Part shown: positions 1 to 64,000 of the stretch, in pieces
How the letters are laid out: each line of letters opens with the position of its first letter
Numbering within the stretch: the first letter of the stretch is position 1
IMG/VR virus record: IMGVR_UViG_3300020048_000032
Location: 83,147-147,146 of that record
From: a virus
Taxonomy: Duplodnaviria; Heunggongvirae; Uroviricota; Caudoviricetes
DNA: 64,000 nucleotides
Strand: one strand, 5' to 3'
Translations under genes and position numbers: made by a program
Notes under the pieces: model-generated
Database searches by the model: none
Told to the model about the DNA's origin: nothing
The model's input: only the letters and a program-made list of their open reading frames with translations

Positions 1-62
1 GTAAACTCTCTTTTATCATCAATACGGTCGGATAAAAATTTTAATTTCTCTTTGATTGTCAT
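1..62 (-). CDS. Hypothetical protein, N-terminal fragment running off the window edge (MTIKEKLKFLSDRIDDKREF...)
   Basis: Manual translation; ATG at 60-62 preceded by AAGGAG; overlaps the stop region of the upstream small gene. Confidence 0.5.
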   Translation of the reverse strand, partial: MTIKEKLKFLSDRIDDKREF

Positions 63-63
63 T

Positions 64-207
64 TTAAATCTCCTTTAACGCAAGCATCAATAATGCTAAA
101 AACATAACACCCCAAAAAATCATTCCTGTAATTTCGCCTAAAAAGGTATATACCACGAAGGTAAATAAGTAAGTTGCTGTATAGGCCCAGGGCAGTATCT
201 TTTTCAT
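64..207 (-). CDS. Small 47-aa membrane protein (MKKILPWAYTATYLFTFVVYTFLGEITGMIFWGVMFLALLMLALKEI)
   Basis: Manual translation, shorter than any ORF in the supplied track; AGAGGA RBS; two hydrophobic segments; lies just downstream of a sigmaA-type promoter. Confidence 0.65.
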   Translation of the reverse strand: MKKILPWAYTATYLFTFVVYTFLGEITGMIFWGVMFLALLMLALKEI

Positions 208-226
208 TTTGTGTTCCTCTTTTTAC

Positions 227-255
227 ATTATATCATATTTTATAGATATTGTACA
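227..255 (-). promoter_or_regulatory. sigmaA/sigma70-type promoter TGTACA-N17-TATAAT with extended -10 (TGn)
   Basis: Minus strand reads TGTACA, a 17-nt spacer ending TGA, then TATAAT; same architecture as the promoters at 2226 and 3130. Confidence 0.7.
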
Positions 256-262
256 CATTTAT

Positions 263-442
263 TTAAATATAGTAATCAACTTGATGTTCTTCAATATAGT
301 AGTCGTCCTCTGTTTTCTTTATAGCACTATCCTGATTTTCAAGTGCCCAGAGAAGATGTTGTTTAGCTGCTGCCTCTGAAGAATACACTGCTATAATACC
401 ACCACTACAATTAAAGGCTAGTATCCAAACGGACTGTTTCAT
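263..442 (-). CDS. Small 59-aa hypothetical protein (MKQSVWILAFNCSGG...)
   Basis: Manual translation; GAGGA RBS; ATGA overlap with the stop of the 439..1107 gene. Confidence 0.6.
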   Translation of the reverse strand: MKQSVWILAFNCSGGIIAVYSSEAAAKQHLLWALENQDSAIKKTEDDYYIEEHQVDYYI

Positions 443-1107
443 TTTGCTTCCTCTTTATTAATAACAAGCTGTGCACTTGTTTTGCCTATGTTCCCTGTTG
501 TAAGCAATGAAGAATCCCAGGAAGAAACGAAAATATCATAACGCTGCGGTTTATTTTCACCGTCTACTTTATACATACAAGCACCACAACTGTCTAAGAC
601 CACTCCGATATATTCAGTGCCCTCTACAATAAATTTTATTTCATCATAAAAATTATATGCAATATAGTCTTTAGGAAATGGATGAGCTTTTGTTATTTTT
701 GCACACCCACCATGGTCAACAGTCAGACAAAGATATGTTGCCGCTGCAATCACCACTTTTCCTTTATAGGTAAACCACCCTTTTGAATTTACTTCAAACT
801 GGTCTATGCACATCTTAGACGTGCAGCTATCACTCTCACTTGGATAATACCTTGTTAGCGTTATATCTATGACTTTCTGTACAGGAGCTTTCTGCTCTTC
901 TTGAATCTCTACTACTTCCTCTGTAGGTTCCAATAAGTCTTCTAACAGAATATGTGGAGTAATATTTTGCAGTATATACACATGGGTGACAGTGCTTATG
1001 CTGTTTAAATATGCTACAAATAAACCCAAAGATAAAAGAAAAATAATAGCTTTGTTTTTGCGTATTAAATTTACCATGTAATATACCAGCGCCATGGCGA
1101 ATTCCAA
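439..1107 (-). CDS. Membrane-anchored 3D-domain (MltA/RlpA-like double-psi barrel) cell-wall-associated protein
   Basis: N-terminal TM helix (IIFLLSLGLFVAYL); LTRYYP...IAAAT...VVLDSCG...RYDIFV matches the 3D-domain pattern; true start may be 1093 or 1077. Confidence 0.55.
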   Translation of the reverse strand: MEFAMALVYYMVNLIRKNKAIIFLLSLGLFVAYLNSISTVTHVYILQNITPHILLEDLLEPTEEVVEIQEEQKAPVQKVIDITLTRYYPSESDSCTSKMCIDQFEVNSKGWFTYKGKVVIAAATYLCLTVDHGGCAKITKAHPFPKDYIAYNFYDEIKFIVEGTEYIGVVLDSCGACMYKVDGENKPQRYDIFVSSWDSSLLTTGNIGKTSAQLVINKEEAK

Positions 1108-1379
1108 GAAGCGGTACCTATTCGAGTTAGGGTTAACCCTTGCGCGTGGAGAAGTATAGTTAGATATCGCTCACCACTTAGATATCGTTCATGCGTAGAA
1201 AAAAAATAATAAGGAATTAAGTCAAAAGAATACTCACTCAATCCTTTATTCGCTTTCTTAAAACACTTCTTAATAAGTTTCTTTACTAGCCGCTCTTCTT
1301 TTTTAAAAGATTGTCTTGAACTAACTTCGTTGGTACGCTGTCTTAACTGGGCTTTTATATTTGGTTGTTCTGTTTGCAT
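1071..1379 (-). CDS. Hypothetical protein
   Basis: ORF track, same-strand operon context. Confidence 0.6.
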   Translation of the reverse strand: MQTEQPNIKAQLRQRTNEVSSRQSFKKEERLVKKLIKKCFKKANKGLSEYSFDLIPYYFFSTHERYLSGERYLTILLHAQGLTLTRIGTASWNSPWRWYITW

Positions 1380-1395
1380 AATGCCGCCTTTCTTT

Positions 1396-2199
1396 TTATT
1401 CTTCTAATGCGATAGATAAAATTGTCTTTACTTCAGGTTTTGATGCAAAATAACGTTTAACATCCAATTCTGAATACTTTTTTATAAACTCTATTTTTTC
1501 TGTCCCAGTAATGTCGAGATACTTTACTTCAAAACGTCTCTTAAACATATCCTCGATATCGAACTCTGAAATTAAATCTAAGAATAATCTTCTCTTGCTG
1601 TTCTTAAATTTATTTGTTCCACCTGAAAACGCACTGTTCATATTAAAGAAGTCTAATAGAATTTTATGATTCTCTGTAATATCCGCTTCGATGTACTCTT
1701 GCTGATTTACTTCGACCTCAGGATACATAGACAAAGGTAAATACCCACACAGTTTTAATTTTGCAATGATGAATGTTTTAATATCTTCATTATCTTGCAT
1801 CTCGGTCAGTTCTAGAACACGTGATACAACATCTGTAAGTCGGTCATTATCCGCATTAATATTTGATTTAATAACAGACTCTTTCCAAAATGTTTTTCTG
1901 ACCTGGTCTTCGGTATTGCCGGCGTTGTCATCGTCCTCATACATGTCAGTAGGAAACTCGTGCGCTTGAATTCTTTTCTCAACACGATATACTTCACCTG
2001 CTCGATTCCATAAACAAGTTGCTAAATATGATTCACCTAAATCTTTATTTGCCTTGAGTAATTTATATGCTTCTAAAAATAACTCTTGACGATATTCTTC
2101 ATAACGATATTCACTCCAATGACGACCACCCACTAAATCTTTTGCGTACTGGGCAGCTATCCCACAGACTAAACGACTTATTGATTTTTCACTTAACAT
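1396..2199 (-). CDS. Putative phage-encoded RNA polymerase sigma factor (sigma70 region-2-like)
   Basis: EYRQELFLEAYKLL...SYLATCLWNRAGEVYRVEKR resembles the ECF-type region 2 pattern (D..QE.FL.....F..YL.....N...D..R); has its own sigmaA promoter and GAGGAG RBS. Confidence 0.5.
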   Translation of the reverse strand: MLSEKSISRLVCGIAAQYAKDLVGGRHWSEYRYEEYRQELFLEAYKLLKANKDLGESYLATCLWNRAGEVYRVEKRIQAHEFPTDMYEDDDNAGNTEDQVRKTFWKESVIKSNINADNDRLTDVVSRVLELTEMQDNEDIKTFIIAKLKLCGYLPLSMYPEVEVNQQEYIEADITENHKILLDFFNMNSAFSGGTNKFKNSKRRLFLDLISEFDIEDMFKRRFEVKYLDITGTEKIEFIKKYSELDVKRYFASKPEVKTILSIALEE

Positions 2200-2225
2200 T
2201 ACACTCTCCTCTTGAATACCTTTTT

Positions 2226-2254
2226 ATTATATCATGAATAAGATGAAATGTAAA
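2226..2254 (-). promoter_or_regulatory. sigmaA-type promoter TTTACA-N17-TATAAT with extended -10
   Basis: Read directly on the minus strand upstream of the putative sigma factor gene. Confidence 0.75.
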
Positions 2255-2260
2255 CACTTT

Positions 2261-2911
2261 TTATAAAGATGAGCCATTTGATAGTATATATCTCCAAGAA
2301 ATATTTCGGTCTAAAAACTTTGCAATAGGATTTTCCTGTTCACTACAGATAACTGCAAAGTGTGTATCTGACAACTCTCTGGTAGAACCATATAAAGCAT
2401 CTAAGGGTAAATTGAATGGATTCCTTATCACACCATAGGTGCTTATTCCTGTGCTCAACGAAACATGTCGTAAACAGTCTAATGGGGTTTCGAAATTGCC
2501 TTCTATCATTTGAAATGGTATGATATACATTTCTACTGGGGCAAATACTCCAGAGCCATCTACTTTGATAAAATGCTGTTTGCTCATATATTTTATTCCA
2601 GGAATAAATGCTTTTATTTGAATTAACTTAGTAACTCGTGTAATGGTAACAGGCGAATAAGTATCTGTATAATTGTATTTACTGAACCATTCCTCTACTT
2701 TGCTTAATCCATCAAATAATCTTTTTAATTGAATATACTCAGAAACAAATTCACTTCCGGCTTTAGAAAGTATTTCAATTGTTTTTTCTAACTCATTCAA
2801 TTGGTCTTTAAAATAACTGTTATTAAAATTTTCATTTTTAGGCGTATCATCTTCTAGAAGTTTTGCAATATCAGTTTCATCTATCTCTACGCCTAAAATC
2901 AATCTTTTCAT
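2261..2911 (-). CDS. Hypothetical protein
   Basis: ORF track; GGAG RBS; ATGA overlap with the upstream gene. Confidence 0.7.
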   Translation of the reverse strand: MKRLILGVEIDETDIAKLLEDDTPKNENFNNSYFKDQLNELEKTIEILSKAGSEFVSEYIQLKRLFDGLSKVEEWFSKYNYTDTYSPVTITRVTKLIQIKAFIPGIKYMSKQHFIKVDGSGVFAPVEMYIIPFQMIEGNFETPLDCLRHVSLSTGISTYGVIRNPFNLPLDALYGSTRELSDTHFAVICSEQENPIAKFLDRNISWRYILSNGSSL

Positions 2912-3093
2912 TTGTTCTCCTTTAGAATATTTTCTATTGCAACTTCAATTACTGTACCGTCACTAATTTTATATTCAACTTTTGAATAAGGTAAATTTAT
3001 TTTATAGTATACAATAAATTTACAATCCTTGATAAGTTCTTTTTCAATTTGTGATAAATAAATACTAGTCTTTTCAATAAGATAATCTTTCAT
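2908..3093 (-). CDS. Small hypothetical protein (MKDYLIEKTS...)
   Basis: ORF track 2908..3108; ATG at 3093 follows GGAGG, so it is the more likely start. Confidence 0.65.
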   Translation of the reverse strand: MKDYLIEKTSIYLSQIEKELIKDCKFIVYYKINLPYSKVEYKISDGTVIEVAIENILKENK

Positions 3094-3129
3094 TTTTGTT
3101 TCCTCCAATAATGAGTCTCTACTGTATTC

Positions 3130-3158
3130 ATTATATCATATTAATATCTATTTGTAAA
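3130..3158 (-). promoter_or_regulatory. sigmaA-type promoter TTTACA-N17-TATAAT with extended -10
   Basis: Read directly on the minus strand: TTTACA AATAGATATTAATATGA TATAAT. Confidence 0.75.
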
Positions 3159-3199
3159 TATCTATAGATTAATATTAAATATAATCTACTGTATATCAT

Positions 3200-3290
3200 C
3201 TATTATATTAACTAGGCTCATTATAGGTGTCTATTATAGAGCCCCTATTATAGATGCCCCCGGGGGTGGGGGGGGGTAACTGCTATTATA
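3200..3290. repeat. Cluster of five C(T/A)TTATA-type short repeats (TATAATAG-like on the minus strand) around a CCCCCGGGGGTGGGGGGGGG tract
   Basis: CTATTATA at 3200, 3231, 3245 and 3283; CATTATAG at 3219; C5G5 palindrome plus G9 run at about 3257-3276. Confidence 0.7.
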
Positions 3291-3377
3291 CAGTGCAAAA
3301 ATAGGGGGTCATTAATCATTGTATAGTTATCTCATCCTCTACCCCTTAATAAATACTATTTAAAATAAAATTAAGTT

Positions 3378-3417
3378 GGCAGAGTGCTACAATTTTTAAG
3401 AAAGTAAACACTCTGCC
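3378..3417 (-). terminator. Hairpin GGCAGAGTG...CACTCTGCC, probable terminator of the late structural operon
   Basis: Perfect 9-bp inverted repeat about 70 nt downstream of the last baseplate gene, followed on the minus strand by AACTTAATTTTATTTT. Confidence 0.55.
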
Positions 3418-3486
3418 GTGAAAGGGATGATGCAATAAGGTTCGTAACTGCACTTAAGCAGGATTTATTGTCGTAGTATTTTAAGC

Positions 3487-4050
3487 TTAAAACGGTATAA
3501 TTAATTCAATAACTTCTGATTGGTCTGTATCCCTGTAAACAGGTTTACGGTTTGAAATTAAGGTAAGTATGCCAGGTGAAGTAATTGCTGCAGGTAATGC
3601 AACATTTGTTTCCCCGTCAAAAATACCTATGGTCTGAATAAATAATCCTACAATTCTGTAAGCAATCAGTGGGTCAACTTCTGTTCTAATTAAAGTACCT
3701 TTAACATAAACAGAGGTATATCCATTATTTATTGCTTCAGAAAAAGAAGTAGTAATTGCATACATAGACCCATTGTATTCAACAGTCCCATTTACGTTAT
3801 CAACTTTTGCGAACGCAATCGTGCTCTGTGTAACCGGGTCAATTACTGCGCCATCACCTAATAATTTATAAGCAATTGGATTTATAATTTCGGTTGTATC
3901 CGAAATCTCAGGTTGCGGATAACTATCAGAGTAAGGTTCTGGCCAGGCGCCTGTAAGGGTGTCTGGGTTTCCGATGCACATAACAAGTGCACCCTGTTCA
4001 ATGAATGCATTTGCTAATAATGTTTTTTGTTTGCTGGTAAGTACCGCCAT
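3487..4050 (-). CDS. Baseplate-associated structural protein
   Basis: Follows the wedge genes; AIG(N)P..W...P.P-type motif and C-terminal NRKPVYRDTDQSEVIELIIPF resemble myovirus baseplate proteins. Confidence 0.6.
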   Translation of the reverse strand: MAVLTSKQKTLLANAFIEQGALVMCIGNPDTLTGAWPEPYSDSYPQPEISDTTEIINPIAYKLLGDGAVIDPVTQSTIAFAKVDNVNGTVEYNGSMYAITTSFSEAINNGYTSVYVKGTLIRTEVDPLIAYRIVGLFIQTIGIFDGETNVALPAAITSPGILTLISNRKPVYRDTDQSEVIELIIPF

Positions 4051-4051
4051 T

Positions 4052-4987
4052 TTATGAGCCCTCCAAAGTGACTTTTTCTATTTTGTCATTTTCAATATTT
4101 ATCGTATAAGTCCCTTCACTGTACGAATTCAGTGTAAGATATTCACTAATCCAATCGGTATTAATAGCTAGATAGATAAATCCACTAATGGTAACTCTAT
4201 CTTTAAGTGGTACAATTTCATACGTTCCTGCAAGCGTTTGAGTAACCCCGGGAGAGGTAGAACTCAAGACTAGAGGGGTATTCCAGCGGTCATTTAAAGT
4301 GTTATAGTATCCCCAAGTTTGCAATACCTTATCCACCAAAGCAGGGTCATCGCCCGCAATAGTTTCAGATACAATCTTAGCCATATACATTCGAATTTTT
4401 TTTAATCCGAAGCTACCAATTATACCCAAGTTATTTTCTGTTAGTAATAATATAAGTTTATAAACAAACCTGAGAAGCGTTCCTGCAGGTCGTACCTCTT
4501 CTATGTCTGACCTCATAATTGTAAAACTATCAGGTAACTCTAAAGTAATAACATATCCTGGAGTATTTGGTTCATAAGGATTTTTACTTCCTTCGTATAC
4601 TTTTATCTTTGAATTTTCTGCATTGCTGTAGAAAGATTCCTCGTCAATGCTTGCTCGTGCTAAATTTTTAATTGCGTCTAAGGTTCCTCTATATTTTCTA
4701 GAGTATTCATAGTACATTAATCTTGCACGATTTGCTTCAACAGACAAAGTATCCAACCAAGTATAACCCACCAAAAGAGCTAGTTGCCGTAAATAAGGTT
4801 CATCTGCCGTCTCTACATTTAATTGTCTATAGAGCTCAGAAATATTATAATTTACGCCTTCCATCAATATTGAGAGCAGTGCAACAAAGATTGCGTAATC
4901 TGACTCCGTGATTGTTTCTGGAAGCTTCGATAACAACTTGTTATAAATAGTTAATTCTTCACTACTTAAGTTGGATGTATTTATCAT
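4052..4987 (-). CDS. Baseplate wedge protein (P2 gpI / T4 gp7-like)
   Basis: QLNVETADEPYLRQLALLVGY...YRGTLDAIK matches the Tail_P2_I pattern; lies downstream of the gp6/J gene. Confidence 0.7.
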   Translation of the reverse strand: MINTSNLSSEELTIYNKLLSKLPETITESDYAIFVALLSILMEGVNYNISELYRQLNVETADEPYLRQLALLVGYTWLDTLSVEANRARLMYYEYSRKYRGTLDAIKNLARASIDEESFYSNAENSKIKVYEGSKNPYEPNTPGYVITLELPDSFTIMRSDIEEVRPAGTLLRFVYKLILLLTENNLGIIGSFGLKKIRMYMAKIVSETIAGDDPALVDKVLQTWGYYNTLNDRWNTPLVLSSTSPGVTQTLAGTYEIVPLKDRVTISGFIYLAINTDWISEYLTLNSYSEGTYTINIENDKIEKVTLEGS

Positions 4988-7029
4988 ATATTAATTATCT
5001 CGATATTTAACACATCTTGTAAACGGTTTCTAACAATCTGAATCTTGCTACAGTCAACCGACGGCGATGTGGTTCCGGAAATAATTGATGTAGATGGTAA
5101 GATATAATTTAATCCAGAGAGCTCGTATTTATTGTGTATGTATGCAAGAAGTTGGGATAATCTAAACCCTTCACCAATCATTAGTGTATCAAAATATGCA
5201 CCAACGAGCGCTTTAATACTTGCTATAACATTTGTATTGTTACTTAATGCAGAGGACACCGCAACTGTTAAGTTGATATCTACTCCCACCACTTGAGGAG
5301 GTTGCAAGATATATTGTACTGTTCCTAATTTTACTGCGTCAAGAATATTTGATATAATTGTTTTTTGTCGTTGTGTTAAATCATAGTCTAGGGTTAAAAC
5401 TGTAATTAACAATTCATATGGTTCTAAATCTACAACACTTGTTCCAGTGTTTGACGCTTCCACAGCTGCAACTAATGCACCTACTCCACTGTCTCCGGTT
5501 AAGGGCAATTCATCAAATTGTGAAATTATTGTAGTTCCGCACAACGCCTCTAAATCAGAATAAGGATTAGAATTATCTAATAGTACCCACTTTCCGCTTG
5601 ACAAGTCTGTTGCAAAAGAGTTTCCTGTATGTGCAGTCTGACAAGCATATATAAGGTCTTGGTATACTACGGTATTTCCGACAGCATACACCGTACCAGA
5701 AATCCATGTTGTTAAAGGAACAGGAGCTAATCCACTCGCTAATCCGACTAGTTCAATAATGATAAAATTAAACGCTGACAGAAATTCATTATTATCCATC
5801 AAGTTAAAAATCTCAATTACTGTATGAGTGCCAAGCATCCCGGATTCTTCATACTTTACCTGTAGTGCTGCAAGGGTGGCTGGATTTTCTAAATCACTTG
5901 TATTAATCTCTGCCATTATTTCATAGACATAATCAATACAGAGCGGTGGTACTAAGTACCCCTCGTTTATCGCAATAGTTAAAGTTGCAATGCGGCATGC
6001 ATCAAATGTTGTAAAAGCAATTGGTGTTCCATTGTAGGTCATATCAACTGCAACTGCATCAACAAACTCATCGCTTGCGGTAACAATCAAATCCTCATAG
6101 TCAGACACGGTTACAGCGGTCTTCATTGTTCTTGCATACTTTGGCGCTTCTGCTCGAGCATTCTCAATTGTCTCTGGGTCCAGGTATCCAGCTGCAGCTA
6201 AAACGTTATTAACGGTTATTTCTGCGGGTCCAGTACCCCCTATAAGAGTATCAAAATAGTTTGCTTGAACCTGTGCAGCTAAGCCAGAGGTAACTAGATA
6301 ATCTATCTGAATTGTTATTGGAACATTTTGATTAATATAATCTTTCCAGCTTGCATCAAATTGAATATAGTAGTTACCATAAGTATCTACTAATAGTTCG
6401 TATTCATACGATGAAGTAGAGAGGTAAACGTCTTCAACGTTAGTTAAAATTATAGTACCATCATAGGTTAATAAAACTCCATTACTAGCAATATTATTTG
6501 TAGTAGATGTTAAGTAAAGTCTCCCATATTTATCTACATCACGGCTTGTTTTGAAATCAGTAACATATTGACCTTCATAGAAAGTACCTTCAACACTTAA
6601 AGCACCTACCGGTATAGTAAGAGGTTCTAAGTTATAATATTTTATATCTTGATTAGTAGACTTTGTTACATAACTAAATTTAGGAATTATATAACTAGAA
6701 TCAAATGGTGGGTTAACATCTTCAGCGTAGCCGATATTAACCACAGCACTGCTTGTTTTATAAGTGCTTAATGTATAGCCGATAAGATTTAATAAGGCTT
6801 GCACATTACTTCTTTCACGTGCAGAGCCTAGGAAAGATTCCAAGATAGACATGTCATATCTAAAATTGAGTTGGTCACCCATTGCACTAAGCAAAGTGAC
6901 TAAAACCATTCCTAAATCCTCGTCAGATGTATTTGTCCAATTTGGATTAAGTTCTGGAATTTTTACTCTAAAGTATTCTTTCCAATCTTCCATTGTACGT
7001 AAATTATGCGTAATGTTTGTGTCAATCAT
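4984..7029 (-). CDS. Baseplate wedge subunit (T4 gp6 / P2 gpJ-like) with an inserted carbohydrate-binding module
   Basis: NPNWTNTSDEDLGMVLV...ARERSNVQALLNLIGY and DPETIENARAEAP...AVTVSDYE motifs; insert WISGTVYAVGNTVVYQDLIYACQTAHT. Confidence 0.85.
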   Translation of the reverse strand: MIDTNITHNLRTMEDWKEYFRVKIPELNPNWTNTSDEDLGMVLVTLLSAMGDQLNFRYDMSILESFLGSARERSNVQALLNLIGYTLSTYKTSSAVVNIGYAEDVNPPFDSSYIIPKFSYVTKSTNQDIKYYNLEPLTIPVGALSVEGTFYEGQYVTDFKTSRDVDKYGRLYLTSTTNNIASNGVLLTYDGTIILTNVEDVYLSTSSYEYELLVDTYGNYYIQFDASWKDYINQNVPITIQIDYLVTSGLAAQVQANYFDTLIGGTGPAEITVNNVLAAAGYLDPETIENARAEAPKYARTMKTAVTVSDYEDLIVTASDEFVDAVAVDMTYNGTPIAFTTFDACRIATLTIAINEGYLVPPLCIDYVYEIMAEINTSDLENPATLAALQVKYEESGMLGTHTVIEIFNLMDNNEFLSAFNFIIIELVGLASGLAPVPLTTWISGTVYAVGNTVVYQDLIYACQTAHTGNSFATDLSSGKWVLLDNSNPYSDLEALCGTTIISQFDELPLTGDSGVGALVAAVEASNTGTSVVDLEPYELLITVLTLDYDLTQRQKTIISNILDAVKLGTVQYILQPPQVVGVDINLTVAVSSALSNNTNVIASIKALVGAYFDTLMIGEGFRLSQLLAYIHNKYELSGLNYILPSTSIISGTTSPSVDCSKIQIVRNRLQDVLNIEIINI

Positions 7030-7030
7030 G

Positions 7031-7399
7031 TTATGCCTCCGTACTAATTAATAATTCATTTGATATCCGCGTTGCATTATATATTATATCGTATCTGATA
7101 ACTATTGTCTTCTGGTCCGTAGATAGTGAGCTTGTAACGTTCTTTACTGTTACTCCACTGAATGTTGTTAATACGTCATAAACTGCAGATTGAATTAACT
7201 CCTGGGTAGCTTTTGTACCTGGCATGTATAACATCTCAAGTACATCTGAACCGTAGCCTGGTGAGCCTAGAATGGACCCACGCGGAGTTTTAATCATGAA
7301 CTTAATATCTTCAAATAGTTTTTTCTGGTCAGCAAATACCGCAGTGGAATTTGTATGTTCTGTTAGCTGTATTGTTCCCATTCCTTTATTAGAACTCAT
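7031..7399 (-). CDS. Baseplate wedge/sheath initiator (T4 gp25 / P2 gpW-like)
   Basis: IKFMIKTPRGSILGSPGYGSDVLEMLY is the gp25-family motif. Confidence 0.85.
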   Translation of the reverse strand: MSSNKGMGTIQLTEHTNSTAVFADQKKLFEDIKFMIKTPRGSILGSPGYGSDVLEMLYMPGTKATQELIQSAVYDVLTTFSGVTVKNVTSSLSTDQKTIVIRYDIIYNATRISNELLISTEA

Positions 7400-7766
7400 C
7401 GCCAGTCACCACCAATCCGTTATATCCTAGAATCTTTAATATGTTAGGAATTCTAATAGTCATTCCTTCAACTAAATCCATCATATCGAATAAATCATTT
7501 GCAGCAAGTATTACCCAATACAGTGACTCATTTCCATACACTTCATAAGCGATTCTGTAAGGGTCATATTGGTGCAATAAATCTACATTCATGTAACCAT
7601 CTGTACTCGACAAAGAACTCTTAATCTCGTTCAATCGTAGTACACGAGTATAGTCACCTTCTTCTGTAGAAAGAACAACTTTAGAATCGTACCGACTTGT
7701 AGCAACTGGAATAGACTTTAGTTTGCTTACATTTACTTCATTAGAAAACATAAAATCTTTAAGCAT
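7389..7766 (-). CDS. Baseplate wedge protein (T4 gp53 / gpX LysM-like)
   Basis: PYRIAYEVYGNESLYWVILAANDLFDMMDLVEGMTIRIP. Confidence 0.8.
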   Translation of the reverse strand: MLKDFMFSNEVNVSKLKSIPVATSRYDSKVVLSTEEGDYTRVLRLNEIKSSLSSTDGYMNVDLLHQYDPYRIAYEVYGNESLYWVILAANDLFDMMDLVEGMTIRIPNILKILGYNGLVVTGDEF

Positions 7767-7775
7767 GTTGCCTCC

Positions 7776-8495
7776 TTAATCTCCAAGAGTAAAAGATGGT
7801 AGAGTGATAACTAACCCTTCTTCAAAGGTTACTTCGCCATCACCGCCAACTTCGTTCATCTCTCCTAGCTCTAGCTTAGTATTTCCACTTTGTACAGAAA
7901 TATTACTTCGTGTTGAAGTATACTCTTTATTACCTCGTCGTGTTAGGATAGGGTCTAAAGATTGCATTTTTATTAACTGTCCTGCTTGGTCAATTATCTT
8001 TACGACTTCATGACCATCAGTATCATTGTAATATATTGTAAATCCTTTTAAAGATTTAAAAAGTACACCTTGTGCAGCTTGTGCCTCAGTATCATAAAAG
8101 TCTGACATAGAGTCATCGGTAGTAATTGGTATTGCATTTCCGCCAAGTATTGAAGCATCTTGTCCATTATAATATTTAGTATCACGAATGAGTTGTGGTA
8201 TACCTCCAAAATACACAGGTTTACTTAAGTCACCATCTTCAAACATTACAAATATTCTTGTGCCCACAGTCGGGATTATACGCTGCCCAATATCATTACC
8301 AGCAGATATCAGAACACCCGGGTTACACCAAGGTAATTCCTCATCTTTTATCCATACTCTGGATTCGTTTGGTATTCCATGATAAGACGGAATTCTTACC
8401 TTTATTCTACCGCGTCGTTCGGGGTCTTCATTCAAAACAACAACACCCCTAACAAGAGAGGTATCTTTTGTTATGCTTAGTCGTCTATTTGACAT
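7776..8495 (-). CDS. Baseplate central spike protein (T4 gp5 / VgrG N-terminal OB-fold)
   Basis: GVVVLNEDPERRGRIKVRIP...LPWC...PTVGTRIFVMFEDGDLSKPVYFG; start placed at M3 after AGGAGG. Confidence 0.85.
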   Translation of the reverse strand: MSNRRLSITKDTSLVRGVVVLNEDPERRGRIKVRIPSYHGIPNESRVWIKDEELPWCNPGVLISAGNDIGQRIIPTVGTRIFVMFEDGDLSKPVYFGGIPQLIRDTKYYNGQDASILGGNAIPITTDDSMSDFYDTEAQAAQGVLFKSLKGFTIYYNDTDGHEVVKIIDQAGQLIKMQSLDPILTRRGNKEYTSTRSNISVQSGNTKLELGEMNEVGGDGEVTFEEGLVITLPSFTLGD

Positions 8496-9772
8496 TACCA
8501 ATGACCTCCTGAACTATTTCCAAAACCATTACCAGTTGAAGGTGATGAATTTGTGGTTGTTATTACATCTGTAGCAGGTGAACTTATCACAGAAGATGCT
8601 GAACCTGCGAATGAAGCATTCTTTACCAAAGAGAGACTCGTTCTGTATCCGCTGCTATCCACAGTGTCTTCTACACCAAGTACAAGATATTTTCCTGAAG
8701 AGTAGTGCACCTTGTTTTTTAATATGATATTAAATTCTAAAGTTTCTCCAACTTGTCTATTTGGGTCACCAATCATTTCACACGATGCATTATATTGCAA
8801 GCTAGCCGCTTTAGAATAAGCCGCTTTTACTGCACTATCTGCTGCCTCGCGGTCTGCAGATGAAACATATAATTGAGAAAAATTATTTTTTGATAACCAT
8901 GTCTTATTGGTATCACGTGTAGGATTTATTAGTTGCGTAGACACCGAAGTATATGTATCTCCATAAGCCTCTGTCATTGTATTAGTTTCTGTAAAACCAC
9001 CACCCCATAATAAGTATGAGCCGAGTGAAGTAGGATTCCAAGACAAGATAGATGACATTGGATGATTATACACTTGCGAACTGCCTGTATCGATGTAACT
9101 AAATGTTCCTGCAGAGATTGACCCTGGTAACATAGATTTAAAATTTACTACTGTATTTCCTTGAATATTTGTTGTGAAATATAACGAATAGAAACCTATA
9201 CCTGTAGTTGCAGATAATGCAAAGGGGATAAGGTCTGAATTTATATATTCCATTGGTGATAAGAAAGAATTTGTAAAAGAACGTTTAATCTGAGTTGTAT
9301 CTTCTATCTCACCCAGTTTCCACTGGTTTGCAGCTGCAATTTTCTTTACAATATCACTAACACGAATATAATCCGTACCATCACTATAATTTGCTGCACC
9401 CGTATTTGTCATGGTGCTTGATTCTTTACTCACCGCGGTAAGCTCTATATTAATAATATTTCCTGCAATAGATGGTGTGTAATCATATACAAAACCAGAA
9501 TATAATCTGGACATGCTTCCTAAACTATAGGAGTACCCATATTGATAATGGATAGCTCTGTCTGTTACAGCATTTCCTAAAAATAATAATTTGGTTTCTA
9601 AATCAAATGCGGTATGGTCAGTAAAGTTTGCGGTCATAGTATTACCTTGCTCACCTGCATATCTTTTCTGTGAAAGTCTCATTAGATTGTTTGGAGGTAC
9701 ACTGTGTAAAAATACCGCGTTATCACCCATACCCATTGAAATTGAAACTTGTACCGCACGTGGATTAGCCAT
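8495..9772 (-). CDS. Baseplate hub protein (T4 gp27 / P2 gpD-like)
   Basis: Position between tube initiator and spike; C-terminal MIGDP...VGET...SGKYLVLGVEDTVDSSGYRTSLSLVK. Confidence 0.7.
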   Translation of the reverse strand: MANPRAVQVSISMGMGDNAVFLHSVPPNNLMRLSQKRYAGEQGNTMTANFTDHTAFDLETKLLFLGNAVTDRAIHYQYGYSYSLGSMSRLYSGFVYDYTPSIAGNIINIELTAVSKESSTMTNTGAANYSDGTDYIRVSDIVKKIAAANQWKLGEIEDTTQIKRSFTNSFLSPMEYINSDLIPFALSATTGIGFYSLYFTTNIQGNTVVNFKSMLPGSISAGTFSYIDTGSSQVYNHPMSSILSWNPTSLGSYLLWGGGFTETNTMTEAYGDTYTSVSTQLINPTRDTNKTWLSKNNFSQLYVSSADREAADSAVKAAYSKAASLQYNASCEMIGDPNRQVGETLEFNIILKNKVHYSSGKYLVLGVEDTVDSSGYRTSLSLVKNASFAGSASSVISSPATDVITTTNSSPSTGNGFGNSSGGHW

Positions 9773-10280
9773 TCTTCCAGCCTCCAGCTCTTACTTCAGT
9801 TCCGCCTAATGGTATTTGACGAGCTTCTTTAAATGACATACTTATGCTGAGAGTGTTCCATAATCCATTTCTAAATATACCACCCCAACTAAATGTGAGG
9901 TCCGTAATAACCCCTCGTAGAGTTACCGCCCCGAGTTTTACTTGAACCTTAGGTTCTTTTATTACATAGTTTTCATAGATAGGCATTGCCATAGACGCGA
10001 GCAAATCTCTCACTTCCGATAAAGGTCGTGCTACATAATCATCTATGATAGTTAACTGTACTGTAACGCTTCTGTTATCACTAGAAGTATATGTTACAAA
10101 TTGACTTGTTCTTCCTAGTACAGTGTCCCCAGTAAAGCTTGGCTGATTTGGTCTCTCACTAATATCTATAGGAGGGAACGGAATGTCAAAAACTTCATTA
10201 GTACGCAAGTCCATTATATAAAATTTTGAAAGCTCTGTCGTATAAGAGGACAGAGGACTTGGTGTCATTTTTGGTGCCAT
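9765..10280 (-). CDS. Tail tube initiator / baseplate tube-like protein
   Basis: Directly downstream of the tape measure gene; VLGRTSQFVTYTSSDNRSVTVQL...PKVQVKLG...RGVITDLTFSW pattern. Confidence 0.7.
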   Translation of the reverse strand: MAPKMTPSPLSSYTTELSKFYIMDLRTNEVFDIPFPPIDISERPNQPSFTGDTVLGRTSQFVTYTSSDNRSVTVQLTIIDDYVARPLSEVRDLLASMAMPIYENYVIKEPKVQVKLGAVTLRGVITDLTFSWGGIFRNGLWNTLSISMSFKEARQIPLGGTEVRAGGWKNG

Positions 10281-10293
10281 AACTTATCCCTCC

Positions 10294-12693
10294 TTATTTA
10301 TATGAAAATTGATTTAATCCTTTATTTGATATCATCTTGCTTATAATAATATCAAGCTTGGTACTTAGCATACCGTTCAAATCATTAATTGAATTAACAA
10401 TTTCGGTCGAGCTATAGTAACTGGTATCTTCTGTGTTTGACTTAGCAACAGCATTATAGCCATTGCCAGTATCACTAGCACCAACTCCACCATAACCTGC
10501 AGCAAGTCCACCAAAAGATGTTCCTGCCCATTGGTTCGGGTTAGTAAATTTACCATTCTGTTTAACACTATAATGTACGTGTGGACCTGTAGCTTTACCT
10601 GTTGCTCCGACAGTACCTAGTTGCATACCAACTGATACAGAGTCCCCAGGTTTAACTAACGCTCTGCTCATATGTTGGAATCGATGTGTTCTTCCTGTAG
10701 CATCACGCACTTCTACGTAATTCCCTGAAGTACTGTTATAGCCAACATCGGTTACTTTACCATCAATAGGTGAAGTGATAGGCGTTCCAGTTTTTGCACC
10801 GTAGTCAACGCCTGTATGGTCGCTACCAAATTGTTTCTTATAAGCCGGTGCCATAAATCCCGCTGTAATTTTAAACGGCGAGGTACCTTTAATATCATTG
10901 TTTGTAAACCAGCCTGAACTATTATTTGCATAATAATCAGATACTGTGAATCCACTATTCTGTCCGTCACTACCGAGAGTAGACCCTGCACTACCCGTTG
11001 TAGATGGTGCTAAGAGGTTTGTCCCTGTAGTGGTTGTACTTGTACTGTCCGAAGTAACGGAGCCTTTCCCGGTGAGCACATTAAATATTGCACCCAAAAC
11101 ATCACCTGCAGATAATTCCTTATCCGAGGTTGATTTTGGTTTGCCCCATCCAAATGCATTTTGTACTACAGCGAAGAAGGTAGCAACTTTTGCACCAATT
11201 TCCGTAAGTTCATTAAAAATGCCATTTAGGATATTCTCCGTGGTAATAGGCGTTGCTGCGATAGAATTAACTATCTCACTCATTATTAAACTTCCTTTAC
11301 CCTCTGTAGATATATTTGAATTCATATCATCTATAGTGGTGAATAGTTTAGATATTACTGTTGGAGTAAACGACCCAAGTACAGTAGAGATGTTACTACC
11401 AAACTGACTTGATAAGTATTCAAAGCCTAAACCTTGTTTATCATTTGCCATATTAGCAGCAGACTGAACTGCATCCTTAAATACTTTTGTAAAGTTACCC
11501 GCGGCGAGCTCATCATATATTTGAGTTATGCTCTTACCACCAGTCATTCCACCGACCTGATATTTTCTAGTTAAATCCCCTAATTTTGTAGGGTCAGTTG
11601 CGGATGTAATAATATCGTTAATCATACCATAGATAGCTTCAACACCGTCTTTAGATAAGCCTAGTGTATCTGCAGCAGCTGTAACGGTTGCTTTTGAGGT
11701 ACCATAACTTGTTGACAATGCTGTTGCTTCCGTAGCAGACTTACCCGCTCTCATTAAGGTCCATGCATTTAAATTCTGTTCTTTGGTGTCACCAACGATA
11801 GCTACGAGTTCATCCAATGACATAGTTGAACTCTTGGAAAGCCCGACTAAGTTATTGAGTAACTCATTTGTTCTCTTAACGGATGAGTTATCCCTGTAAT
11901 ACTGGGTCTTCATTATTTCCCCAATAGGTCCAGAGATATTGTATCCCATTTCTTCTAACCCTACTGCTAGTTCCGCAAATATTTGTCGGTCACTAGTTTG
12001 CATTTCTATAAACCCTTTAAATTGTGAAAGCACATTTTGAAAGGTTGCCATGGCTTCTGTATTTGTTATTCTCACGATGGTTTCTATACCAGTTGGCGAG
12101 GTCAGGTCATTAATCTTACCGGCAGCATTCATAAATAATCCACTGAGTCTACCCGCTTCTGCAGACGTAAATTCTGTTTTATATTTAGTTTCCTTTTGGA
12201 TTTCCTGCATCTTCTTATAGCCTTCAACAAATGCGTTGATAGCTTGTTCAGTTGCCCAAGCAAGTACACCAAATGCAGCTGTAGTAGGATTTATTGCGCC
12301 TGTTAATAGGCCCATAGCATTGGATAAAGTAGCAGACCCTCCAGCAGCAGCCTTCAGCATAGTTGCAGCGGCTTGACCGCCTGTGCTTAGTGCTTTAGCA
12401 GCAAACTCCGGATTATTTGCACCCTTCCAGACTGCAGATATTTTTCCACGAACTGACCCATCCGCACCTAAGCCTCTTGACTCTGCGCGCTGATGGTCTA
12501 ATTCTGTTTCTTTAGCTGCCTTCTTACCTCTACCTTTAACTTCTTTAAAATACTTGGTATCGGCGAGGCGGTCCTCTTCTTTTATTTTAGAAATTCTTTC
12601 TTCTTCATTTCTTCTTTTAATAGTATTTTCAAGAAGTTGCTCGGAAACATCTAGTTGAGAATTTGGTTTTTTATTACCTGAATTTAGCGTCAT
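10294..12693 (-). CDS. Tape measure protein with C-terminal M23 metallopeptidase
   Basis: Ala/Gly-rich helical body; HTGVDY...RFQHMS...GPHVHY M23 zinc motifs; position after the tube and chaperone genes. Confidence 0.85.
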   Translation of the reverse strand: MTLNSGNKKPNSQLDVSEQLLENTIKRRNEEERISKIKEEDRLADTKYFKEVKGRGKKAAKETELDHQRAESRGLGADGSVRGKISAVWKGANNPEFAAKALSTGGQAAATMLKAAAGGSATLSNAMGLLTGAINPTTAAFGVLAWATEQAINAFVEGYKKMQEIQKETKYKTEFTSAEAGRLSGLFMNAAGKINDLTSPTGIETIVRITNTEAMATFQNVLSQFKGFIEMQTSDRQIFAELAVGLEEMGYNISGPIGEIMKTQYYRDNSSVKRTNELLNNLVGLSKSSTMSLDELVAIVGDTKEQNLNAWTLMRAGKSATEATALSTSYGTSKATVTAAADTLGLSKDGVEAIYGMINDIITSATDPTKLGDLTRKYQVGGMTGGKSITQIYDELAAGNFTKVFKDAVQSAANMANDKQGLGFEYLSSQFGSNISTVLGSFTPTVISKLFTTIDDMNSNISTEGKGSLIMSEIVNSIAATPITTENILNGIFNELTEIGAKVATFFAVVQNAFGWGKPKSTSDKELSAGDVLGAIFNVLTGKGSVTSDSTSTTTTGTNLLAPSTTGSAGSTLGSDGQNSGFTVSDYYANNSSGWFTNNDIKGTSPFKITAGFMAPAYKKQFGSDHTGVDYGAKTGTPITSPIDGKVTDVGYNSTSGNYVEVRDATGRTHRFQHMSRALVKPGDSVSVGMQLGTVGATGKATGPHVHYSVKQNGKFTNPNQWAGTSFGGLAAGYGGVGASDTGNGYNAVAKSNTEDTSYYSSTEIVNSINDLNGMLSTKLDIIISKMISNKGLNQFSYK

Positions 12694-12711
12694 AGTGCCT
12701 CCTTACAATTC

Positions 12712-12984
12712 TTATAATGACTTTTGTTGTCTACTTAGTTGTTCTTCCATGATTGCGGTTTCTATTTCATTTACTTTATTTGAAATCAAAACAAGTTCAA
12801 TAGGTGCACGTTCTAAAAGATAATCTGCATCATAGCCAAGCTTAATTAAACCATAAATAAACCCAGACAATTCATACCATTGATTATTTTTGTCAATAGT
12901 CAAAGATTCAATTGTATCATTGACCTTATTGAGCTTTTCAAGAATATTCATTTCAGTATAGTAGTCTGGGTTCATTTTTAACAT
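12712..12984 (-). CDS. Tail/hub assembly chaperone C-terminal part (T4 gp51-like position); probably made as a +1 frameshift extension of the upstream gene
   Basis: No GGAGG RBS before the ATG; its frame stays open upstream to 13053, overlapping the end of the gp26-like gene. Confidence 0.6.
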   Translation of the reverse strand: MLKMNPDYYTEMNILEKLNKVNDTIESLTIDKNNQWYELSGFIYGLIKLGYDADYLLERAPIELVLISNKVNEIETAIMEEQLSRQQKSL

Positions 12985-13015
12985 GTTTAAATATTCTTCT
13001 CGGATATCAAGGGCA

Positions 13016-13807
13016 TTACTCAGAGTCTGATGGACGAAAGAATTCGGTGGACGTCACGTCAACACCTATAGGGGAGACTACGCCACAATTAGAACATTTA
13101 TGGTCAACAGTTAAGTTGATACCATAATCATTCAGTTCATTCCACTTCTTATCGATGTAGGCCAAATCTTTACCGATTAGGTTCTCTACAAGCAATTGAA
13201 AGATAGAACGGTTTGAAGCGGAGTTTTCCTCTGTAATTAAGCCTTTCTCGTCGTCTTCAAACGTAACACTTTTAATTCTTCTAACTTTTAATAAAAGGTC
13301 TTTACATTCTTTAAAAGCCTTCTTTGTTTTTATTTCCATTGTTCGTGCTTCAGCATCTAGTTCATAAACTTCGTGGTCGCTTATAATTCTAAGCTCCAAA
13401 ATAATTTTAGACACTGGCAACGTAATTGTCGAATTTGATAACATTTCTTTAGTCAGGTTCTTAATAGGCAGCTTAGATAATTCTAAGCTAACGTCATTAT
13501 TAGTTCCACATGAGTTACATGTGTACCCAGCGACCATAGAATCTCCGTAGGAGAGTGAACGTAGCATAATAAATAAATATACCTTGTCCTCTGAGGAAAG
13601 CTTGTCCATCTCAAGTGGTTGACCTGTGGTGGCATCTTTCGCACATTCCTTAATAACTAAATCGATGTACTTTATTAAATTAGTACTATTCATCTTCATT
13701 TCTTCTTTGCCTGTAATTGCGCGAAGTCGGACTTCGGCCGGAGAGTAATCTAACAATCCAGCCGAAGGCAACTTAACAATTAATTCAGGTACACTAACTT
13801 TAAACAT
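13016..13807 (-). CDS. Baseplate hub assembly / tail assembly chaperone (T4 gp26-like)
   Basis: DKVYLFIMLRSLSYG..., CNSC and CSNC zinc-finger pairs, C-terminal EFFRP; located between tube and tape measure genes. Confidence 0.75.
   Translation of the reverse strand: MFKVSVPELIVKLPSAGLLDYSPAEVRLRAITGKEEMKMNSTNLIKYIDLVIKECAKDATTGQPLEMDKLSSEDKVYLFIMLRSLSYGDSMVAGYTCNSCGTNNDVSLELSKLPIKNLTKEMLSNSTITLPVSKIILELRIISDHEVYELDAEARTMEIKTKKAFKECKDLLLKVRRIKSVTFEDDEKGLITEENSASNRSIFQLLVENLIGKDLAYIDKKWNELNDYGINLTVDHKCSNCGVVSPIGVDVTSTEFFRPSDSE
13034..13042 (-). other. Candidate +1 programmed ribosomal frameshift site TTC-TTT-CGT
   Basis: In-frame codons F-F-R near the end of the chaperone gene; slipping TTT to TTC enters the open frame of 12712..12984. 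Confidence 0.5.
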
Positions 13808-13841
13808 AGTTTATTTCATCCCTTTCTTGAACTCAATCAAC

Positions 13842-14345
13842 TTACATTTCTGCTTGACTTAATAGACGGCCGCGGTCATAAGACAACGTTACGCTAACAG
13901 ATTTCTTGGTAACATCTTCTCTTGACAATCCACCGTAGTTAATTGTTGCAGGCCATACACCTTCGTATTGCCATACAGAACGGACTTCTCCGTTAATATT
14001 ATATTCAGTTATCTTTGCGGAGCGTTTGTAGTCCGCAGCATAACCCATATAGCCAGTTACGCTATTCATGATTTGTTCTTGCCAAGCGTGAAGTTTTCTT
14101 TCAACATCTGGTCCAATAGCATCATGAATATCTAACGGCATATCGGTAAACGAACGAACACCAGCTTGCTTAACTAAGTCGTTAAAATATCTAGTTTCAA
14201 TTGGTTGAAAAGATTTTTCTAACAAAGCAGCGGTTCTTATGTGGAGTAAAAATTCCTCATCAAAACCTTCGATAGCAATCTTGAAGTGAGACTGTCTCTG
14301 CACTTCATGTTGTCTGGCGTCTAAGAATTTTGCATTAAATGACAT
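13842..14345 (-). CDS. gp19: Tail tube protein (T4 gp19-like)
   Basis: RQSHFKIAI...KQAGVRSF...AWQEQI...YKRSAKI...WQYEGVWP...VTLSYD; directly after the sheath gene. Confidence 0.9.
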   Translation of the reverse strand: MSFNAKFLDARQHEVQRQSHFKIAIEGFDEEFLLHIRTAALLEKSFQPIETRYFNDLVKQAGVRSFTDMPLDIHDAIGPDVERKLHAWQEQIMNSVTGYMGYAADYKRSAKITEYNINGEVRSVWQYEGVWPATINYGGLSREDVTKKSVSVTLSYDRGRLLSQAEM

Positions 14346-14361
14346 AGTGTTTACTCCTCCC

Positions 14362-16098
14362 TTAAGCTTCCAGATTTACATTTATAGTAATCTGAATTTC
14401 TTCAATAGTGAATGTAGGAACTAATTTAACAACACCAATTAACAGCCCATTTTGAATGTCTGTTTGTGTCATCGTATTCATACCCATGAATACTTGGAAT
14501 GAGCTAATCCCACCATCGGTTAAGATGCTATTGAGATATGTAATCATGTCTAGTTTCCAAGAGTCCCATGTGGTTTGGTTGTTTGGTTTATATTGGTATT
14601 TCTTACTATTGATAGTTGCTTGATAAGCAATTTCATCTAGCAACTTTTCTATAGATAAGCTGCGCCTAATGTCTGTAACGGCAGCGGAAGTACGTTGTCC
14701 ATCAATAACCCAGCCAACACTATTATCATAAACAATAGGATTAACTGCAGGGCGGGCAGCACCTTCTACATTGTAGAGGGTATCAACTTCTGCTTGTTTT
14801 AAGACTTTATAAAAATCGCTTACATAAGGAATCGCCATAGCAGAAGTGAATCCTGCAGGTGAAGCCCAACGACTTACTCTGGATGCCGCAGCGTGAACAA
14901 ATAGTGAAGCCATTGAGGCAGGCACTACAACAGCGCTTCCGCTTGATAATCTCATTTTAACACCAGGGTGATAGTATACAATCTTACTATCGATTGGCCA
15001 GGTACCGTCGGCACCAAACAGTGCTACGATATCTGCAACTGCTTTGTCTTCTAAAAAGTCTACTAAGGCAATTGCTTCCTGTCTGGCTCCTGTTAGGATA
15101 ACTAAAGCTTTAACAACTTCTTCCATCTCTGAAGATGCAACAAAGTTTGCAGAAGCAAAAGTGGTTCCAGCAGTGTGTGCAGTTATACAAGAATACTTTA
15201 TACCAGAGTTGATAACTAAATCTCCAACACTATAAGCAACAATTACTTGTACTAAAGCTAGTTTCCCACCAGATAAATCCGTTGCGAATGTCCCTGAAGT
15301 ATGTTCAGATACTGCGTTATAGATAGAGCCTTCATAAGTGACTTTGGAGTTAATAGTATACAATGTACCTGTTGTCCATGCAGTACTGACTGGGTTAGCG
15401 GTCCATGTTGCCCATGAAGAAGGACTTGAAATTTCAGCAAGACCTGGAGCAGCAATTACGTCTAATCTGCCTAGCATAGGAGAATCAAATACACTTAATG
15501 CATCAAGCACGTCTTGAAGAACGAACTGTGACCCGACAACGCCTGCAGCAAAATCTACTGTTTGTACGTCGATGTTTCCAGTAGCACCATTCTTTAATGT
15601 TGCACTGAAGAAAGATGACTTCGCGTTAACATCGGAAACAAAGTCTGCAACTGCTGCTGCAACTTGAATCGATTCTAGCAAAGCATCACTAGCATCATAG
15701 AGAGCTAGAGTTAAGTCGTTAGCGGTTGCTTCTGTGATGATTAAGCTAAATCCATTTTCAAAATCTGAGAACGATTTACCAAACAAATCAACTGAAGCGG
15801 CAGCGCCTGTGTTGTCTAATTCTGCAGCTGAGGCTGCACCATCAACACTAAATTTTAAACGACTGATTGTAATCCCGCCATATACCTTTAAGAAGGATTT
15901 GACGGCATCCAATACTGGATATGATGATGTAGGAGTCCCGAACTTTTCTAAGAGTTCTGCTTCTGTAGTTACTTTGATAGGTGACCCTATCTGGCCTTTT
16001 GGAGATTTAAGTACAATACCAATCTCTAGAGGCAACGTAGATGAAGATGATACTAGAGTATCTTCCACTGTATTAATAATAATACGGCTATTTCCCAT
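14362..16098 (-). CDS. gp18: Tail sheath protein (T4 gp18-like) with two inserted carbohydrate-binding modules
   Basis: SPKGQIG.PI.V...ELLEKFGTP; VVPAS...RWASPAG; VNPI...GQRT; KYQYKPNNQTTW; start at M4 after AGGAGG. Confidence 0.92.
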   Translation of the reverse strand: MGNSRIIINTVEDTLVSSSSTLPLEIGIVLKSPKGQIGSPIKVTTEAELLEKFGTPTSSYPVLDAVKSFLKVYGGITISRLKFSVDGAASAAELDNTGAAASVDLFGKSFSDFENGFSLIITEATANDLTLALYDASDALLESIQVAAAVADFVSDVNAKSSFFSATLKNGATGNIDVQTVDFAAGVVGSQFVLQDVLDALSVFDSPMLGRLDVIAAPGLAEISSPSSWATWTANPVSTAWTTGTLYTINSKVTYEGSIYNAVSEHTSGTFATDLSGGKLALVQVIVAYSVGDLVINSGIKYSCITAHTAGTTFASANFVASSEMEEVVKALVILTGARQEAIALVDFLEDKAVADIVALFGADGTWPIDSKIVYYHPGVKMRLSSGSAVVVPASMASLFVHAAASRVSRWASPAGFTSAMAIPYVSDFYKVLKQAEVDTLYNVEGAARPAVNPIVYDNSVGWVIDGQRTSAAVTDIRRSLSIEKLLDEIAYQATINSKKYQYKPNNQTTWDSWKLDMITYLNSILTDGGISSFQVFMGMNTMTQTDIQNGLLIGVVKLVPTFTIEEIQITINVNLEA

Positions 16099-16131
16099 TA
16101 ATTGCACCTCCTGTAATTCTGGGGATAATTT

Positions 16132-16893
16132 CTATTGGATATCTATGGTTTCAGAGAATATTGTTTCTGATTCCAAGTCAGGCGATTTACCTTCAATATT
16201 AATTTGAATAGTGTCTGCTATACGCGCATTAACATCCCTTGAAAGTGCTGCGTCATTAACTGTAACTGAAATAGTCACTCGATATAATTTACCCACCTCT
16301 GATTCAGTTTCTAATGCAGTATTATCAGCAACTTCATTGTCCATCATCAAACTAAAAATAAAATTAGTTTTTTCTACTTCTGGGATTGTTGCTAAGTCTC
16401 TGAATTTAGGAACTTCAATAAAGGGGTCTCTGATTAAGAGAAAGATTATTTCTTGTGCCAATTCAAATGCCTGATTTTCATCTTTAGTTAATATTTCAAT
16501 ATTATATGGTATATCAACATTAATGATTTGAACGTACCTTGATACTCGAACAGTTACTGGCTCTGGAGTCGGAACTTCAGGTGTAGGAGCTGGTGTACCA
16601 TCATACGTATAATCCACATAATATACCGGAATTTTCGTGTTGAGAACACGATGGGTCATATCAGAAATACTAAACCCTGCAGACTTATGACAGATTATTA
16701 GCGGGAATTTAATTTGATTTTTATTTTCGGTTTTTTGCCGTTTCATTGCATATTCAAATGCTAAATCAAATGGGCTGTATATAACAGGAATAAGTGGTTT
16801 GCCATCTACGTCTGTTATAATAGCGTTTTCTATTTTCTTCACTAGGTATTCGTCATAGGTTCGTACAGTTATATCTGTAACATTGTTACTCAT
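16132..16893 (-). CDS. Tail terminator / sheath stabiliser (T4 gp15-like)
   Basis: IPVIYSP...KFPLI...VDIPYNIEILTK...ELAQEIIF pattern; directly upstream of the sheath gene. Confidence 0.7.
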   Translation of the reverse strand: MSNNVTDITVRTYDEYLVKKIENAIITDVDGKPLIPVIYSPFDLAFEYAMKRQKTENKNQIKFPLIICHKSAGFSISDMTHRVLNTKIPVYYVDYTYDGTPAPTPEVPTPEPVTVRVSRYVQIINVDIPYNIEILTKDENQAFELAQEIIFLLIRDPFIEVPKFRDLATIPEVEKTNFIFSLMMDNEVADNTALETESEVGKLYRVTISVTVNDAALSRDVNARIADTIQINIEGKSPDLESETIFSETIDIQ

Positions 16894-17296
16894 ATAGTTC
16901 TTCACCTCTGTCTCTCACTGCCACATAATCTATCCACATCATTGGTGCACTTTGTGATAATAAATCACTAGCAACCTTTAATGTATAGAGTGGCCTTATT
17001 TTCTCTGTCACTGACCCTAAATCGTTTTTCATAATTGTAGCCACAGTTTTTTGTGTCTTGCCATTATACGTTTCTGGTGACTCTATGGAGATAGCAAATG
17101 TAGATTCATTTTCTTTAATCCTAAGAATATTCATTGCGAGTTTATATGATATGTCATAATTTTGGGTAATATACTCCGCAAATAAAGACTTCATTCCTAC
17201 AACAAACTTTAGTATTACTTTCCGATAAATCTTATCATTTGGTATATCTTCTATAGCTAGTTCAGATTTTTTAATAGTAACAGTAATATTACTCAT
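16886..17296 (-). CDS. Hypothetical protein in the neck/tail-completion region
   Basis: ORF track; translationally coupled to its neighbours. Confidence 0.6.
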   Translation of the reverse strand: MSNITVTIKKSELAIEDIPNDKIYRKVILKFVVGMKSLFAEYITQNYDISYKLAMNILRIKENESTFAISIESPETYNGKTQKTVATIMKNDLGSVTEKIRPLYTLKVASDLLSQSAPMMWIDYVAVRDRGEELYE

Positions 17297-17879
17297 CGGA
17301 TTGTTTTATGAAGCTTGAACCTGAATCAGGTTTCTCTACTTCAGTTGCTCCAGTATCAAGTAATCTATGTGCGACAAGACTTACTATGTAATTAACTTTA
17401 TCGTCTCCACCGAGTACTTTCTCAACTTCGAATGTTTCAATACGAATACTCTCCACTGTCCAATCATATGTTTCTACTTCAAGTAAACATCCCTCGCTAA
17501 TGACCGCCGGGGTTATTTTAACTCCATCCATGTCTATTAGTACTGCAGGATTTTCTCCAGAAAGAGGATAACGATACATAGGACAATCAGCTAAAAGAGG
17601 TTTTGCGTCTGTTGATTCTTTACTCCAACCAAAAAGTTCTAACATCTTTTTAGGTGGTTCGCTTTGAAAGTGAATAAAGTATGGATATTTAACTGCGTTT
17701 TCGTAGGTATATACATCTGATGTTGTATAGTCGCCTAGTACTCTAGTGGTCGGTTGAATTAATTTACATACACGACCATTTAATTTTGCATGCTCCAACA
17801 TAGCTTTTCTAAGCTTGCGCATCTCAAATCTACTCGGACGAAAATCTTGTGCCATTAATTCACCTGCCTTTCTATACAC
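17289..17879 (-). CDS. Neck / head-closure protein (T4 gp14-like, tentative)
   Basis: Position upstream of gp15; ...LELFGW... motif and beta-barrel-like C-terminus. Confidence 0.5.
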   Translation of the reverse strand: MYRKAGELMAQDFRPSRFEMRKLRKAMLEHAKLNGRVCKLIQPTTRVLGDYTTSDVYTYENAVKYPYFIHFQSEPPKKMLELFGWSKESTDAKPLLADCPMYRYPLSGENPAVLIDMDGVKITPAVISEGCLLEVETYDWTVESIRIETFEVEKVLGGDDKVNYIVSLVAHRLLDTGATEVEKPDSGSSFIKQSDE

Positions 17880-17911
17880 TCATATAAGCATCTTTTTTTA
17901 GTAGTTACGCG

Positions 17912-18904
17912 CTATTTAGTGTACCAAACAGGGGTTCTTATTAGCCCAACAGATTTTGTCATGTCTAGGATATAAGCCTCTGTGTCATCACCTAAATCGA
18001 TAGTACCTTCTAAGTATGCAATACGTACGACCGGAGAATACTCTCCAACGGTGTCACCGTTTACTGCATCGAAAGATTCATAAGGCAATTCAATAACAGC
18101 TTCCTCTAACGAAGTATATTCTGTAATCCCGTCTTGTACAACCAGCTTACCATCATAACTTAATGAAAACTGTTTTGTTTTGTATAAGCCAGAGGCAATA
18201 CCTGTATCTACTGTGTCATATTCTAAATTGCTAGCTTCATCCACTAAACGAACTTCATCCTCATCACTGAATATAAGCACATTAGCATCGAAAGCAGAAT
18301 AACATCCTGCACCCTCGGTTAAGCATTTTGTATTTGTTCTTTTTAGTTTTAACAGAACAGGTTCAATTGCAAAACTGGTTACTCGTAAAAGCGGTTCAGT
18401 TAAAGAGATAGAGCGTAAATATTTTGGTGTGCCCGATACTTCAGGCATAACGATAATAGAGTAATATCCTAATGAGTTCTGTTCAAACTTTAAGAGTCTT
18501 ACTTTGTCCGCTTGGTATGCGGAATAAGGTTCTGATACAATAACTGCAGTCCCAGTGTTATCTATATAGATATATCCAGAATCTACAGATAGAGCTATCG
18601 GTGCTGGTAATGAGTTAACCGTTACTAAAGTTTTAGTATTACTAAAATAAAAAGACCAACCCTCTAGTCCTAATGTTGCACCTGTGCCATCACCAAGCCC
18701 TTGGTTAAAATTAGAAGTAAGCTCTGTGTCAACGCCTGTAACGGTAAAGATAACTTTACCTGGGTCTCCTATGAGGCCCGTAGACTGATTTGATGTTAGT
18801 AAATTTAATATTTCTACATTTTTATTGTAGGCAGTTACTAACTCCGAATTTGTTGTTAGGTTATATATTACCGATACTTGGCTTGTCTTCGTCGATATTG
18901 ACAT
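17912..18904 (-). CDS. Hypothetical virion structural protein
   Basis: ORF track 17912..18946; ATG at 18904 follows GGAGG; beta-rich composition. Confidence 0.6.
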   Translation of the reverse strand: MSISTKTSQVSVIYNLTTNSELVTAYNKNVEILNLLTSNQSTGLIGDPGKVIFTVTGVDTELTSNFNQGLGDGTGATLGLEGWSFYFSNTKTLVTVNSLPAPIALSVDSGYIYIDNTGTAVIVSEPYSAYQADKVRLLKFEQNSLGYYSIIVMPEVSGTPKYLRSISLTEPLLRVTSFAIEPVLLKLKRTNTKCLTEGAGCYSAFDANVLIFSDEDEVRLVDEASNLEYDTVDTGIASGLYKTKQFSLSYDGKLVVQDGITEYTSLEEAVIELPYESFDAVNGDTVGEYSPVVRIAYLEGTIDLGDDTEAYILDMTKSVGLIRTPVWYTK

Positions 18905-19631
18905 TCTTGTCCTCCGTTTCTTCCTCTTCTTCTGGAGGAACTTCATCCAGGTCGTCTAAGTTTACATCTAAGTCTTCTTGTTCCTCAGGTATTTCCTCAG
19001 CAATCTCTGGTTCCTCTACGATAGGCTCCTCAATAATTTCTTCTTCAGGCACGCTATTGTCAGGTAAGATAGGAATATTATTAAATTCTTTATATTTAAG
19101 AATTTCATTTATTAATCTTCTTTGAGCCATTTCTGCCCATTGGGATTCTCTTGTAAGTACTTTTGTTATATGCTTACAGATACCTCCAGCATATCTAGGG
19201 TTAGATTGGTCTGGTGCATAATCGTATCCTCGGATTCGGTCTAGTAATGCAAATCCATATTGCTTGGCTATCCAGTTGAATCTGTATTGATAATCTTCAC
19301 AATCACAGTCAACCAGGATGTCGCCTTCTTCTAATAGAAGTCGGATAGCAACATTTACAATTCGCATTAAGTCCTCTCTGCGGATACCGTCTGCATGTTT
19401 TTCAATTATTTCTGCGGCAACAAGGTCAATAAAATTTTCTATTTCCACATGTTGCTCGTGGTTATGTGTTGTCAATAAGATAACTGCATTGCCCGTCTTA
19501 TAATCCAACGACACAGAGCTGACCTTTGTTGGGCCAAGCTCTAGTCGTCTTTCATATCGTTTTGGCGTATCTTTTTTGGCCAGCTCAATTAATTCTTTTG
19601 AGCTATACTCTAAAAATACTTTTGGTCCCAT
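18861..19631 (-). CDS. SWIM-type zinc-finger protein with acidic C-terminal tail
   Basis: VDCDCEDYQYR...GGICKHI (CxC...CxH). Confidence 0.7.
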   Translation of the reverse strand: MGPKVFLEYSSKELIELAKKDTPKRYERRLELGPTKVSSVSLDYKTGNAVILLTTHNHEQHVEIENFIDLVAAEIIEKHADGIRREDLMRIVNVAIRLLLEEGDILVDCDCEDYQYRFNWIAKQYGFALLDRIRGYDYAPDQSNPRYAGGICKHITKVLTRESQWAEMAQRRLINEILKYKEFNNIPILPDNSVPEEEIIEEPIVEEPEIAEEIPEEQEDLDVNLDDLDEVPPEEEEETEDKNVNIDEDKPSIGNI

Positions 19632-19639
19632 ATTGCCTC

Positions 19640-22405
19640 CTAGTAATTAACTAGCATAAATACAGGCGAGTTATTATCATTATATGTTACTAGATACAAT
19701 GCATTGGCAGTTACTGCCATTTGAGTAAATGCCGTTGTGTATAAAGCTGTTTGTAGATTTACAATGGTACCGACTATTTTAATCTGTGGAGTAGAGCCAA
19801 TGGAGGTTCTTACAGGTCTAAAATAGAAAGAGATTGTGCGGTCTGTAGCTAAGTTAATGTTATCAAAATCATTTGTAGTTATGGTATATACATCACTTCC
19901 ATCGCGGTCTACTTCATATACTTTCATTCCATAGCTAATTAGTTTTCTTTCCGTGCCTTCGTCTAAGTAGATATTTCCATTATCTGTTGTAATAATGAAT
20001 GTTCCGTCTTTAATAAGGCTAGGCATAGTTGAACTTGTAGCTCGTATAAATCTTGCGGTTTTGGTCAAGGCAGTTACAGAAGCTGTTGCAGTAGTTGCAG
20101 TAGTTGTAAACTGGTCACTCGATAAAATAGGAGTCTGGTTATCATCAACCACAACTAATACGTGGTATAGACTACCAGAGTCTAACCCTGTAACAAAGTA
20201 TACATCGGATGTTTTTTCTGTCCAGCTACCTGGTACAGCACTGCCATCTTTATACACTTTGAATTTCCATTTATTTATACTTGTTCTTTGGTTATTTTCT
20301 GTACTTACTCGCAACGTAAGAGTATTAGTAGTAATCCCAGTTGCAGTTACATTAGTAATTACGGGTTTTGTATATAGGGTAGACGAGGTAATAGTAGAAC
20401 TTTCCGTCACATTATTTGTGTTATCCTTAACTCTTAATCTGAAGTTATACGATATACCACTAGTTAGTCCTGCGTATGTATAGTCATCACCAGCTTGGTA
20501 AGCTGTCCAGACAAATGCCCCACCTGTGTATATTCCGAAAGAATAGGTAGTTGTCAGCCCGGCTCCGTGAGTTTCATAAATTTTTAGATACATAGAAGTA
20601 TCTGCGGGAGTAACATCATAAGATGTTATAACTGGCACAGTTGAATATGTTGTAACAGTTAAATTTGATGCCTGTCCGACATCCCCTGTTGAAACAATAT
20701 ATCCGTCTCCATTTGTAACTACAACTTTAAAATCATAAGTAGTGTATTGGGATAACCCTGTGTAAGTGTATGTTGAACTCGCACTACTTGCAGCTAGTGA
20801 AAAATCTGCATCAGCAGGCGCAGTAGTCTTTTTCTGATAGTAATCATAAGTTAAAGTCAAGCTAGACAACGCGGTGCATGTTGCAGCTACACTTACAGTA
20901 GTGGTAGTCTTTGATGAGGAGGTAAAAGTATTAATAAGAGGGGGCGCATCATTAGAACGAAGGTCTACATTTGTTGTTCCATATGTTGAACCATCTCTAC
21001 CTAAAATAGAGAAGGTATACGTATACAAAGTGTAAGGACTTCTTGTTCCCCAAGTTCCAGAAAGTGTGCTGCTGCCGAACGCAGCAGAGGTACCAATAGT
21101 GCCTGTAGATGGTTCATAAGTTAATACTTTATAAAAATCATTGTCATTATTACTTATTTCCATTGAGGTATCTTGTGTATAGATTGTGCTAGGAGAACCA
21201 ATAGCCCCGTTAGTAACAGAAGATAAAATGATATTATCGACTGTGAGCGCAGGAATACTTGGCAGTCTGCCCGCAGCAGTTACTGCAGTTTGTCCAGACA
21301 ATGTACCAATACCTGACAAGGTAAGACCAGACACAAGAGTTACAGTCGGCGAAAGAGAAGTAAATGGTCCCACCGTAATATTAAATGACTCTAGCTTTTG
21401 TGTATTTGCATAAGCTACATTTATTGAAGATAAATTCATTGTCTTCGTAGCAGACACACCGTCTACTGTACATGTTAACCCGCTTATTGTTGCATTAATC
21501 GCCTGGTGATTATACAGCCAGGTTTCAATTGTTAAAGCATAAGTTCCAGTTGAGGAAGGCACACTACTGGCAATATATAAGTAATAATAAGAATTTGCCC
21601 ATGGACTAGGAAATGCATAGGTTGTTCCGACATTCACAGGATTAACAGTTACTACTTCTTTAGTTATTGGCACATCATATTCCCGATAGGCACTTGTAAA
21701 ATAGAAAGATGTCGCTCCACCTGTACAAGACCACCCAAGTTCATACTTGACTTTCAAAGTACCAGGGGAAGTATTTCCCATAGTATTAGATATAGTCTGA
21801 ATTTGTGCGGCAGTTAATGTTGCGGTAAAAGCCGCGGTGTTACCGCTAGCTGTTGCAAAACTAACATTATTTATATAGAAGGTTATTCTGCTTCTCCAAC
21901 CGGTATGTGAAGATGGTTCACTATATGCGACAGGGAACGAGGTAGAAGTATCTAAATTAAATGTATTTCCGTTATTAATTGAATAAGAGAGAACGCTCTG
22001 TAGTGCAGACCCAAATGATATTGCATACTCCGTTGAAGCTATTGACTGTGTATGCACCCCATTATTATAATCGGTTAGATTCGCGTATTCATACCAGGCA
22101 ACAAGCCAGTTAACAACGTTGCTTCCAACATAAGTAGAAGTTTGCATTTTTGTTAAAATCGTGGAGTTACTTATAGTGCCACTTGAACAACTAAACGTTG
22201 GTGTACCTCCAGCATAATATCCGTAATTAGAGGTATATAGTGGGTTAGCAAAATTTCCTTTAACATGTACAAACCCTCGGTAATATCTACCAACGGTAAG
22301 GCCTCCCGTTAAACTAGAAGCGATAGTACTACTATAATAGGTGCTGGTACTAGCATTAGCTAGAGTGTATGCAGCTAGTCCACTAGTAGATTGCGATAAT
22401 GACAT
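19640..22405 (-). CDS. Large Ser/Thr-rich virion protein with fibronectin type III repeats
   Basis: Repeats YTYTGLSQYTTYDFKVVV, YTYAGLTSGISYNFRLRV, YFVTGLDSGSLYHVLVVV are FN3 signatures. Confidence 0.8.
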   Translation of the reverse strand: MSLSQSTSGLAAYTLANASTSTYYSSTIASSLTGGLTVGRYYRGFVHVKGNFANPLYTSNYGYYAGGTPTFSCSSGTISNSTILTKMQTSTYVGSNVVNWLVAWYEYANLTDYNNGVHTQSIASTEYAISFGSALQSVLSYSINNGNTFNLDTSTSFPVAYSEPSSHTGWRSRITFYINNVSFATASGNTAAFTATLTAAQIQTISNTMGNTSPGTLKVKYELGWSCTGGATSFYFTSAYREYDVPITKEVVTVNPVNVGTTYAFPSPWANSYYYLYIASSVPSSTGTYALTIETWLYNHQAINATISGLTCTVDGVSATKTMNLSSINVAYANTQKLESFNITVGPFTSLSPTVTLVSGLTLSGIGTLSGQTAVTAAGRLPSIPALTVDNIILSSVTNGAIGSPSTIYTQDTSMEISNNDNDFYKVLTYEPSTGTIGTSAAFGSSTLSGTWGTRSPYTLYTYTFSILGRDGSTYGTTNVDLRSNDAPPLINTFTSSSKTTTTVSVAATCTALSSLTLTYDYYQKKTTAPADADFSLAASSASSTYTYTGLSQYTTYDFKVVVTNGDGYIVSTGDVGQASNLTVTTYSTVPVITSYDVTPADTSMYLKIYETHGAGLTTTYSFGIYTGGAFVWTAYQAGDDYTYAGLTSGISYNFRLRVKDNTNNVTESSTITSSTLYTKPVITNVTATGITTNTLTLRVSTENNQRTSINKWKFKVYKDGSAVPGSWTEKTSDVYFVTGLDSGSLYHVLVVVDDNQTPILSSDQFTTTATTATASVTALTKTARFIRATSSTMPSLIKDGTFIITTDNGNIYLDEGTERKLISYGMKVYEVDRDGSDVYTITTNDFDNINLATDRTISFYFRPVRTSIGSTPQIKIVGTIVNLQTALYTTAFTQMAVTANALYLVTYNDNNSPVFMLVNY

Positions 22406-22416
22406 AATTAACCTCC

Positions 22417-22962
22417 TCAGTCATCTTTACGATAACGTTTTTTCTTTATACTAAAGTCTTCTAATTTTGCGTTGGTATCATCTTTAATTTGCGTGTTAGA
22501 GACTTCTTCTTTCTTAATTTGTTCTAGAATATCTATTAATTTTTCTGGGACAGGTACTCCTAAAACCACAAAGTTTTCGAGTAGAGAGATACCTTCCATC
22601 CCAATATAAAAATATATAACCATTAGTCTAAATACTAATGATTGATTTCCTACTAATCTATCTAAGCCAACACCCAATCCTACAATTACAAACTGTGAAA
22701 CTTTTCTGATTATGCCCCAATACATAGAGTCGGAGTTTAGTCTCTTTTGTTTGACAGCGCTTAATAATCCTGTTGCGTAATCTAATACAACTAGGCTGAC
22801 CAACATCAATAACGCATAGTCAACACCACCTAGCCAATAAGAAATAACGGTTCCAATTGTAGAAATAGTAACGCTTATTGTCATGCTATAAGAATCGTGA
22901 AAAAGAGTTGCCTTGAACGCTTGTATAAGCCCGCTAAAGTATATCTTAATCATAGCACACAA
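22417..22962 (-). CDS. Holin (toxin-secretion/phage-lysis holin family, Phage_holin_4_1)
   Basis: WLGGVD...LVVLDYATG...EGISLLENFVVLGVPVP..L..ILEQIK. Confidence 0.88.
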   Translation of the reverse strand: MCAMIKIYFSGLIQAFKATLFHDSYSMTISVTISTIGTVISYWLGGVDYALLMLVSLVVLDYATGLLSAVKQKRLNSDSMYWGIIRKVSQFVIVGLGVGLDRLVGNQSLVFRLMVIYFYIGMEGISLLENFVVLGVPVPEKLIDILEQIKKEEVSNTQIKDDTNAKLEDFSIKKKRYRKDD

Positions 22963-23237
22963 TCTCCAAAAGAATATTCGACTAGCATGGAAGTAACATC
23001 ACTAACAATAGCAGATTTAATACTGCAGCAGTCAACAAATAAGTCTTCTGAACAACTTATACATAAGTCTAATTCTTGTGCTGATAAAAACTTAAATGTT
23101 ATTTTTACAAGAGGGTCACATCGGATAATTCTAACCGATTTAATAATCGCGGAGTCCTCTGTTCGTTTTGCCGTATCAATTAAATCCTCTCCTGCGGCCA
23201 AGGCGAGAATTGCTAGCTTTTCTGTTATTTGTTCCAT
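22950..23237 (-). CDS. Hypothetical protein
   Basis: ORF track; AGGAAGG RBS; overlaps the holin start. Confidence 0.55.
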   Translation of the reverse strand: MEQITEKLAILALAAGEDLIDTAKRTEDSAIIKSVRIIRCDPLVKITFKFLSAQELDLCISCSEDLFVDCCSIKSAIVSDVTSMLVEYSFGDCVL

Positions 23238-23260
23238 AATTAATCCTTCCTATCATAGAA

Positions 23261-23296
23261 GCTGTCAGGCGAGCATAGTTACGCCGGCCTGACAGC
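23261..23296 (-). terminator. Long hairpin GCTGTCAGGC...GCCTGACAGC just after the endolysin stop
   Basis: Perfect 10-bp inverted repeat with further inner pairing; only a short T tract follows. Confidence 0.5.
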
Positions 23297-23302
23297 GTAG
23301 AT

Positions 23303-24469
23303 TTATATTTTTTTAATTTGCGTGATTGATACCCAACCCTTGCCCCTAATGTGCACAGGAAATTTGTTTTTATTAAATATGTCGATGATACCTTTTGTTC
23401 GAGGAAAAGACGCCTTAGTTTCACCTGCACCAAAGCTATCCCGGTATAGGTGACCTTCCCAGTAAACTTCATCTCCAACATGAATACTTGTAACTATTTG
23501 ACCTAGAACCCCAGATGGAATTAATAATTTAATTCCGATAGGTAGGATTAGGGGGTTAGGCCCAATCAGTTGCCTGTTAGTTTCATATAAAGATTTCCAA
23601 GAGACATTCTTTTTAATTGCGATGGCTTGAAGGGTATCTCCGCGTTGAGTAATATAATAATTTTTATCTTTTAATGCTTGTATTTCCGCTGCTTCTTTCG
23701 CGGCTTGCGCTGCTGCAGCTTCCTGCATTGCTATAGCTTCTGCATCTTTTCTCGCTTGTTCCGCTAACATAGCCTGACGCTCTGCTTCTAACTTAGCAAG
23801 TCGTTCAGCTTCTAATTTAGCTAACCGGTCTAGTTCTGCCTGTGCTTTCGCTGCATCTTCTGCTAGTTTATCTGCCCAGGTTTTACCTGTGTACGTTTTC
23901 CAGGTACTTAACCCAGGGGTTGTAATGACTGTGCCATTGACACAGAATACATCTGCAGGATTAGCCTCACCACGTAATGCTAATCTACCATTTTCATTTT
24001 TAATATAAGCTGGCTTTACATAAGAGCCTTTAGCAGCTTCTATATGAATGTGGTTTGGGTAAGCAGTAGCAGAAGCAACCCCATTGACGGTTCCATAACC
24101 ACCATACTGGTAGATTGCTTCTCCCTGTTTAAACGTTTTACCTACGGTTAAATTAGATACATCTGAGTCATGAGCTAGAGTAAATATTACATGGCCAATA
24201 TAGCCATCCGCACATTCAACATCAGTTAATGATTCATAGGTAACCCGGTGAGAAGGTTCATTATTATTCTCCACAACCTTGCAAGCAAATGGGGCAAACA
24301 GGTCGTAGCTTTTAAAACTATTCCCACTAAAATCCATTGCCTTGTATCCAGTATGACTTCCGTTCGGTGTGCCTACGGCATACATCTCTTGTGAGACCAA
24401 AAGCCGCGGAAAAGGTAGAAGTGCAACTTCTATCCCATTATAATTAACTAATGTCTGTCCTCTTATCAT
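23303..24469 (-). CDS. Endolysin: M23-like peptidase, Ala/Glu coiled-coil linker, LysM, and C-terminal SH3-like cell-wall-binding domain
   Basis: SHTGYKAMDF...LAHD...NHIHIE; YITQRGDTLQAIA...SWKSLYETNR...ILPIGIKLLIP (LysM); flanked by holins. Confidence 0.75.
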   Translation of the reverse strand: MIRGQTLVNYNGIEVALLPFPRLLVSQEMYAVGTPNGSHTGYKAMDFSGNSFKSYDLFAPFACKVVENNNEPSHRVTYESLTDVECADGYIGHVIFTLAHDSDVSNLTVGKTFKQGEAIYQYGGYGTVNGVASATAYPNHIHIEAAKGSYVKPAYIKNENGRLALRGEANPADVFCVNGTVITTPGLSTWKTYTGKTWADKLAEDAAKAQAELDRLAKLEAERLAKLEAERQAMLAEQARKDAEAIAMQEAAAAQAAKEAAEIQALKDKNYYITQRGDTLQAIAIKKNVSWKSLYETNRQLIGPNPLILPIGIKLLIPSGVLGQIVTSIHVGDEVYWEGHLYRDSFGAGETKASFPRTKGIIDIFNKNKFPVHIRGKGWVSITQIKKI

Positions 24470-24491
24470 AAATACCTCCTTGATAATTCTA

Positions 24492-24842
24492 TTATTCGAT
24501 TGGCGTTATGACTGCTTTAATAGCATCATTTGCCGCAAGCATCTTTTTCATTTCTTCTAAAGCTTCGTCTACCCATTTTGAAAACATTTCAAAAGAAACA
24601 ACTCTAGCAACTAATGGGAAACGGCCAACAAATAGGTCATATACAAAACGTAATTTAAGCATACCTGTGCCTGAGCCTAATTCAAATTCTGCTTGCGTAA
24701 CAGCCCAAAGCATCCATTCTTTAATCTTAGCAATTTGTGCCTTTGTGGGCAAACCTAAAAATAATCTAATAGCGATAACGGCTGCAACTATAATAGCAGC
24801 AACTCCTAAAATGATAAACCAATTCTCAATAATCCAGTTCAT
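24492..24842 (-). CDS. Holin (LL-H-like family)
   Basis: MNWIIENWFIIL single N-terminal TM; WMLWAVTQAEFELGSGTG.LKLRFVYD.F. Confidence 0.75.
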   Translation of the reverse strand: MNWIIENWFIILGVAAIIVAAVIAIRLFLGLPTKAQIAKIKEWMLWAVTQAEFELGSGTGMLKLRFVYDLFVGRFPLVARVVSFEMFSKWVDEALEEMKKMLAANDAIKAVITPIE

Positions 24843-24854
24843 AAATCCCTCTTT

Positions 24855-25124
24855 CTACTCCCTTTCATCTAGGAGTTCTTTTGCCTGTTCGGCTAGTTCA
24901 GTAGGTACAGATTTAAGTAATTTAATTTTATTCTCTGCGCGTGCTTTCCAGTAGTATGCAGCAGATGATGTCCCTAACTGTGCCCATATAGCTAGTACAA
25001 TGGGGCCGAAAGAACTTACATCACTCCCTTGAAAAGTAAGGTAGGCAGCGGTAATAGAGAATGCCACGGCAGTGATATAGACCGCTATTAATATTAACTT
25101 TGAAAACTCAATCTTTTTTATCAT
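24855..25124 (-). CDS. Two-TM membrane protein, holin/antiholin-like
   Basis: EFSKLIL...TM...TM...AYYWKARAENKIK; in the lysis cluster. Confidence 0.6.
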   Translation of the reverse strand: MIKKIEFSKLILIAVYITAVAFSITAAYLTFQGSDVSSFGPIVLAIWAQLGTSSAAYYWKARAENKIKLLKSVPTELAEQAKELLDERE

Positions 25125-25137
25125 ACATCCTCCTTAT

Positions 25138-25476
25138 TTATTTATTTATTTCATTTATCTTTTCCCTAAGCGCTTGTCTCTCCATATGAAGAGAAATAAC
25201 GTTGTAGGGTAGTTCTTTCCCTGCCAACTGATACTCATAGCACTTTATAATCTTGTAATCTGTAGAACTAAGTTGTAATTTAAGTTCTTCCAGTTGTTCT
25301 GGATAATATGGCTCTGTTATTGCCAATAATTCTTCGCTTGGTTGCTCGAGAGGGACATCCCAGACTTTTATATAGGGGCCATAGCCATCATCCATAAGAA
25401 CTATTTTCCTATTGTCCCAGATGGTTTGGTCGGTCAACTCTGGGTATATTCTGATTATCTTATTGTATAAACTCAT
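25138..25476 (-). CDS. XkdW-like tail fibre assembly protein
   Basis: IYPEL...LMDDGYGPYIKVWDVPLEQPSEELL (XkdW pattern) plus LSSTDYKIIKCYE...ERQALREKIN. Confidence 0.7.
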   Translation of the reverse strand: MSLYNKIIRIYPELTDQTIWDNRKIVLMDDGYGPYIKVWDVPLEQPSEELLAITEPYYPEQLEELKLQLSSTDYKIIKCYEYQLAGKELPYNVISLHMERQALREKINEINK

Positions 25477-25487
25477 AGTTTTCCTCC

Positions 25488-26072
25488 TTACGCTATCTTA
25501 GATATGGTCATTCTATTTTCACTGACATAACCACCGATTGCAAGTGATTTATTAGAACCGCTGTTCTGGTATGCACCAAAATATATTATGTCATTTGCTG
25601 CAAGTCTTAGTGTTGTACACCCAACCGCTTTGTCATAATTATCTCGCATTGGAATAAACGAGAAGTCATATTGTGTTGAGTTCTGAAATATACTCACGCC
25701 AGTACGTCCTGTTGTGCCTGTTGTGGCGAATGCAACCATAGCGTCTACCGCGTACAATCCTGCAACCTTACATTGTATTCCATAGCCATTCTGCTCGAAT
25801 ATCGCGGTGTTCGTATTAGATACGACAGTATCTACCTGAACAATGGTATTAGTTGCAGTTGCAATTGTTTGCGCTCTTGCATTATTGTAACATAATATGT
25901 ATGCGCCGTTACCCCCCCCGCTAAGACCATAGTCAAGTAAGCCATTTGCCGCATTTTGTGTAGAAGTAGCTACCATTAGCGTGCCCGCAATTGCAGGTAA
26001 CGTCACAGTTACAGTGCCTCCTTGTGCAAGAGTTGTGGTCCCTATTTTTGTATTTGTTAATAAATCAGCCAT
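25488..26072 (-). CDS. Fibre-tip protein with a C1q/TNF-like domain
   Basis: IVQVDTVVSN...F......CKVAGLYAVDAMVAF...LRLAANDIIYFGAYQ. Confidence 0.65.
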   Translation of the reverse strand: MADLLTNTKIGTTTLAQGGTVTVTLPAIAGTLMVATSTQNAANGLLDYGLSGGGNGAYILCYNNARAQTIATATNTIVQVDTVVSNTNTAIFEQNGYGIQCKVAGLYAVDAMVAFATTGTTGRTGVSIFQNSTQYDFSFIPMRDNYDKAVGCTTLRLAANDIIYFGAYQNSGSNKSLAIGGYVSENRMTISKIA

Positions 26073-26074
26073 GT

Positions 26075-27298
26075 TTATGCCTCCCCTTCTATTAATTTTA
26101 CTACAGTTAAATTTTTTGTAGAATCAATTGTTACCGTTGTACCTTCTATTATTTTAGGAACAGTGAGTATGCCTGCGCTTGTCAAAGTTATGTCTGTTCC
26201 GCTTTCAACGAGTTTGCTTAATACCCTCATATGTAATGAAGAATCAAACGACAACACCACTGGCGCACCTAGCATTGACGCGTCAATTGTTAATGTTGTA
26301 GCTGTCCCAGTACTGTCTGTGGTCCCATATGTTTCAGTCGTTACCGATGCCCAGATTGTTCCCGAAGTACTTGGTAATAACGCATTTAATATTGCAGTTC
26401 TTTCTGTTGCACCTATGGTAAAATTACCGCTGGCGGTCACGCTCGTCTCAGTTCTTATTAAAGTATCAACTGCACTTTTACGGGTATATAGATTCACAGT
26501 GTAAGTTAAGGCCTTAGGCTCCGTTAGTGTAAACGGAATAGTTGTTGTAGAACTATACAGAGTAACATTACTTATTGCAATTGTTGCTAAGTCATATAAA
26601 TGATAGATAATACTTCCAGTCTTATCTAATTGATAAGATGAAGTAGTTCCGGTTAGAGATAAGTCCTCATAGTCTGCAGTCCCATCATTGAACTGGGTTA
26701 CTAATTGTAACCTAAAATCAGCGGGACTTAATAAATCCATCTCCGCAACTATTGCATCATGATAACCAAGTGCATCTATATCTGTATTAGAACTTGTAGT
26801 ATACCCATATCGATTAAATACAAGTACCCAGGTCGCAGACGTATGATTATAAACATATCCTTTTAGTCTAGCATAAAATGCTGCATTGGTTCTGCTCCAG
26901 CTGGATGTTAAAGTATTACCAGTAGTGTTGTCCATAATCCATTCACGACCACCGGTAGTACTTGGTTCAGTTAAAGTGAATCCTGTCAACCTATAATTGA
27001 CCGTGAGCAGCCCACCTGTCTTGTCTGAACTTGAAATAACCGTATCGAATTCAGTCATGTCTTTTACTCTAAAAGTAACTGCCCCAGTTCTAGTAAAGCC
27101 AGCAGCCGCGTTATAGAGGGCAGAGGCAGAATATGTCACAGTAATTGGGGAAGTAAGCCCGGCGGTTGCCGCTATTTCTGTCCCATTAACTATTATGGAT
27201 GCAATAGCATATGCACCTGTTCTGCCAGTAAATGTTAGAGAATAACTTAGCGTTGTATCAATAATATTCGAGTTAGCATTTGTAATTAAAATTGCCAT
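26075..27298 (-). CDS. Virion structural / tail fibre-associated protein
   Basis: Thr/Ser/Gly-rich beta-strand composition; fibre cluster context. Confidence 0.6.
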   Translation of the reverse strand: MAILITNANSNIIDTTLSYSLTFTGRTGAYAIASIIVNGTEIAATAGLTSPITVTYSASALYNAAAGFTRTGAVTFRVKDMTEFDTVISSSDKTGGLLTVNYRLTGFTLTEPSTTGGREWIMDNTTGNTLTSSWSRTNAAFYARLKGYVYNHTSATWVLVFNRYGYTTSSNTDIDALGYHDAIVAEMDLLSPADFRLQLVTQFNDGTADYEDLSLTGTTSSYQLDKTGSIIYHLYDLATIAISNVTLYSSTTTIPFTLTEPKALTYTVNLYTRKSAVDTLIRTETSVTASGNFTIGATERTAILNALLPSTSGTIWASVTTETYGTTDSTGTATTLTIDASMLGAPVVLSFDSSLHMRVLSKLVESGTDITLTSAGILTVPKIIEGTTVTIDSTKNLTVVKLIEGEA

Positions 27299-27301
27299 AG
27301 A

Positions 27302-29116
27302 TTAACCTATATACTTGATTTCAAGTTTATTTGTACCGCTATTAAATCCTATTGTATAGTTACCAAGTGTAAGTAATATATCGGTAAGGTTAGCTGCCGC
27401 AGGGGGTGTTTGCCATGTTCCGTCACCACGTAAAAATTGTGATGTTGTTCCTGCGGCAAGAGCACTCAGCGCTCCAGCGGTACTAGTTTTAATCATCAAT
27501 CCTGCAGTAGTTCCAATAGCTCCATCTGTCGTGATACTACCATGTGTATGTGTTGCGTCAGCGGCTCCTATATCTGTGAATGTTAGTTCACGAGATGTAA
27601 GTCCAGTGACAATCCCATCAGTGACCGTAACTTCGTCATACACGCTTGCGCCTGTCAATGCGGTCGCATTATCGTACGTACTATGTGTATGCGCCGTAAG
27701 TGCAAACCCAGTGACTGCATGTGTATGACTTGTAGTCGTAACTGCATTTGTTGTAGCTTCCGTAACCGTTGAAGGGGTCCCTAACGTAACGGAGCCTGCA
27801 CTAGTAATTGTAGTAAAATTTAAACCATTTCCAGCAGCAACAGATGTGACTGTTCCTGTACCACCTGCAGTTATCCACTCAAGTGCAGTTGCACCAGAAT
27901 TAACTGCGAGTACCTTACCAGCATTAGCTGTAATTACAGGCATAGCTTGATTAGCTAGTAAGTGATAGTATTCTCCACTAGCACCACCCTGTAAGTTAGC
28001 AAGACTATTGTGGTCTACGACTTGACTTACCGCAGACGTAATAACATTGTTAGTTATTCTAGTAATAGCTACGAGCTGACATTGACCCGTGCCACCATTA
28101 GTAATGCCTTGCCAAGTAAGCTTATAGATTGCAACACCTTCTGGTATTGGGAACCCTGTCATATCGAATGAAGTAAAGGATTCAGCCAACGCAGCCGATT
28201 CATTTGCAAATTCGCTACGTCCACTAAGAATTACAAATCGGCCTGCGCCTTCAATATTTGATGCAAAGATATAAGTGTTTGCAAATCTAATATTTGCAAT
28301 TGGGGTCATAGTTCCATTGTTATCGTACTCAATAAACCCTGTCGTAGTATACTTGAATGGCATAGTGCTTGAACTCCATACCCAAGTCGTAGCAGCAGTT
28401 CTATATAAATTATAGTATACAGCTGTAGCTCCGTTAGGAGTAGCTAATGTAGCTAAGGTCTTAAACAAATCTTCATCTGCTATTTTAGTTTCAGGAATTC
28501 CAATAACTTTGTTTGCATCCACAGTGGTATCTAATGTACCACCAGTTAATAATCCCGTAGATACTAGTTTAGTCCCTTCTGTAAGATGCTCATATTTATG
28601 AGTTGCCCTGTCGATTAAGCAAGTATGTCTTTCATCTAATAAAAAATATTTAGGAGTCAAGGAGTTATTCCACGCAACTATTGCAACAGGAACTTTGGTG
28701 TCTTCTAGAGTCCAACCCGTGCCTACAACTAAATCCCCATTAGTGCCATCAATATAAATAAAGTAGGTACCAGTAGCAGCTGGAGGAGTCTCTGACAGCA
28801 CGACAGTTTTATTTGCGGATATTGTATATAATAAACCCGCTCTAAAATAACTGAAGCTCGCTCCTGTTCTAGTTAAACTAAACGTATTTGTACCATCAAA
28901 AGATATAGTTGTTTCTGAGTTATTCGTAAATCCGTACCTATCTATTGCAACAAAGTTTGTTGCAGGTAAGTAATAACTACCATGTTGGCCATCTAACAGG
29001 TCTGCATTAAGATTAGTAACCAAGTTAGTATTAGATACCACGACAGCTTCTATCTGTGTTCTAGGAAGTATTTGGTTTCCTACATTATCTTCTAAAGTCT
29101 TTATATATGTTGGCAT
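27302..29116 (-). CDS. Tail fibre protein
   Basis: NLNADLLDGQHG fibre motif; G/T/A-rich shaft repeats. Confidence 0.75.
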   Translation of the reverse strand: MPTYIKTLEDNVGNQILPRTQIEAVVVSNTNLVTNLNADLLDGQHGSYYLPATNFVAIDRYGFTNNSETTISFDGTNTFSLTRTGASFSYFRAGLLYTISANKTVVLSETPPAATGTYFIYIDGTNGDLVVGTGWTLEDTKVPVAIVAWNNSLTPKYFLLDERHTCLIDRATHKYEHLTEGTKLVSTGLLTGGTLDTTVDANKVIGIPETKIADEDLFKTLATLATPNGATAVYYNLYRTAATTWVWSSSTMPFKYTTTGFIEYDNNGTMTPIANIRFANTYIFASNIEGAGRFVILSGRSEFANESAALAESFTSFDMTGFPIPEGVAIYKLTWQGITNGGTGQCQLVAITRITNNVITSAVSQVVDHNSLANLQGGASGEYYHLLANQAMPVITANAGKVLAVNSGATALEWITAGGTGTVTSVAAGNGLNFTTITSAGSVTLGTPSTVTEATTNAVTTTSHTHAVTGFALTAHTHSTYDNATALTGASVYDEVTVTDGIVTGLTSRELTFTDIGAADATHTHGSITTDGAIGTTAGLMIKTSTAGALSALAAGTTSQFLRGDGTWQTPPAAANLTDILLTLGNYTIGFNSGTNKLEIKYIG

Positions 29117-29134
29117 AAATTACCCTCCCTACCT

Positions 29135-30610
29135 TTACGTTGTTTTATTAACCGTCCATCCTTTGTTTGTTGCTATCAATAGGTCTGCTGCCGTTAGTGA
29201 CGAAGCACCTAGTGAATTAGTTATTCTTATTGTCTTCCCTACTACTGTGCCTAATGAATTAAACAATGCTATCAATGCTGTTCTATCTAATCCAGAAGAG
29301 TATATATCTATTACTGTTCCAGATGCAGACCAGGTTGTTAACGGATTAACAATTAGACCTCTTAACGCATTTACTGTAGTTGTAACAAATATCTGTAATG
29401 TGGTTGGTGCAGTAGAAAGGTCTAAAGTAAATCCATCATTGATTGCACAATCATCAGTGGCAAATCCTTCCATTCGTGTTACCTTAGATATATCACTTAG
29501 TGCAGGTAGCTTCTTAAGATTTCTACAGCCATTAAATGTATAAGCCATTGTAGTAACATTAGAAGTATTAAAATTAGGTATCTCTGTAAGATTATAGCAA
29601 CTATTAAATAAGTTATACATTGTAGTTGCATTGTCCGTACTGACACCTTCTGGTACTACTTTTAGATTATAACAATTTGCAAATACACTATCCATACTTG
29701 TTGACTTAGATGTATTCATTCTTGCAGGAAATACTTCAAGTGAGAAACATCCACTAAACATAGTACCAAAGTTAACTGCAACGTCTTCTCTGAATACTAA
29801 AGCAGGTATCTTACGGAGCATATAGCAAGCATTAAACATACCTTGTACGTCTGTTGCAATATTAGTAGTAGTTGTCATTGGAATCCATTTTAGCATATTA
29901 CATTGATAGAAACAATAAGTAAATGTTACCACTTTAGACGTATCCCAATCAGGACAACTTATTACTTTAAGTGCTCTACAATCATAACACATGTATGTCA
30001 TACTAGTTACGTTCTTTGTTGATTTAATATATACTTTTTCAAGTAATGGGGACTTACTACTGCCTGCGTGATTGAACATAGAATACATTGTTGTAAGACT
30101 GTCCGTATTAACATACGCAAGTCTCATTCCAATATTGTAATAAGCCATTGTAACACTTGCTGGTTTAATAACTCTACAATATGTTAACTTCTGTCCTGCT
30201 ACAACTGGTGAGAATTTAACTGCCCATATAACTTCACCATTACCCTTAGTCATATTATAACCTGCTACTGCGTCTCTTGTAAATGATGCGTTATATATTT
30301 CATTAACACCATCATGTACTATCATTCTGAAATTACCACTTGTAGTACCTACTTGATGATTGATTGCTCCTTCGTAGTTATTACTGTAAATGAAACTTAT
30401 CTCACCATCAGCAGTCCAAGTAGATAGGTCAATAGGAAAATCTTCTATTGTATAGACACCATCATCTACATCGTATTCTGCGTCGAATGGCATATCTACC
30501 ATCTGAGAGAACGTCTTACCTTCTGGCACTTGACCGTCTACTTCTAGATTATGAACTAACTTGTCTTTTGTTGTAGTTAATTCTACTATGCTTTCTGCAA
30601 TTGTTCTCAT
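29135..30610 (-). CDS. BspA/DUF285-type leucine-rich-repeat adhesin
   Basis: Repeats such as MFNACYMLRKIP, MFSGCFSLEVFP, VFANCYNLKVVP, LFNSCYNLTEIP, TFNGCRNLKKLP. Confidence 0.8.
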   Translation of the reverse strand: MRTIAESIVELTTTKDKLVHNLEVDGQVPEGKTFSQMVDMPFDAEYDVDDGVYTIEDFPIDLSTWTADGEISFIYSNNYEGAINHQVGTTSGNFRMIVHDGVNEIYNASFTRDAVAGYNMTKGNGEVIWAVKFSPVVAGQKLTYCRVIKPASVTMAYYNIGMRLAYVNTDSLTTMYSMFNHAGSSKSPLLEKVYIKSTKNVTSMTYMCYDCRALKVISCPDWDTSKVVTFTYCFYQCNMLKWIPMTTTTNIATDVQGMFNACYMLRKIPALVFREDVAVNFGTMFSGCFSLEVFPARMNTSKSTSMDSVFANCYNLKVVPEGVSTDNATTMYNLFNSCYNLTEIPNFNTSNVTTMAYTFNGCRNLKKLPALSDISKVTRMEGFATDDCAINDGFTLDLSTAPTTLQIFVTTTVNALRGLIVNPLTTWSASGTVIDIYSSGLDRTALIALFNSLGTVVGKTIRITNSLGASSLTAADLLIATNKGWTVNKTT

Positions 30611-30614
30611 AGTA

Positions 30615-31004
30615 CTATCCTAGTAAAGTGTCGAGTGCGGATTGTAATCCTACTAGCAACGCTCCCACTTCTTGTAATGCTCCTTCAACGTTAGTGCTTG
30701 TATAATAGGCACCTGCGTCCGTGATGTTCACATCTACTGCGGAAGCTAATTCTACTGGAGTACCTGTGGTTGCATCTGATGAATATACTAAGTTTGCAGG
30801 TAATGTAGACTCGGCTGTCACAAATTCTAAAACAGTTGCACCTGAATTTACCGCAAGTAATTTGCCACCATTGCCTGTAATAGATGGCAAGTCTAACCCA
30901 TCAATTTTGTCTGCGTTTAAATTAGTTATTATAGTAGTCGAAGCGACCGATAAAGGAGCAGTACCTGTCGCTACATCGGATTGTATCTGTGTTTTAAATT
31001 TCAT
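30615..31004 (-). CDS. Short tail fibre-module protein
   Basis: TGTAPL.V.STT...NLNADKIDG and YYTSTNVEGALQEVG fibre motifs. Confidence 0.7.
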   Translation of the reverse strand: MKFKTQIQSDVATGTAPLSVASTTIITNLNADKIDGLDLPSITGNGGKLLAVNSGATVLEFVTAESTLPANLVYSSDATTGTPVELASAVDVNITDAGAYYTSTNVEGALQEVGALLVGLQSALDTLLG

Positions 31005-31029
31005 ATTAATCCTCCCTATTTATAAGCTA

Positions 31030-33099
31030 TTATCCAATTACAGTTACTCTGTATGTGTTAGCAGTAGGTGCTACAGCAAATCTAAGTGTTACTGTATTTG
31101 CACTAGTAAATTCAACATCGCAGAATACTTCTTTATAGAAGAAATAATCTGGATTGGTATTCGTATTCAATGCTTCTCTAACCGTAACAGAACAATCTTG
31201 GCTATTAAGATTATGAGTAACTACATAGCTGGTTGCCGATGTAGATAGCGTAGTAGAATATTTTTGAGTAACAGCAGTGTTAAGTGTGACGACGTCTTGA
31301 GCGGTCTTCTGCAAGAACCCTAATGAGCCGCCGGTTAATTTACCAACGTAGTCACCAATAGCAGGACCAACAACAGGATTAATTGTAATGTTAGAAGCAC
31401 TATTAGCATTCCATGCGGCACTAAAGTTAATTGCAACTGAGGTGTTCGTTGCCCCGGCAGTTACACCAGAAGCACCAAGTGTACCAGCATTTACTGTAGG
31501 AATCTGTGAGGTTAAAGCAAGTGTACCTGTAGTGGCAGGCATTGTAAGAACTGTGCCTGTTCCAGCAGCAGCTGTAGGAATTAATTGCACTGTCCCAGAA
31601 GCTGAGCCGTCAAATGTGGCACTTAATAATCCCGTTACCGCTTGTGAAGCAGACGTTGATTGAACTTGAGTTTTACCAATATAGTGGGTTTGGTGAGCTG
31701 CTGTTGCAAAACTGGCTGCGCCTACTCCACTGTCTTGAATAATCTTTCCTGATGTTCCATTAAACGAAGCAAAGTTAGTGGTAGTTGCACTTGCAGGACC
31801 AGTAACGGCTCCATCAATATTTGTTTGAATAACCACCCAGTCACCATTGACACCGCCAGAAGCCCTGTCAACAGTTGAAATCAACATGTCTCCAACTTCA
31901 CAAGCAACACCTTTAATGGTTCCTGCTGTAATTACTTTATATGTCCAACCAGCATTATATATAACTAATGAGTTGAATGCGGCGATTTCATAAGTTCCGC
32001 CAGCACCAACAGTACCTTTAAATACCATAGCATCTGCAGCTGCAACAATTGCATCAACATAAGCTGTTGTAGCAACCTTTGTTGAGTTATCACCAGCAGA
32101 TTGAGTGGTAGCAGTAATACTACTAGGTAGTGCAGTAGCCCAGCTTGGAGCTACCCCAACCCCACCAGAGACCAGTACACTACCGACCGCAACATCAGCT
32201 AGTTTACTTAATGTATTTGTTGCGCCGCCAACTAACAGGTCGCCTACAGCATAGGTTGATTGCCCAGTACCACCATTGGTAGCACCTAGTGTTCCTGCTA
32301 AGGTAACTGCACCAGAGGTTCCGGTGCTAGGTGTTAAGCCAGTTGTTCCAGCTGAGAATGTTGTTACATATGAACCCGAAGGTTGAGCACCTACGTCTGA
32401 AGCAGTTAGTGTACTCCAAGTCGGAGCAGCAGATACTGCACCAGTGCCTGTTTGAACTAATACTTGCTTAACAGCGGTAGTGTTACCCGCAAGACGAATG
32501 TTGTCTGTTCCATTATGAATAAGAATATCACCAAGTGTGCTTAAGGGAGATAGAGCGTTGAAAGCTGCGGTCTTTGCTGTTTGACCTGTACCGCCATTTG
32601 CGATTGCAACAGTGCCGGTTACGTTTGCAGCTGTTCCTGTCGTGTTTTGATTCAACGTAGGAATGTCTGCGGCAACAACGGCTCTAAAGGAAGGTACGCC
32701 TGCTGCTCCATTTGGTGCAGCTAAAAAGTAGTTTGCAGTCTTAGAGGCATATGGATTTTTTGTATCCCCATAAGCAGTGTGTAATGTAATAGCAGGAGTA
32801 GTTGTACCTGTAGCAACATCAACAACATTAGTCTCTCCAGTAACGGAAGTTACTGTACCGGAACCAGCTTCACCACTCTTAAGAAGTGCAGTCCATATTG
32901 CAGTGCCCCCAGCACCGTTACCAGTACCACCAGCAATCCCAGTTGTTGTACAAATATAAACTCTGTCACCAGTTGAGTCATAAATAACCTGGCCTTCTTT
33001 ACCTGCGAGCGCTGTTGGTGCTCCAGTATAGTTTTCAAATACCCCTTTCAATAACTCATTCTGATTTAAATCTATACTTGTTAAATACTTCATAGGCAT
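31030..33099 (-). CDS. Long tail fibre protein
   Basis: G/A/T-rich shaft; VAATKVATTAYV-like DNSTKVATTAYV, GDWVVIQTNIDGAVTGP, C-terminal VTHNLN domain. Confidence 0.8.
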   Translation of the reverse strand: MPMKYLTSIDLNQNELLKGVFENYTGAPTALAGKEGQVIYDSTGDRVYICTTTGIAGGTGNGAGGTAIWTALLKSGEAGSGTVTSVTGETNVVDVATGTTTPAITLHTAYGDTKNPYASKTANYFLAAPNGAAGVPSFRAVVAADIPTLNQNTTGTAANVTGTVAIANGGTGQTAKTAAFNALSPLSTLGDILIHNGTDNIRLAGNTTAVKQVLVQTGTGAVSAAPTWSTLTASDVGAQPSGSYVTTFSAGTTGLTPSTGTSGAVTLAGTLGATNGGTGQSTYAVGDLLVGGATNTLSKLADVAVGSVLVSGGVGVAPSWATALPSSITATTQSAGDNSTKVATTAYVDAIVAAADAMVFKGTVGAGGTYEIAAFNSLVIYNAGWTYKVITAGTIKGVACEVGDMLISTVDRASGGVNGDWVVIQTNIDGAVTGPASATTTNFASFNGTSGKIIQDSGVGAASFATAAHQTHYIGKTQVQSTSASQAVTGLLSATFDGSASGTVQLIPTAAAGTGTVLTMPATTGTLALTSQIPTVNAGTLGASGVTAGATNTSVAINFSAAWNANSASNITINPVVGPAIGDYVGKLTGGSLGFLQKTAQDVVTLNTAVTQKYSTTLSTSATSYVVTHNLNSQDCSVTVREALNTNTNPDYFFYKEVFCDVEFTSANTVTLRFAVAPTANTYRVTVIG

Positions 33100-33111
33100 A
33101 TTAATGTCCTC

Positions 33112-35043
33112 CTAGTTTAAAAAAGCTCTTCCCGAAAATGGGCTTACAAAATTAATTGTTACTTGGTTTATACTATCGTATACTATGTCTCCGATAACTT
33201 CCTCACTATATCCATTAAAAACTCTAACTGATGGATATTTATTTAAGTTATGAGTTATTACCCATGACTGTGCCGAAGATATCTGTTGATGGTTATAATG
33301 TTTATCAATAAGGTCTTTCACATTGGATAATGAAATGGTTTCCCACGCATCCCCGGTAGTGTTTCCTATGAGTAGGTCTTGTGGGTTTGTTACATTCGGT
33401 ACTGTGGATGCAGGATAATAAACTCCTTGATTTATTATTACACCACCAACGTCTGCTACATTTTCGACCGTGCTGGTTGGCTGATTATCTTCAATGGTTA
33501 CAATTGCTCCGCTGCTGGCCATGATTGGTGAGTCTATTACAGAACTCCCAGGTGCCCATGATACTGAATGTACTCTAGATATTCCAACGGACTCAATTGC
33601 ACGAGACATGTTTTCAATATAACAGTTCATTACTTCAACTTCATTACAATCATAAGCATAAACCATTGGCACAATCAATTCATTGCCAACATCATCTAAA
33701 TTAATAGTTGCAGTACATCCATACATGTATACATTGTCTATTCCAGATGTCTCTATTGGAGCAGCACCAATTGTGGTACTCGCAATGGTTATATTGAGAA
33801 TAGATAATGATTTAATATAAGCTCCAAAAATGCGACCATTTAGTGTTGTGACACTACTATAAGACATTATAGTTACATTGCAGTTCATACTTAAATCAAG
33901 AGGCGTGTCACCTCCATTAAAATATACGTCTTCTGTATACTCTCCTGGAAGCAGGTATATAGTTAAGTCTTCTATTCTGTTATTAACTGCAAATTGTTTC
34001 GCCATACCAATAGTTTGTAATGGTGTTGCATAGTTCCCGTCATTGTTATCGTCATCGCCTGTAGGGCTAACATACAAGGACGTATTCCTACCAAGAAGTA
34101 TTAGCTCCTCACTCATTGGCAAAGTCATTCTTGGGGTATTTAAGTCAGTAACTAAGACTGCACCGTCACCACAGGTAAATCCACCTGTTGAACCTGGTTC
34201 ATTGTTTATAAACTTAGCAACACAGTTTAATAAACCAACGCCATTACTAAGTAAATTTCTAAAGAAAAAAGCGTCAGTGTCATAACATCCAGTTCCATTA
34301 ATTATAGAATCATGAATATAAACATTGCTTGTGTTTGATATTAGTGTTAGTGTATCCATTTGTAAATTATAAATATCTATAAAATTAACATTGTTGTCGT
34401 ATACGTCTATCTCTGTTATTATTGGTTCGGTGAAATCTATACTACCTCTAATATAAACTTCACCAGTTCCATAGAAACCAGAAATTAATACAGTTTCATT
34501 ATATGTCCCTACGCCAATGTCTATAGTTATATTAGTTACTCTATTCTTTTTTATAGAATCAACGGCGTGTTGGATTGTTAGGAATGGTGATTCCTCTGTG
34601 CCTGTATTGGTATCGCTGCCTGTTTTACTCACGTAAATCCAACTAGCGTCACCAAATTCTGGCGTTAGGTAGTTATGTGCTATCTCAGTAAGATGGTAGT
34701 ACTCGTCTGTCGTGCCACCTTGAAGACCCGCTAGGTCATTATGGTCTGGTGTACCTGATGTTCCTGGCACAACCCACTCTAAAGCCGTGGCGTCTATATT
34801 TACTGCTAGAACTTTTTCTGCCTCGTTGACGATGGACGGAATATGCAATCCGTCTATCATGTCCACATTTAAATTCTCTACCTTAGTTGTTGAATCAACT
34901 TCTATCGGAGCGGTACCTGTTTCAATTGTAGATTTAAACGTACCTGAGGTTTCAAACCATCTTGCCCACCAACGTCCTGAAGTATTCAACCAGGCAAGTT
35001 TGTCTTTAGCTAAATTAACATATTGTACAACTTTTCTTGCCAT
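33112..35043 (-). CDS. Tail fibre/spike with two pectin-lyase-like (DUF1565-type) beta-helix units
   Basis: IYVSKTGSDTNTGTEESPFLTIQHAV and LYVSPTGDDDNNDGNYATPLQTIGMA; C-terminal WVITHNLNKYPSV domain. Confidence 0.75.
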   Translation of the reverse strand: MARKVVQYVNLAKDKLAWLNTSGRWWARWFETSGTFKSTIETGTAPIEVDSTTKVENLNVDMIDGLHIPSIVNEAEKVLAVNIDATALEWVVPGTSGTPDHNDLAGLQGGTTDEYYHLTEIAHNYLTPEFGDASWIYVSKTGSDTNTGTEESPFLTIQHAVDSIKKNRVTNITIDIGVGTYNETVLISGFYGTGEVYIRGSIDFTEPIITEIDVYDNNVNFIDIYNLQMDTLTLISNTSNVYIHDSIINGTGCYDTDAFFFRNLLSNGVGLLNCVAKFINNEPGSTGGFTCGDGAVLVTDLNTPRMTLPMSEELILLGRNTSLYVSPTGDDDNNDGNYATPLQTIGMAKQFAVNNRIEDLTIYLLPGEYTEDVYFNGGDTPLDLSMNCNVTIMSYSSVTTLNGRIFGAYIKSLSILNITIASTTIGAAPIETSGIDNVYMYGCTATINLDDVGNELIVPMVYAYDCNEVEVMNCYIENMSRAIESVGISRVHSVSWAPGSSVIDSPIMASSGAIVTIEDNQPTSTVENVADVGGVIINQGVYYPASTVPNVTNPQDLLIGNTTGDAWETISLSNVKDLIDKHYNHQQISSAQSWVITHNLNKYPSVRVFNGYSEEVIGDIVYDSINQVTINFVSPFSGRAFLN

Positions 35044-35052
35044 GCTTCTCCT

Positions 35053-35406
35053 TTAGTGTTCGTAGAACTCTTTAATAAATTTCTCTACATAAATTGGATT
35101 TATGTATACGATACTATTGCCGTCTTCATATGTTACACGATACTCATTTATATCGCTAGCATGTGATACGGATATACAGGTAGGTTCTTCTGTATAGTAT
35201 TTGCGGAAGCAAGCCACGAGCTCTCCGCCTTTTTTAGCTATAGTATAATCATCCGTATAAGTCAAAGAGAAAAGATTCGATAGTCGGCTTATCAGTGACA
35301 ATAATTTTCTCTCATACTCATCTGTTGATTGTAAGTATATGTCTAGTATTTCTGACTGGGTTACTGAATTGTTCAGTAGTAAAGTTTCGATAATTTTATC
35401 TATCAT
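35053..35406 (-). CDS. Hypothetical protein (MIDKIIETLLL...)
   Basis: ORF track starts at GTG 35463, inside a hairpin; ATG at 35406 has a GAGAGG RBS. Confidence 0.6.
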   Translation of the reverse strand: MIDKIIETLLLNNSVTQSEILDIYLQSTDEYERKLLSLISRLSNLFSLTYTDDYTIAKKGGELVACFRKYYTEEPTCISVSHASDINEYRVTYEDGNSIVYINPIYVEKFIKEFYEH

Positions 35407-35503
35407 ATTTTTCTTCCTCTCTGAATTATAAGGACAATAGAGAACAGGGTACCAAGCGTTCACTCTTAGTATATTGACGGCTCAGTACCCTGTTATTTAA
35501 ATA

Positions 35504-38026
35504 TTAGGACTTAGAGAATTTAACAACTTTGTCAAGCTTTTTAATACGCTTGGTTTCAAGTTTTTTCTTTCCTTTAGTCGGTTTCTTTTCTTCCTTCTTT
35601 GCTTCAGGAGCAGTTGCCACTGGAGCTTTTTCAGGCTTCAATGCAGCTTCTAAAGTATTAAGTAAAGATGTTGCAGACCCTGGTTTGTTTTCTTTGATTG
35701 CATCCCAGAGACTCAATAATAGTTTACGTGTATTTAAAGCGCTTCCAAGAGCTTCCATTCCAGATTTCATAAACTCATGACGAGTTGTTGCACTCTCCAT
35801 TGTCTGTGCTAATGATTTAGCAGATGGAGCACCTGTAGCAGGAACTTTATTCTTTTCTTTGATTGCCGTTTTAGTAATCTTAGGGAACTTACTTTCATAA
35901 GTAGCTCTCATAGTCACGTTAATAAGCTTGCCATCGCGGGTCGCTTTAAATGTACCGGTTTCGGTTATCTTATGACTTTCTAAGGGTTTCTTAGCAACAA
36001 TCTTTTTCGCTTTTAAACGACTTCTTTTCGCTTTGATTAATTGGGATATTTTAGGTTTAGCAGCTTCCATAGGGAATGCATCGCCTGCCATTTCCATTTC
36101 ATCCTCAGCAATAGCACCTTCTTTTAACTTAGCAACATCGCCTTCAACAACGTCTTCCCCGTCAGTATCTTCTGTAGCATCTACAATGTTTGCTTTTTCT
36201 GGGAGTAATTGGTTCAGGATGTCTACTAATGAATCAACAGAGACGATACCTTCTGCAGAAATAACAGTGCCTTCAGCAAGCTCCTCGAGGGATAAGACAA
36301 CCTTTTCGTCGCCTTCATCTGATTCCTCTTCAAAGTCTTCTTCAGGTTCTTCGTCTATTTCTATGATATCTTCTTCAGGAGTTTCTGGTTCTTCGGATTC
36401 GGATACATCTTCGAGGTCTTCATCTTCTTCCTCTTCTGATATTTCTTCTTCAAATTCGTCATCGCCTTCTTCCTCTACAGATTCAAGTGATACAACTATT
36501 TCATACCCGTTATCAGTAGGAACGACTTCAATAGAATCTTCGTTCTCTTCCTGTAACAAGTCTAAGCATTCTTCAATCGTCATCTGAATCTTAACAAACG
36601 CAATTTCTTTTCCACCTTCAACTTCAGCATCTTCTTCGAATTCATTGAATTCCCCTTCGGATTCTGCAGGCACCTGAGCCATACCAGAATCTATCTGAAC
36701 TGGATTTTCTTCGTCGTCGATAACTAAGTCATGAGTGTGTTCAATTAACTGCCCTTCGAGTTCGTCGGGAGATATTACAGATGTATTACCTTCATCGTCG
36801 ATTAAAACTTTTTGAGTTCCATCGATATCGATTGTTGTAAATTCGTCATCTTCATTATCCCATTCGAAGTCGACTGCTTCTACTGCACTATATTTTCTAT
36901 AGGAGGTAGAGCATACTGGACATGTACTTTCATTTGCGTTGAATTCTTTAGAGCCACACAGAGGACAAATAGCTAGCGATAAGCCGCTTGTGTTTTTGCT
37001 AACTGCTTGTGATTCTTTTACGTCTTTTCCGGTGGCCTTCTTAAAAGATTCGTTAACGTCTAATACTATCGCGCTTACTGAACCAGTCTGCGGATTTATT
37101 TTAGTAACTTCACATAAGAAAGTTTCTTTTGGGTCTGCCAAGGTAAACTTAATAGTGTCTCCAACTTCTACATTCTTTTTAGTAACTTTGGTGAGTGTTA
37201 CTTTTTCTTTTGCTGAGTCAAACTTAGCATCTTCGAAAGAACTGGTGGACAACACGATAGCATCAGCAGATTCTTTAGCAGCTTTTACGCCACCTTGAAT
37301 ACGAACTTTGCCTGCTTCTAATGTAGTCTTTTCCCCACCGTTACCCTTCATCAATTCAGCTTTGCCTGAGACTGATTTCTTAACTGCCTTGTCTGCGTTT
37401 GCTGATGTGGCTGCACGAGTAGCTTCACCACGAAGTTTCCATAATTCCGCATTGCTTAGCCCTGCAAGGCTCTTACGTGACTTCCAGGCATCAGGAGCGG
37501 ATTTACCCATTCCTTTGATTGATGCAGCAGCATTAACGATATCGTTCATCAAAGAAATACGGGTGTTCTGAGCTTCTGATGCAGCCTTAGGTGCAGCAGC
37601 TTCTTTCCAGGATGCACGAGCCTGAGTTGTGTTACCACCATAAACTTTTTCAGATTGAACAGTTTTTGGTTTCCCAAATCTGTCTTTTTCTTCTTGAGCC
37701 TTACGAGCTTTTGCATCTTCTGCGTAGAAGTCATCGCGCGCAGATGCATAACTTTCGTCAGAATCTTTTACACGTTTTTCATCTTTGAATTCGTTTTCTT
37801 TTTCTTTGCTTACAGCATCATTCTTGTGCAAACGTTTCGCACGTAAAGCTTGCAATTTTTTCTTGCGAGCTTCTTTTTCTTTTTCTTTGTCGACGGTACC
37901 TAAGCGTTCAAGCACAGGTGCGCTTTCTAACGACGCGGAATTGGTTGCGAGATTTAAATCGCTAATAATGTTCTTTGTCAGTTTACTTCTAATATCCTTA
38001 GAAGCAACTATAACCTTTTTGTTCAT
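35504..38026 (-). CDS. Large Lys-rich/acidic protein with zinc ribbon; probable prohead core or internal protein
   Basis: CPLC...CPVC; long E/D tract; many x-x-E-(S/A) sites; GAGGAGG RBS. Confidence 0.6.
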   Translation of the reverse strand: MNKKVIVASKDIRSKLTKNIISDLNLATNSASLESAPVLERLGTVDKEKEKEARKKKLQALRAKRLHKNDAVSKEKENEFKDEKRVKDSDESYASARDDFYAEDAKARKAQEEKDRFGKPKTVQSEKVYGGNTTQARASWKEAAAPKAASEAQNTRISLMNDIVNAAASIKGMGKSAPDAWKSRKSLAGLSNAELWKLRGEATRAATSANADKAVKKSVSGKAELMKGNGGEKTTLEAGKVRIQGGVKAAKESADAIVLSTSSFEDAKFDSAKEKVTLTKVTKKNVEVGDTIKFTLADPKETFLCEVTKINPQTGSVSAIVLDVNESFKKATGKDVKESQAVSKNTSGLSLAICPLCGSKEFNANESTCPVCSTSYRKYSAVEAVDFEWDNEDDEFTTIDIDGTQKVLIDDEGNTSVISPDELEGQLIEHTHDLVIDDEENPVQIDSGMAQVPAESEGEFNEFEEDAEVEGGKEIAFVKIQMTIEECLDLLQEENEDSIEVVPTDNGYEIVVSLESVEEEGDDEFEEEISEEEEDEDLEDVSESEEPETPEEDIIEIDEEPEEDFEEESDEGDEKVVLSLEELAEGTVISAEGIVSVDSLVDILNQLLPEKANIVDATEDTDGEDVVEGDVAKLKEGAIAEDEMEMAGDAFPMEAAKPKISQLIKAKRSRLKAKKIVAKKPLESHKITETGTFKATRDGKLINVTMRATYESKFPKITKTAIKEKNKVPATGAPSAKSLAQTMESATTRHEFMKSGMEALGSALNTRKLLLSLWDAIKENKPGSATSLLNTLEAALKPEKAPVATAPEAKKEEKKPTKGKKKLETKRIKKLDKVVKFSKS

Positions 38027-38049
38027 TATATAAATATCCTCCTCTTGTG

Positions 38050-38526
38050 TTATATCATATGTAGATACAAATAAATATCGATTTCATCTCTTATCGTAGC
38101 CCCGTTACCGTCAACAACTTTATCGGAACAGATAGTAAATGAGTTAGTGTTATTATAATTTTCGAATTGCAATAACCTATCTTTGTCTAATGACATTCGG
38201 CTAACATACATACTCAATCCGTTATTTAAAATCAAATACTGAATTAAGTTTACTAATGACTTGACGGAGTCACTAGACTTATTAATAGATACAGTTACTG
38301 AATTCGAGTATTTACTAATGAAATCTTCAAGCGGAATTCTTCCTTCTGCATGGACAAATTTACTAACAAATTCTTCCACCGTTGAAAGCTCATACTCGAG
38401 ACCATTAATATGGTCAAACAATAGAACATGGTCATCGCCAGTTTGTTTCATACTGGCTATACATCCTACTGTGTTGTGCGATACTCGATATTGGTATTTG
38501 TCCTTCTGTGAAGAAGGTAACACCAT
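38050..38526 (-). CDS. Hypothetical protein
   Basis: ORF track, operon context. Confidence 0.6.
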   Translation of the reverse strand: MVLPSSQKDKYQYRVSHNTVGCIASMKQTGDDHVLLFDHINGLEYELSTVEEFVSKFVHAEGRIPLEDFISKYSNSVTVSINKSSDSVKSLVNLIQYLILNNGLSMYVSRMSLDKDRLLQFENYNNTNSFTICSDKVVDGNGATIRDEIDIYLYLHMI

Positions 38527-38540
38527 TAATCCAAACTGAT

Positions 38541-38565
38541 TTATGTAGGCAGCTATCCTACATAA
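38541..38565. terminator. Hairpin TTATGTAGG-N7-CCTACATAA in the intergenic gap
   Basis: Perfect 9-bp inverted repeat; no clear poly-T tract on the minus strand. Confidence 0.35.
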
Positions 38566-38621
38566 TAATAAGCTCGGAAATTCTTGAGTTACATAGTTAA
38601 ATTTAGTGTTTATTGGTATAT

Positions 38622-39824
38622 TTAACGTAATGCTTTACCTGAGTACTTAATCCGAACGTCTAAGGATTTCTTAGCCATTGATAACTCAAGCAAGAACTGA
38701 TATCCAATAAATTCTTCACGACCTTGATAGCCTTCGCTTTCCGAGAACACAAAGTCTTGACACCACGGTGCTTCTTTTACTTCTACTCCACCTTGTTGTA
38801 ATGAACCTTTTTTCTGTACTGCATCTATAACATCTTTCCTAGCATACACAGGTCCTCTGTTCTTAACATGCATTTCTTTTTCTATGAGTGCTCCGAGTTC
38901 TTTCATAGCCTGTTCTGGTGTTCGAGTATCTTTTGAACTGTGGTAAAACATTATAGTTTCTTCGCCCATGTCAGTTTGTTTATCTCTGCTCAATACATTT
39001 CCAGGGCTCTTTTGCTGAAACATTCCAGGTGCAGAGTCCTCAACAACTTTAATAATGTCTTCATGAACCCATTTTCTAATTGTTGCTCTCTTCAGTGCTT
39101 CCTGATTATCTGCTGCTTCGTTAACTACTTTTAATTCTTTAACAATATTTAAATTTAATTTGTTCATTTTACCTTTCACACTTTCATTCAAGTTAGCTAG
39201 AATCTCTTCTGCGGGTTCAACTTCCTCTGATTCCGAATAGCTGTCTGTAACGAATGGTCCAGCTTCATTCATATCTTCTAACTCATCTACAGGTTTATCT
39301 ATTGGTTCTTCTGATTCAATTGAACCACCTGTTGCATAACGTCCGATAGATTCTTTTACCACTTTAGGTTTTCTAACACGGAGAGATTCTAATACGATAT
39401 TTTCCCATTCGGTTCTAATCTCGTAGTCTGTGTCTCTAAGGTCTTGAATAAACTTATCGATATTACCGTTAGCCTTCAGGAAGGCGTATACAAGTACTTT
39501 AGTAGGAGTTTTCTCCATACGACCTTGTACACACATCGCAAGCCAATCGAAGACACGATAGCGGGCAACGGCGAGGTCAAACATAATCATTTGAGTTTCT
39601 GCGCCGAAGTATTCTGCCGTAGCGGCGATAGTTCTTATTTCATCGCGGGTAAGGTTGTTTGCTATTCCCTGGTGACGCGTATCGTTAGTCTTAAGAGACA
39701 TAACTCTCTTCCACGTATTCGCTTCACCTGGGGCTCCGGATGCCTCCGTGGCGTTTATCTTTTTAAGAGGAGTATCTACAATTAAACTCTCTAATAATAC
39801 TTTTTTATTTTTTAAATCATTCAT
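38622..39824 (-). CDS. Hypothetical protein, candidate internal head protein (leader MNDLKNKKVLLES)
   Basis: ORF track; repeated LLES/VLES/VKES/LNES/VNEA motifs. Confidence 0.7.
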   Translation of the reverse strand: MNDLKNKKVLLESLIVDTPLKKINATEASGAPGEANTWKRVMSLKTNDTRHQGIANNLTRDEIRTIAATAEYFGAETQMIMFDLAVARYRVFDWLAMCVQGRMEKTPTKVLVYAFLKANGNIDKFIQDLRDTDYEIRTEWENIVLESLRVRKPKVVKESIGRYATGGSIESEEPIDKPVDELEDMNEAGPFVTDSYSESEEVEPAEEILANLNESVKGKMNKLNLNIVKELKVVNEAADNQEALKRATIRKWVHEDIIKVVEDSAPGMFQQKSPGNVLSRDKQTDMGEETIMFYHSSKDTRTPEQAMKELGALIEKEMHVKNRGPVYARKDVIDAVQKKGSLQQGGVEVKEAPWCQDFVFSESEGYQGREEFIGYQFLLELSMAKKSLDVRIKYSGKALR

Positions 39825-40074
39825 ATTGGTCCTCCGGATATTCTAGTTCTATAATTTCTTTATTCGACCGTGCGTAAGCAAGTTCTGCAACTTCTTCAAA
39901 AGCGACATTGGATTTTGCGACTTCGTATAGAGCAAGTCGTTCGCCTATCTTAAACTTTTCTGTGCTAACAAAGTCGATAAATTCTGCCATTGCTTCCTCA
40001 TCATTTGTTGCGGCTATATTACGTACACCAACTTCTATTCCAAATATCTCCATTGAGATTTTATATTTTGCCAT
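39817..40074 (-). CDS. Hypothetical protein
   Basis: ORF track; GGAG RBS. Confidence 0.6.
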   Translation of the reverse strand: MAKYKISMEIFGIEVGVRNIAATNDEEAMAEFIDFVSTEKFKIGERLALYEVAKSNVAFEEVAELAYARSNKEIIELEYPEDQYE

Positions 40075-40075
40075 C

Positions 40076-40873
40076 TTAGTCTCCTATAGCCCGGCTGTAA
40101 CTGGTGTTAACCATTTCTAGAAGTTTTTCTATTTTAGCTTTGCCGGTGTCGATTAGTTCTGAAGAAGAAATCGACCAGTCGTAATTACTAACGGTATATT
40201 TACCGCGGGCTCTTCCGAGGGATATCATCGCTAATGCGATTGCATATTGTGTCAGGAAGTCATAAGCTTCAGGAACGTTCTTAACAATACCAACTTGGTC
40301 TGTTGTTAAAATAGGCACGTACTCAATAGTAACATTACTACTCGCAGGATACCCTACGTCCATTCTTAATTTCTTTCTAGCTTTATCATAATCGTATGTG
40401 CAAGCGTCTTTAAATCCACCTGATAGTCGAGACACTAAGATACGTTCGTTATACATCGTTGCGATGTTACTAATAGTATCTGTATAGTTATTCATGGATG
40501 AACGTCCTGAACGGATTGCCCAACCTAGCGGGATACCAGAAATATCTGATGTATTTGTTAAGACGTCATTACTGCCCCTAGATTTAATTACATCTAAAAT
40601 GTAGGAAATTTCTAAAGGGAACGTTGAGGTATCTATCTCTTTATAATAAGATAATTGTCCGTTAACATCCATTCTTACTATGGGAACATAATGCCATACT
40701 ACAAGTAAAGAATATTTTGCCATTATAATCAGTGCACGTTTAACTAATGACTCTATTACGGCGTCGGATAGCTCTACCTCTACGATAGGAGCACCGAGTT
40801 CGAAACGCACGGATTCTTTTATATAATCGAGAACTTCCTGATTATCTTCTGGCGTTACAACAATATCTAACAT
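40076..40873 (-). CDS. Neck protein (T4 gp13-like head-tail adaptor)
   Basis: YIKESVRFELGAPIVEVELSD...YAIALAMISLGRARGKY...SELIDTGKAKIEKL. Confidence 0.8.
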   Translation of the reverse strand: MLDIVVTPEDNQEVLDYIKESVRFELGAPIVEVELSDAVIESLVKRALIIMAKYSLLVVWHYVPIVRMDVNGQLSYYKEIDTSTFPLEISYILDVIKSRGSNDVLTNTSDISGIPLGWAIRSGRSSMNNYTDTISNIATMYNERILVSRLSGGFKDACTYDYDKARKKLRMDVGYPASSNVTIEYVPILTTDQVGIVKNVPEAYDFLTQYAIALAMISLGRARGKYTVSNYDWSISSSELIDTGKAKIEKLLEMVNTSYSRAIGD

Positions 40874-40890
40874 ATGTTCACCTCCTTAAC

Positions 40891-41298
40891 TTACTTAACT
40901 TCTTCAGAGCCAAACTTAACAACTTGAATACCTAGGCTACCTAAACTACGGTAGTACCCAACCCAACGAGTGAGTGAGCATTCTTCTGGTATAACTATTT
41001 CTAATGGAGTGTTAGGTTTGATTCTATACATTGTAACTTTGTCTTCATTCCAAACAAAGTCGTATCCGACAGGTGCACGCAGGTCTGCTAATGCAACCTT
41101 GCCTACTGTAAGGTATATTTTCTTTACCATTTTACGCTGTGGAACTACGATTATCTCTGGAGGTAACTCCTCGGTGACAACATGAATAGGGGTAGGCAAG
41201 GTCTCGATGACTGCTGCCTCAACTAATGATGCAACTTCATCTAATGCATCTATAACTTCTGATGGTATGTCTACTGCTACTTTTTTTGGTCTTCCCAT
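40891..41298 (-). CDS. Hypothetical protein
   Basis: ORF track; GGAGG RBS. Confidence 0.65.
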   Translation of the reverse strand: MGRPKKVAVDIPSEVIDALDEVASLVEAAVIETLPTPIHVVTEELPPEIIVVPQRKMVKKIYLTVGKVALADLRAPVGYDFVWNEDKVTMYRIKPNTPLEIVIPEECSLTRWVGYYRSLGSLGIQVVKFGSEEVK

Positions 41299-41309
41299 AG
41301 GAAACCTCC

Positions 41310-41804
41310 TTATGTTAAATTCTGAATTTCTAAAGCGTAAAATATAAACTTCTGTTCATCGCTGCCTGGGCTATCTTCGAATCTTAGCGAGACTAAGAAG
41401 TCCCCGAAGTATGATTCGTAAATAGTATAAGTATCGTATGACGACCCTATCCATTGCTTCTCTTCACGTTGGATAAGTCGTTGTAATCTTAAGTGCCCAT
41501 TCTCATTTGTAAGCATACCGTCACCCACCCAGTACCCTGCTTCACAATCTTCTGGAGTAGCATTACTAAATATTTCTACATCTGATGGACCGTCTACTAA
41601 CTTAACGTTTTCTATCTTACCTACGCCTGAATTGTTAATTCTGTCAATAAGTCTACGCAAGATAGGAGGCAAATTATCTGGAGTATTTAAACTCTCTGTT
41701 ACTCTAGCCTTCTTGATTGCTTTAATCTTAACTGCTTCCGTAATAACCGTAGGTCGCATAGATTCTAGTGCGGTCTGTCTAATCATATTAATTTTGTTTT
41801 TCAT
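41310..41804 (-). CDS. Hypothetical protein, candidate internal head protein (ALES/ITEA/VTES leader)
   Basis: ORF track; N-terminal MKNKINMIRQTALES...VITEA...VTES. Confidence 0.7.
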   Translation of the reverse strand: MKNKINMIRQTALESMRPTVITEAVKIKAIKKARVTESLNTPDNLPPILRRLIDRINNSGVGKIENVKLVDGPSDVEIFSNATPEDCEAGYWVGDGMLTNENGHLRLQRLIQREEKQWIGSSYDTYTIYESYFGDFLVSLRFEDSPGSDEQKFIFYALEIQNLT

Positions 41805-41815
41805 AGTGCCTCCGG

Positions 41816-43060
41816 TTAATCTAATAATACAGGGAAGTAATACCCATTTATTTCTTTCATTACTATTTGCTTCTTAACAAACATACTAAGTGCTCTGCAT
41901 TCAGCTTCACCCAGCTGTGTTGCTTGTCTTAACTCGTCTGCTACAATATAATCTATATATTTAGATGACATATTTGTAGAAAGCTTTATCCCTACTTCCT
42001 TAACTCTTGCAGGGCGTATGCTTAGGACTTTCTCTAATGTCGCAAACCACGACTCATCCTTCTCTGGGAATTGTGCATGTGCATATTCCATAACGAGTTT
42101 TAGGAATGTATTAACGATTGCTGCAAGTGTTCCATCTGGAGTGTACCCTAGTTTGTATTTATATTCTGGCGGCAGTACTGGATTCAATACTGCAGATAGA
42201 TTGCCGAAGCGTTCCAAGAATAGGTAATCGTAATCTGGGACTAAGTTATCACCCTCATCACGTAGCTCAATACTCGTAGGAGTAAAGTTTGCTTGATACT
42301 GTTCTTTAAAATTAGAACTGTACTGCGACTTAGCAGGATGTGTTGGGAAGAATACCCACAACGGACCCTTCTGATGATAGGAGTCGAAGTAACCCATATC
42401 AAGTCGTCTGGTACACCATGAACTTTTCTTACCGAAATAAGCGCCCGCAATCTTATCTAATTCTTCGATGATAATAACCTGGTCATTCTCAAATACTTTT
42501 CTATACTTACCTGCATCTTCATCTTCACCTGGGTCTGCCATTCCGAATTCATCCATTTTAAATACAAAGTTTTGTAAACCGTTTATTGTAGTACCCTGTT
42601 CATTGACAGTATCTTTGTACTTTAAAATGTCATTCCAAGGTGCTTTAATTTTATTCTTTTTCTTAAGCTGTTCGAACTTAGTTATAGCTGGCCGAACTTC
42701 ACTCATTAAGTCTTCTACCTTAGCGCCCCATCCGCCCTTAGCATAGTTCTGTGCAATGAATTGCACGTACGCATGGTTAGGTGTTGGGTCCACTTTTTCG
42801 AATACTTTAAACAACTCGAGTACCGCTTCTGTTTTTCTTTTTATTAATTCCGCCTCTTCTTCTTCTTTTGGCATTTTCTCATCAATGCGTGGTAAACTAC
42901 TAATCTTTTGCTTAATTGCGTATACCTCATTAGAGGTGTCCGCCCATAGAGCTGCAAACAATTTATTTAATCCGTAGTTCTTTATCGTTACTTCCGCATT
43001 ATATTCTAGTACGGCAATAGCTTTACTCTCGAGGATAGATTGTTTAATTATGTTCTTCAT
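41816..43060 (-). CDS. Family A (DPT...WCT, PcfJ-like tentative) domain protein with ILES leader
   Basis: DPTPNHAYVQFI...KKKNKIKAPWNDILKY...SSWCT; paralogous to 43755 and 60167. Confidence 0.75.
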   Translation of the reverse strand: MKNIIKQSILESKAIAVLEYNAEVTIKNYGLNKLFAALWADTSNEVYAIKQKISSLPRIDEKMPKEEEEAELIKRKTEAVLELFKVFEKVDPTPNHAYVQFIAQNYAKGGWGAKVEDLMSEVRPAITKFEQLKKKNKIKAPWNDILKYKDTVNEQGTTINGLQNFVFKMDEFGMADPGEDEDAGKYRKVFENDQVIIIEELDKIAGAYFGKKSSWCTRRLDMGYFDSYHQKGPLWVFFPTHPAKSQYSSNFKEQYQANFTPTSIELRDEGDNLVPDYDYLFLERFGNLSAVLNPVLPPEYKYKLGYTPDGTLAAIVNTFLKLVMEYAHAQFPEKDESWFATLEKVLSIRPARVKEVGIKLSTNMSSKYIDYIVADELRQATQLGEAECRALSMFVKKQIVMKEINGYYFPVLLD

Positions 43061-43758
43061 ACCTGTTCCTCCGGCTTCTCTAAGCCTACTGTATAACGGT
43101 CTACTTGTGCGTCTTGTAGGAATGCTCCTGTAAGGATAGCCCCGCGTAAGTTAGCACCACGTAAATCTGCATAGATTAAGTTTGCGTTTGTAAAGTCTAC
43201 ACCTCGCAGGTCTGCTTTTCTAAAGTTAGCGAACATTCCTGTTACACTTGACATATTAGAATTACGAAGCTTAGCTCCTGTTAAATCTACATTACTTATG
43301 TTTGTATTACTTAAGTCGATGCCATTTAAGTTAACTCCTGATAGATTTGCATCACTTATATTTGCGCCTTTTAAACTTGCTCCTGCAAGATTGGCATTGG
43401 AAAAATTACCTCCACCTAGGTTCGCTTTGTCTAATTTTGCGTTCTTTAAATTTGCATTTGTAAAGTCTGACCCAGTAAATTTTCCTCCAGATAAATCTGC
43501 ATATCTGAAGTCCGCTCCCACTAGGGTGCATGATACAAATGACGGGTTAACCCACTCAACACCTAAAAAACTAGCACCAGTCAGGTTTGCTTTATTAAAG
43601 GTAGCACCTGATATAGTGCACTTGTCAAAAGATGCACCTGAAAGGTCTGTGTTTGTTACTGCGATGCTGTTTAGCAATCTGTAACTAAAATCTGCAGGAG
43701 ATTGTGCGTTATGCGATTTTGCTATGTTATTGAATTCTGATATGTCTGTTTTTCTCAT
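43057..43758 (-). CDS. Pentapeptide-repeat protein
   Basis: Many A(D/N)LxG/A(N/D)F pentapeptides (ANLTGASF, ADFRYADLSG, ANLKNAKLDKANLGG, ADLRGANLRGAILTG). Confidence 0.92.
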   Translation of the reverse strand: MRKTDISEFNNIAKSHNAQSPADFSYRLLNSIAVTNTDLSGASFDKCTISGATFNKANLTGASFLGVEWVNPSFVSCTLVGADFRYADLSGGKFTGSDFTNANLKNAKLDKANLGGGNFSNANLAGASLKGANISDANLSGVNLNGIDLSNTNISNVDLTGAKLRNSNMSSVTGMFANFRKADLRGVDFTNANLIYADLRGANLRGAILTGAFLQDAQVDRYTVGLEKPEEQV

Positions 43759-44582
43759 GCTCCTCTTTCCTCTCGTGCTTGCCATGCCAGATAGTCTGGA
43801 TTGTCTTTAAAATACTTTTCTACTAAGTCCCCGAATCGTCTGGTTAGAACCCAGCCCGAACCTGACGGTGCATCATGGTCATCCATAAAGATACCGTTTA
43901 CAAAATGTATTGCATACTTTTCTTCAGGGTATTCTGGTTCTTTAGGTATAAGGAAGTAGAGCTTGCCTCTACCATTATATATGTCGAATTGATTTGCTGC
44001 TCTACCGGATACACACCATTTAGTGCCACGCCCGTAAGTGCATGATGCAGCTTCGTCTAGAGGTACTACGATGGTTACTTTATCATCTTCGTAAACTTTA
44101 TCTACTCTTCCTACCTCTGACTGTGAAGCAACTACTTCCCCAGTTGATTTCGTAAAGTCTATAAATTCTTGTAAAGATTGAAATTGATTCATATCGTTGA
44201 AAGGAGGTTTAATTTTATTTCTTTTCTTTAGGCTGTCGTAAGTTGTTAACAAATCCGTAAAGTCTTGATTAACATATGTGCCGAATTCTACACCACCTTT
44301 AGCATACATGCGTAACATAAAATTAACATATGTGTGTTGAGGTGTTGGGTCAATCTTCTTAAGTTCACCGGATAACTCGCTGTAGATACCGTTAAGTTGA
44401 TATCCTGAGAACCCTTGTTGTAATCCTTGTTCGATAAACCCCTTTGTTCGTGGGTCTATTGTTGCGTCGTCAAGCATTGCACGTACAACATCTTCTGATA
44501 GTCGCGCTTGCTGAGCTTCTGATAATGCTTCCTCTACTGCGACTGCTTTCATGTTTTCTAGTATACTTCTAATTTGACCCAT
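43755..44582 (-). CDS. Family A (DPT...WC) domain protein with ILEN/LSEA leader
   Basis: IDPTPQHTYVNF...YGRGTKWCVSG...EKYAIHF..FMDDHD. Confidence 0.75.
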   Translation of the reverse strand: MGQIRSILENMKAVAVEEALSEAQQARLSEDVVRAMLDDATIDPRTKGFIEQGLQQGFSGYQLNGIYSELSGELKKIDPTPQHTYVNFMLRMYAKGGVEFGTYVNQDFTDLLTTYDSLKKRNKIKPPFNDMNQFQSLQEFIDFTKSTGEVVASQSEVGRVDKVYEDDKVTIVVPLDEAASCTYGRGTKWCVSGRAANQFDIYNGRGKLYFLIPKEPEYPEEKYAIHFVNGIFMDDHDAPSGSGWVLTRRFGDLVEKYFKDNPDYLAWQAREERGA

Positions 44583-44583
44583 G

Positions 44584-45057
44584 TTAACCTCTTTCTATTC
44601 GCCAGCCCAGTGACCGTGCTTCCTGTATACGTTCTTGTTGATTTAATGTCGGGTCTGTTTTCGCGGGTATTAGTAATGCACCCGACGTGTGGAAAACAGC
44701 AACAAATATAATATTGTAATAAGTATTAATCTCGTCGATGAAAGCTGGGTGCATACGGTGCATATAGTCTGCTTTAGCATCTGGTCCGGCATACTCAGGT
44801 CTAACTAAGAAGTTAAGTATCTGATGATTTTTACGAGAAAGTCGTCGCTGTCCCTTCCCTTTGACAACCTCAGCACCAACTTCTACATACTCTGTGCCGA
44901 CAATTTTACCATCCGGGAAGATGAACATAGATGCTTCGGAGAGATTGTCTTGTTCGACATAACCATATGTATGGGTAAGCTTATGGAACAACTCTGCAGT
45001 TGCCCCGACGTCTAGGTCCTTTATAGACTCTAATATAGCCTTGGGTTGTTTATTCAT
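44584..45057 (-). CDS. Family B hypothetical protein with AILES leader
   Basis: ASMFIFPDGKIVG...YNIIFVAVFHTSG; clear paralog of 62873..63385. Confidence 0.75.
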   Translation of the reverse strand: MNKQPKAILESIKDLDVGATAELFHKLTHTYGYVEQDNLSEASMFIFPDGKIVGTEYVEVGAEVVKGKGQRRLSRKNHQILNFLVRPEYAGPDAKADYMHRMHPAFIDEINTYYNIIFVAVFHTSGALLIPAKTDPTLNQQERIQEARSLGWRIERG

Positions 45058-45058
45058 G

Positions 45059-45814
45059 TTATACTTCCTCTACTAACTTTGAAGCCTTCTTAGCTGCCAT
45101 GCCCGCTTTAGTCTTTGCGGAGATAACTGCTTTCTCTTCTGGTGTTAATGGACGGCGTGCTTTATATGGAACTGTGGTTCCTTTGTTCCATGCAGGTGTA
45201 CCCTTCTTGCTATCGGAAATTTTCTGCTTCTGTTCATCTGTCATAGCGATACCTTTGTTAGGTGCTACGCGGCCTTTGCGCGCTGCAGATAACTTGGCTA
45301 ATGTTTCAGGGGAGGTCGGCTGACCTTTATTCCATGGCGTAGTGCCCTTCTTGGCGGCGCTCATTTTAGCGCGTGTTTCATCCGTCGGATGAGTACCTAA
45401 ACGGGCAGCTGACATCTTAGCCCGTGACTCATCAGTATATGTTGGATATTGTCCTCCAAGCGTTAGATTATATCCATACACTGGGTTGCTTGACTGATAC
45501 TCAGCAATTAATTTTATTTCTAATGTACAAGCATCTTCTTTTGATAATCCGCTCGCAAGAGTTTCATGACGTATATTTTCCCAGCCATACTTTTCTATTG
45601 CTCGTAGCATTAGAGGTTGTGCCCATTTGTGATAATGATTACCGTTGTTACCATAGCGGTGTTCTACAAGTTCGTTACCAGTTATTCCAATGTACACCTT
45701 GCCATTTGGAAAGGTATGTTTGTAAACATGAAATGTCTTTATAGGTTTGCTAGGCAATTCTTCATTTTCAGAAGATTTATTAATGTTTTTAATTGTATCC
45801 TTGAAAATTGACAT
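45059..45814 (-). mobile_element. Free-standing GIY-YIG homing endonuclease with NUMOD3 repeats
   Basis: VYKHTFPNGKVYIGIT, EIKLIAEY, GYNLTLGG; repeats DESRAKMSAA / DETRAKMSAA / ETLAKLSAA. Confidence 0.88.
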
Positions 45815-45863
45815 ATTGCCTCCTGACTTCTTTACTTAATGTACTTATATAAGGGCACTAAGT

Positions 45864-45898
45864 AAAGAAGAGCATCCACTCCGTGGAATGAATGCTCT
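45864..45898 (-). terminator. Rho-independent terminator after the major capsid gene
   Basis: Minus strand AGAGCAT...CCAC GGA GTGG ATGCTCT followed by TCTTTACTT. Confidence 0.7.
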
Positions 45899-45918
45899 AA
45901 TATTAAATGATTAAACTA

Positions 45919-47337
45919 CTAGGAACCGGAAACGGTTACTGTACCTTTTGAGTACAATTTGCCGTTGATTAGCTTCTTAGCGTAGGCTGTAGCATAGCCC
46001 TGAGCAACATTGAAGTTCTCGTAAGCTAGCAAGTCGGTTGTCATGATAGGCATGTAAGGAGCATAAACCATTCCGGCGTGGAACATGGAATCGCCCTTAT
46101 AACCTAAAACGTAACCAGCGCGGTTAGACAATACTGGTGTCTTGAAGACTTGGTAATTGCCCATTGTGCCGATGAAATGAGGACCATTGCCAGTTTGACC
46201 TGAAGCAACGAAGCCACGGTTGGCCAAGGATTCAACTACTGTGGAAGCATCCAAACCGAGAACAGCCCAAGTCGCAGTACCGAAACGTGTTTCTTCAAAG
46301 ATGTTGTTTGAAGCTTCATTGAATTTAACAACGAAACCTTCAAAGTGGTCCAAGGTAGAAACAGCATTAGGAACTGTTTTATTGAATGTGGTCGAGGTAG
46401 CGGTAGCGCCCTTAAACATATCTTCAATTAATTCGCCGTCGATTTCGTACTGTAAGAAGTTAGCGATTAAGCCAGCTGTTTCAGTTTCTGAATCGTAGCC
46501 GTATTGAATTTGGAAGTCATACATAGCATCGAATGCCATGATGGTTTTTAGCTTACGGCTTTGGGCCATAACTGGAATAGCAGTGATTGTCAAATAAACT
46601 TCAGGCGCTTCAACTGGAACAGTTAAATTGTCTTGGGAATAGGCAGCCAATACTAATGTAGGGGTCTGAGCATCGTCAAAATGAACAACGCCTGTAGAGT
46701 AATTTACATCACCTTTTACAGCGTTAGCAGCATTCAACAAATCGCCTTCACCATTGTCGTGGAATAATACGCCGTCAACGTCGACAACGATTGAACCTGC
46801 AACAACTGGTTTCCAATCTAAAGTAATAGTTTGTGGACTGGAAGCGTAAACAGCGGTTTCATTTGTGATTGCACTAGAAGTGTAATCGAATGAACCAGCA
46901 GCGCCACCAATACGTTGGTAAGAACTGAATGCGGTACCGGCTTGGATAGCGCCTTTAGTATTACCATACTTAACATCTAAGTAACGGATTTCCCCGATAC
47001 GAGCCTGTAAAGGTTGTACGGATACTAAATCATGCGCGATGAAATTCGGAACAGCTGCGGTAAGAATATTAATACCGTGTTTACGAATGAATGATACGTC
47101 TTGAGGTTGGGTAGCTTCATTTGCACTACGACCACCAATCTTTGTTACTGCGTCATAAGCTTCCGTACGACGAGAGAATGTTTCGAGTACTTGACTTAAA
47201 GTCGTTGCTCTCCAATCATCCATTTTATCCAAACCAGCGCCAACGCGTGCGTTGTCAACTGCCTGAACATTCTTGCTCCAACGGTCTTTGACTGCTTTTG
47301 CTTGAAGCTGCATAGCTTCTAATGAACTTGTTGCCAT
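45919..47337 (-). CDS. gp23: Major capsid protein (T4 gp23-like)
   Basis: AAVPNFIAHDLVSVQPL, AQSRKLK, LQYEIDGELI, GMVYAPYMPI...ATAYAKK; probable maturation site SANE/AT. Confidence 0.95.
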   Translation of the reverse strand: MATSSLEAMQLQAKAVKDRWSKNVQAVDNARVGAGLDKMDDWRATTLSQVLETFSRRTEAYDAVTKIGGRSANEATQPQDVSFIRKHGINILTAAVPNFIAHDLVSVQPLQARIGEIRYLDVKYGNTKGAIQAGTAFSSYQRIGGAAGSFDYTSSAITNETAVYASSPQTITLDWKPVVAGSIVVDVDGVLFHDNGEGDLLNAANAVKGDVNYSTGVVHFDDAQTPTLVLAAYSQDNLTVPVEAPEVYLTITAIPVMAQSRKLKTIMAFDAMYDFQIQYGYDSETETAGLIANFLQYEIDGELIEDMFKGATATSTTFNKTVPNAVSTLDHFEGFVVKFNEASNNIFEETRFGTATWAVLGLDASTVVESLANRGFVASGQTGNGPHFIGTMGNYQVFKTPVLSNRAGYVLGYKGDSMFHAGMVYAPYMPIMTTDLLAYENFNVAQGYATAYAKKLINGKLYSKGTVTVSGS

Positions 47338-47359
47338 TAATTAATTTCCTCCATATGGT

Positions 47360-49765
47360 TTATTTTCGTTTAGATACATTCTTGTAAGGCATCATTTTAG
47401 CTAGTCGCTGCTCATCTGATACGGCTAAGGCTGGTAGTTCATAATCTTTAGCACTTTCGGTAGCTGCCCGAATCGCTTCTTCATCTGAACTAAGTGTCAT
47501 TCCCATAATCGATTGCGCTTCAATAAGTTTTCTAATGCGACCATCTTTTCTACTTTCGGCAGAAAGACCGCTTAACTTATCGTTAGTATCTTTCAAGAGC
47601 TTGTTCTGTTTATCCAAAGAGTAAAGGTTAGTCTTTAGTTCTTGATTCGCAGATTCAAGGGCTTGGTAAGATTTGAATTGAGTTGCTGCTTCGGTGGCTG
47701 TGCGTTTTCTCGACTTATCAGACTCTGTAACCTTAACAGACAATTCTTTAATGAGAGCATCTTTCTTTGCTAGTGTCTCCATAGCAGATTCATAGTTAGA
47801 TTTTAATCTAGATGCAAGGATTTCCTTATCGTGTAGATAAGCTTGAGCCTCTAGTTTAGCTTCTGCCAACGCGACTTGTAGTTTCTCAACCTTATTTGTC
47901 GTGGACTTCACTATCTTTAAAGCGCTCTCAAGTGACGCGTTGTGCGGATTTTCTGTACCTTTTATGGACTTTTTAATCGGCTCAATCTTTTTGTCTTCTT
48001 GATTATATTCTGGCTTACCAGGTTCTTCACCTAATAGCTCCTTGTCTAGCTCTTTCATGTTCGTAATTGATGTCCCTTGTTTAACTAAAGGATTAGCATC
48101 ACTACGTAAACGCATAGTATTAATCATGGATAACATTGTATTAAATAATACAGTATCCTTATTGATAATAACTTTACCGTTAGGTGTCTTCTCAACGCCC
48201 TCTAATGATTCAATATACTTCGCAACGTCTTCTACAGTTTTAATGTTATCGAATGATTCTAAGAAAGATTTCTTTTTCTTATCGTCTGGATTCATAGGGT
48301 CGCCTATCATATTGACGGAACTCTTCATTCCACCTTGAATATCATCTGACTGTGTAACACCGTCGGCAGCATCTTCTAACGTAGACTTAACGTCCTTGTT
48401 ATCCTTTGCTTTATTTTTCTTTACAACGATTTTCTTTTTCGATGTAGTTTTAATAATCTTAGGAGCAGCCTCTTCTTTTACTACTGCTTCAGGTTCTTCT
48501 GGTGCAATAGGTTCTACGGGTTCTGTAGGTTTAACTTCTGTATCTAATTCTTTTCTCACGATAGCGTCACCTTGTGCCCAATCCCAGATTGCATCCTGAT
48601 AGAATTGCTTAGCAATATCCATCGCTTCCTGATAATCTGCTACATGGAAGCTTAATTCTTTTGTCCCACCCCATGAACCTAAGTACACAGGAGAGTCTGT
48701 ACGTGCGATTAATTCTTTTACAATATCACTATACTGGTCGGATGTATATGTGTCACCTGGACGTTCAAATGAGACCTGGTAGCCATCTGTAAAGTTAACA
48801 GGTTGTCCTGTTGTTAAATCGTAAGTACCGTCTTCATCTACATTGAATTTTTCTTTTTGTGTTTGATAAGAGTCCAGTATAGCACCTTCAGATTCGAGTT
48901 CTTTCTCTAGAACCGCTCCTGCAACTTTGTCTGAGTCTATCACATCGTTATCTTTTTCTACTGGCTTGTCTTCCTTAGGTTCTTCCTTAGGAGCTTCATC
49001 GCGTTTAGTTAATTCTTGTACAGCCTTCTGAATTTCAGGGTCTTCCTTCATTTCACTGTCTGTCTTAAGACTTGTTGCGATAGCCTCTAATGCAGCAACT
49101 GACGCATCATCTTTAATCTCTGCGGCTGCAGCAATAGTTGTTTCCAACTCATTGAGCGACTCTAGGATTAATTTTGCTTTACGTTCTGGTGCAAGTGATT
49201 CTGTAACAGTATCTAATCTAGCACCCATGATTCCAGGTAATGCAACCAAGTCAAAGGTAACCAGGTAATAATTATCTGGATTCATTTCGTTAGATTTTGC
49301 ATTATACTTGTTGTCGTCCATAACAATACCTCTTGAAGAAATACCCAACTTACTTCCATATTTAATGAGAGTGTTCGCAATCTTTCCTGAAGGTGTATCC
49401 AAAATATCTATTGTACCGATGAGGTCTTGCGACTGTTCATCGAACTCTAATTTTGTAATGTTATGTGATACGTTCTGCATTTGAAGTTCACTTAAGAATT
49501 CAGCAGCACGCGGCGGATGAGATAACTCTCCATAGAATGTCTTTGTCTCTAACATTTCTTTAACGCGGTCTGACGCAACTACTGACCTCCATAGGTCGGG
49601 AGTATACGTACGGTCATTGCGACTTGGTTCTGCTGAAGTTGAGAACTTACCGCCTATTGTAGCTAGCACTCCACTCTTAGAGGACTCTTCGTGTGAGACC
49701 ACATCTAAACTACCTAGCATGTCGTTCTGTTCAAACCCTACTGGTAATTTTTTAATATCTGGCAT
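47360..49765 (-). CDS. gp21: Prohead protease (T4 gp21-like, peptidase S77/U9) fused to scaffold/core domain
   Basis: SRNDRTY...FYGELSHP...VSHNI...ILDTPSGKI...LGISSRG...FDLVALPG; C-terminal coiled coil; directly upstream of the capsid gene. Confidence 0.92.
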   Translation of the reverse strand: MPDIKKLPVGFEQNDMLGSLDVVSHEESSKSGVLATIGGKFSTSAEPSRNDRTYTPDLWRSVVASDRVKEMLETKTFYGELSHPPRAAEFLSELQMQNVSHNITKLEFDEQSQDLIGTIDILDTPSGKIANTLIKYGSKLGISSRGIVMDDNKYNAKSNEMNPDNYYLVTFDLVALPGIMGARLDTVTESLAPERKAKLILESLNELETTIAAAAEIKDDASVAALEAIATSLKTDSEMKEDPEIQKAVQELTKRDEAPKEEPKEDKPVEKDNDVIDSDKVAGAVLEKELESEGAILDSYQTQKEKFNVDEDGTYDLTTGQPVNFTDGYQVSFERPGDTYTSDQYSDIVKELIARTDSPVYLGSWGGTKELSFHVADYQEAMDIAKQFYQDAIWDWAQGDAIVRKELDTEVKPTEPVEPIAPEEPEAVVKEEAAPKIIKTTSKKKIVVKKNKAKDNKDVKSTLEDAADGVTQSDDIQGGMKSSVNMIGDPMNPDDKKKKSFLESFDNIKTVEDVAKYIESLEGVEKTPNGKVIINKDTVLFNTMLSMINTMRLRSDANPLVKQGTSITNMKELDKELLGEEPGKPEYNQEDKKIEPIKKSIKGTENPHNASLESALKIVKSTTNKVEKLQVALAEAKLEAQAYLHDKEILASRLKSNYESAMETLAKKDALIKELSVKVTESDKSRKRTATEAATQFKSYQALESANQELKTNLYSLDKQNKLLKDTNDKLSGLSAESRKDGRIRKLIEAQSIMGMTLSSDEEAIRAATESAKDYELPALAVSDEQRLAKMMPYKNVSKRK

Positions 49766-49782
49766 ATTCTACCTCCTTGTAT

Positions 49783-50061
49783 TTAATTACTCTTCTTTAT
49801 AATAATATGTAAGTCTTCTCCTCGATGGAAATATACATCGTAGGCAAAAATATCATTCTCTATAAAGTCTTCTTTTATTTCGTTATCACCAAAAGTATTA
49901 CATATTTCTTTTAAATGAGAATATACTTCTTCAAACGAAGGATGTGTTACTTCTTCGATAACTTCATCTTCGCCTTCATAATCTGCCTGGTACAACGTAC
50001 CAGACCATGAGGATGAGGGCTGTGCCATAGCTTCTGTTATACTTCTAATTAAACTTTTCAT
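49783..50061 (-). CDS. Small acidic protein with SITEA leader
   Basis: ORF track; AAAGGAG RBS. Confidence 0.65.
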   Translation of the reverse strand: MKSLIRSITEAMAQPSSSWSGTLYQADYEGEDEVIEEVTHPSFEEVYSHLKEICNTFGDNEIKEDFIENDIFAYDVYFHRGEDLHIIIKKSN

Positions 50062-52604
50062 AGTTCTCCTTTTATGTAGGACACTATTGTGTCCGCTGCT
50101 TTCTGTGCAGCCTGACCTCTTAGTGGATAGAGCGTGCGTACTATTTTATTCCGCATGTCTTGCCAGTCTGTTGGGTCCTTAAGCATTTTTAATATTGTCT
50201 TATATAAGTCCTTAGGGTCGTCGACTTGTGGTCCCGGGATATAATCCCAGAAGCGTATCCCAAGTCGCATTCCTTTACGGTACCACGGTGCGTTCAGTAC
50301 AATGACTGGACGGCCTGTGGCGGCAAATTCATAGATGGTAGAGCTGTTGTCGCAAATATATACATCTGCTTGCTCGAAGACATCTTTTAAATTCTTTACT
50401 CGTGTTATTTTATATTTTGCACAGACTTCATCCCAGTGTTTATCTTCTCTAGGGTGTCCGTGAAATATCAAATTAAAATCATCGCTTGCTGCAAGTGTAT
50501 GCAATATAGACTCGTAATGCGGAAATGCACTTCTAGTTTCAGGTGCTACTTCACAATTCCAATGGAAGGACAGACAAACTGTCTTCTTGTCTTTCTTCAT
50601 AGGAATATTTGGTTCTACATTATCTAACTTAGGTGTGCCTACAATAACTTGTTTAGCTTTAGGATATGTCGCAGCGTTCTTATTCTGAATCATTTGATGT
50701 GGATTTAAGAATAGCACTACACGGTCTTTTCCTGGACCACCTGCATAATAAGGATTGTCGTTACCATACGTATTGCCTATCCCGTGGTCCATCCAAATAA
50801 CTGGGCCTACCGTTTGCATGTAATCATCATACGCTGCAACCAAGGTTAACCCAGGTCGTGGCATCGTGTGTACAACCGGTATATGAGCTGCTTTAGCTCG
50901 CTCTGCGCAATCTGGATTGATATAGAATATTCCACGATACTCCTCAGGCAATGCTTGCCATACTGGAATCATGTGGTCTATATACTGTACTGCTTGCGCA
51001 TAAAAGTTTACTTTTTGAAAGTGTGTTTGTTCTGCTGAGATGATATCCTCCCAAAGTTTTACACTTGCTGCATTCTTACTATCATCGTAATATACTGCAT
51101 GTGTTCTTTTTACTGGGATGAACTCATCTATCCATTGGTCAAAGCCTTCTATGAACTGGTCTTGTGCAGTTTCATAGTGACTAAAGATAACTGGTGTACC
51201 TAGTATATGTGCTTCCTCGGTCGCTAAGCCGTAGAGCTCATGGTCCGAGAAACTGCATAAATAATCCGCTGCCTTAATACAGGGGAAAGGATTCTCTTTC
51301 TCTCCTATGAAGGTCACACGGTCACCCAGTGCTGCAGATACTTCATCTTGAAGGTGTTTGTCTGCTGTATTGAATGGACTGCCTACGATAACTAGTTTGT
51401 TCTTTAAGTTATATTCTCTAGACATAAATTCAATTGCTTTGTCAAAACCTTTTTCAATTGAGATTCTACATACCATCAAATAGGTAATGTTGTTATCTTC
51501 AACAACATTAAAGCGTTCACATGGTTCAGTTGCAAGTGCATTTATCGCATTTATATCAACAGCATTTGTTATTATTGTAGAATTTAATCCAACATCCATT
51601 AATTTATCCTTATGCCATTTACTTTGTGCGATAATAACATTGTTTGCATTGAATAGGTTTGCAATTTCTATTGGTATATTTGAATAGAGTGCGTGGATAG
51701 TTTTATTTGCTTTAACGAAAGACAAGTTAAGTTTTGTATATGTACAATTGATTAATGCATCACAGACAAATATCTTAGACTGATTATCCTTAACAAGTTC
51801 TACATCGCATAACTTTCTATACTTGTCCATCATCTTCTTAGATGATTTAATATTATCCTCATATAATAATTTAATATCGTACTTGCCTGTTCTAAGTAAG
51901 AACCATATAATATTATAGACAACAGTTTCCATACCGCCCATAACAAATCGTGGGCTGTAGAAGATAAGTTTAACTAACTTCTGTTCCTTTGCCGTAAATC
52001 CTGCCGTAGCTCTTTCGGTTAAACTTCCCGGTCGGTCATTACGGTAGAGATATATTGTAGGGGTGATATATCCTATAATATGTTTATCTGTTATGTTATC
52101 CTCTATAAATTGTTTATCCTCTGCCCAAGACTTATCTTCGTTGAAGGTATGCTTGATGATACTTCGTTTCCATATCCTACACCACACTGCCGTATTCCAT
52201 GCAGGTAGATTGTCTGACTTGTATTCGAAGTGATTTGCACACGTCGTCTTCCAACTGATTAGGAAGATGTCATTCTTTCTAGGCAGGTTATTTAATATAA
52301 CTTTAATGTAGTCTGTAGTAACTTCATCATCACCGTCGATGAAGGCAACGTAGTTACCTGTCGCTAATGCTAGTCCAGCATTTCTGGAATAGCTTACACC
52401 TTTGTTAATGTCGTTTACAACTACCTTACATTTCTTATTGTGAACAAACATACATTGATTTATTTTATCTACTGTTCTATCTGTAGAGTAATCGTCTATA
52501 ATAATCAATTCACATTTACTTGTAAGCTGCGGAAGAATAGAACACAGACAACGACTAATATAATTCTCGAGATTATACGAAGTAACTATAATACTCAAGT
52601 CCAT
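50058..52604 (-). CDS. Three-domain glycosyltransferase: GT2 (GT-A) + GT4-like (GT-B) + CDP-glycerol glycerophosphotransferase-like domain
   Basis: SIIVTSYN...IIIDDYSTD...SRNAGL...AFIDGDD; CRISIEKG...VIVG...FIGEKENPF...ELYGLATEEAHILGTPVI; FHGHP...ADVYICDNSSTIYEFAATGRPVI. Confidence 0.88.
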   Translation of the reverse strand: MDLSIIVTSYNLENYISRCLCSILPQLTSKCELIIIDDYSTDRTVDKINQCMFVHNKKCKVVVNDINKGVSYSRNAGLALATGNYVAFIDGDDEVTTDYIKVILNNLPRKNDIFLISWKTTCANHFEYKSDNLPAWNTAVWCRIWKRSIIKHTFNEDKSWAEDKQFIEDNITDKHIIGYITPTIYLYRNDRPGSLTERATAGFTAKEQKLVKLIFYSPRFVMGGMETVVYNIIWFLLRTGKYDIKLLYEDNIKSSKKMMDKYRKLCDVELVKDNQSKIFVCDALINCTYTKLNLSFVKANKTIHALYSNIPIEIANLFNANNVIIAQSKWHKDKLMDVGLNSTIITNAVDINAINALATEPCERFNVVEDNNITYLMVCRISIEKGFDKAIEFMSREYNLKNKLVIVGSPFNTADKHLQDEVSAALGDRVTFIGEKENPFPCIKAADYLCSFSDHELYGLATEEAHILGTPVIFSHYETAQDQFIEGFDQWIDEFIPVKRTHAVYYDDSKNAASVKLWEDIISAEQTHFQKVNFYAQAVQYIDHMIPVWQALPEEYRGIFYINPDCAERAKAAHIPVVHTMPRPGLTLVAAYDDYMQTVGPVIWMDHGIGNTYGNDNPYYAGGPGKDRVVLFLNPHQMIQNKNAATYPKAKQVIVGTPKLDNVEPNIPMKKDKKTVCLSFHWNCEVAPETRSAFPHYESILHTLAASDDFNLIFHGHPREDKHWDEVCAKYKITRVKNLKDVFEQADVYICDNSSTIYEFAATGRPVIVLNAPWYRKGMRLGIRFWDYIPGPQVDDPKDLYKTILKMLKDPTDWQDMRNKIVRTLYPLRGQAAQKAADTIVSYIKGEL

Positions 52605-52616
52605 GTTCTACCTCCT

Positions 52617-53504
52617 TTAATAATTATTTATAAAATTAATTAACTCTTGTGCTAGTTTACTAGGTAATCCTAACACTTGAACTTCTTGAATCTCTTCTAT
52701 AATATCTTCTTTTTGACCTACTGAAGCTCCACGAGAACTTAATGCTTTCTCTTTATCCTCTGTAGAATCCATAATAACAAACTTCCAAAGATTTGCCGTG
52801 TACTTATTAACAAGGTAAGTCTCATTATCGTATTCAACACTATGTTCTACTAGAGGAGCAGATTGACTTCCACCTGTTATAACTAATTGATTCCTATTAT
52901 TAGTAGATATGAATTGTGCAACACGGAGTTCACCCCTTAGTTCTGGGAATTTTTGTTCTGCTTCGCGAAGGTATATTTTTGCACTAGACTCAAAGTCAAA
53001 TTCATAGAAAGGGTCAGGGGCATATATGGTCCCATTCATCATTACTACATACCATGAGCCTATAGTTAAATCTGAGTTGTCTATATCCTCAGTAACCATT
53101 CTATCTCTTGCGTCATTACCAAAGTCGAATGGCGTTGGGTCGCTAGCATGAATGAATCCTACGAAGCGATTTGTTATCTCTTCGTCTAATGCATCGGTGC
53201 GCTCTAGTTCGGTAAGCTGTCGAAGTATTTCATCCCATATCTCACCACGTGTTGACCAACCACTTGTTTCGCTATCTTCATCGAAGACGGCTAAGCTCCA
53301 GTCATTGTCACCATGCTTAAAGATACTATAGTATGTACCAGTAGCTGTATCTTGCAATACATAAAGAGGTTCATCCATCACAGGACCCTCAGGGTCCTCG
53401 TAGTATACATGAAGTGTCCGTGGGTCTATCTCTTGAATAGCTTCCTTGATTGCAATCGGTTTAGCACTTAAGTTCTCTAAAATTAATTTACTTTGTTTTT
53501 GCAT
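52617..53504 (-). CDS. Acidic hypothetical protein with LILEN/IKEA leader
   Basis: ORF track 52617..53558; ATG at 53504 (MQKQSKLILENLS) follows GGAG. Confidence 0.7.
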   Translation of the reverse strand: MQKQSKLILENLSAKPIAIKEAIQEIDPRTLHVYYEDPEGPVMDEPLYVLQDTATGTYYSIFKHGDNDWSLAVFDEDSETSGWSTRGEIWDEILRQLTELERTDALDEEITNRFVGFIHASDPTPFDFGNDARDRMVTEDIDNSDLTIGSWYVVMMNGTIYAPDPFYEFDFESSAKIYLREAEQKFPELRGELRVAQFISTNNRNQLVITGGSQSAPLVEHSVEYDNETYLVNKYTANLWKFVIMDSTEDKEKALSSRGASVGQKEDIIEEIQEVQVLGLPSKLAQELINFINNY

Positions 53505-55029
53505 TTGTATCACACTCCGCAAGAACTTTGAAGATATCAAATGGGAATAGTTCTCCAACTACTTCTTGGCTAATATACCACTGAGGTACCTCACCATCCC
53601 AAGTATCGCCTACAACGTCTGAACCATGTTCACGTAAATTTACGATGTGTTGTTTCAAATTTGCTAACGCGGATTCTAAGTTAAAGGTTTCTTCATCCCA
53701 GATATTGTTTGTTAAATAAGTGTCTGGGTTAGGTAATATCTCTTCTTCATACCAGTCTGCTAGTTTATCTGCGGGCCCAGCATGATATTCATGCGTCATG
53801 TAATGGTCGTAAATAAACATATTGTCTGAATCGTTTGCTTTGTATAAGTCGGCCTCCGGACAATTCCAAGCCTTCACGAAGAAAGCATTTAGTTCCTCTT
53901 GTGGCATAGCATTTATTTGTTCTACAGACGCGTACTCATCTTCCTCAGAATCTAGCATGTCTACTGCTTCTGTCGCAGGCTGAAAGCCCTCTCCGTTTTC
54001 TCTAAGCCACTCTTCTATTTCCACGTCGTTCATACCACCTGATTTAAGAATAGATGTAATCTGTTCTATCATCTGTGCATGTTCTTGTGCGCTTGATTCA
54101 TCGGAATCATCTTGAGCTGTATCGTTACCTGAGTAGGTAGTTATGTAGTAATCGTCGATGGTCTCTTCATCTGCAAGCTCATCGATTAATTGATTTGCTT
54201 GTAAGTGTTCTAAGAAGTCTGGCATATAGTTAGCTCTAACGTATTCAACGAGTGCTATATGTCTGTTGTACTCTTCCTTCGGCCCAGCAGCATCTTCTGG
54301 GTCGAACGCAGGGAACTCCCCATCCATGTTGCTGTCTGCTTGGTTATCTTCTAGTTCACGTTCTGTTTCGTGTTCTGGGTTAGGAAGTTTTCTAATTGGG
54401 AAATCTCTATATTCATTTACACTTTCACTTGCTGTAAATGTATCTATAACTTCACCGCTATCTTCGTAGTTGATGTCGTCCTTGTCCAATCTAATTTCAT
54501 GGTATTGAGATGTCCCGTCTATGATTTCTCTACGCAACACTTCAAAACGTGCGCGAGCTTCCTCTAAGGTTTCAAAGTCTTCCCATAAAGTATCAGCATC
54601 ATCTGTAATTGTATAGATGATATTCATTGGCTCTGCGGGTTGTTCATCTTCATTTTCAAACCCGGATGAAAGTCCTTCGTTAACAGCACTGCCCATTTTA
54701 GTAAAAGCTTCTTGCAGTGCTTCGTAATCTTCCTGTAAACTTTCTTCTAGGCTAGCCAACTTCTGTCGCATAGACGCTTCGAGTTCTTCATCGGACTCTT
54801 GCTGCGGTTCTTGCTCTGGCATTTCTGGCTCTGGGATATCTACTGTCTCAGCAACATCCTCTTCAAAGTCTGGCATATCATCTTCACGGACATCCGGTAC
54901 CATTAATTCAAATTTAAAATTAGAAGCACTTTCAGCACCATCTAAGTTCTGTTTTAGGGCAGCAGGTATCCATTGTTTTGGGTGACCGTCTTCCACCTCC
55001 AGCAAAAACGAAACTGTGTATTTTTTCAT
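53488..55029 (-). CDS. Highly acidic hypothetical protein
   Basis: ORF track; very E/D-rich; internal LEES/LQEA/VNEG/ATEA/LESA motifs. Confidence 0.75.
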   Translation of the reverse strand: MKKYTVSFLLEVEDGHPKQWIPAALKQNLDGAESASNFKFELMVPDVREDDMPDFEEDVAETVDIPEPEMPEQEPQQESDEELEASMRQKLASLEESLQEDYEALQEAFTKMGSAVNEGLSSGFENEDEQPAEPMNIIYTITDDADTLWEDFETLEEARARFEVLRREIIDGTSQYHEIRLDKDDINYEDSGEVIDTFTASESVNEYRDFPIRKLPNPEHETERELEDNQADSNMDGEFPAFDPEDAAGPKEEYNRHIALVEYVRANYMPDFLEHLQANQLIDELADEETIDDYYITTYSGNDTAQDDSDESSAQEHAQMIEQITSILKSGGMNDVEIEEWLRENGEGFQPATEAVDMLDSEEDEYASVEQINAMPQEELNAFFVKAWNCPEADLYKANDSDNMFIYDHYMTHEYHAGPADKLADWYEEEILPNPDTYLTNNIWDEETFNLESALANLKQHIVNLREHGSDVVGDTWDGEVPQWYISQEVVGELFPFDIFKVLAECDTNAKTK

Positions 55030-55030
55030 A

Positions 55031-56020
55031 TTATTTTCTCCTTATCGGTTTTAAAACGTTATCTCGTATAAATTTAGCTATTACAACAACATCACTCTGA
55101 GTAAGGTGTCCTGCGCGGAGTCCCTCATCAATAAACGAAGTTGTCTCTGACATGCTTCCTACATTATAAAGATTATATTCTGTAGCATCCGTTGCATCTA
55201 TGTACGCTATCCCGATATACGGGGCGTTAACTAGAGGTGCAAAATCAATGAGCACAAATGCTGTAGGGGAATCTGTTGCTTTATAGAATAAGACCGGCAT
55301 ATTTAAATTCGGCATCGAAGTCTGATATAACTCTGTAGGACTGGCTTCCGGTATAGGAATCTTTTTTGCTCTAAATCTAGCCTTATCTACTAAGTCTTTT
55401 AATTTCTTTTGCCTTTGTGCCTCAATGAGAACTACTCTCAGATACCATCTAGCTTCATTTATAATGTCTTTAGCTGCGCCGAATAGCTGCATGCTCACAT
55501 GATTAGTATAGTAGGCGCCTTCATCTTTATCTTCCGTTAGCTTGCCTTTTATCTTTTTATACTCCGCAATGTTTGGTGTTGGCTGCATACCTCTAAGCTT
55601 ATTCATATATAGTACGTGGTTACTGTCCTCGTCATAATCATTAGGTGCAAAGAAATATTTACTATAACGCGATTTTTCCTTCACTAGAAAATTATAGAAG
55701 TCGAAGTCCGCCGCTGAGATATTAAAGTAATACCCGTTAAGAAATATCCTGCAGTCATCCTGTCGTTGAATATCCTGTACGGTTAACTTCTTTTTCTCTG
55801 CATGGTCGTCTTTTCTGACATATACTGTATTCTTTGAAGGTCCAGTTAAAGTTGCTGAATACCACCCTTCTGGGGAATTTTTAATCTGAATTGGTGTTCC
55901 TTTTAATAGAGGTTCGAGTTCAGCTTTAGTCTGAGCGGTAAGTGCTTGTAGTAACTTAAGATTTGCGTCCTTGTCTACAAAGGTTTCTGTAACGCTAAAT
56001 AGTTTATTATCTCTTAGCAT
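55031..56020 (-). CDS. Family C paralog 1
   Basis: DFDFYNFL; C-terminal VLIDFAPLVNAPYIG...IAKFI. Confidence 0.75.
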   Translation of the reverse strand: MLRDNKLFSVTETFVDKDANLKLLQALTAQTKAELEPLLKGTPIQIKNSPEGWYSATLTGPSKNTVYVRKDDHAEKKKLTVQDIQRQDDCRIFLNGYYFNISAADFDFYNFLVKEKSRYSKYFFAPNDYDEDSNHVLYMNKLRGMQPTPNIAEYKKIKGKLTEDKDEGAYYTNHVSMQLFGAAKDIINEARWYLRVVLIEAQRQKKLKDLVDKARFRAKKIPIPEASPTELYQTSMPNLNMPVLFYKATDSPTAFVLIDFAPLVNAPYIGIAYIDATDATEYNLYNVGSMSETTSFIDEGLRAGHLTQSDVVVIAKFIRDNVLKPIRRK

Positions 56021-57053
56021 TGTTTGCCTTCTTTCTGTCGTTAATAAACTTAGCAACAGCTCGAACAGTTTCTACAGAGATGTCCCCATTGGTTCTAAGC
56101 AAATCTATAAAGCCTAGTGTTACGGATAGCGACCCGTCTCTTGACTTATCTTCTTGAGTCCACCCTCTTGGGTCGCCTATTATTAAAGACGTACCGAAGT
56201 AAGGTTCATCTGTTACCTCACTATAATCTACAATAAGTACTGCACGCAATACACCTTCATCCTTATAGAATAGACTTGGGAAACGAATAGCATCATTGTT
56301 TAGCATATTTATAGGTGTGAGAAATCCTAGTCGTGTGTAATATCGGTCGTCACCTTCACCGTCTTCGTGAGGCTGTACAGGTAAGCCGCGTAGTTCTTTT
56401 AATCGGTTGGAATAGATTATTTTCTTAGTTGCATTCAAGGCTATACTGTCAAACAGCTTAGTAGTGTATTTAACCGCACCGTCTTGATAACTAATTAATT
56501 TAGTTCTCCACTCATTGGCTAACACCGTGCGCCTAGCTTCCATATCTTGAACATCACGACCTGACCTCTTAAGTACTGTTTTCATTGCGGTTACCGCAGG
56601 GTTCTCTGTGCCCTTATAGGGAACATACTCCGCTTTAGGGGTTCTTAATAGTGTAAGAAAATCTATATCTGAATTCCTTAATTTCTTATGGGCTTTGCCT
56701 GGTCCATGGCGATTAGTGCTAGCATTCCGACGTACCTTCTCAAGCTCTTGAAGTGATACATCATCAATAAGAATAGTTGCTTTATTAAAATCATCTATAG
56801 TATTTAAGGTATAATAGAGTGGCTTTACCATTAACAACTTATGTGTATTAGGTTCGGTAATCTTTATATCCCCATAGCTTCCATAACGGGAGGAGTGACG
56901 TTCAGCACGTAGGTCTAATCCTTTAAGGAGACTCTTAGCTGTGCGCACATCTTTAGATAGTAATGCTTTTATAATTCTTTCGTTGGCATCCTTATTTGTA
57001 GGATTGACCGCTTCATTCTGTGATATTAATTTTTCTATTACTGAATTCTTCAT
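56007..57053 (-). CDS. Family C paralog 2 (QNEAVN leader)
   Basis: DIDFLTLL; LIVDYSEVTDEPYFG...VAKFI. Confidence 0.78.
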   Translation of the reverse strand: MKNSVIEKLISQNEAVNPTNKDANERIIKALLSKDVRTAKSLLKGLDLRAERHSSRYGSYGDIKITEPNTHKLLMVKPLYYTLNTIDDFNKATILIDDVSLQELEKVRRNASTNRHGPGKAHKKLRNSDIDFLTLLRTPKAEYVPYKGTENPAVTAMKTVLKRSGRDVQDMEARRTVLANEWRTKLISYQDGAVKYTTKLFDSIALNATKKIIYSNRLKELRGLPVQPHEDGEGDDRYYTRLGFLTPINMLNNDAIRFPSLFYKDEGVLRAVLIVDYSEVTDEPYFGTSLIIGDPRGWTQEDKSRDGSLSVTLGFIDLLRTNGDISVETVRAVAKFINDRKKANNAKR

Positions 57054-57061
57054 AGCCCCTC

Positions 57062-57991
57062 CTATTTCTTTTTAGTTCTTCTCGCTGCAATAAATTTACT
57101 TACTTCTAACACAGTAGCTATAGATACTTTTTTTAGTGTACGGTAGCTGTCTACTACAGACGAGACATGTCCTATATCTCCTACGGTATCCATATCTATT
57201 CTAGGAATTGATTCTGATGTCATGCCCTTATAGAGTATCAGTCCAAAGTAAGGACTACCTACAAGCTTAGAATAGTCTATGATTAGTGTTGTAAACTCGC
57301 TGTCCACCTTCTCTACTAAGATTAAGTAATCAAACTGTAGACTTGCTACGCTACTATCGTGTACAAAAAACTTAGGCATATCTTCTTCTTTAATTTTACC
57401 AAGTTCAAGTTTACGTTCTAAAAGAACATATCTTCCTTGCTGCAATATACATAGGTCTTCTATAATACCATTTAATGAGATGGCGATTTTATAGTTAAAA
57501 TCTTTAAGCATACCTATGACTACTTGATTTGCGTGGGTCTTCTCACTATTACCGCGGTCTGCTTTTATCTTATTGTATTTAACAACTGATGGCATTTGCT
57601 GCTTTTGTTTCTTAAATTGCATACGGTACTTAGGGGACATACTGTTTAGCAATCTCCACTGTTCATCCTGTGCCGTGTTCCTAGTTGTTAACAGGGTATA
57701 CAAATCCACTTTATAAATATCTTTCATACCCCGTACTGGGTTACCGTTAATATATAAGGTAGCAGTATTGAAGTCTCTACTTGATATTTGTAATACGTTT
57801 CCTGTAGGCTTATGACGTATTCCTATTGGACCGTTGTATTCCTCTGGAGGTAATACCTCGAAGTCCTTACTGGTACGTTCATCTTTTGACAAGCGGTCCT
57901 TAGCACCTCCAGGTGTAATAATTAATGAACCTAATATTATATCGTTGACTCTTGCATTTGCAAGGTTCGCTACTTCGTTTATGATTCTCAT
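57062..57991 (-). CDS. Family C paralog 3 (MRIINEVAN leader)
   Basis: KVDLYTLL; LIIDYSKLVGSPYFG...VSKFI. Confidence 0.78.
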   Translation of the reverse strand: MRIINEVANLANARVNDIILGSLIITPGGAKDRLSKDERTSKDFEVLPPEEYNGPIGIRHKPTGNVLQISSRDFNTATLYINGNPVRGMKDIYKVDLYTLLTTRNTAQDEQWRLLNSMSPKYRMQFKKQKQQMPSVVKYNKIKADRGNSEKTHANQVVIGMLKDFNYKIAISLNGIIEDLCILQQGRYVLLERKLELGKIKEEDMPKFFVHDSSVASLQFDYLILVEKVDSEFTTLIIDYSKLVGSPYFGLILYKGMTSESIPRIDMDTVGDIGHVSSVVDSYRTLKKVSIATVLEVSKFIAARRTKKK

Positions 57992-59175
57992 TTGCGTCCC
58001 TTAGACTGCGCAATGAATCGCGCGAGTGTTGCCATCATGTGTGTAGATATTTTAGGGTAGTCTCCACGAGAGGCGTCGTTCAACCATCCAGATATTTCTG
58101 CAATAGTTCCTACACGCTCACCTGCTTTGGAAACGTAGAAGGAGGTGCTATTCTCATGCATACGAGCGTCTAATAATACAACCCCGAAGTAAGGTGCACC
58201 CATAAATGCAGAATAATCTATAATCAATCCTAAGGCAGTTTCATCTGGCCCCTTGTATGCAAAGTGAGGATAGCCGAAGTCATATAGGCTGTTAGTATTA
58301 ATCTCATCGCTAAGTACAGATACTTTCTCTAGTCCTTGTTTCTTTCTGCGGATATTCTCTACATAGTTGGTTGCTATTGCTTTCAATAATAACTCTTCAT
58401 ATAGTTCCTCTGCAAGGTCCTTAATACGATTATTATAATTCTTAATAAGGTCTATTTTTGTTTCACTTATATCTGTAAGTGAAATTTCGTGTGATTTATC
58501 TGAAACCTTTTCCTTTAAATTTTTTAATTCTTTTAAGTTAGGGTTTAGGCTATTTGATATCTCTGAATTTACCCAGTCCTTATATTTTCTTTGTATTGCC
58601 GGAAGCTCATTCTGTAAATAGTTCTGATATTCTGCATCTGTATTATAGGAGTCTCTAGTATTCGGACGCTCTATGTCATTGTACTCGTAAGGTATCCATG
58701 AGGGCGCATCGCTGTACGTGGGGTAATGCTTTGCAGTAAGTATCCCATAGTAGTCTATTTTTGTGTTGTCTCTCATCTTAGGCATGCGGCGGTTCATAGG
58801 TACCAATACATTACGGCGTTCTGTAGAATGCCAGTCAAACTTCATCGTAGGTTCTGATATAACTTCACCGTTGAATTTAACTCTAAACGCGTTTATATTT
58901 TCAACTCGAATAATATTCCAGTTATCATAATCACGTTCAAAATCAATATAGATATCATGTTTATTAGGGTCTGCCATGTTATATACGCCTATAGAGTACC
59001 GCTTGCCATTTCTAGCTGCAGCGCCGAGCCCTGTGCCTTTTAATATCTTACGAGCGTCTGCTACGCTATCTTGAAAGAATGCTTGCATTATCTTTTCATT
59101 TATTTCTTTATTTGCTGTGTTAACTGCTTCGTTAACTGCGGTTATATTTTCGATTATACTTTTGATTGTCTTCAT
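57988..59175 (-). CDS. Family C paralog 4 (IIEN...VNEAVN leader)
   Basis: KIDYYGIL; LIIDYSAFMGAPYFG...LARFI; start at 59175 after GGAGG. Confidence 0.78.
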   Translation of the reverse strand: MKTIKSIIENITAVNEAVNTANKEINEKIMQAFFQDSVADARKILKGTGLGAAARNGKRYSIGVYNMADPNKHDIYIDFERDYDNWNIIRVENINAFRVKFNGEVISEPTMKFDWHSTERRNVLVPMNRRMPKMRDNTKIDYYGILTAKHYPTYSDAPSWIPYEYNDIERPNTRDSYNTDAEYQNYLQNELPAIQRKYKDWVNSEISNSLNPNLKELKNLKEKVSDKSHEISLTDISETKIDLIKNYNNRIKDLAEELYEELLLKAIATNYVENIRRKKQGLEKVSVLSDEINTNSLYDFGYPHFAYKGPDETALGLIIDYSAFMGAPYFGVVLLDARMHENSTSFYVSKAGERVGTIAEISGWLNDASRGDYPKISTHMMATLARFIAQSKGRK

Positions 59176-59232
59176 ATGTACCTCCTGATTTCTACAACAT
59201 ATAAGCACATTATTCTGTTAGTTGTATTCTAT

Positions 59233-60153
59233 TTATTCGGTGTAGTCGAACTTATCTGATTCTAATCCTTGCCGTCTACGCCACTCTGAATCCAATTCAT
59301 TCTTACCATACTTAATATCTAGTGTTGCCTTAAGTGCTTTACCATCGTTCATAAGGTAGTGCCAGTAGATATCTTTATAAGGTACATAACGTTTAATAAG
59401 ATATTCTACCATAAAGGTTCCTAGTCCCATGCGTCTGAATTGTGGATAAACATTTATCCAGTCGATAGTAATAAAATTTCTAGACCCGTCTGGATATTTC
59501 CCTAAGCTGAAGTCTAAGTGACCTGCGTTCTCATCTGCAACAGATATATTTAGGACCATACTTTTTACTGGTCCATCTTCTGTTCGCTTAACACCGTCGG
59601 TGCTTACCTCCGCAGATAAGTCTAGGTCATCCCATATAGTTGGCTTGATAGCTTCTGTAGCTGCCTGACCTTTACGTAATCGTCGTCTCTCATCTGCTTT
59701 GTTGATACCATACTTAGCATCAAATTGTTTCTTTAGCTGAACACCATCTGGATATACTTCACCCCAGAATAACATCTCGCTGTAGCTGCCACATGATTTG
59801 AAGTAGTCTAATATCTTCTCTATCATATATGAACCTATGCCGTTACGTCTCTGCGTTGAGTCTACGTGAATCATCTTTATGAGTACAATTGGATTCACAG
59901 GAAGAACTTCCCCATAGCTTTGTCGCATGGAGTCTTCATCTGTATATGTTAGGTGTAGCACTCTAGTGTATGCAATTACTTTTGGATTGTTTTTGTCATG
60001 TACATTTAAAGTGAATACCTGTACGGTTAAACCTGCATCCCAGGAGAAAGGTTCTCCGGAAGGTTCTATTGTAGTTCTTGAATCCAATTCTGCCCACAAG
60101 GGCGAAGGCAGTATGGACTCTAGGTTTCTTATTATTTGTCTTGTAGTATTCAT
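59233..60153 (-). CDS. Tandem GNAT-family acetyltransferase (two domains)
   Basis: Motif A twice: IHVDSTQRRNGIGSYMI and INVYPQFRRMGLGTFMV. Confidence 0.82.
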   Translation of the reverse strand: MNTTRQIIRNLESILPSPLWAELDSRTTIEPSGEPFSWDAGLTVQVFTLNVHDKNNPKVIAYTRVLHLTYTDEDSMRQSYGEVLPVNPIVLIKMIHVDSTQRRNGIGSYMIEKILDYFKSCGSYSEMLFWGEVYPDGVQLKKQFDAKYGINKADERRRLRKGQAATEAIKPTIWDDLDLSAEVSTDGVKRTEDGPVKSMVLNISVADENAGHLDFSLGKYPDGSRNFITIDWINVYPQFRRMGLGTFMVEYLIKRYVPYKDIYWHYLMNDGKALKATLDIKYGKNELDSEWRRRQGLESDKFDYTE

Positions 60154-60166
60154 ACTGCCTCCTTGT

Positions 60167-62743
60167 TTAAATTACTCTTGCTATATATTCGTTTGTGCTA
60201 GACTTATAATCTATTGTTATATAGTCTTTAATCCAGTCGCAGAATTCCGCATCTAAATGTTGATAATCCATTCTCATATATCTTGGCGCATATACTTCCC
60301 GTATGATGTCAGCTATAATCCATTCGAGTACATCGACATTATCATTAGTATCTAATGAATAATAATAGGGTTCTACAATCTGTTGTCTAAGGTCTACTGC
60401 TTTAATAGAGTCTATTGTATACGCCATCTCGTGATAGTGCTCTTCATCCTCTGGATTCCATTGTACTTCACCCTCTTCATTTATATCATCACTACTATAG
60501 TTATCTGCATTATATATGAGGTCTTTGTAGTGGTCTAGAGCTAACATACATACTTGAGCAGACACGCTCTCTAGCAATTCATCTGATGCAAACAGGATGG
60601 ACTTCTTTAGGTCAGGGTACTGCTTGAGTATATACGCTTTCAACCCGTGAGGGAACCGTGTATTAAGTAACCAGTACAAATCTATTGGGTCATCATGTTC
60701 ATTCATGAAGTCACCTTCTGCGAAATGCAATTGGTACTTCTCTCCTACGTGTTCAGGTTGCTTAGGCAATAAGATAAGTAGGTTACCTTTGTTGTTATAG
60801 CTGTCGAAGTAATTATTACCTCGTGTTGCAGCTGTACACCATTCTGTATTCTGTCCGTAGTATATCGCTGCAGCTTTGTCCTTAGGAACAATCATTCTAA
60901 CATCTTCATCCGCATAAGGTTCTACTGACGACCCTTTGTCTATTGTCTCTGCTTTCTTTATAGGCTCAGGTAGATTGCTAGCAAACGTTGCAAATGCTTC
61001 AAAGTCTTCAAATCGTAGGATATCGTTGTAAGGTGAAGGTACCTTGTTCTGCTTCTTAAGCAGGTCGTATTTAACGACGTAACCTTGTATCGTACTAGAG
61101 ATATCCTCTAAGTTTGCGCCCCAAGTTCCTTTGACATAGTTCTTTATATAGAATTGCATGTACTCTTTATTCTTCGTTGGGTCGTATACTTCCATTATAT
61201 TTAGGACGTCATTGACGAGGCTTCTTCTAGTTTTCTCATCTACTTCTTTAAATGGCAAGTAGTCATGCCCCATCTTTATTAAGTCTAGTATCTCACTTTG
61301 GTCTCTCCACATCCTTTCATATATCTTCTCACCGTATAACCGATAGGTCGTGTCTACGTTGTATGCCTCGAAGGCAGGACTAAGTGATTCAACTACAGTT
61401 GACTTGCCTGTATCACTATACACTCTAACCTGCCATTTACCACTGAGGTTTTTAACTTCTATAGATTCCTTCACCCAGTCACTGAGTTCAAAGTCCTCAC
61501 CGTTAAATTTAATAAGTAAGACATCTTCTAGTATGAAGGGTAAATTACTTAATTCACTGTTAAAATCTAATCCATTGTTGTCATAGTACCCGTAGTCTAA
61601 AGTAACAAAATCTCTAATAGACTCAGCAGTCTGATTTAATTGAGTATTTAATTCTGTCTCAAACTCTGACGCCTCATAAGAATAATCTGTATATCTGAGG
61701 CCAGTGGTATCATTTACTAGATATTTATCAGAGTCTGTATATATTGCATGACCCTGAACAATAAACCCTTGTTCCTCAAGCCACAGGCGGTATCCGTAGT
61801 CATTATCTTCAATCTCATTAAATACTTCTGTAAGATGTTCGCGAACTGCTTTACCCATACGTTGCCATAAACTCTCTAACAATTCATCTGGCGCAAATAG
61901 CACCCAGTTCTTAAGGTCTACATTGAATGCATCTGTCAAATCACCGAAGCGTTTTTTAACAATAACCTCTACTCTGACAGCATCATCTTTTTCATCCATA
62001 AATGAATTGCTGTCGAAGTGTAATTGATACTTCTCGCCTGGATGTTTAGGGTGCTTGGGTATTAAGATATACAAGTCGCCGTCTTGGTTATAGTCGTCGA
62101 AGTAGTTCTTACCCTCAGTAGCTGCTGTACACCAGCGAGTACCTTGTCCATAATAGATAGCTGCTTCCTCGTCGTCTGGTCTAACAATACGCACTTCACT
62201 GTTGCTAAAGATTTCCGTTGACTTACCTTTAGATTTAGCGTCGTCAGGTACCCCTAGTGGACTAACATATTCTACAAAGTCCTTGAACCCTCTAAACTTT
62301 AGTATATCGTTATAAGGTGCAGGTATCTTATTCTTTCTTTTTAGTGTATCATACTTTATTAAGGCAGGAACAACTTTGCTTCTTATATCTTCAAATGCTG
62401 TACCCCATCCACCTGCTGCATAATTCTTTATAATAAATGTAGCGTAAGTTTTATTAGGCGTAGGGTCCATCTTTGCAAGTTCATCTATAGTCCACTTGGT
62501 AATTTCATCTTTGTGGTCCTTTGGGTCGAAGTCTATTCCGGACTTCTGCCAGCCTGACCACCATCGCCAAGCATTTATAGCACCAGCACGAAATATCTTA
62601 TCACCATATAGTCGGTAAGATACTTCTGGATTGTATGCCTCAACGACAGAAGCCAGGCTCTCGGTTACGATATCCTGGTCTTGTTTAATAATGAATTTTT
62701 TATTATAGTGCCTTACGACAGGTTTCTTATTCTTAGTTTGCAT
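60167..62743 (-). CDS. Protein with two tandem family A (DPT...WCTA...YQLHF) domains
   Basis: Internal duplication, both halves starting ES..EAYN..YRLYG.KI; start at 62743 after GAGGAG. Confidence 0.82.
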   Translation of the reverse strand: MQTKNKKPVVRHYNKKFIIKQDQDIVTESLASVVEAYNPEVSYRLYGDKIFRAGAINAWRWWSGWQKSGIDFDPKDHKDEITKWTIDELAKMDPTPNKTYATFIIKNYAAGGWGTAFEDIRSKVVPALIKYDTLKRKNKIPAPYNDILKFRGFKDFVEYVSPLGVPDDAKSKGKSTEIFSNSEVRIVRPDDEEAAIYYGQGTRWCTAATEGKNYFDDYNQDGDLYILIPKHPKHPGEKYQLHFDSNSFMDEKDDAVRVEVIVKKRFGDLTDAFNVDLKNWVLFAPDELLESLWQRMGKAVREHLTEVFNEIEDNDYGYRLWLEEQGFIVQGHAIYTDSDKYLVNDTTGLRYTDYSYEASEFETELNTQLNQTAESIRDFVTLDYGYYDNNGLDFNSELSNLPFILEDVLLIKFNGEDFELSDWVKESIEVKNLSGKWQVRVYSDTGKSTVVESLSPAFEAYNVDTTYRLYGEKIYERMWRDQSEILDLIKMGHDYLPFKEVDEKTRRSLVNDVLNIMEVYDPTKNKEYMQFYIKNYVKGTWGANLEDISSTIQGYVVKYDLLKKQNKVPSPYNDILRFEDFEAFATFASNLPEPIKKAETIDKGSSVEPYADEDVRMIVPKDKAAAIYYGQNTEWCTAATRGNNYFDSYNNKGNLLILLPKQPEHVGEKYQLHFAEGDFMNEHDDPIDLYWLLNTRFPHGLKAYILKQYPDLKKSILFASDELLESVSAQVCMLALDHYKDLIYNADNYSSDDINEEGEVQWNPEDEEHYHEMAYTIDSIKAVDLRQQIVEPYYYSLDTNDNVDVLEWIIADIIREVYAPRYMRMDYQHLDAEFCDWIKDYITIDYKSSTNEYIARVI

Positions 62744-62751
62744 ATGTCTCC

Positions 62752-62886
62752 TCAATTCGTAAGTTTTACGAGTTTATTCTGCATATCTTTAGTTACCGAA
62801 TCCACTACCGTAAGTAAGATTAATTCTTCTTCCATATCCTCTAATCCAACTAAGATTAAGAATATCTCTTCGTCACGCAACCTCAT
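62752..62886 (-). CDS. Small 44-aa hypothetical protein (MRLRDEEIFLILVGLEDMEEE...)
   Basis: Manual translation; fills the 120-nt gap; GAGG upstream; stop abuts the RBS of the next gene. Confidence 0.45.
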   Translation of the reverse strand: MRLRDEEIFLILVGLEDMEEELILLTVVDSVTKDMQNKLVKLTN

Positions 62887-63385
62887 GAGATTCATCCTCA
62901 AGTATCATATCGTAAATTCGTGGATAACCTTCTATCTTGAATCCTGCTTTATGAAAGTCCTTTAGCCGTTCTATCTGCTGCGGCGTTGGTTCAACTCGTG
63001 AAGGCACAACTACGACACCATCTGTATGGAATTCAGCGACTACAATTAAATTATATATCTCTGCTAGTTCCTTATCCATTACAGGATGCTGGTCGTAGTG
63101 GCCGTTACTTTTGCGTTTAGTTATATCTATACCATAACTAAATACTCCGCGGTCATATATCTCTTGGTGAAATATATCCCTACCAAGCCCGTAATTGTCC
63201 TGCATCGCACTATCTGTTGCGCCTAGTATTCTACCATCGGGAAAGATAAACATTGCACTGGCGTCAGGTGTGGCCTTCTCTTCGAATGCATACTGCTCAC
63301 TATGTGTTAGCGAACTAAATAGATTGTTCGCTGCATCGATGTCTAAGTTCTTAAGTGATTCTATTATCGCCTTAGTCTGCTTCAT
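62873..63385 (-). CDS. Family B hypothetical protein with AIIES leader
   Basis: MKQTKAIIESLKNLD...ASAMFIFPDGRILG...YNLIVVAEFHTDG; paralog of 44584..45057. Confidence 0.75.
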   Translation of the reverse strand: MKQTKAIIESLKNLDIDAANNLFSSLTHSEQYAFEEKATPDASAMFIFPDGRILGATDSAMQDNYGLGRDIFHQEIYDRGVFSYGIDITKRKSNGHYDQHPVMDKELAEIYNLIVVAEFHTDGVVVVPSRVEPTPQQIERLKDFHKAGFKIEGYPRIYDMILEDESHEVA

Positions 63386-63386
63386 G

Positions 63387-64000
63387 TTACTTACCCATAA
63401 CAAACTTTGCTAAGCTCTTCAGTTGGTCCATAGAGATAATGTCCTTCTTACGGTACTCGTCTAGCTTCCCAAGCAACTCACCTTTATTATACATATCTGA
63501 TTCGCGTGCAGTGCCACCGTAGTAATAAGTTAAGGTATAAGTAGGCGTCTTCGCAAATTCTGAGAAGTCTACTATCAAGACCGCATAGCTACTTATTGTA
63601 GGGTCTTGAACAAACATGTGTGGGAATCCTATATCTGCAACATTATTAGAAGATACAATAAATTTATCTATGGATGACACTTTAACTACACTGCCAAGTT
63701 CATCCTTCCTCTTCATAACTATCTCGTGTGCATTAAACTTATTGGTTAAAGTGCTGATGATATTACGGAGAACAGTATTTATATTTTGCTGCATAGACGT
63801 GATTGCTTCTCGTTTGATTCTTTGTAATGCGATGTCGGATGATTTCTGTATTGCACCCGCTGCACGGCCTATTTCATTTGTATAACTCTTATAGTCTTCT
63901 ATAGAGGGCATCTCATCGCCATACATTTCACCTTCATTATCTTTATGCTTTTCTAATAGAGTTTTAAAGTCTATCTGTAGTAGAGATTCCAGCGGTAGGT
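63387..64000 (-). CDS. Family C paralog 5, 5' end beyond the window
   Basis: Frame is open from 63926 to the window edge (LPLESLLQIDFKTLLEKHK...); C-terminal VLIVDFSEFAKTPTY...LAKFV. Confidence 0.75.
   Translation of the reverse strand, partial: LPLESLLQIDFKTLLEKHKDNEGEMYGDEMPSIEDYKSYTNEIGRAAGAIQKSSDIALQRIKREAITSMQQNINTVLRNIISTLTNKFNAHEIVMKRKDELGSVVKVSSIDKFIVSSNNVADIGFPHMFVQDPTISSYAVLIVDFSEFAKTPTYTLTYYYGGTARESDMYNKGELLGKLDEYRKKDIISMDQLKSLAKFVMGK

Follow-up and report, generated by a model that had tools for sequence, protein, structure and literature searches.

In 1996, Mullaney and Black reportedly described a capsid targeting sequence on the internal proteins of phage T4. This sequence (CTS) occurs on IPI, IPII, IPIII, Alt, gp24, gp67 and gp68 and is cut by gp21 (reviewed in PMC9026906, PMC3012670). 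The T4 propeptides, 10 to 19 residues long, direct proteins to the core and are cleaved off by gp21 (PMC9026906, PMC5694885); their targeting and processing determinants are separable, and the internal proteins themselves are described as basic (PMC9026906). At least 10 internal proteins have been reported among T-even phages (PMC12373910), whose ip loci encode diverse internal proteins recognized by their signal sequence (PMC12373910, PMC4437046). In phiKZ-like phages (phiKZ, 201phi2-1 and SPN3US), a protease related to gp21 cuts many of the head proteins after Glu (PMC5694885, PMC10052503).

We analyzed the head region of an uncultured phage known from a 148,196-bp contig. The window, meaning the whole 64,000-nucleotide stretch of DNA that was studied, covers bases 83147 to 147146 of this contig. 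The original prediction was that at least 13 genes around the protease and capsid genes begin with a shared leader. The array proved larger than this: in a block of about 31 kb around the capsid gene, 23 of 33 genes start with M-x(4-12)-[ILV]-[LITN]-E-[SANT]. All 14 N-termini that had been quoted were found in minus-strand open reading frames, each at the low coordinate given for it (Table 1). Beyond the end of the window, leader genes occur up to the contig end and again at contig 262-4582, and one family A gene bridges the contig junction in frame, so that the array wraps around the contig. Its coding sequence, about 19 kb, flanks the protease and capsid genes. The shared N-terminal peptide is probably a capsid-targeting and processing leader of the T4 type. 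That mechanism is already known from the T4 CTS (PMC9026906, PMC5694885, PMC12373910), and the locus is thus not the candidate new system that had been proposed; it stands apart by its unusually large scale and its different lineage.

Table 1. Putative leader genes and their neighbors in the window. A slash marks the predicted cleavage site.
Feature	Coordinates	Strand	Remarks
Leader gene, 400 aa, MNDLKNKKVLLE/S	38622..39824	-	No Pfam or PHROG match
Leader gene, 164 aa, MKNKINMIRQTALE/S, extra ITE/A and VTE/S sites	41310..41804	-	
Leader gene, family C, 414 aa, MKNIIKQSILE/S	41816..43060	-	Family C forms four tandem leader genes in relative L003
Pentapeptide-repeat protein within array	43057..43785	-	Pfam Pentapeptide 4e-46; leader doubtful, MRKTDISE/F from internal ATG
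Leader gene, family C, 275 aa, MGQIRSILE/N	43755..44582	-	Matrix score 21.6
Leader gene, family B, 157 aa, MNKQPKAILE/S	44584..45057	-	Family B domain also behind leader in L004 and L009
Major capsid protein, gp23 family, 472 aa, N-terminal propeptide	45919..47337	-	Pfam Gp23 162.7 bits
Prohead protease (residues ~1-185) with long scaffold-like C-terminal part, 801 aa	47360..49765	-	Peptidase_S77
Leader gene, 92 aa, MKSLIRSITE/A, directly upstream of protease	49783..50061	-	
Leader gene, 295 aa, acidic, MQKQSKLILE/N	52617..53504	-	
Possible leader gene, 513 aa, very acidic (pI 4.1), MKKYTVSFLLE/V	53488..55029	-	Weak match, P1' = Val
Leader gene, family A, 329 aa, MLRDNKLFSVTE/T	55031..56020	-	
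Leader gene, family A, 348 aa, MKNSVIEKLISQNE/A	56007..57053	-	AF2 model pLDDT 70
Leader gene, family A, 309 aa, MRIINE/V (short leader)	57062..57991	-	
Leader gene, family A, 395 aa, MKTIKSIIE/N	57988..59175	-	Matrix score 22.6
Leader gene, tandem GNAT acetyltransferase, 306 aa, MNTTRQIIRNLE/S	59233..60153	-	Pfam Acetyltransf_1 1.2e-10, two stretches
Leader gene, family C, 858 aa, longer leader, DIVTE/S ending at residue 28	60167..62743	-	
Leader gene, family B, 170 aa, MKQTKAIIE/S	62873..63385	-	Matrix score 19.2
Family A leader gene, C-terminal part	63387..64000	-	N-terminus MNKIVNRLLE/A outside the window, at genome 147441

The motif is strongly enriched in the block. Enrichment against all other genes had been suggested as a check, and we carried it out with a leave-family-out position matrix and Fisher tests comparing the 33 block genes with the 190 other genes. 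At the top threshold (score of at least 10), 12 of the 33 block genes passed and none of the 190 (P = 1.5e-11); at a score of at least 5 these numbers were 17 and 5 (P = 1.7e-12). With one gene per paralog family, enrichment persisted (10 of 22 in the block versus 5 of 190 outside; P = 3.6e-8). The leader Glu lies at residues 6 to 14 in the 23 genes, with one exception at residue 28. Conservation peaks at P3-P2-P1-P1'-P2', the predicted cleavage site, and the residues upstream are also nonrandom, being rich in Lys, Asn and Gln with a fixed spacing from Met1. Codons across the motif vary synonymously (Glu is encoded by GAA in 12 cases and by GAG in 8, five codons serve for P2 Leu, and P1' Ser has both TCN and AGY), which indicates that this putative leader is under selection at the protein level. 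Tail, baseplate and lysis genes of the genome were found without the leader, much as had been claimed for fiber, baseplate and lysis proteins, bar two weak exceptions at 29135-30610 (MRTIAE/SI) and 35053-35406 (MIDKIIE/T).

Some observations count against the leader reading. The proposed paralog families A, B and C were borne out by blastp (seven, four and three members, with no similarity between families) and together hold 14 of the 23 leader genes; part of the leader sharing is therefore inherited. Furthermore, several leader starts require an internal ATG to be preferred to an upstream TTG or GTG. A Shine-Dalgarno-like site precedes the leader-yielding ATG in most leader genes; it is weak at 52617 and absent at 62873, whose start abuts the upstream stop.

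The machinery that would act on such leaders is encoded within the array. The protease domain matches Pfam Peptidase_S77 (PF03420; 31.6 bits, cutoff 27) and the PHROG head maturation protease profile (9e-40). When we checked for the gp21-family catalytic His and Ser, we found GELSHPPRA, which contains the catalytic-His motif GELSHP and aligns weakly to T4 gp21 in 5JBL (E = 0.65), and GISSRG. The capsid protein matches PF07068 and, as had been noted, carries the motif itself (RSANE/A at Glu74). This predicted maturation site, x-E-[A/S]-TQP at about residue 74, is kept in 17 of 17 homologs, and 16 of the 17 have a leader-like N-terminus, M-x(n)-[ILVAN]-x-E. The presence of the same tag at the N-terminus of the capsid protein suggests one docking signal common to shell and cargo. 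The recurrence of the motif through the scaffold was also upheld: residues 186 to 801 (616 residues) hold 10 [LIVT]E[SN] sites, 5.5 times background (P = 2e-5).

T4 and this phage are alike in having a gp23-family capsid protein and an S77 protease, in carrying an N-terminal peptide of 6 to 19 residues that ends in [ILV]-x-E before a small residue on otherwise unrelated proteins, and in repeating the leader-type site in the capsid propeptide and scaffold. Leaders read from the T4 genome (NC_000866) include MKTYQEFIAE/A on ipII and ipIII, MAKINELLRE/S on gp24, MEGLIE/A on gp67, ..LVLE/N on gp68, ..LLIE/T on gp21 and ..LIAE/A on gp22. However, the matrix trained on our phage scores these leaders poorly, which counts against the T4-type reading. 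Their upstream residues differ from those of our phage, so the matrix does not score them, and we therefore claim no quantitative score across phages; the likeness of the predicted leaders to those of T4 is one of architecture and of P3, P1 and P1', not of upstream residues. The systems also differ in scale, with about 23 tagged genes in the 148-kb genome versus about seven non-shell tagged proteins in T4, and in cargo, with most of it acidic here and the largest protein at 858 aa, whereas that of T4 is small and basic. Unlike in T4, the protease is fused to the scaffold, and the lineage is nearest to Listeria and Bacillus phages rather than to T-even phages.

Like the array, the polymorphic ip loci of T-even phages (PMC12373910, PMC4437046) are a hot spot of nonhomologous genes with only the leader in common and fast turnover between close relatives. 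The array differs in flanking the protease and capsid genes and in its expanded tandem paralog families; its products are not known to act on a target of the GmrSD kind. The array would share with phiKZ-like phages the processing of many head proteins after Glu by a gp21-related protease, paralog families of head proteins and a large packaged protein mass, but the propeptides of those phages mostly exceed 100 residues and end in A/S/G-x-E, whereas these leaders are short and T4-like, with [ILV] at P3. Assignment to the phiKZ-like inner-body/ejection type was rejected: the protease scores 21.8 for Pfam S80 (PF20034), below the cutoff of 23.4, while S77 passes, and the leaders measure 6 to 14 aa. 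The genome, at 148 kb, is a further difference.

Among metagenomic relatives, the putative leader is retained while the cargo turns over. In three of them (L003, L004 and L009; 74% capsid identity), leader genes adjoin the protease and capsid genes and the cargo is largely different; two more distant ones (L007 and L008; 34 to 39% capsid identity) have about four to six leader genes each. An IMG/VR search for related loci with the protease sequence alone as query gave no confirmed relatives. The closest cultured phages are Listeria phage LIS04 and Bacillus phages vB_BceM-HSE3 and SP-15 (Thornevirus), with 37 to 39% identity in the capsid protein and 44 to 47% in the protease domain; no match to cultured phages came up when the head region was searched with megablast. 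These three phages share the protease-scaffold fusion, but instead of an array with ~23 leader genes, as in our phage, each has a compact head module in which one or two genes at most are leader-like. The leader-like starts in LIS04 are MSRTRSDILE/A and ..GGLNE/S. In the literature, we found no published description of such a leader array in this lineage.

Searches of the cargo against Pfam and PHROGs returned almost nothing besides GNAT, pentapeptide and DUF5661 matches. A recognizable enzymatic domain is present in only one leader-tagged cargo protein, the tandem GNAT, whose two Acetyltransf_1 stretches agree with the original prediction. In its predicted mature form, the cargo is mostly acidic and some proteins are large (830 aa), a further point against the T4-type reading, and many leader proteins have additional cleavage-type sites downstream. 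ESM Atlas gave only weak leads for families A, B and C (Prok-JAB, 0.88, for family B; repeat-protein-like for family C). A profile search with family A recovered only 13 proteins, six of them from our phage, and the homologs from elsewhere also start with the leader. With the family A model as query, Foldseek returned no PDB match at E ≤ 0.001. VIA-align of residues 175 to 315 gave a pilin-like helix-plus-sheet match whose best Z of 8.2 is within the range of common arrangements; we therefore infer no function for family A. The gene at contig 4073-4582 is a suspected papain- or transglutaminase-like Cys protease from its GHC...HAW...D residues; a homolog search found none, the match to USP8 was weak (E = 0.04), and the single-sequence model had a pLDDT of 51, too low to be of use.

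Under the T4-type reading, an amphipathic leader of 6 to 14 residues (once 28) would bring tagged proteins onto the protease-fused scaffold core during head assembly, and the capsid shell would then close around this core. The S77 (gp21-family) protease would cut after the Glu of [ILV]-x-E to remove the leaders, trim the capsid propeptide at Glu74 and chop the scaffold at many L/T-E-S sites. About 23 mature, mostly acidic proteins would remain in the head with the DNA, amounting to ~750 kDa at one copy each. What the sequences let us infer is that the proteins are targeted, cleaved, kept in the virion and ejected into the host, perhaps before transcription begins, and that they may have a part in host takeover or anti-defense. 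A broader reading, to which we would give somewhat less than an even chance, is that the leader serves as a portable address for the head, shared by a broad clade of uncultured phages whose heads are of the gp23/S77 type and borne by the capsid protein as well, and that in this lineage it marks more than 20 rapidly evolving proteins, enzymes among them, which the phage injects before gene expression as a hypervariable effector arsenal.

The tagged proteins might instead be targeted and cut but serve mostly as assembly or core components (an inner body or accessory scaffold, degraded or kept in the head, as with T4 gp67 and gp68 or the paralogous inner-body proteins of phiKZ-like phages) rather than as injected effectors. 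We consider this unlikely. The seven-, four- and three-member families are indeed reminiscent of the paralogous head proteins known from giant phages (PMC5694885), the site is common to the capsid protein and the scaffold, enzymatic or known anti-defense domains are almost absent from the cargo, and the downstream cleavage-type sites would fit. However, fast cargo turnover at 74% capsid identity is the pattern of accessory genes and is unusual for structural components, the GNAT enzyme also bears a leader, and for the same head type LIS04 and HSE3 need only a compact module, in which such genes number one or two at most. It is less probable still that the peptide does not address proteins to the head and is simply a propeptide for the protease to remove, which might for instance hold proteins inactive up to head maturation, with packaging through other protein parts. 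Conservation is strongest at the cleavage site itself and the two determinants are separable in T4 leaders (PMC9026906), but the upstream residues are nonrandom at a fixed spacing from Met1, and unrelated cargo has only the leader in common, so that no other joint packaging determinant is visible. That the similarity is functionless, reflecting paralogy and the Lys/Asn-rich starts of AT-rich phage genes or a nucleotide signal at gene starts, is extremely improbable and already largely refuted by codon variation and enrichment tests: although 14 of the 23 genes belong to three families and MK or MN starts are common genome-wide, the leave-family-out and one-per-family tests are still highly significant, hardly any of the 190 genes outside the block has the motif, and the Glu site is kept in capsid proteins of distant relatives.

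Proteins that a phage injects along with its DNA are at work before expression of the first phage gene; some of those of T4 inhibit restriction enzymes. Such proteins are hard to find because they have no sequence in common except the loading tag. The ~23 tagged candidates in this one genome, nearly all of them without a known domain, are a testable list for anti-defense or host-takeover screens. It is probable that loading of the T4 kind operates well beyond the T-even phages: the nearest cultured relatives of this lineage infect Bacillota. If the tag is indeed portable and the arsenal injected, sequence alone would suffice to predict the injected effectors of uncultured phages, and foreign proteins could be loaded into such phages by means of the tag.

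We find that the N-termini quoted in the original prediction are all present in open reading frames, and that the predicted array of leader genes is both real and larger than first described. Around the protease and capsid genes lies a block of ~31 kb and 33 genes, 23 of which open with a leader, a short N-terminal peptide ending in hydrophobic-x-Glu. The array runs beyond the window edge, with one leader gene whose N-terminus lies just past it (table) and six more at contig positions 262-4582 (MNDKIKILLE/A, MVKQSRLILE/N, MKQNKTVLE/S, MIKYKSILE/S, MNIYKKIIKAITE/S and MNQIKSILE/N; slashes mark predicted cut sites). The 23 genes comprise 18.8 kb of coding sequence, ~13% of the genome's total, and their mature products, with each present once, would weigh ~750 kDa in total. 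Their leaders follow the consensus M-[KN]-x(3-9)-[ILV]-[LITN]-E-[SNAT]-[ILMV]; the Glu is residue 28 in one gene and falls at residues 6-14 in the others. Start codons were chosen without reference to the motif, from the ribosome-binding-site score combined with codon preference; this procedure picks the ATG giving the leader. Ribosome-binding sites of leader genes are usually strong; that of the gene at 52617 is weak, and the gene at 62873, which abuts an upstream stop, has none.

Fourteen leader genes fall into three families by blastp, A (seven, including one spanning the joined contig ends), B (four) and C (three); the others are singletons. We scored N-termini with a Glu-anchored position matrix, leaving out each gene's own family. 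The 12 best-scoring N-termini genome-wide all lie inside the block. The original prediction had proposed comparing the motif's frequency near the head genes with that in other genes, and the expected enrichment was observed: scores of at least 10 were reached by 12 of 33 block genes and by 0 of 190 outside (Fisher P = 1.5e-11). When each family is represented by a single gene, the counts are 10 of 22 and 5 of 190 (P = 3.6e-8). Synonymous codons vary at the conserved positions (Glu, GAA 12 times and GAG 8 times; P2 Leu, TTA, CTA, CTT, TTG and CTC; P1' Ser, both TCN and AGT), so it is the peptide that is under selection rather than a nucleotide signal. Outside the main block, a fibre-region gene and a gene following the neck genes carry similar peptides, and their products may be extra protease substrates.

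The leaders share their layout with those of T4 (N-termini from NC_000866), namely a short N-terminal peptide with P3 [ILV], P1 Glu and a small P1' residue: MKTYQEFIAE/A in ipII and ipIII, ...STITE/A in ipI, MELITE/L in alt, MAKINELLRE/S in gp24, MEGLIE/A in gp67, ...LVLE/N in gp68, ...LLIE/T in gp21 and ...LIAE/A in gp22. T4 leaders score poorly on the matrix trained on the present phage because the upstream residues are lineage-specific, so we claim likeness for the architecture only. In T4, the propeptides that direct internal proteins to the core are 10-19 residues long and gp21 cleaves them off; for IPIII, the ten N-terminal residues suffice to have foreign proteins packaged. The diverse internal proteins of T-even phages have only the targeting signal in common, and Ip1-3 inhibit GmrSD-type restriction enzymes (PMC9026906, PMC5694885, PMC3012670, PMC12373910).

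The head genes carry the same kind of site. The capsid protein has ANE/A at Glu74, immediately ahead of its Gp23 domain, and Glu-Ala or Glu-Ser is kept there in 17 of 17 retrieved homologues, down to 34% identity. A capsid search gave 261 homologues. A leader-like peptide also opens 16 of the 17 capsid proteins (for example, MATSSLE/A, MPNALNYKKILE/S and MNKKAHSILE/G); shell and cargo (the tagged proteins) seem to share one signal. The protease, which matches the PHROG head maturation protease (9e-40), continues beyond residue ~185 into a long, acidic, coiled-looking extension. Within its 616 residues, this scaffold-like part holds ten [LIVT]E[SN] sites, a 5.5-fold enrichment over the remaining proteome (P = 2e-5) and a density that agrees with a scaffold chopped up by the protease. 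The nearest cultured phages, Listeria phage LIS04 and Bacillus phages vB_BceM-HSE3 (HSE3) and SP-15, are 37-39% identical in the capsid and 44-47% in the protease domain. A homing endonuclease gene directly follows the capsid gene. In the metagenomic relative L009 (L009:3429-5631), an endonuclease-bearing insert divides the capsid gene in two, and the SP-15 capsid match is likewise split, its two parts flanking a 'putative endonuclease'. The capsid gene seems to have been invaded repeatedly.

Features of the phage (plain positions, window; L005 and L006, start and end portions of the same contig)
Feature	Position	Strand	Remarks
Major capsid protein, gp23 family	45919-47337	-	Pfam Gp23, 162.7 bits
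Protease-scaffold protein, 801 residues	47360-49765	-	first ~185 residues Peptidase_S77 (T4 gp21 family), above Pfam cutoff
Leader gene extending past window edge	N-terminus at genome 147441		MNKIVNRLLE/A
GIY-YIG/HNH-type homing endonuclease	45059-45814	-	in block, no leader
Pentapeptide-repeat protein	43057-43785	-	Pfam 4e-46; doubtful leader MRKTDISE/F
GT2 + GT4 + TagF-like glycerophosphotransferase fusion, 848 aa	50058-52604	-	in block, two genes upstream of protease, no leader
Fibre-region gene, 491 aa	29135-30610	-	MRTIAE/SI, matrix score 9.4
Gene after neck genes, 840 aa	35504-38026	-	..NSASLE/SAPVLE/R near residue 33; homologue in relative L003, ..TQSILE/NL
Orphan leader gene, 169 aa	L005:4073-4582	-	MNQIKSILE/N; GHCTEVANAF ... 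PHAWV ... YDPSG
Gad1-matching gene, 301 aa	L005:6033-6938	-	Pfam E 1.1e-7, 32.1 bits (cutoff 27); no leader
Portal and large terminase	contig 44547-46796 and 50599-52719
Diverged tandem duplication	contig 1-620 (L005:1-620) and 147164-147783 (L006:2165-2784)		77.6% identity

Relatives keep the leader while the cargo changes. In the metagenomic contigs L003 and L004 (capsid 74% identical) and L009 (83% over the retrieved part), many leader genes adjoin the protease and capsid genes (for example, MNKHKAILE/A, MKSLKPLLE/T, MSSIKSILE/A and MNNKQILKELKKINE/S), among them one for a 2899-residue protein starting MLPASNDKLNGALE/A. Cargo held in common with our phage is limited to families B and C plus a single singleton; the remainder differs. 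In the more distant L007 (39%) and L008 (34%), the stretch from portal to protease contains ~4-6 leader genes. LIS04 and HSE3 carry one or two. A search of 1.84 billion representatives gave just 13 family A hits, six of them the phage's own, which makes the family very rare; members from elsewhere also open with a short leader, followed by E/A-x-N-P-x-N-K-x-I-N. These comparisons indicate that the leader tag is old and widespread within this head lineage, and that the large array reflects expansion specific to one lineage, its cargo turning over rapidly.

Joining the contig ends restores an intact, in-frame, 349-residue family A member, colinear with its paralogs in alignment. The contig thus acts like a circle, with no break in the block. 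Similarity between the two copies of a tandem duplication begins exactly at contig base 1; the contig, whose break falls at a duplication boundary, is probably either circular or permuted. The contig is a single one of 148,196 bp, and the window spans its bases 83147-147146, with nearly all genes on the minus strand. Portal and large terminase lie ~75 kb away from the capsid and protease genes, whereas the nearest cultured phages hold terminase, portal, protease-scaffold and capsid next to one another in a compact module. Public runs containing the contig's DNA are labeled aquatic or marine metagenome.

Mature cargo is mostly acidic (pI 4.1-6.5), with four basic proteins. Domains recognized in the cargo are a tandem GNAT (a leader gene), a pentapeptide-repeat protein within the array and DUF5661. 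In other systems, the pentapeptide-repeat fold is used to mimic DNA. For family A, the structure model (pLDDT 70) had no Foldseek match, and its sole VIA-align match is pilin-like; the Z value is one that a widespread arrangement may also produce. The GHC...PHAW...YDPSG pattern of the 169-residue orphan resembles a papain- or transglutaminase-like Cys-His-Asp core; the orphan's only match, to USP8, is weak (E 0.04) and its structure model unusable. Just upstream of the array, a gene without a leader matches Gad1 (Gabija anti-defence 1). No anti-defence function of the cargo could be substantiated.

Judged from sequence, leader-based targeting and cleavage, as originally proposed, is the best explanation of the array and in our view a likely one. 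It had been put forward as a candidate new system; the mechanism is instead the known one of T4. That part of the tagged set consists of structural inner-body proteins is a live alternative, and injection and anti-defence roles for the cargo are plausible. A literature search returned no published description of a leader array in this lineage. What is new is the scale (23 genes), the large and acidic cargo, the fusion of protease to scaffold, the capsid protein's own leader and a phage lineage that carries such an array.
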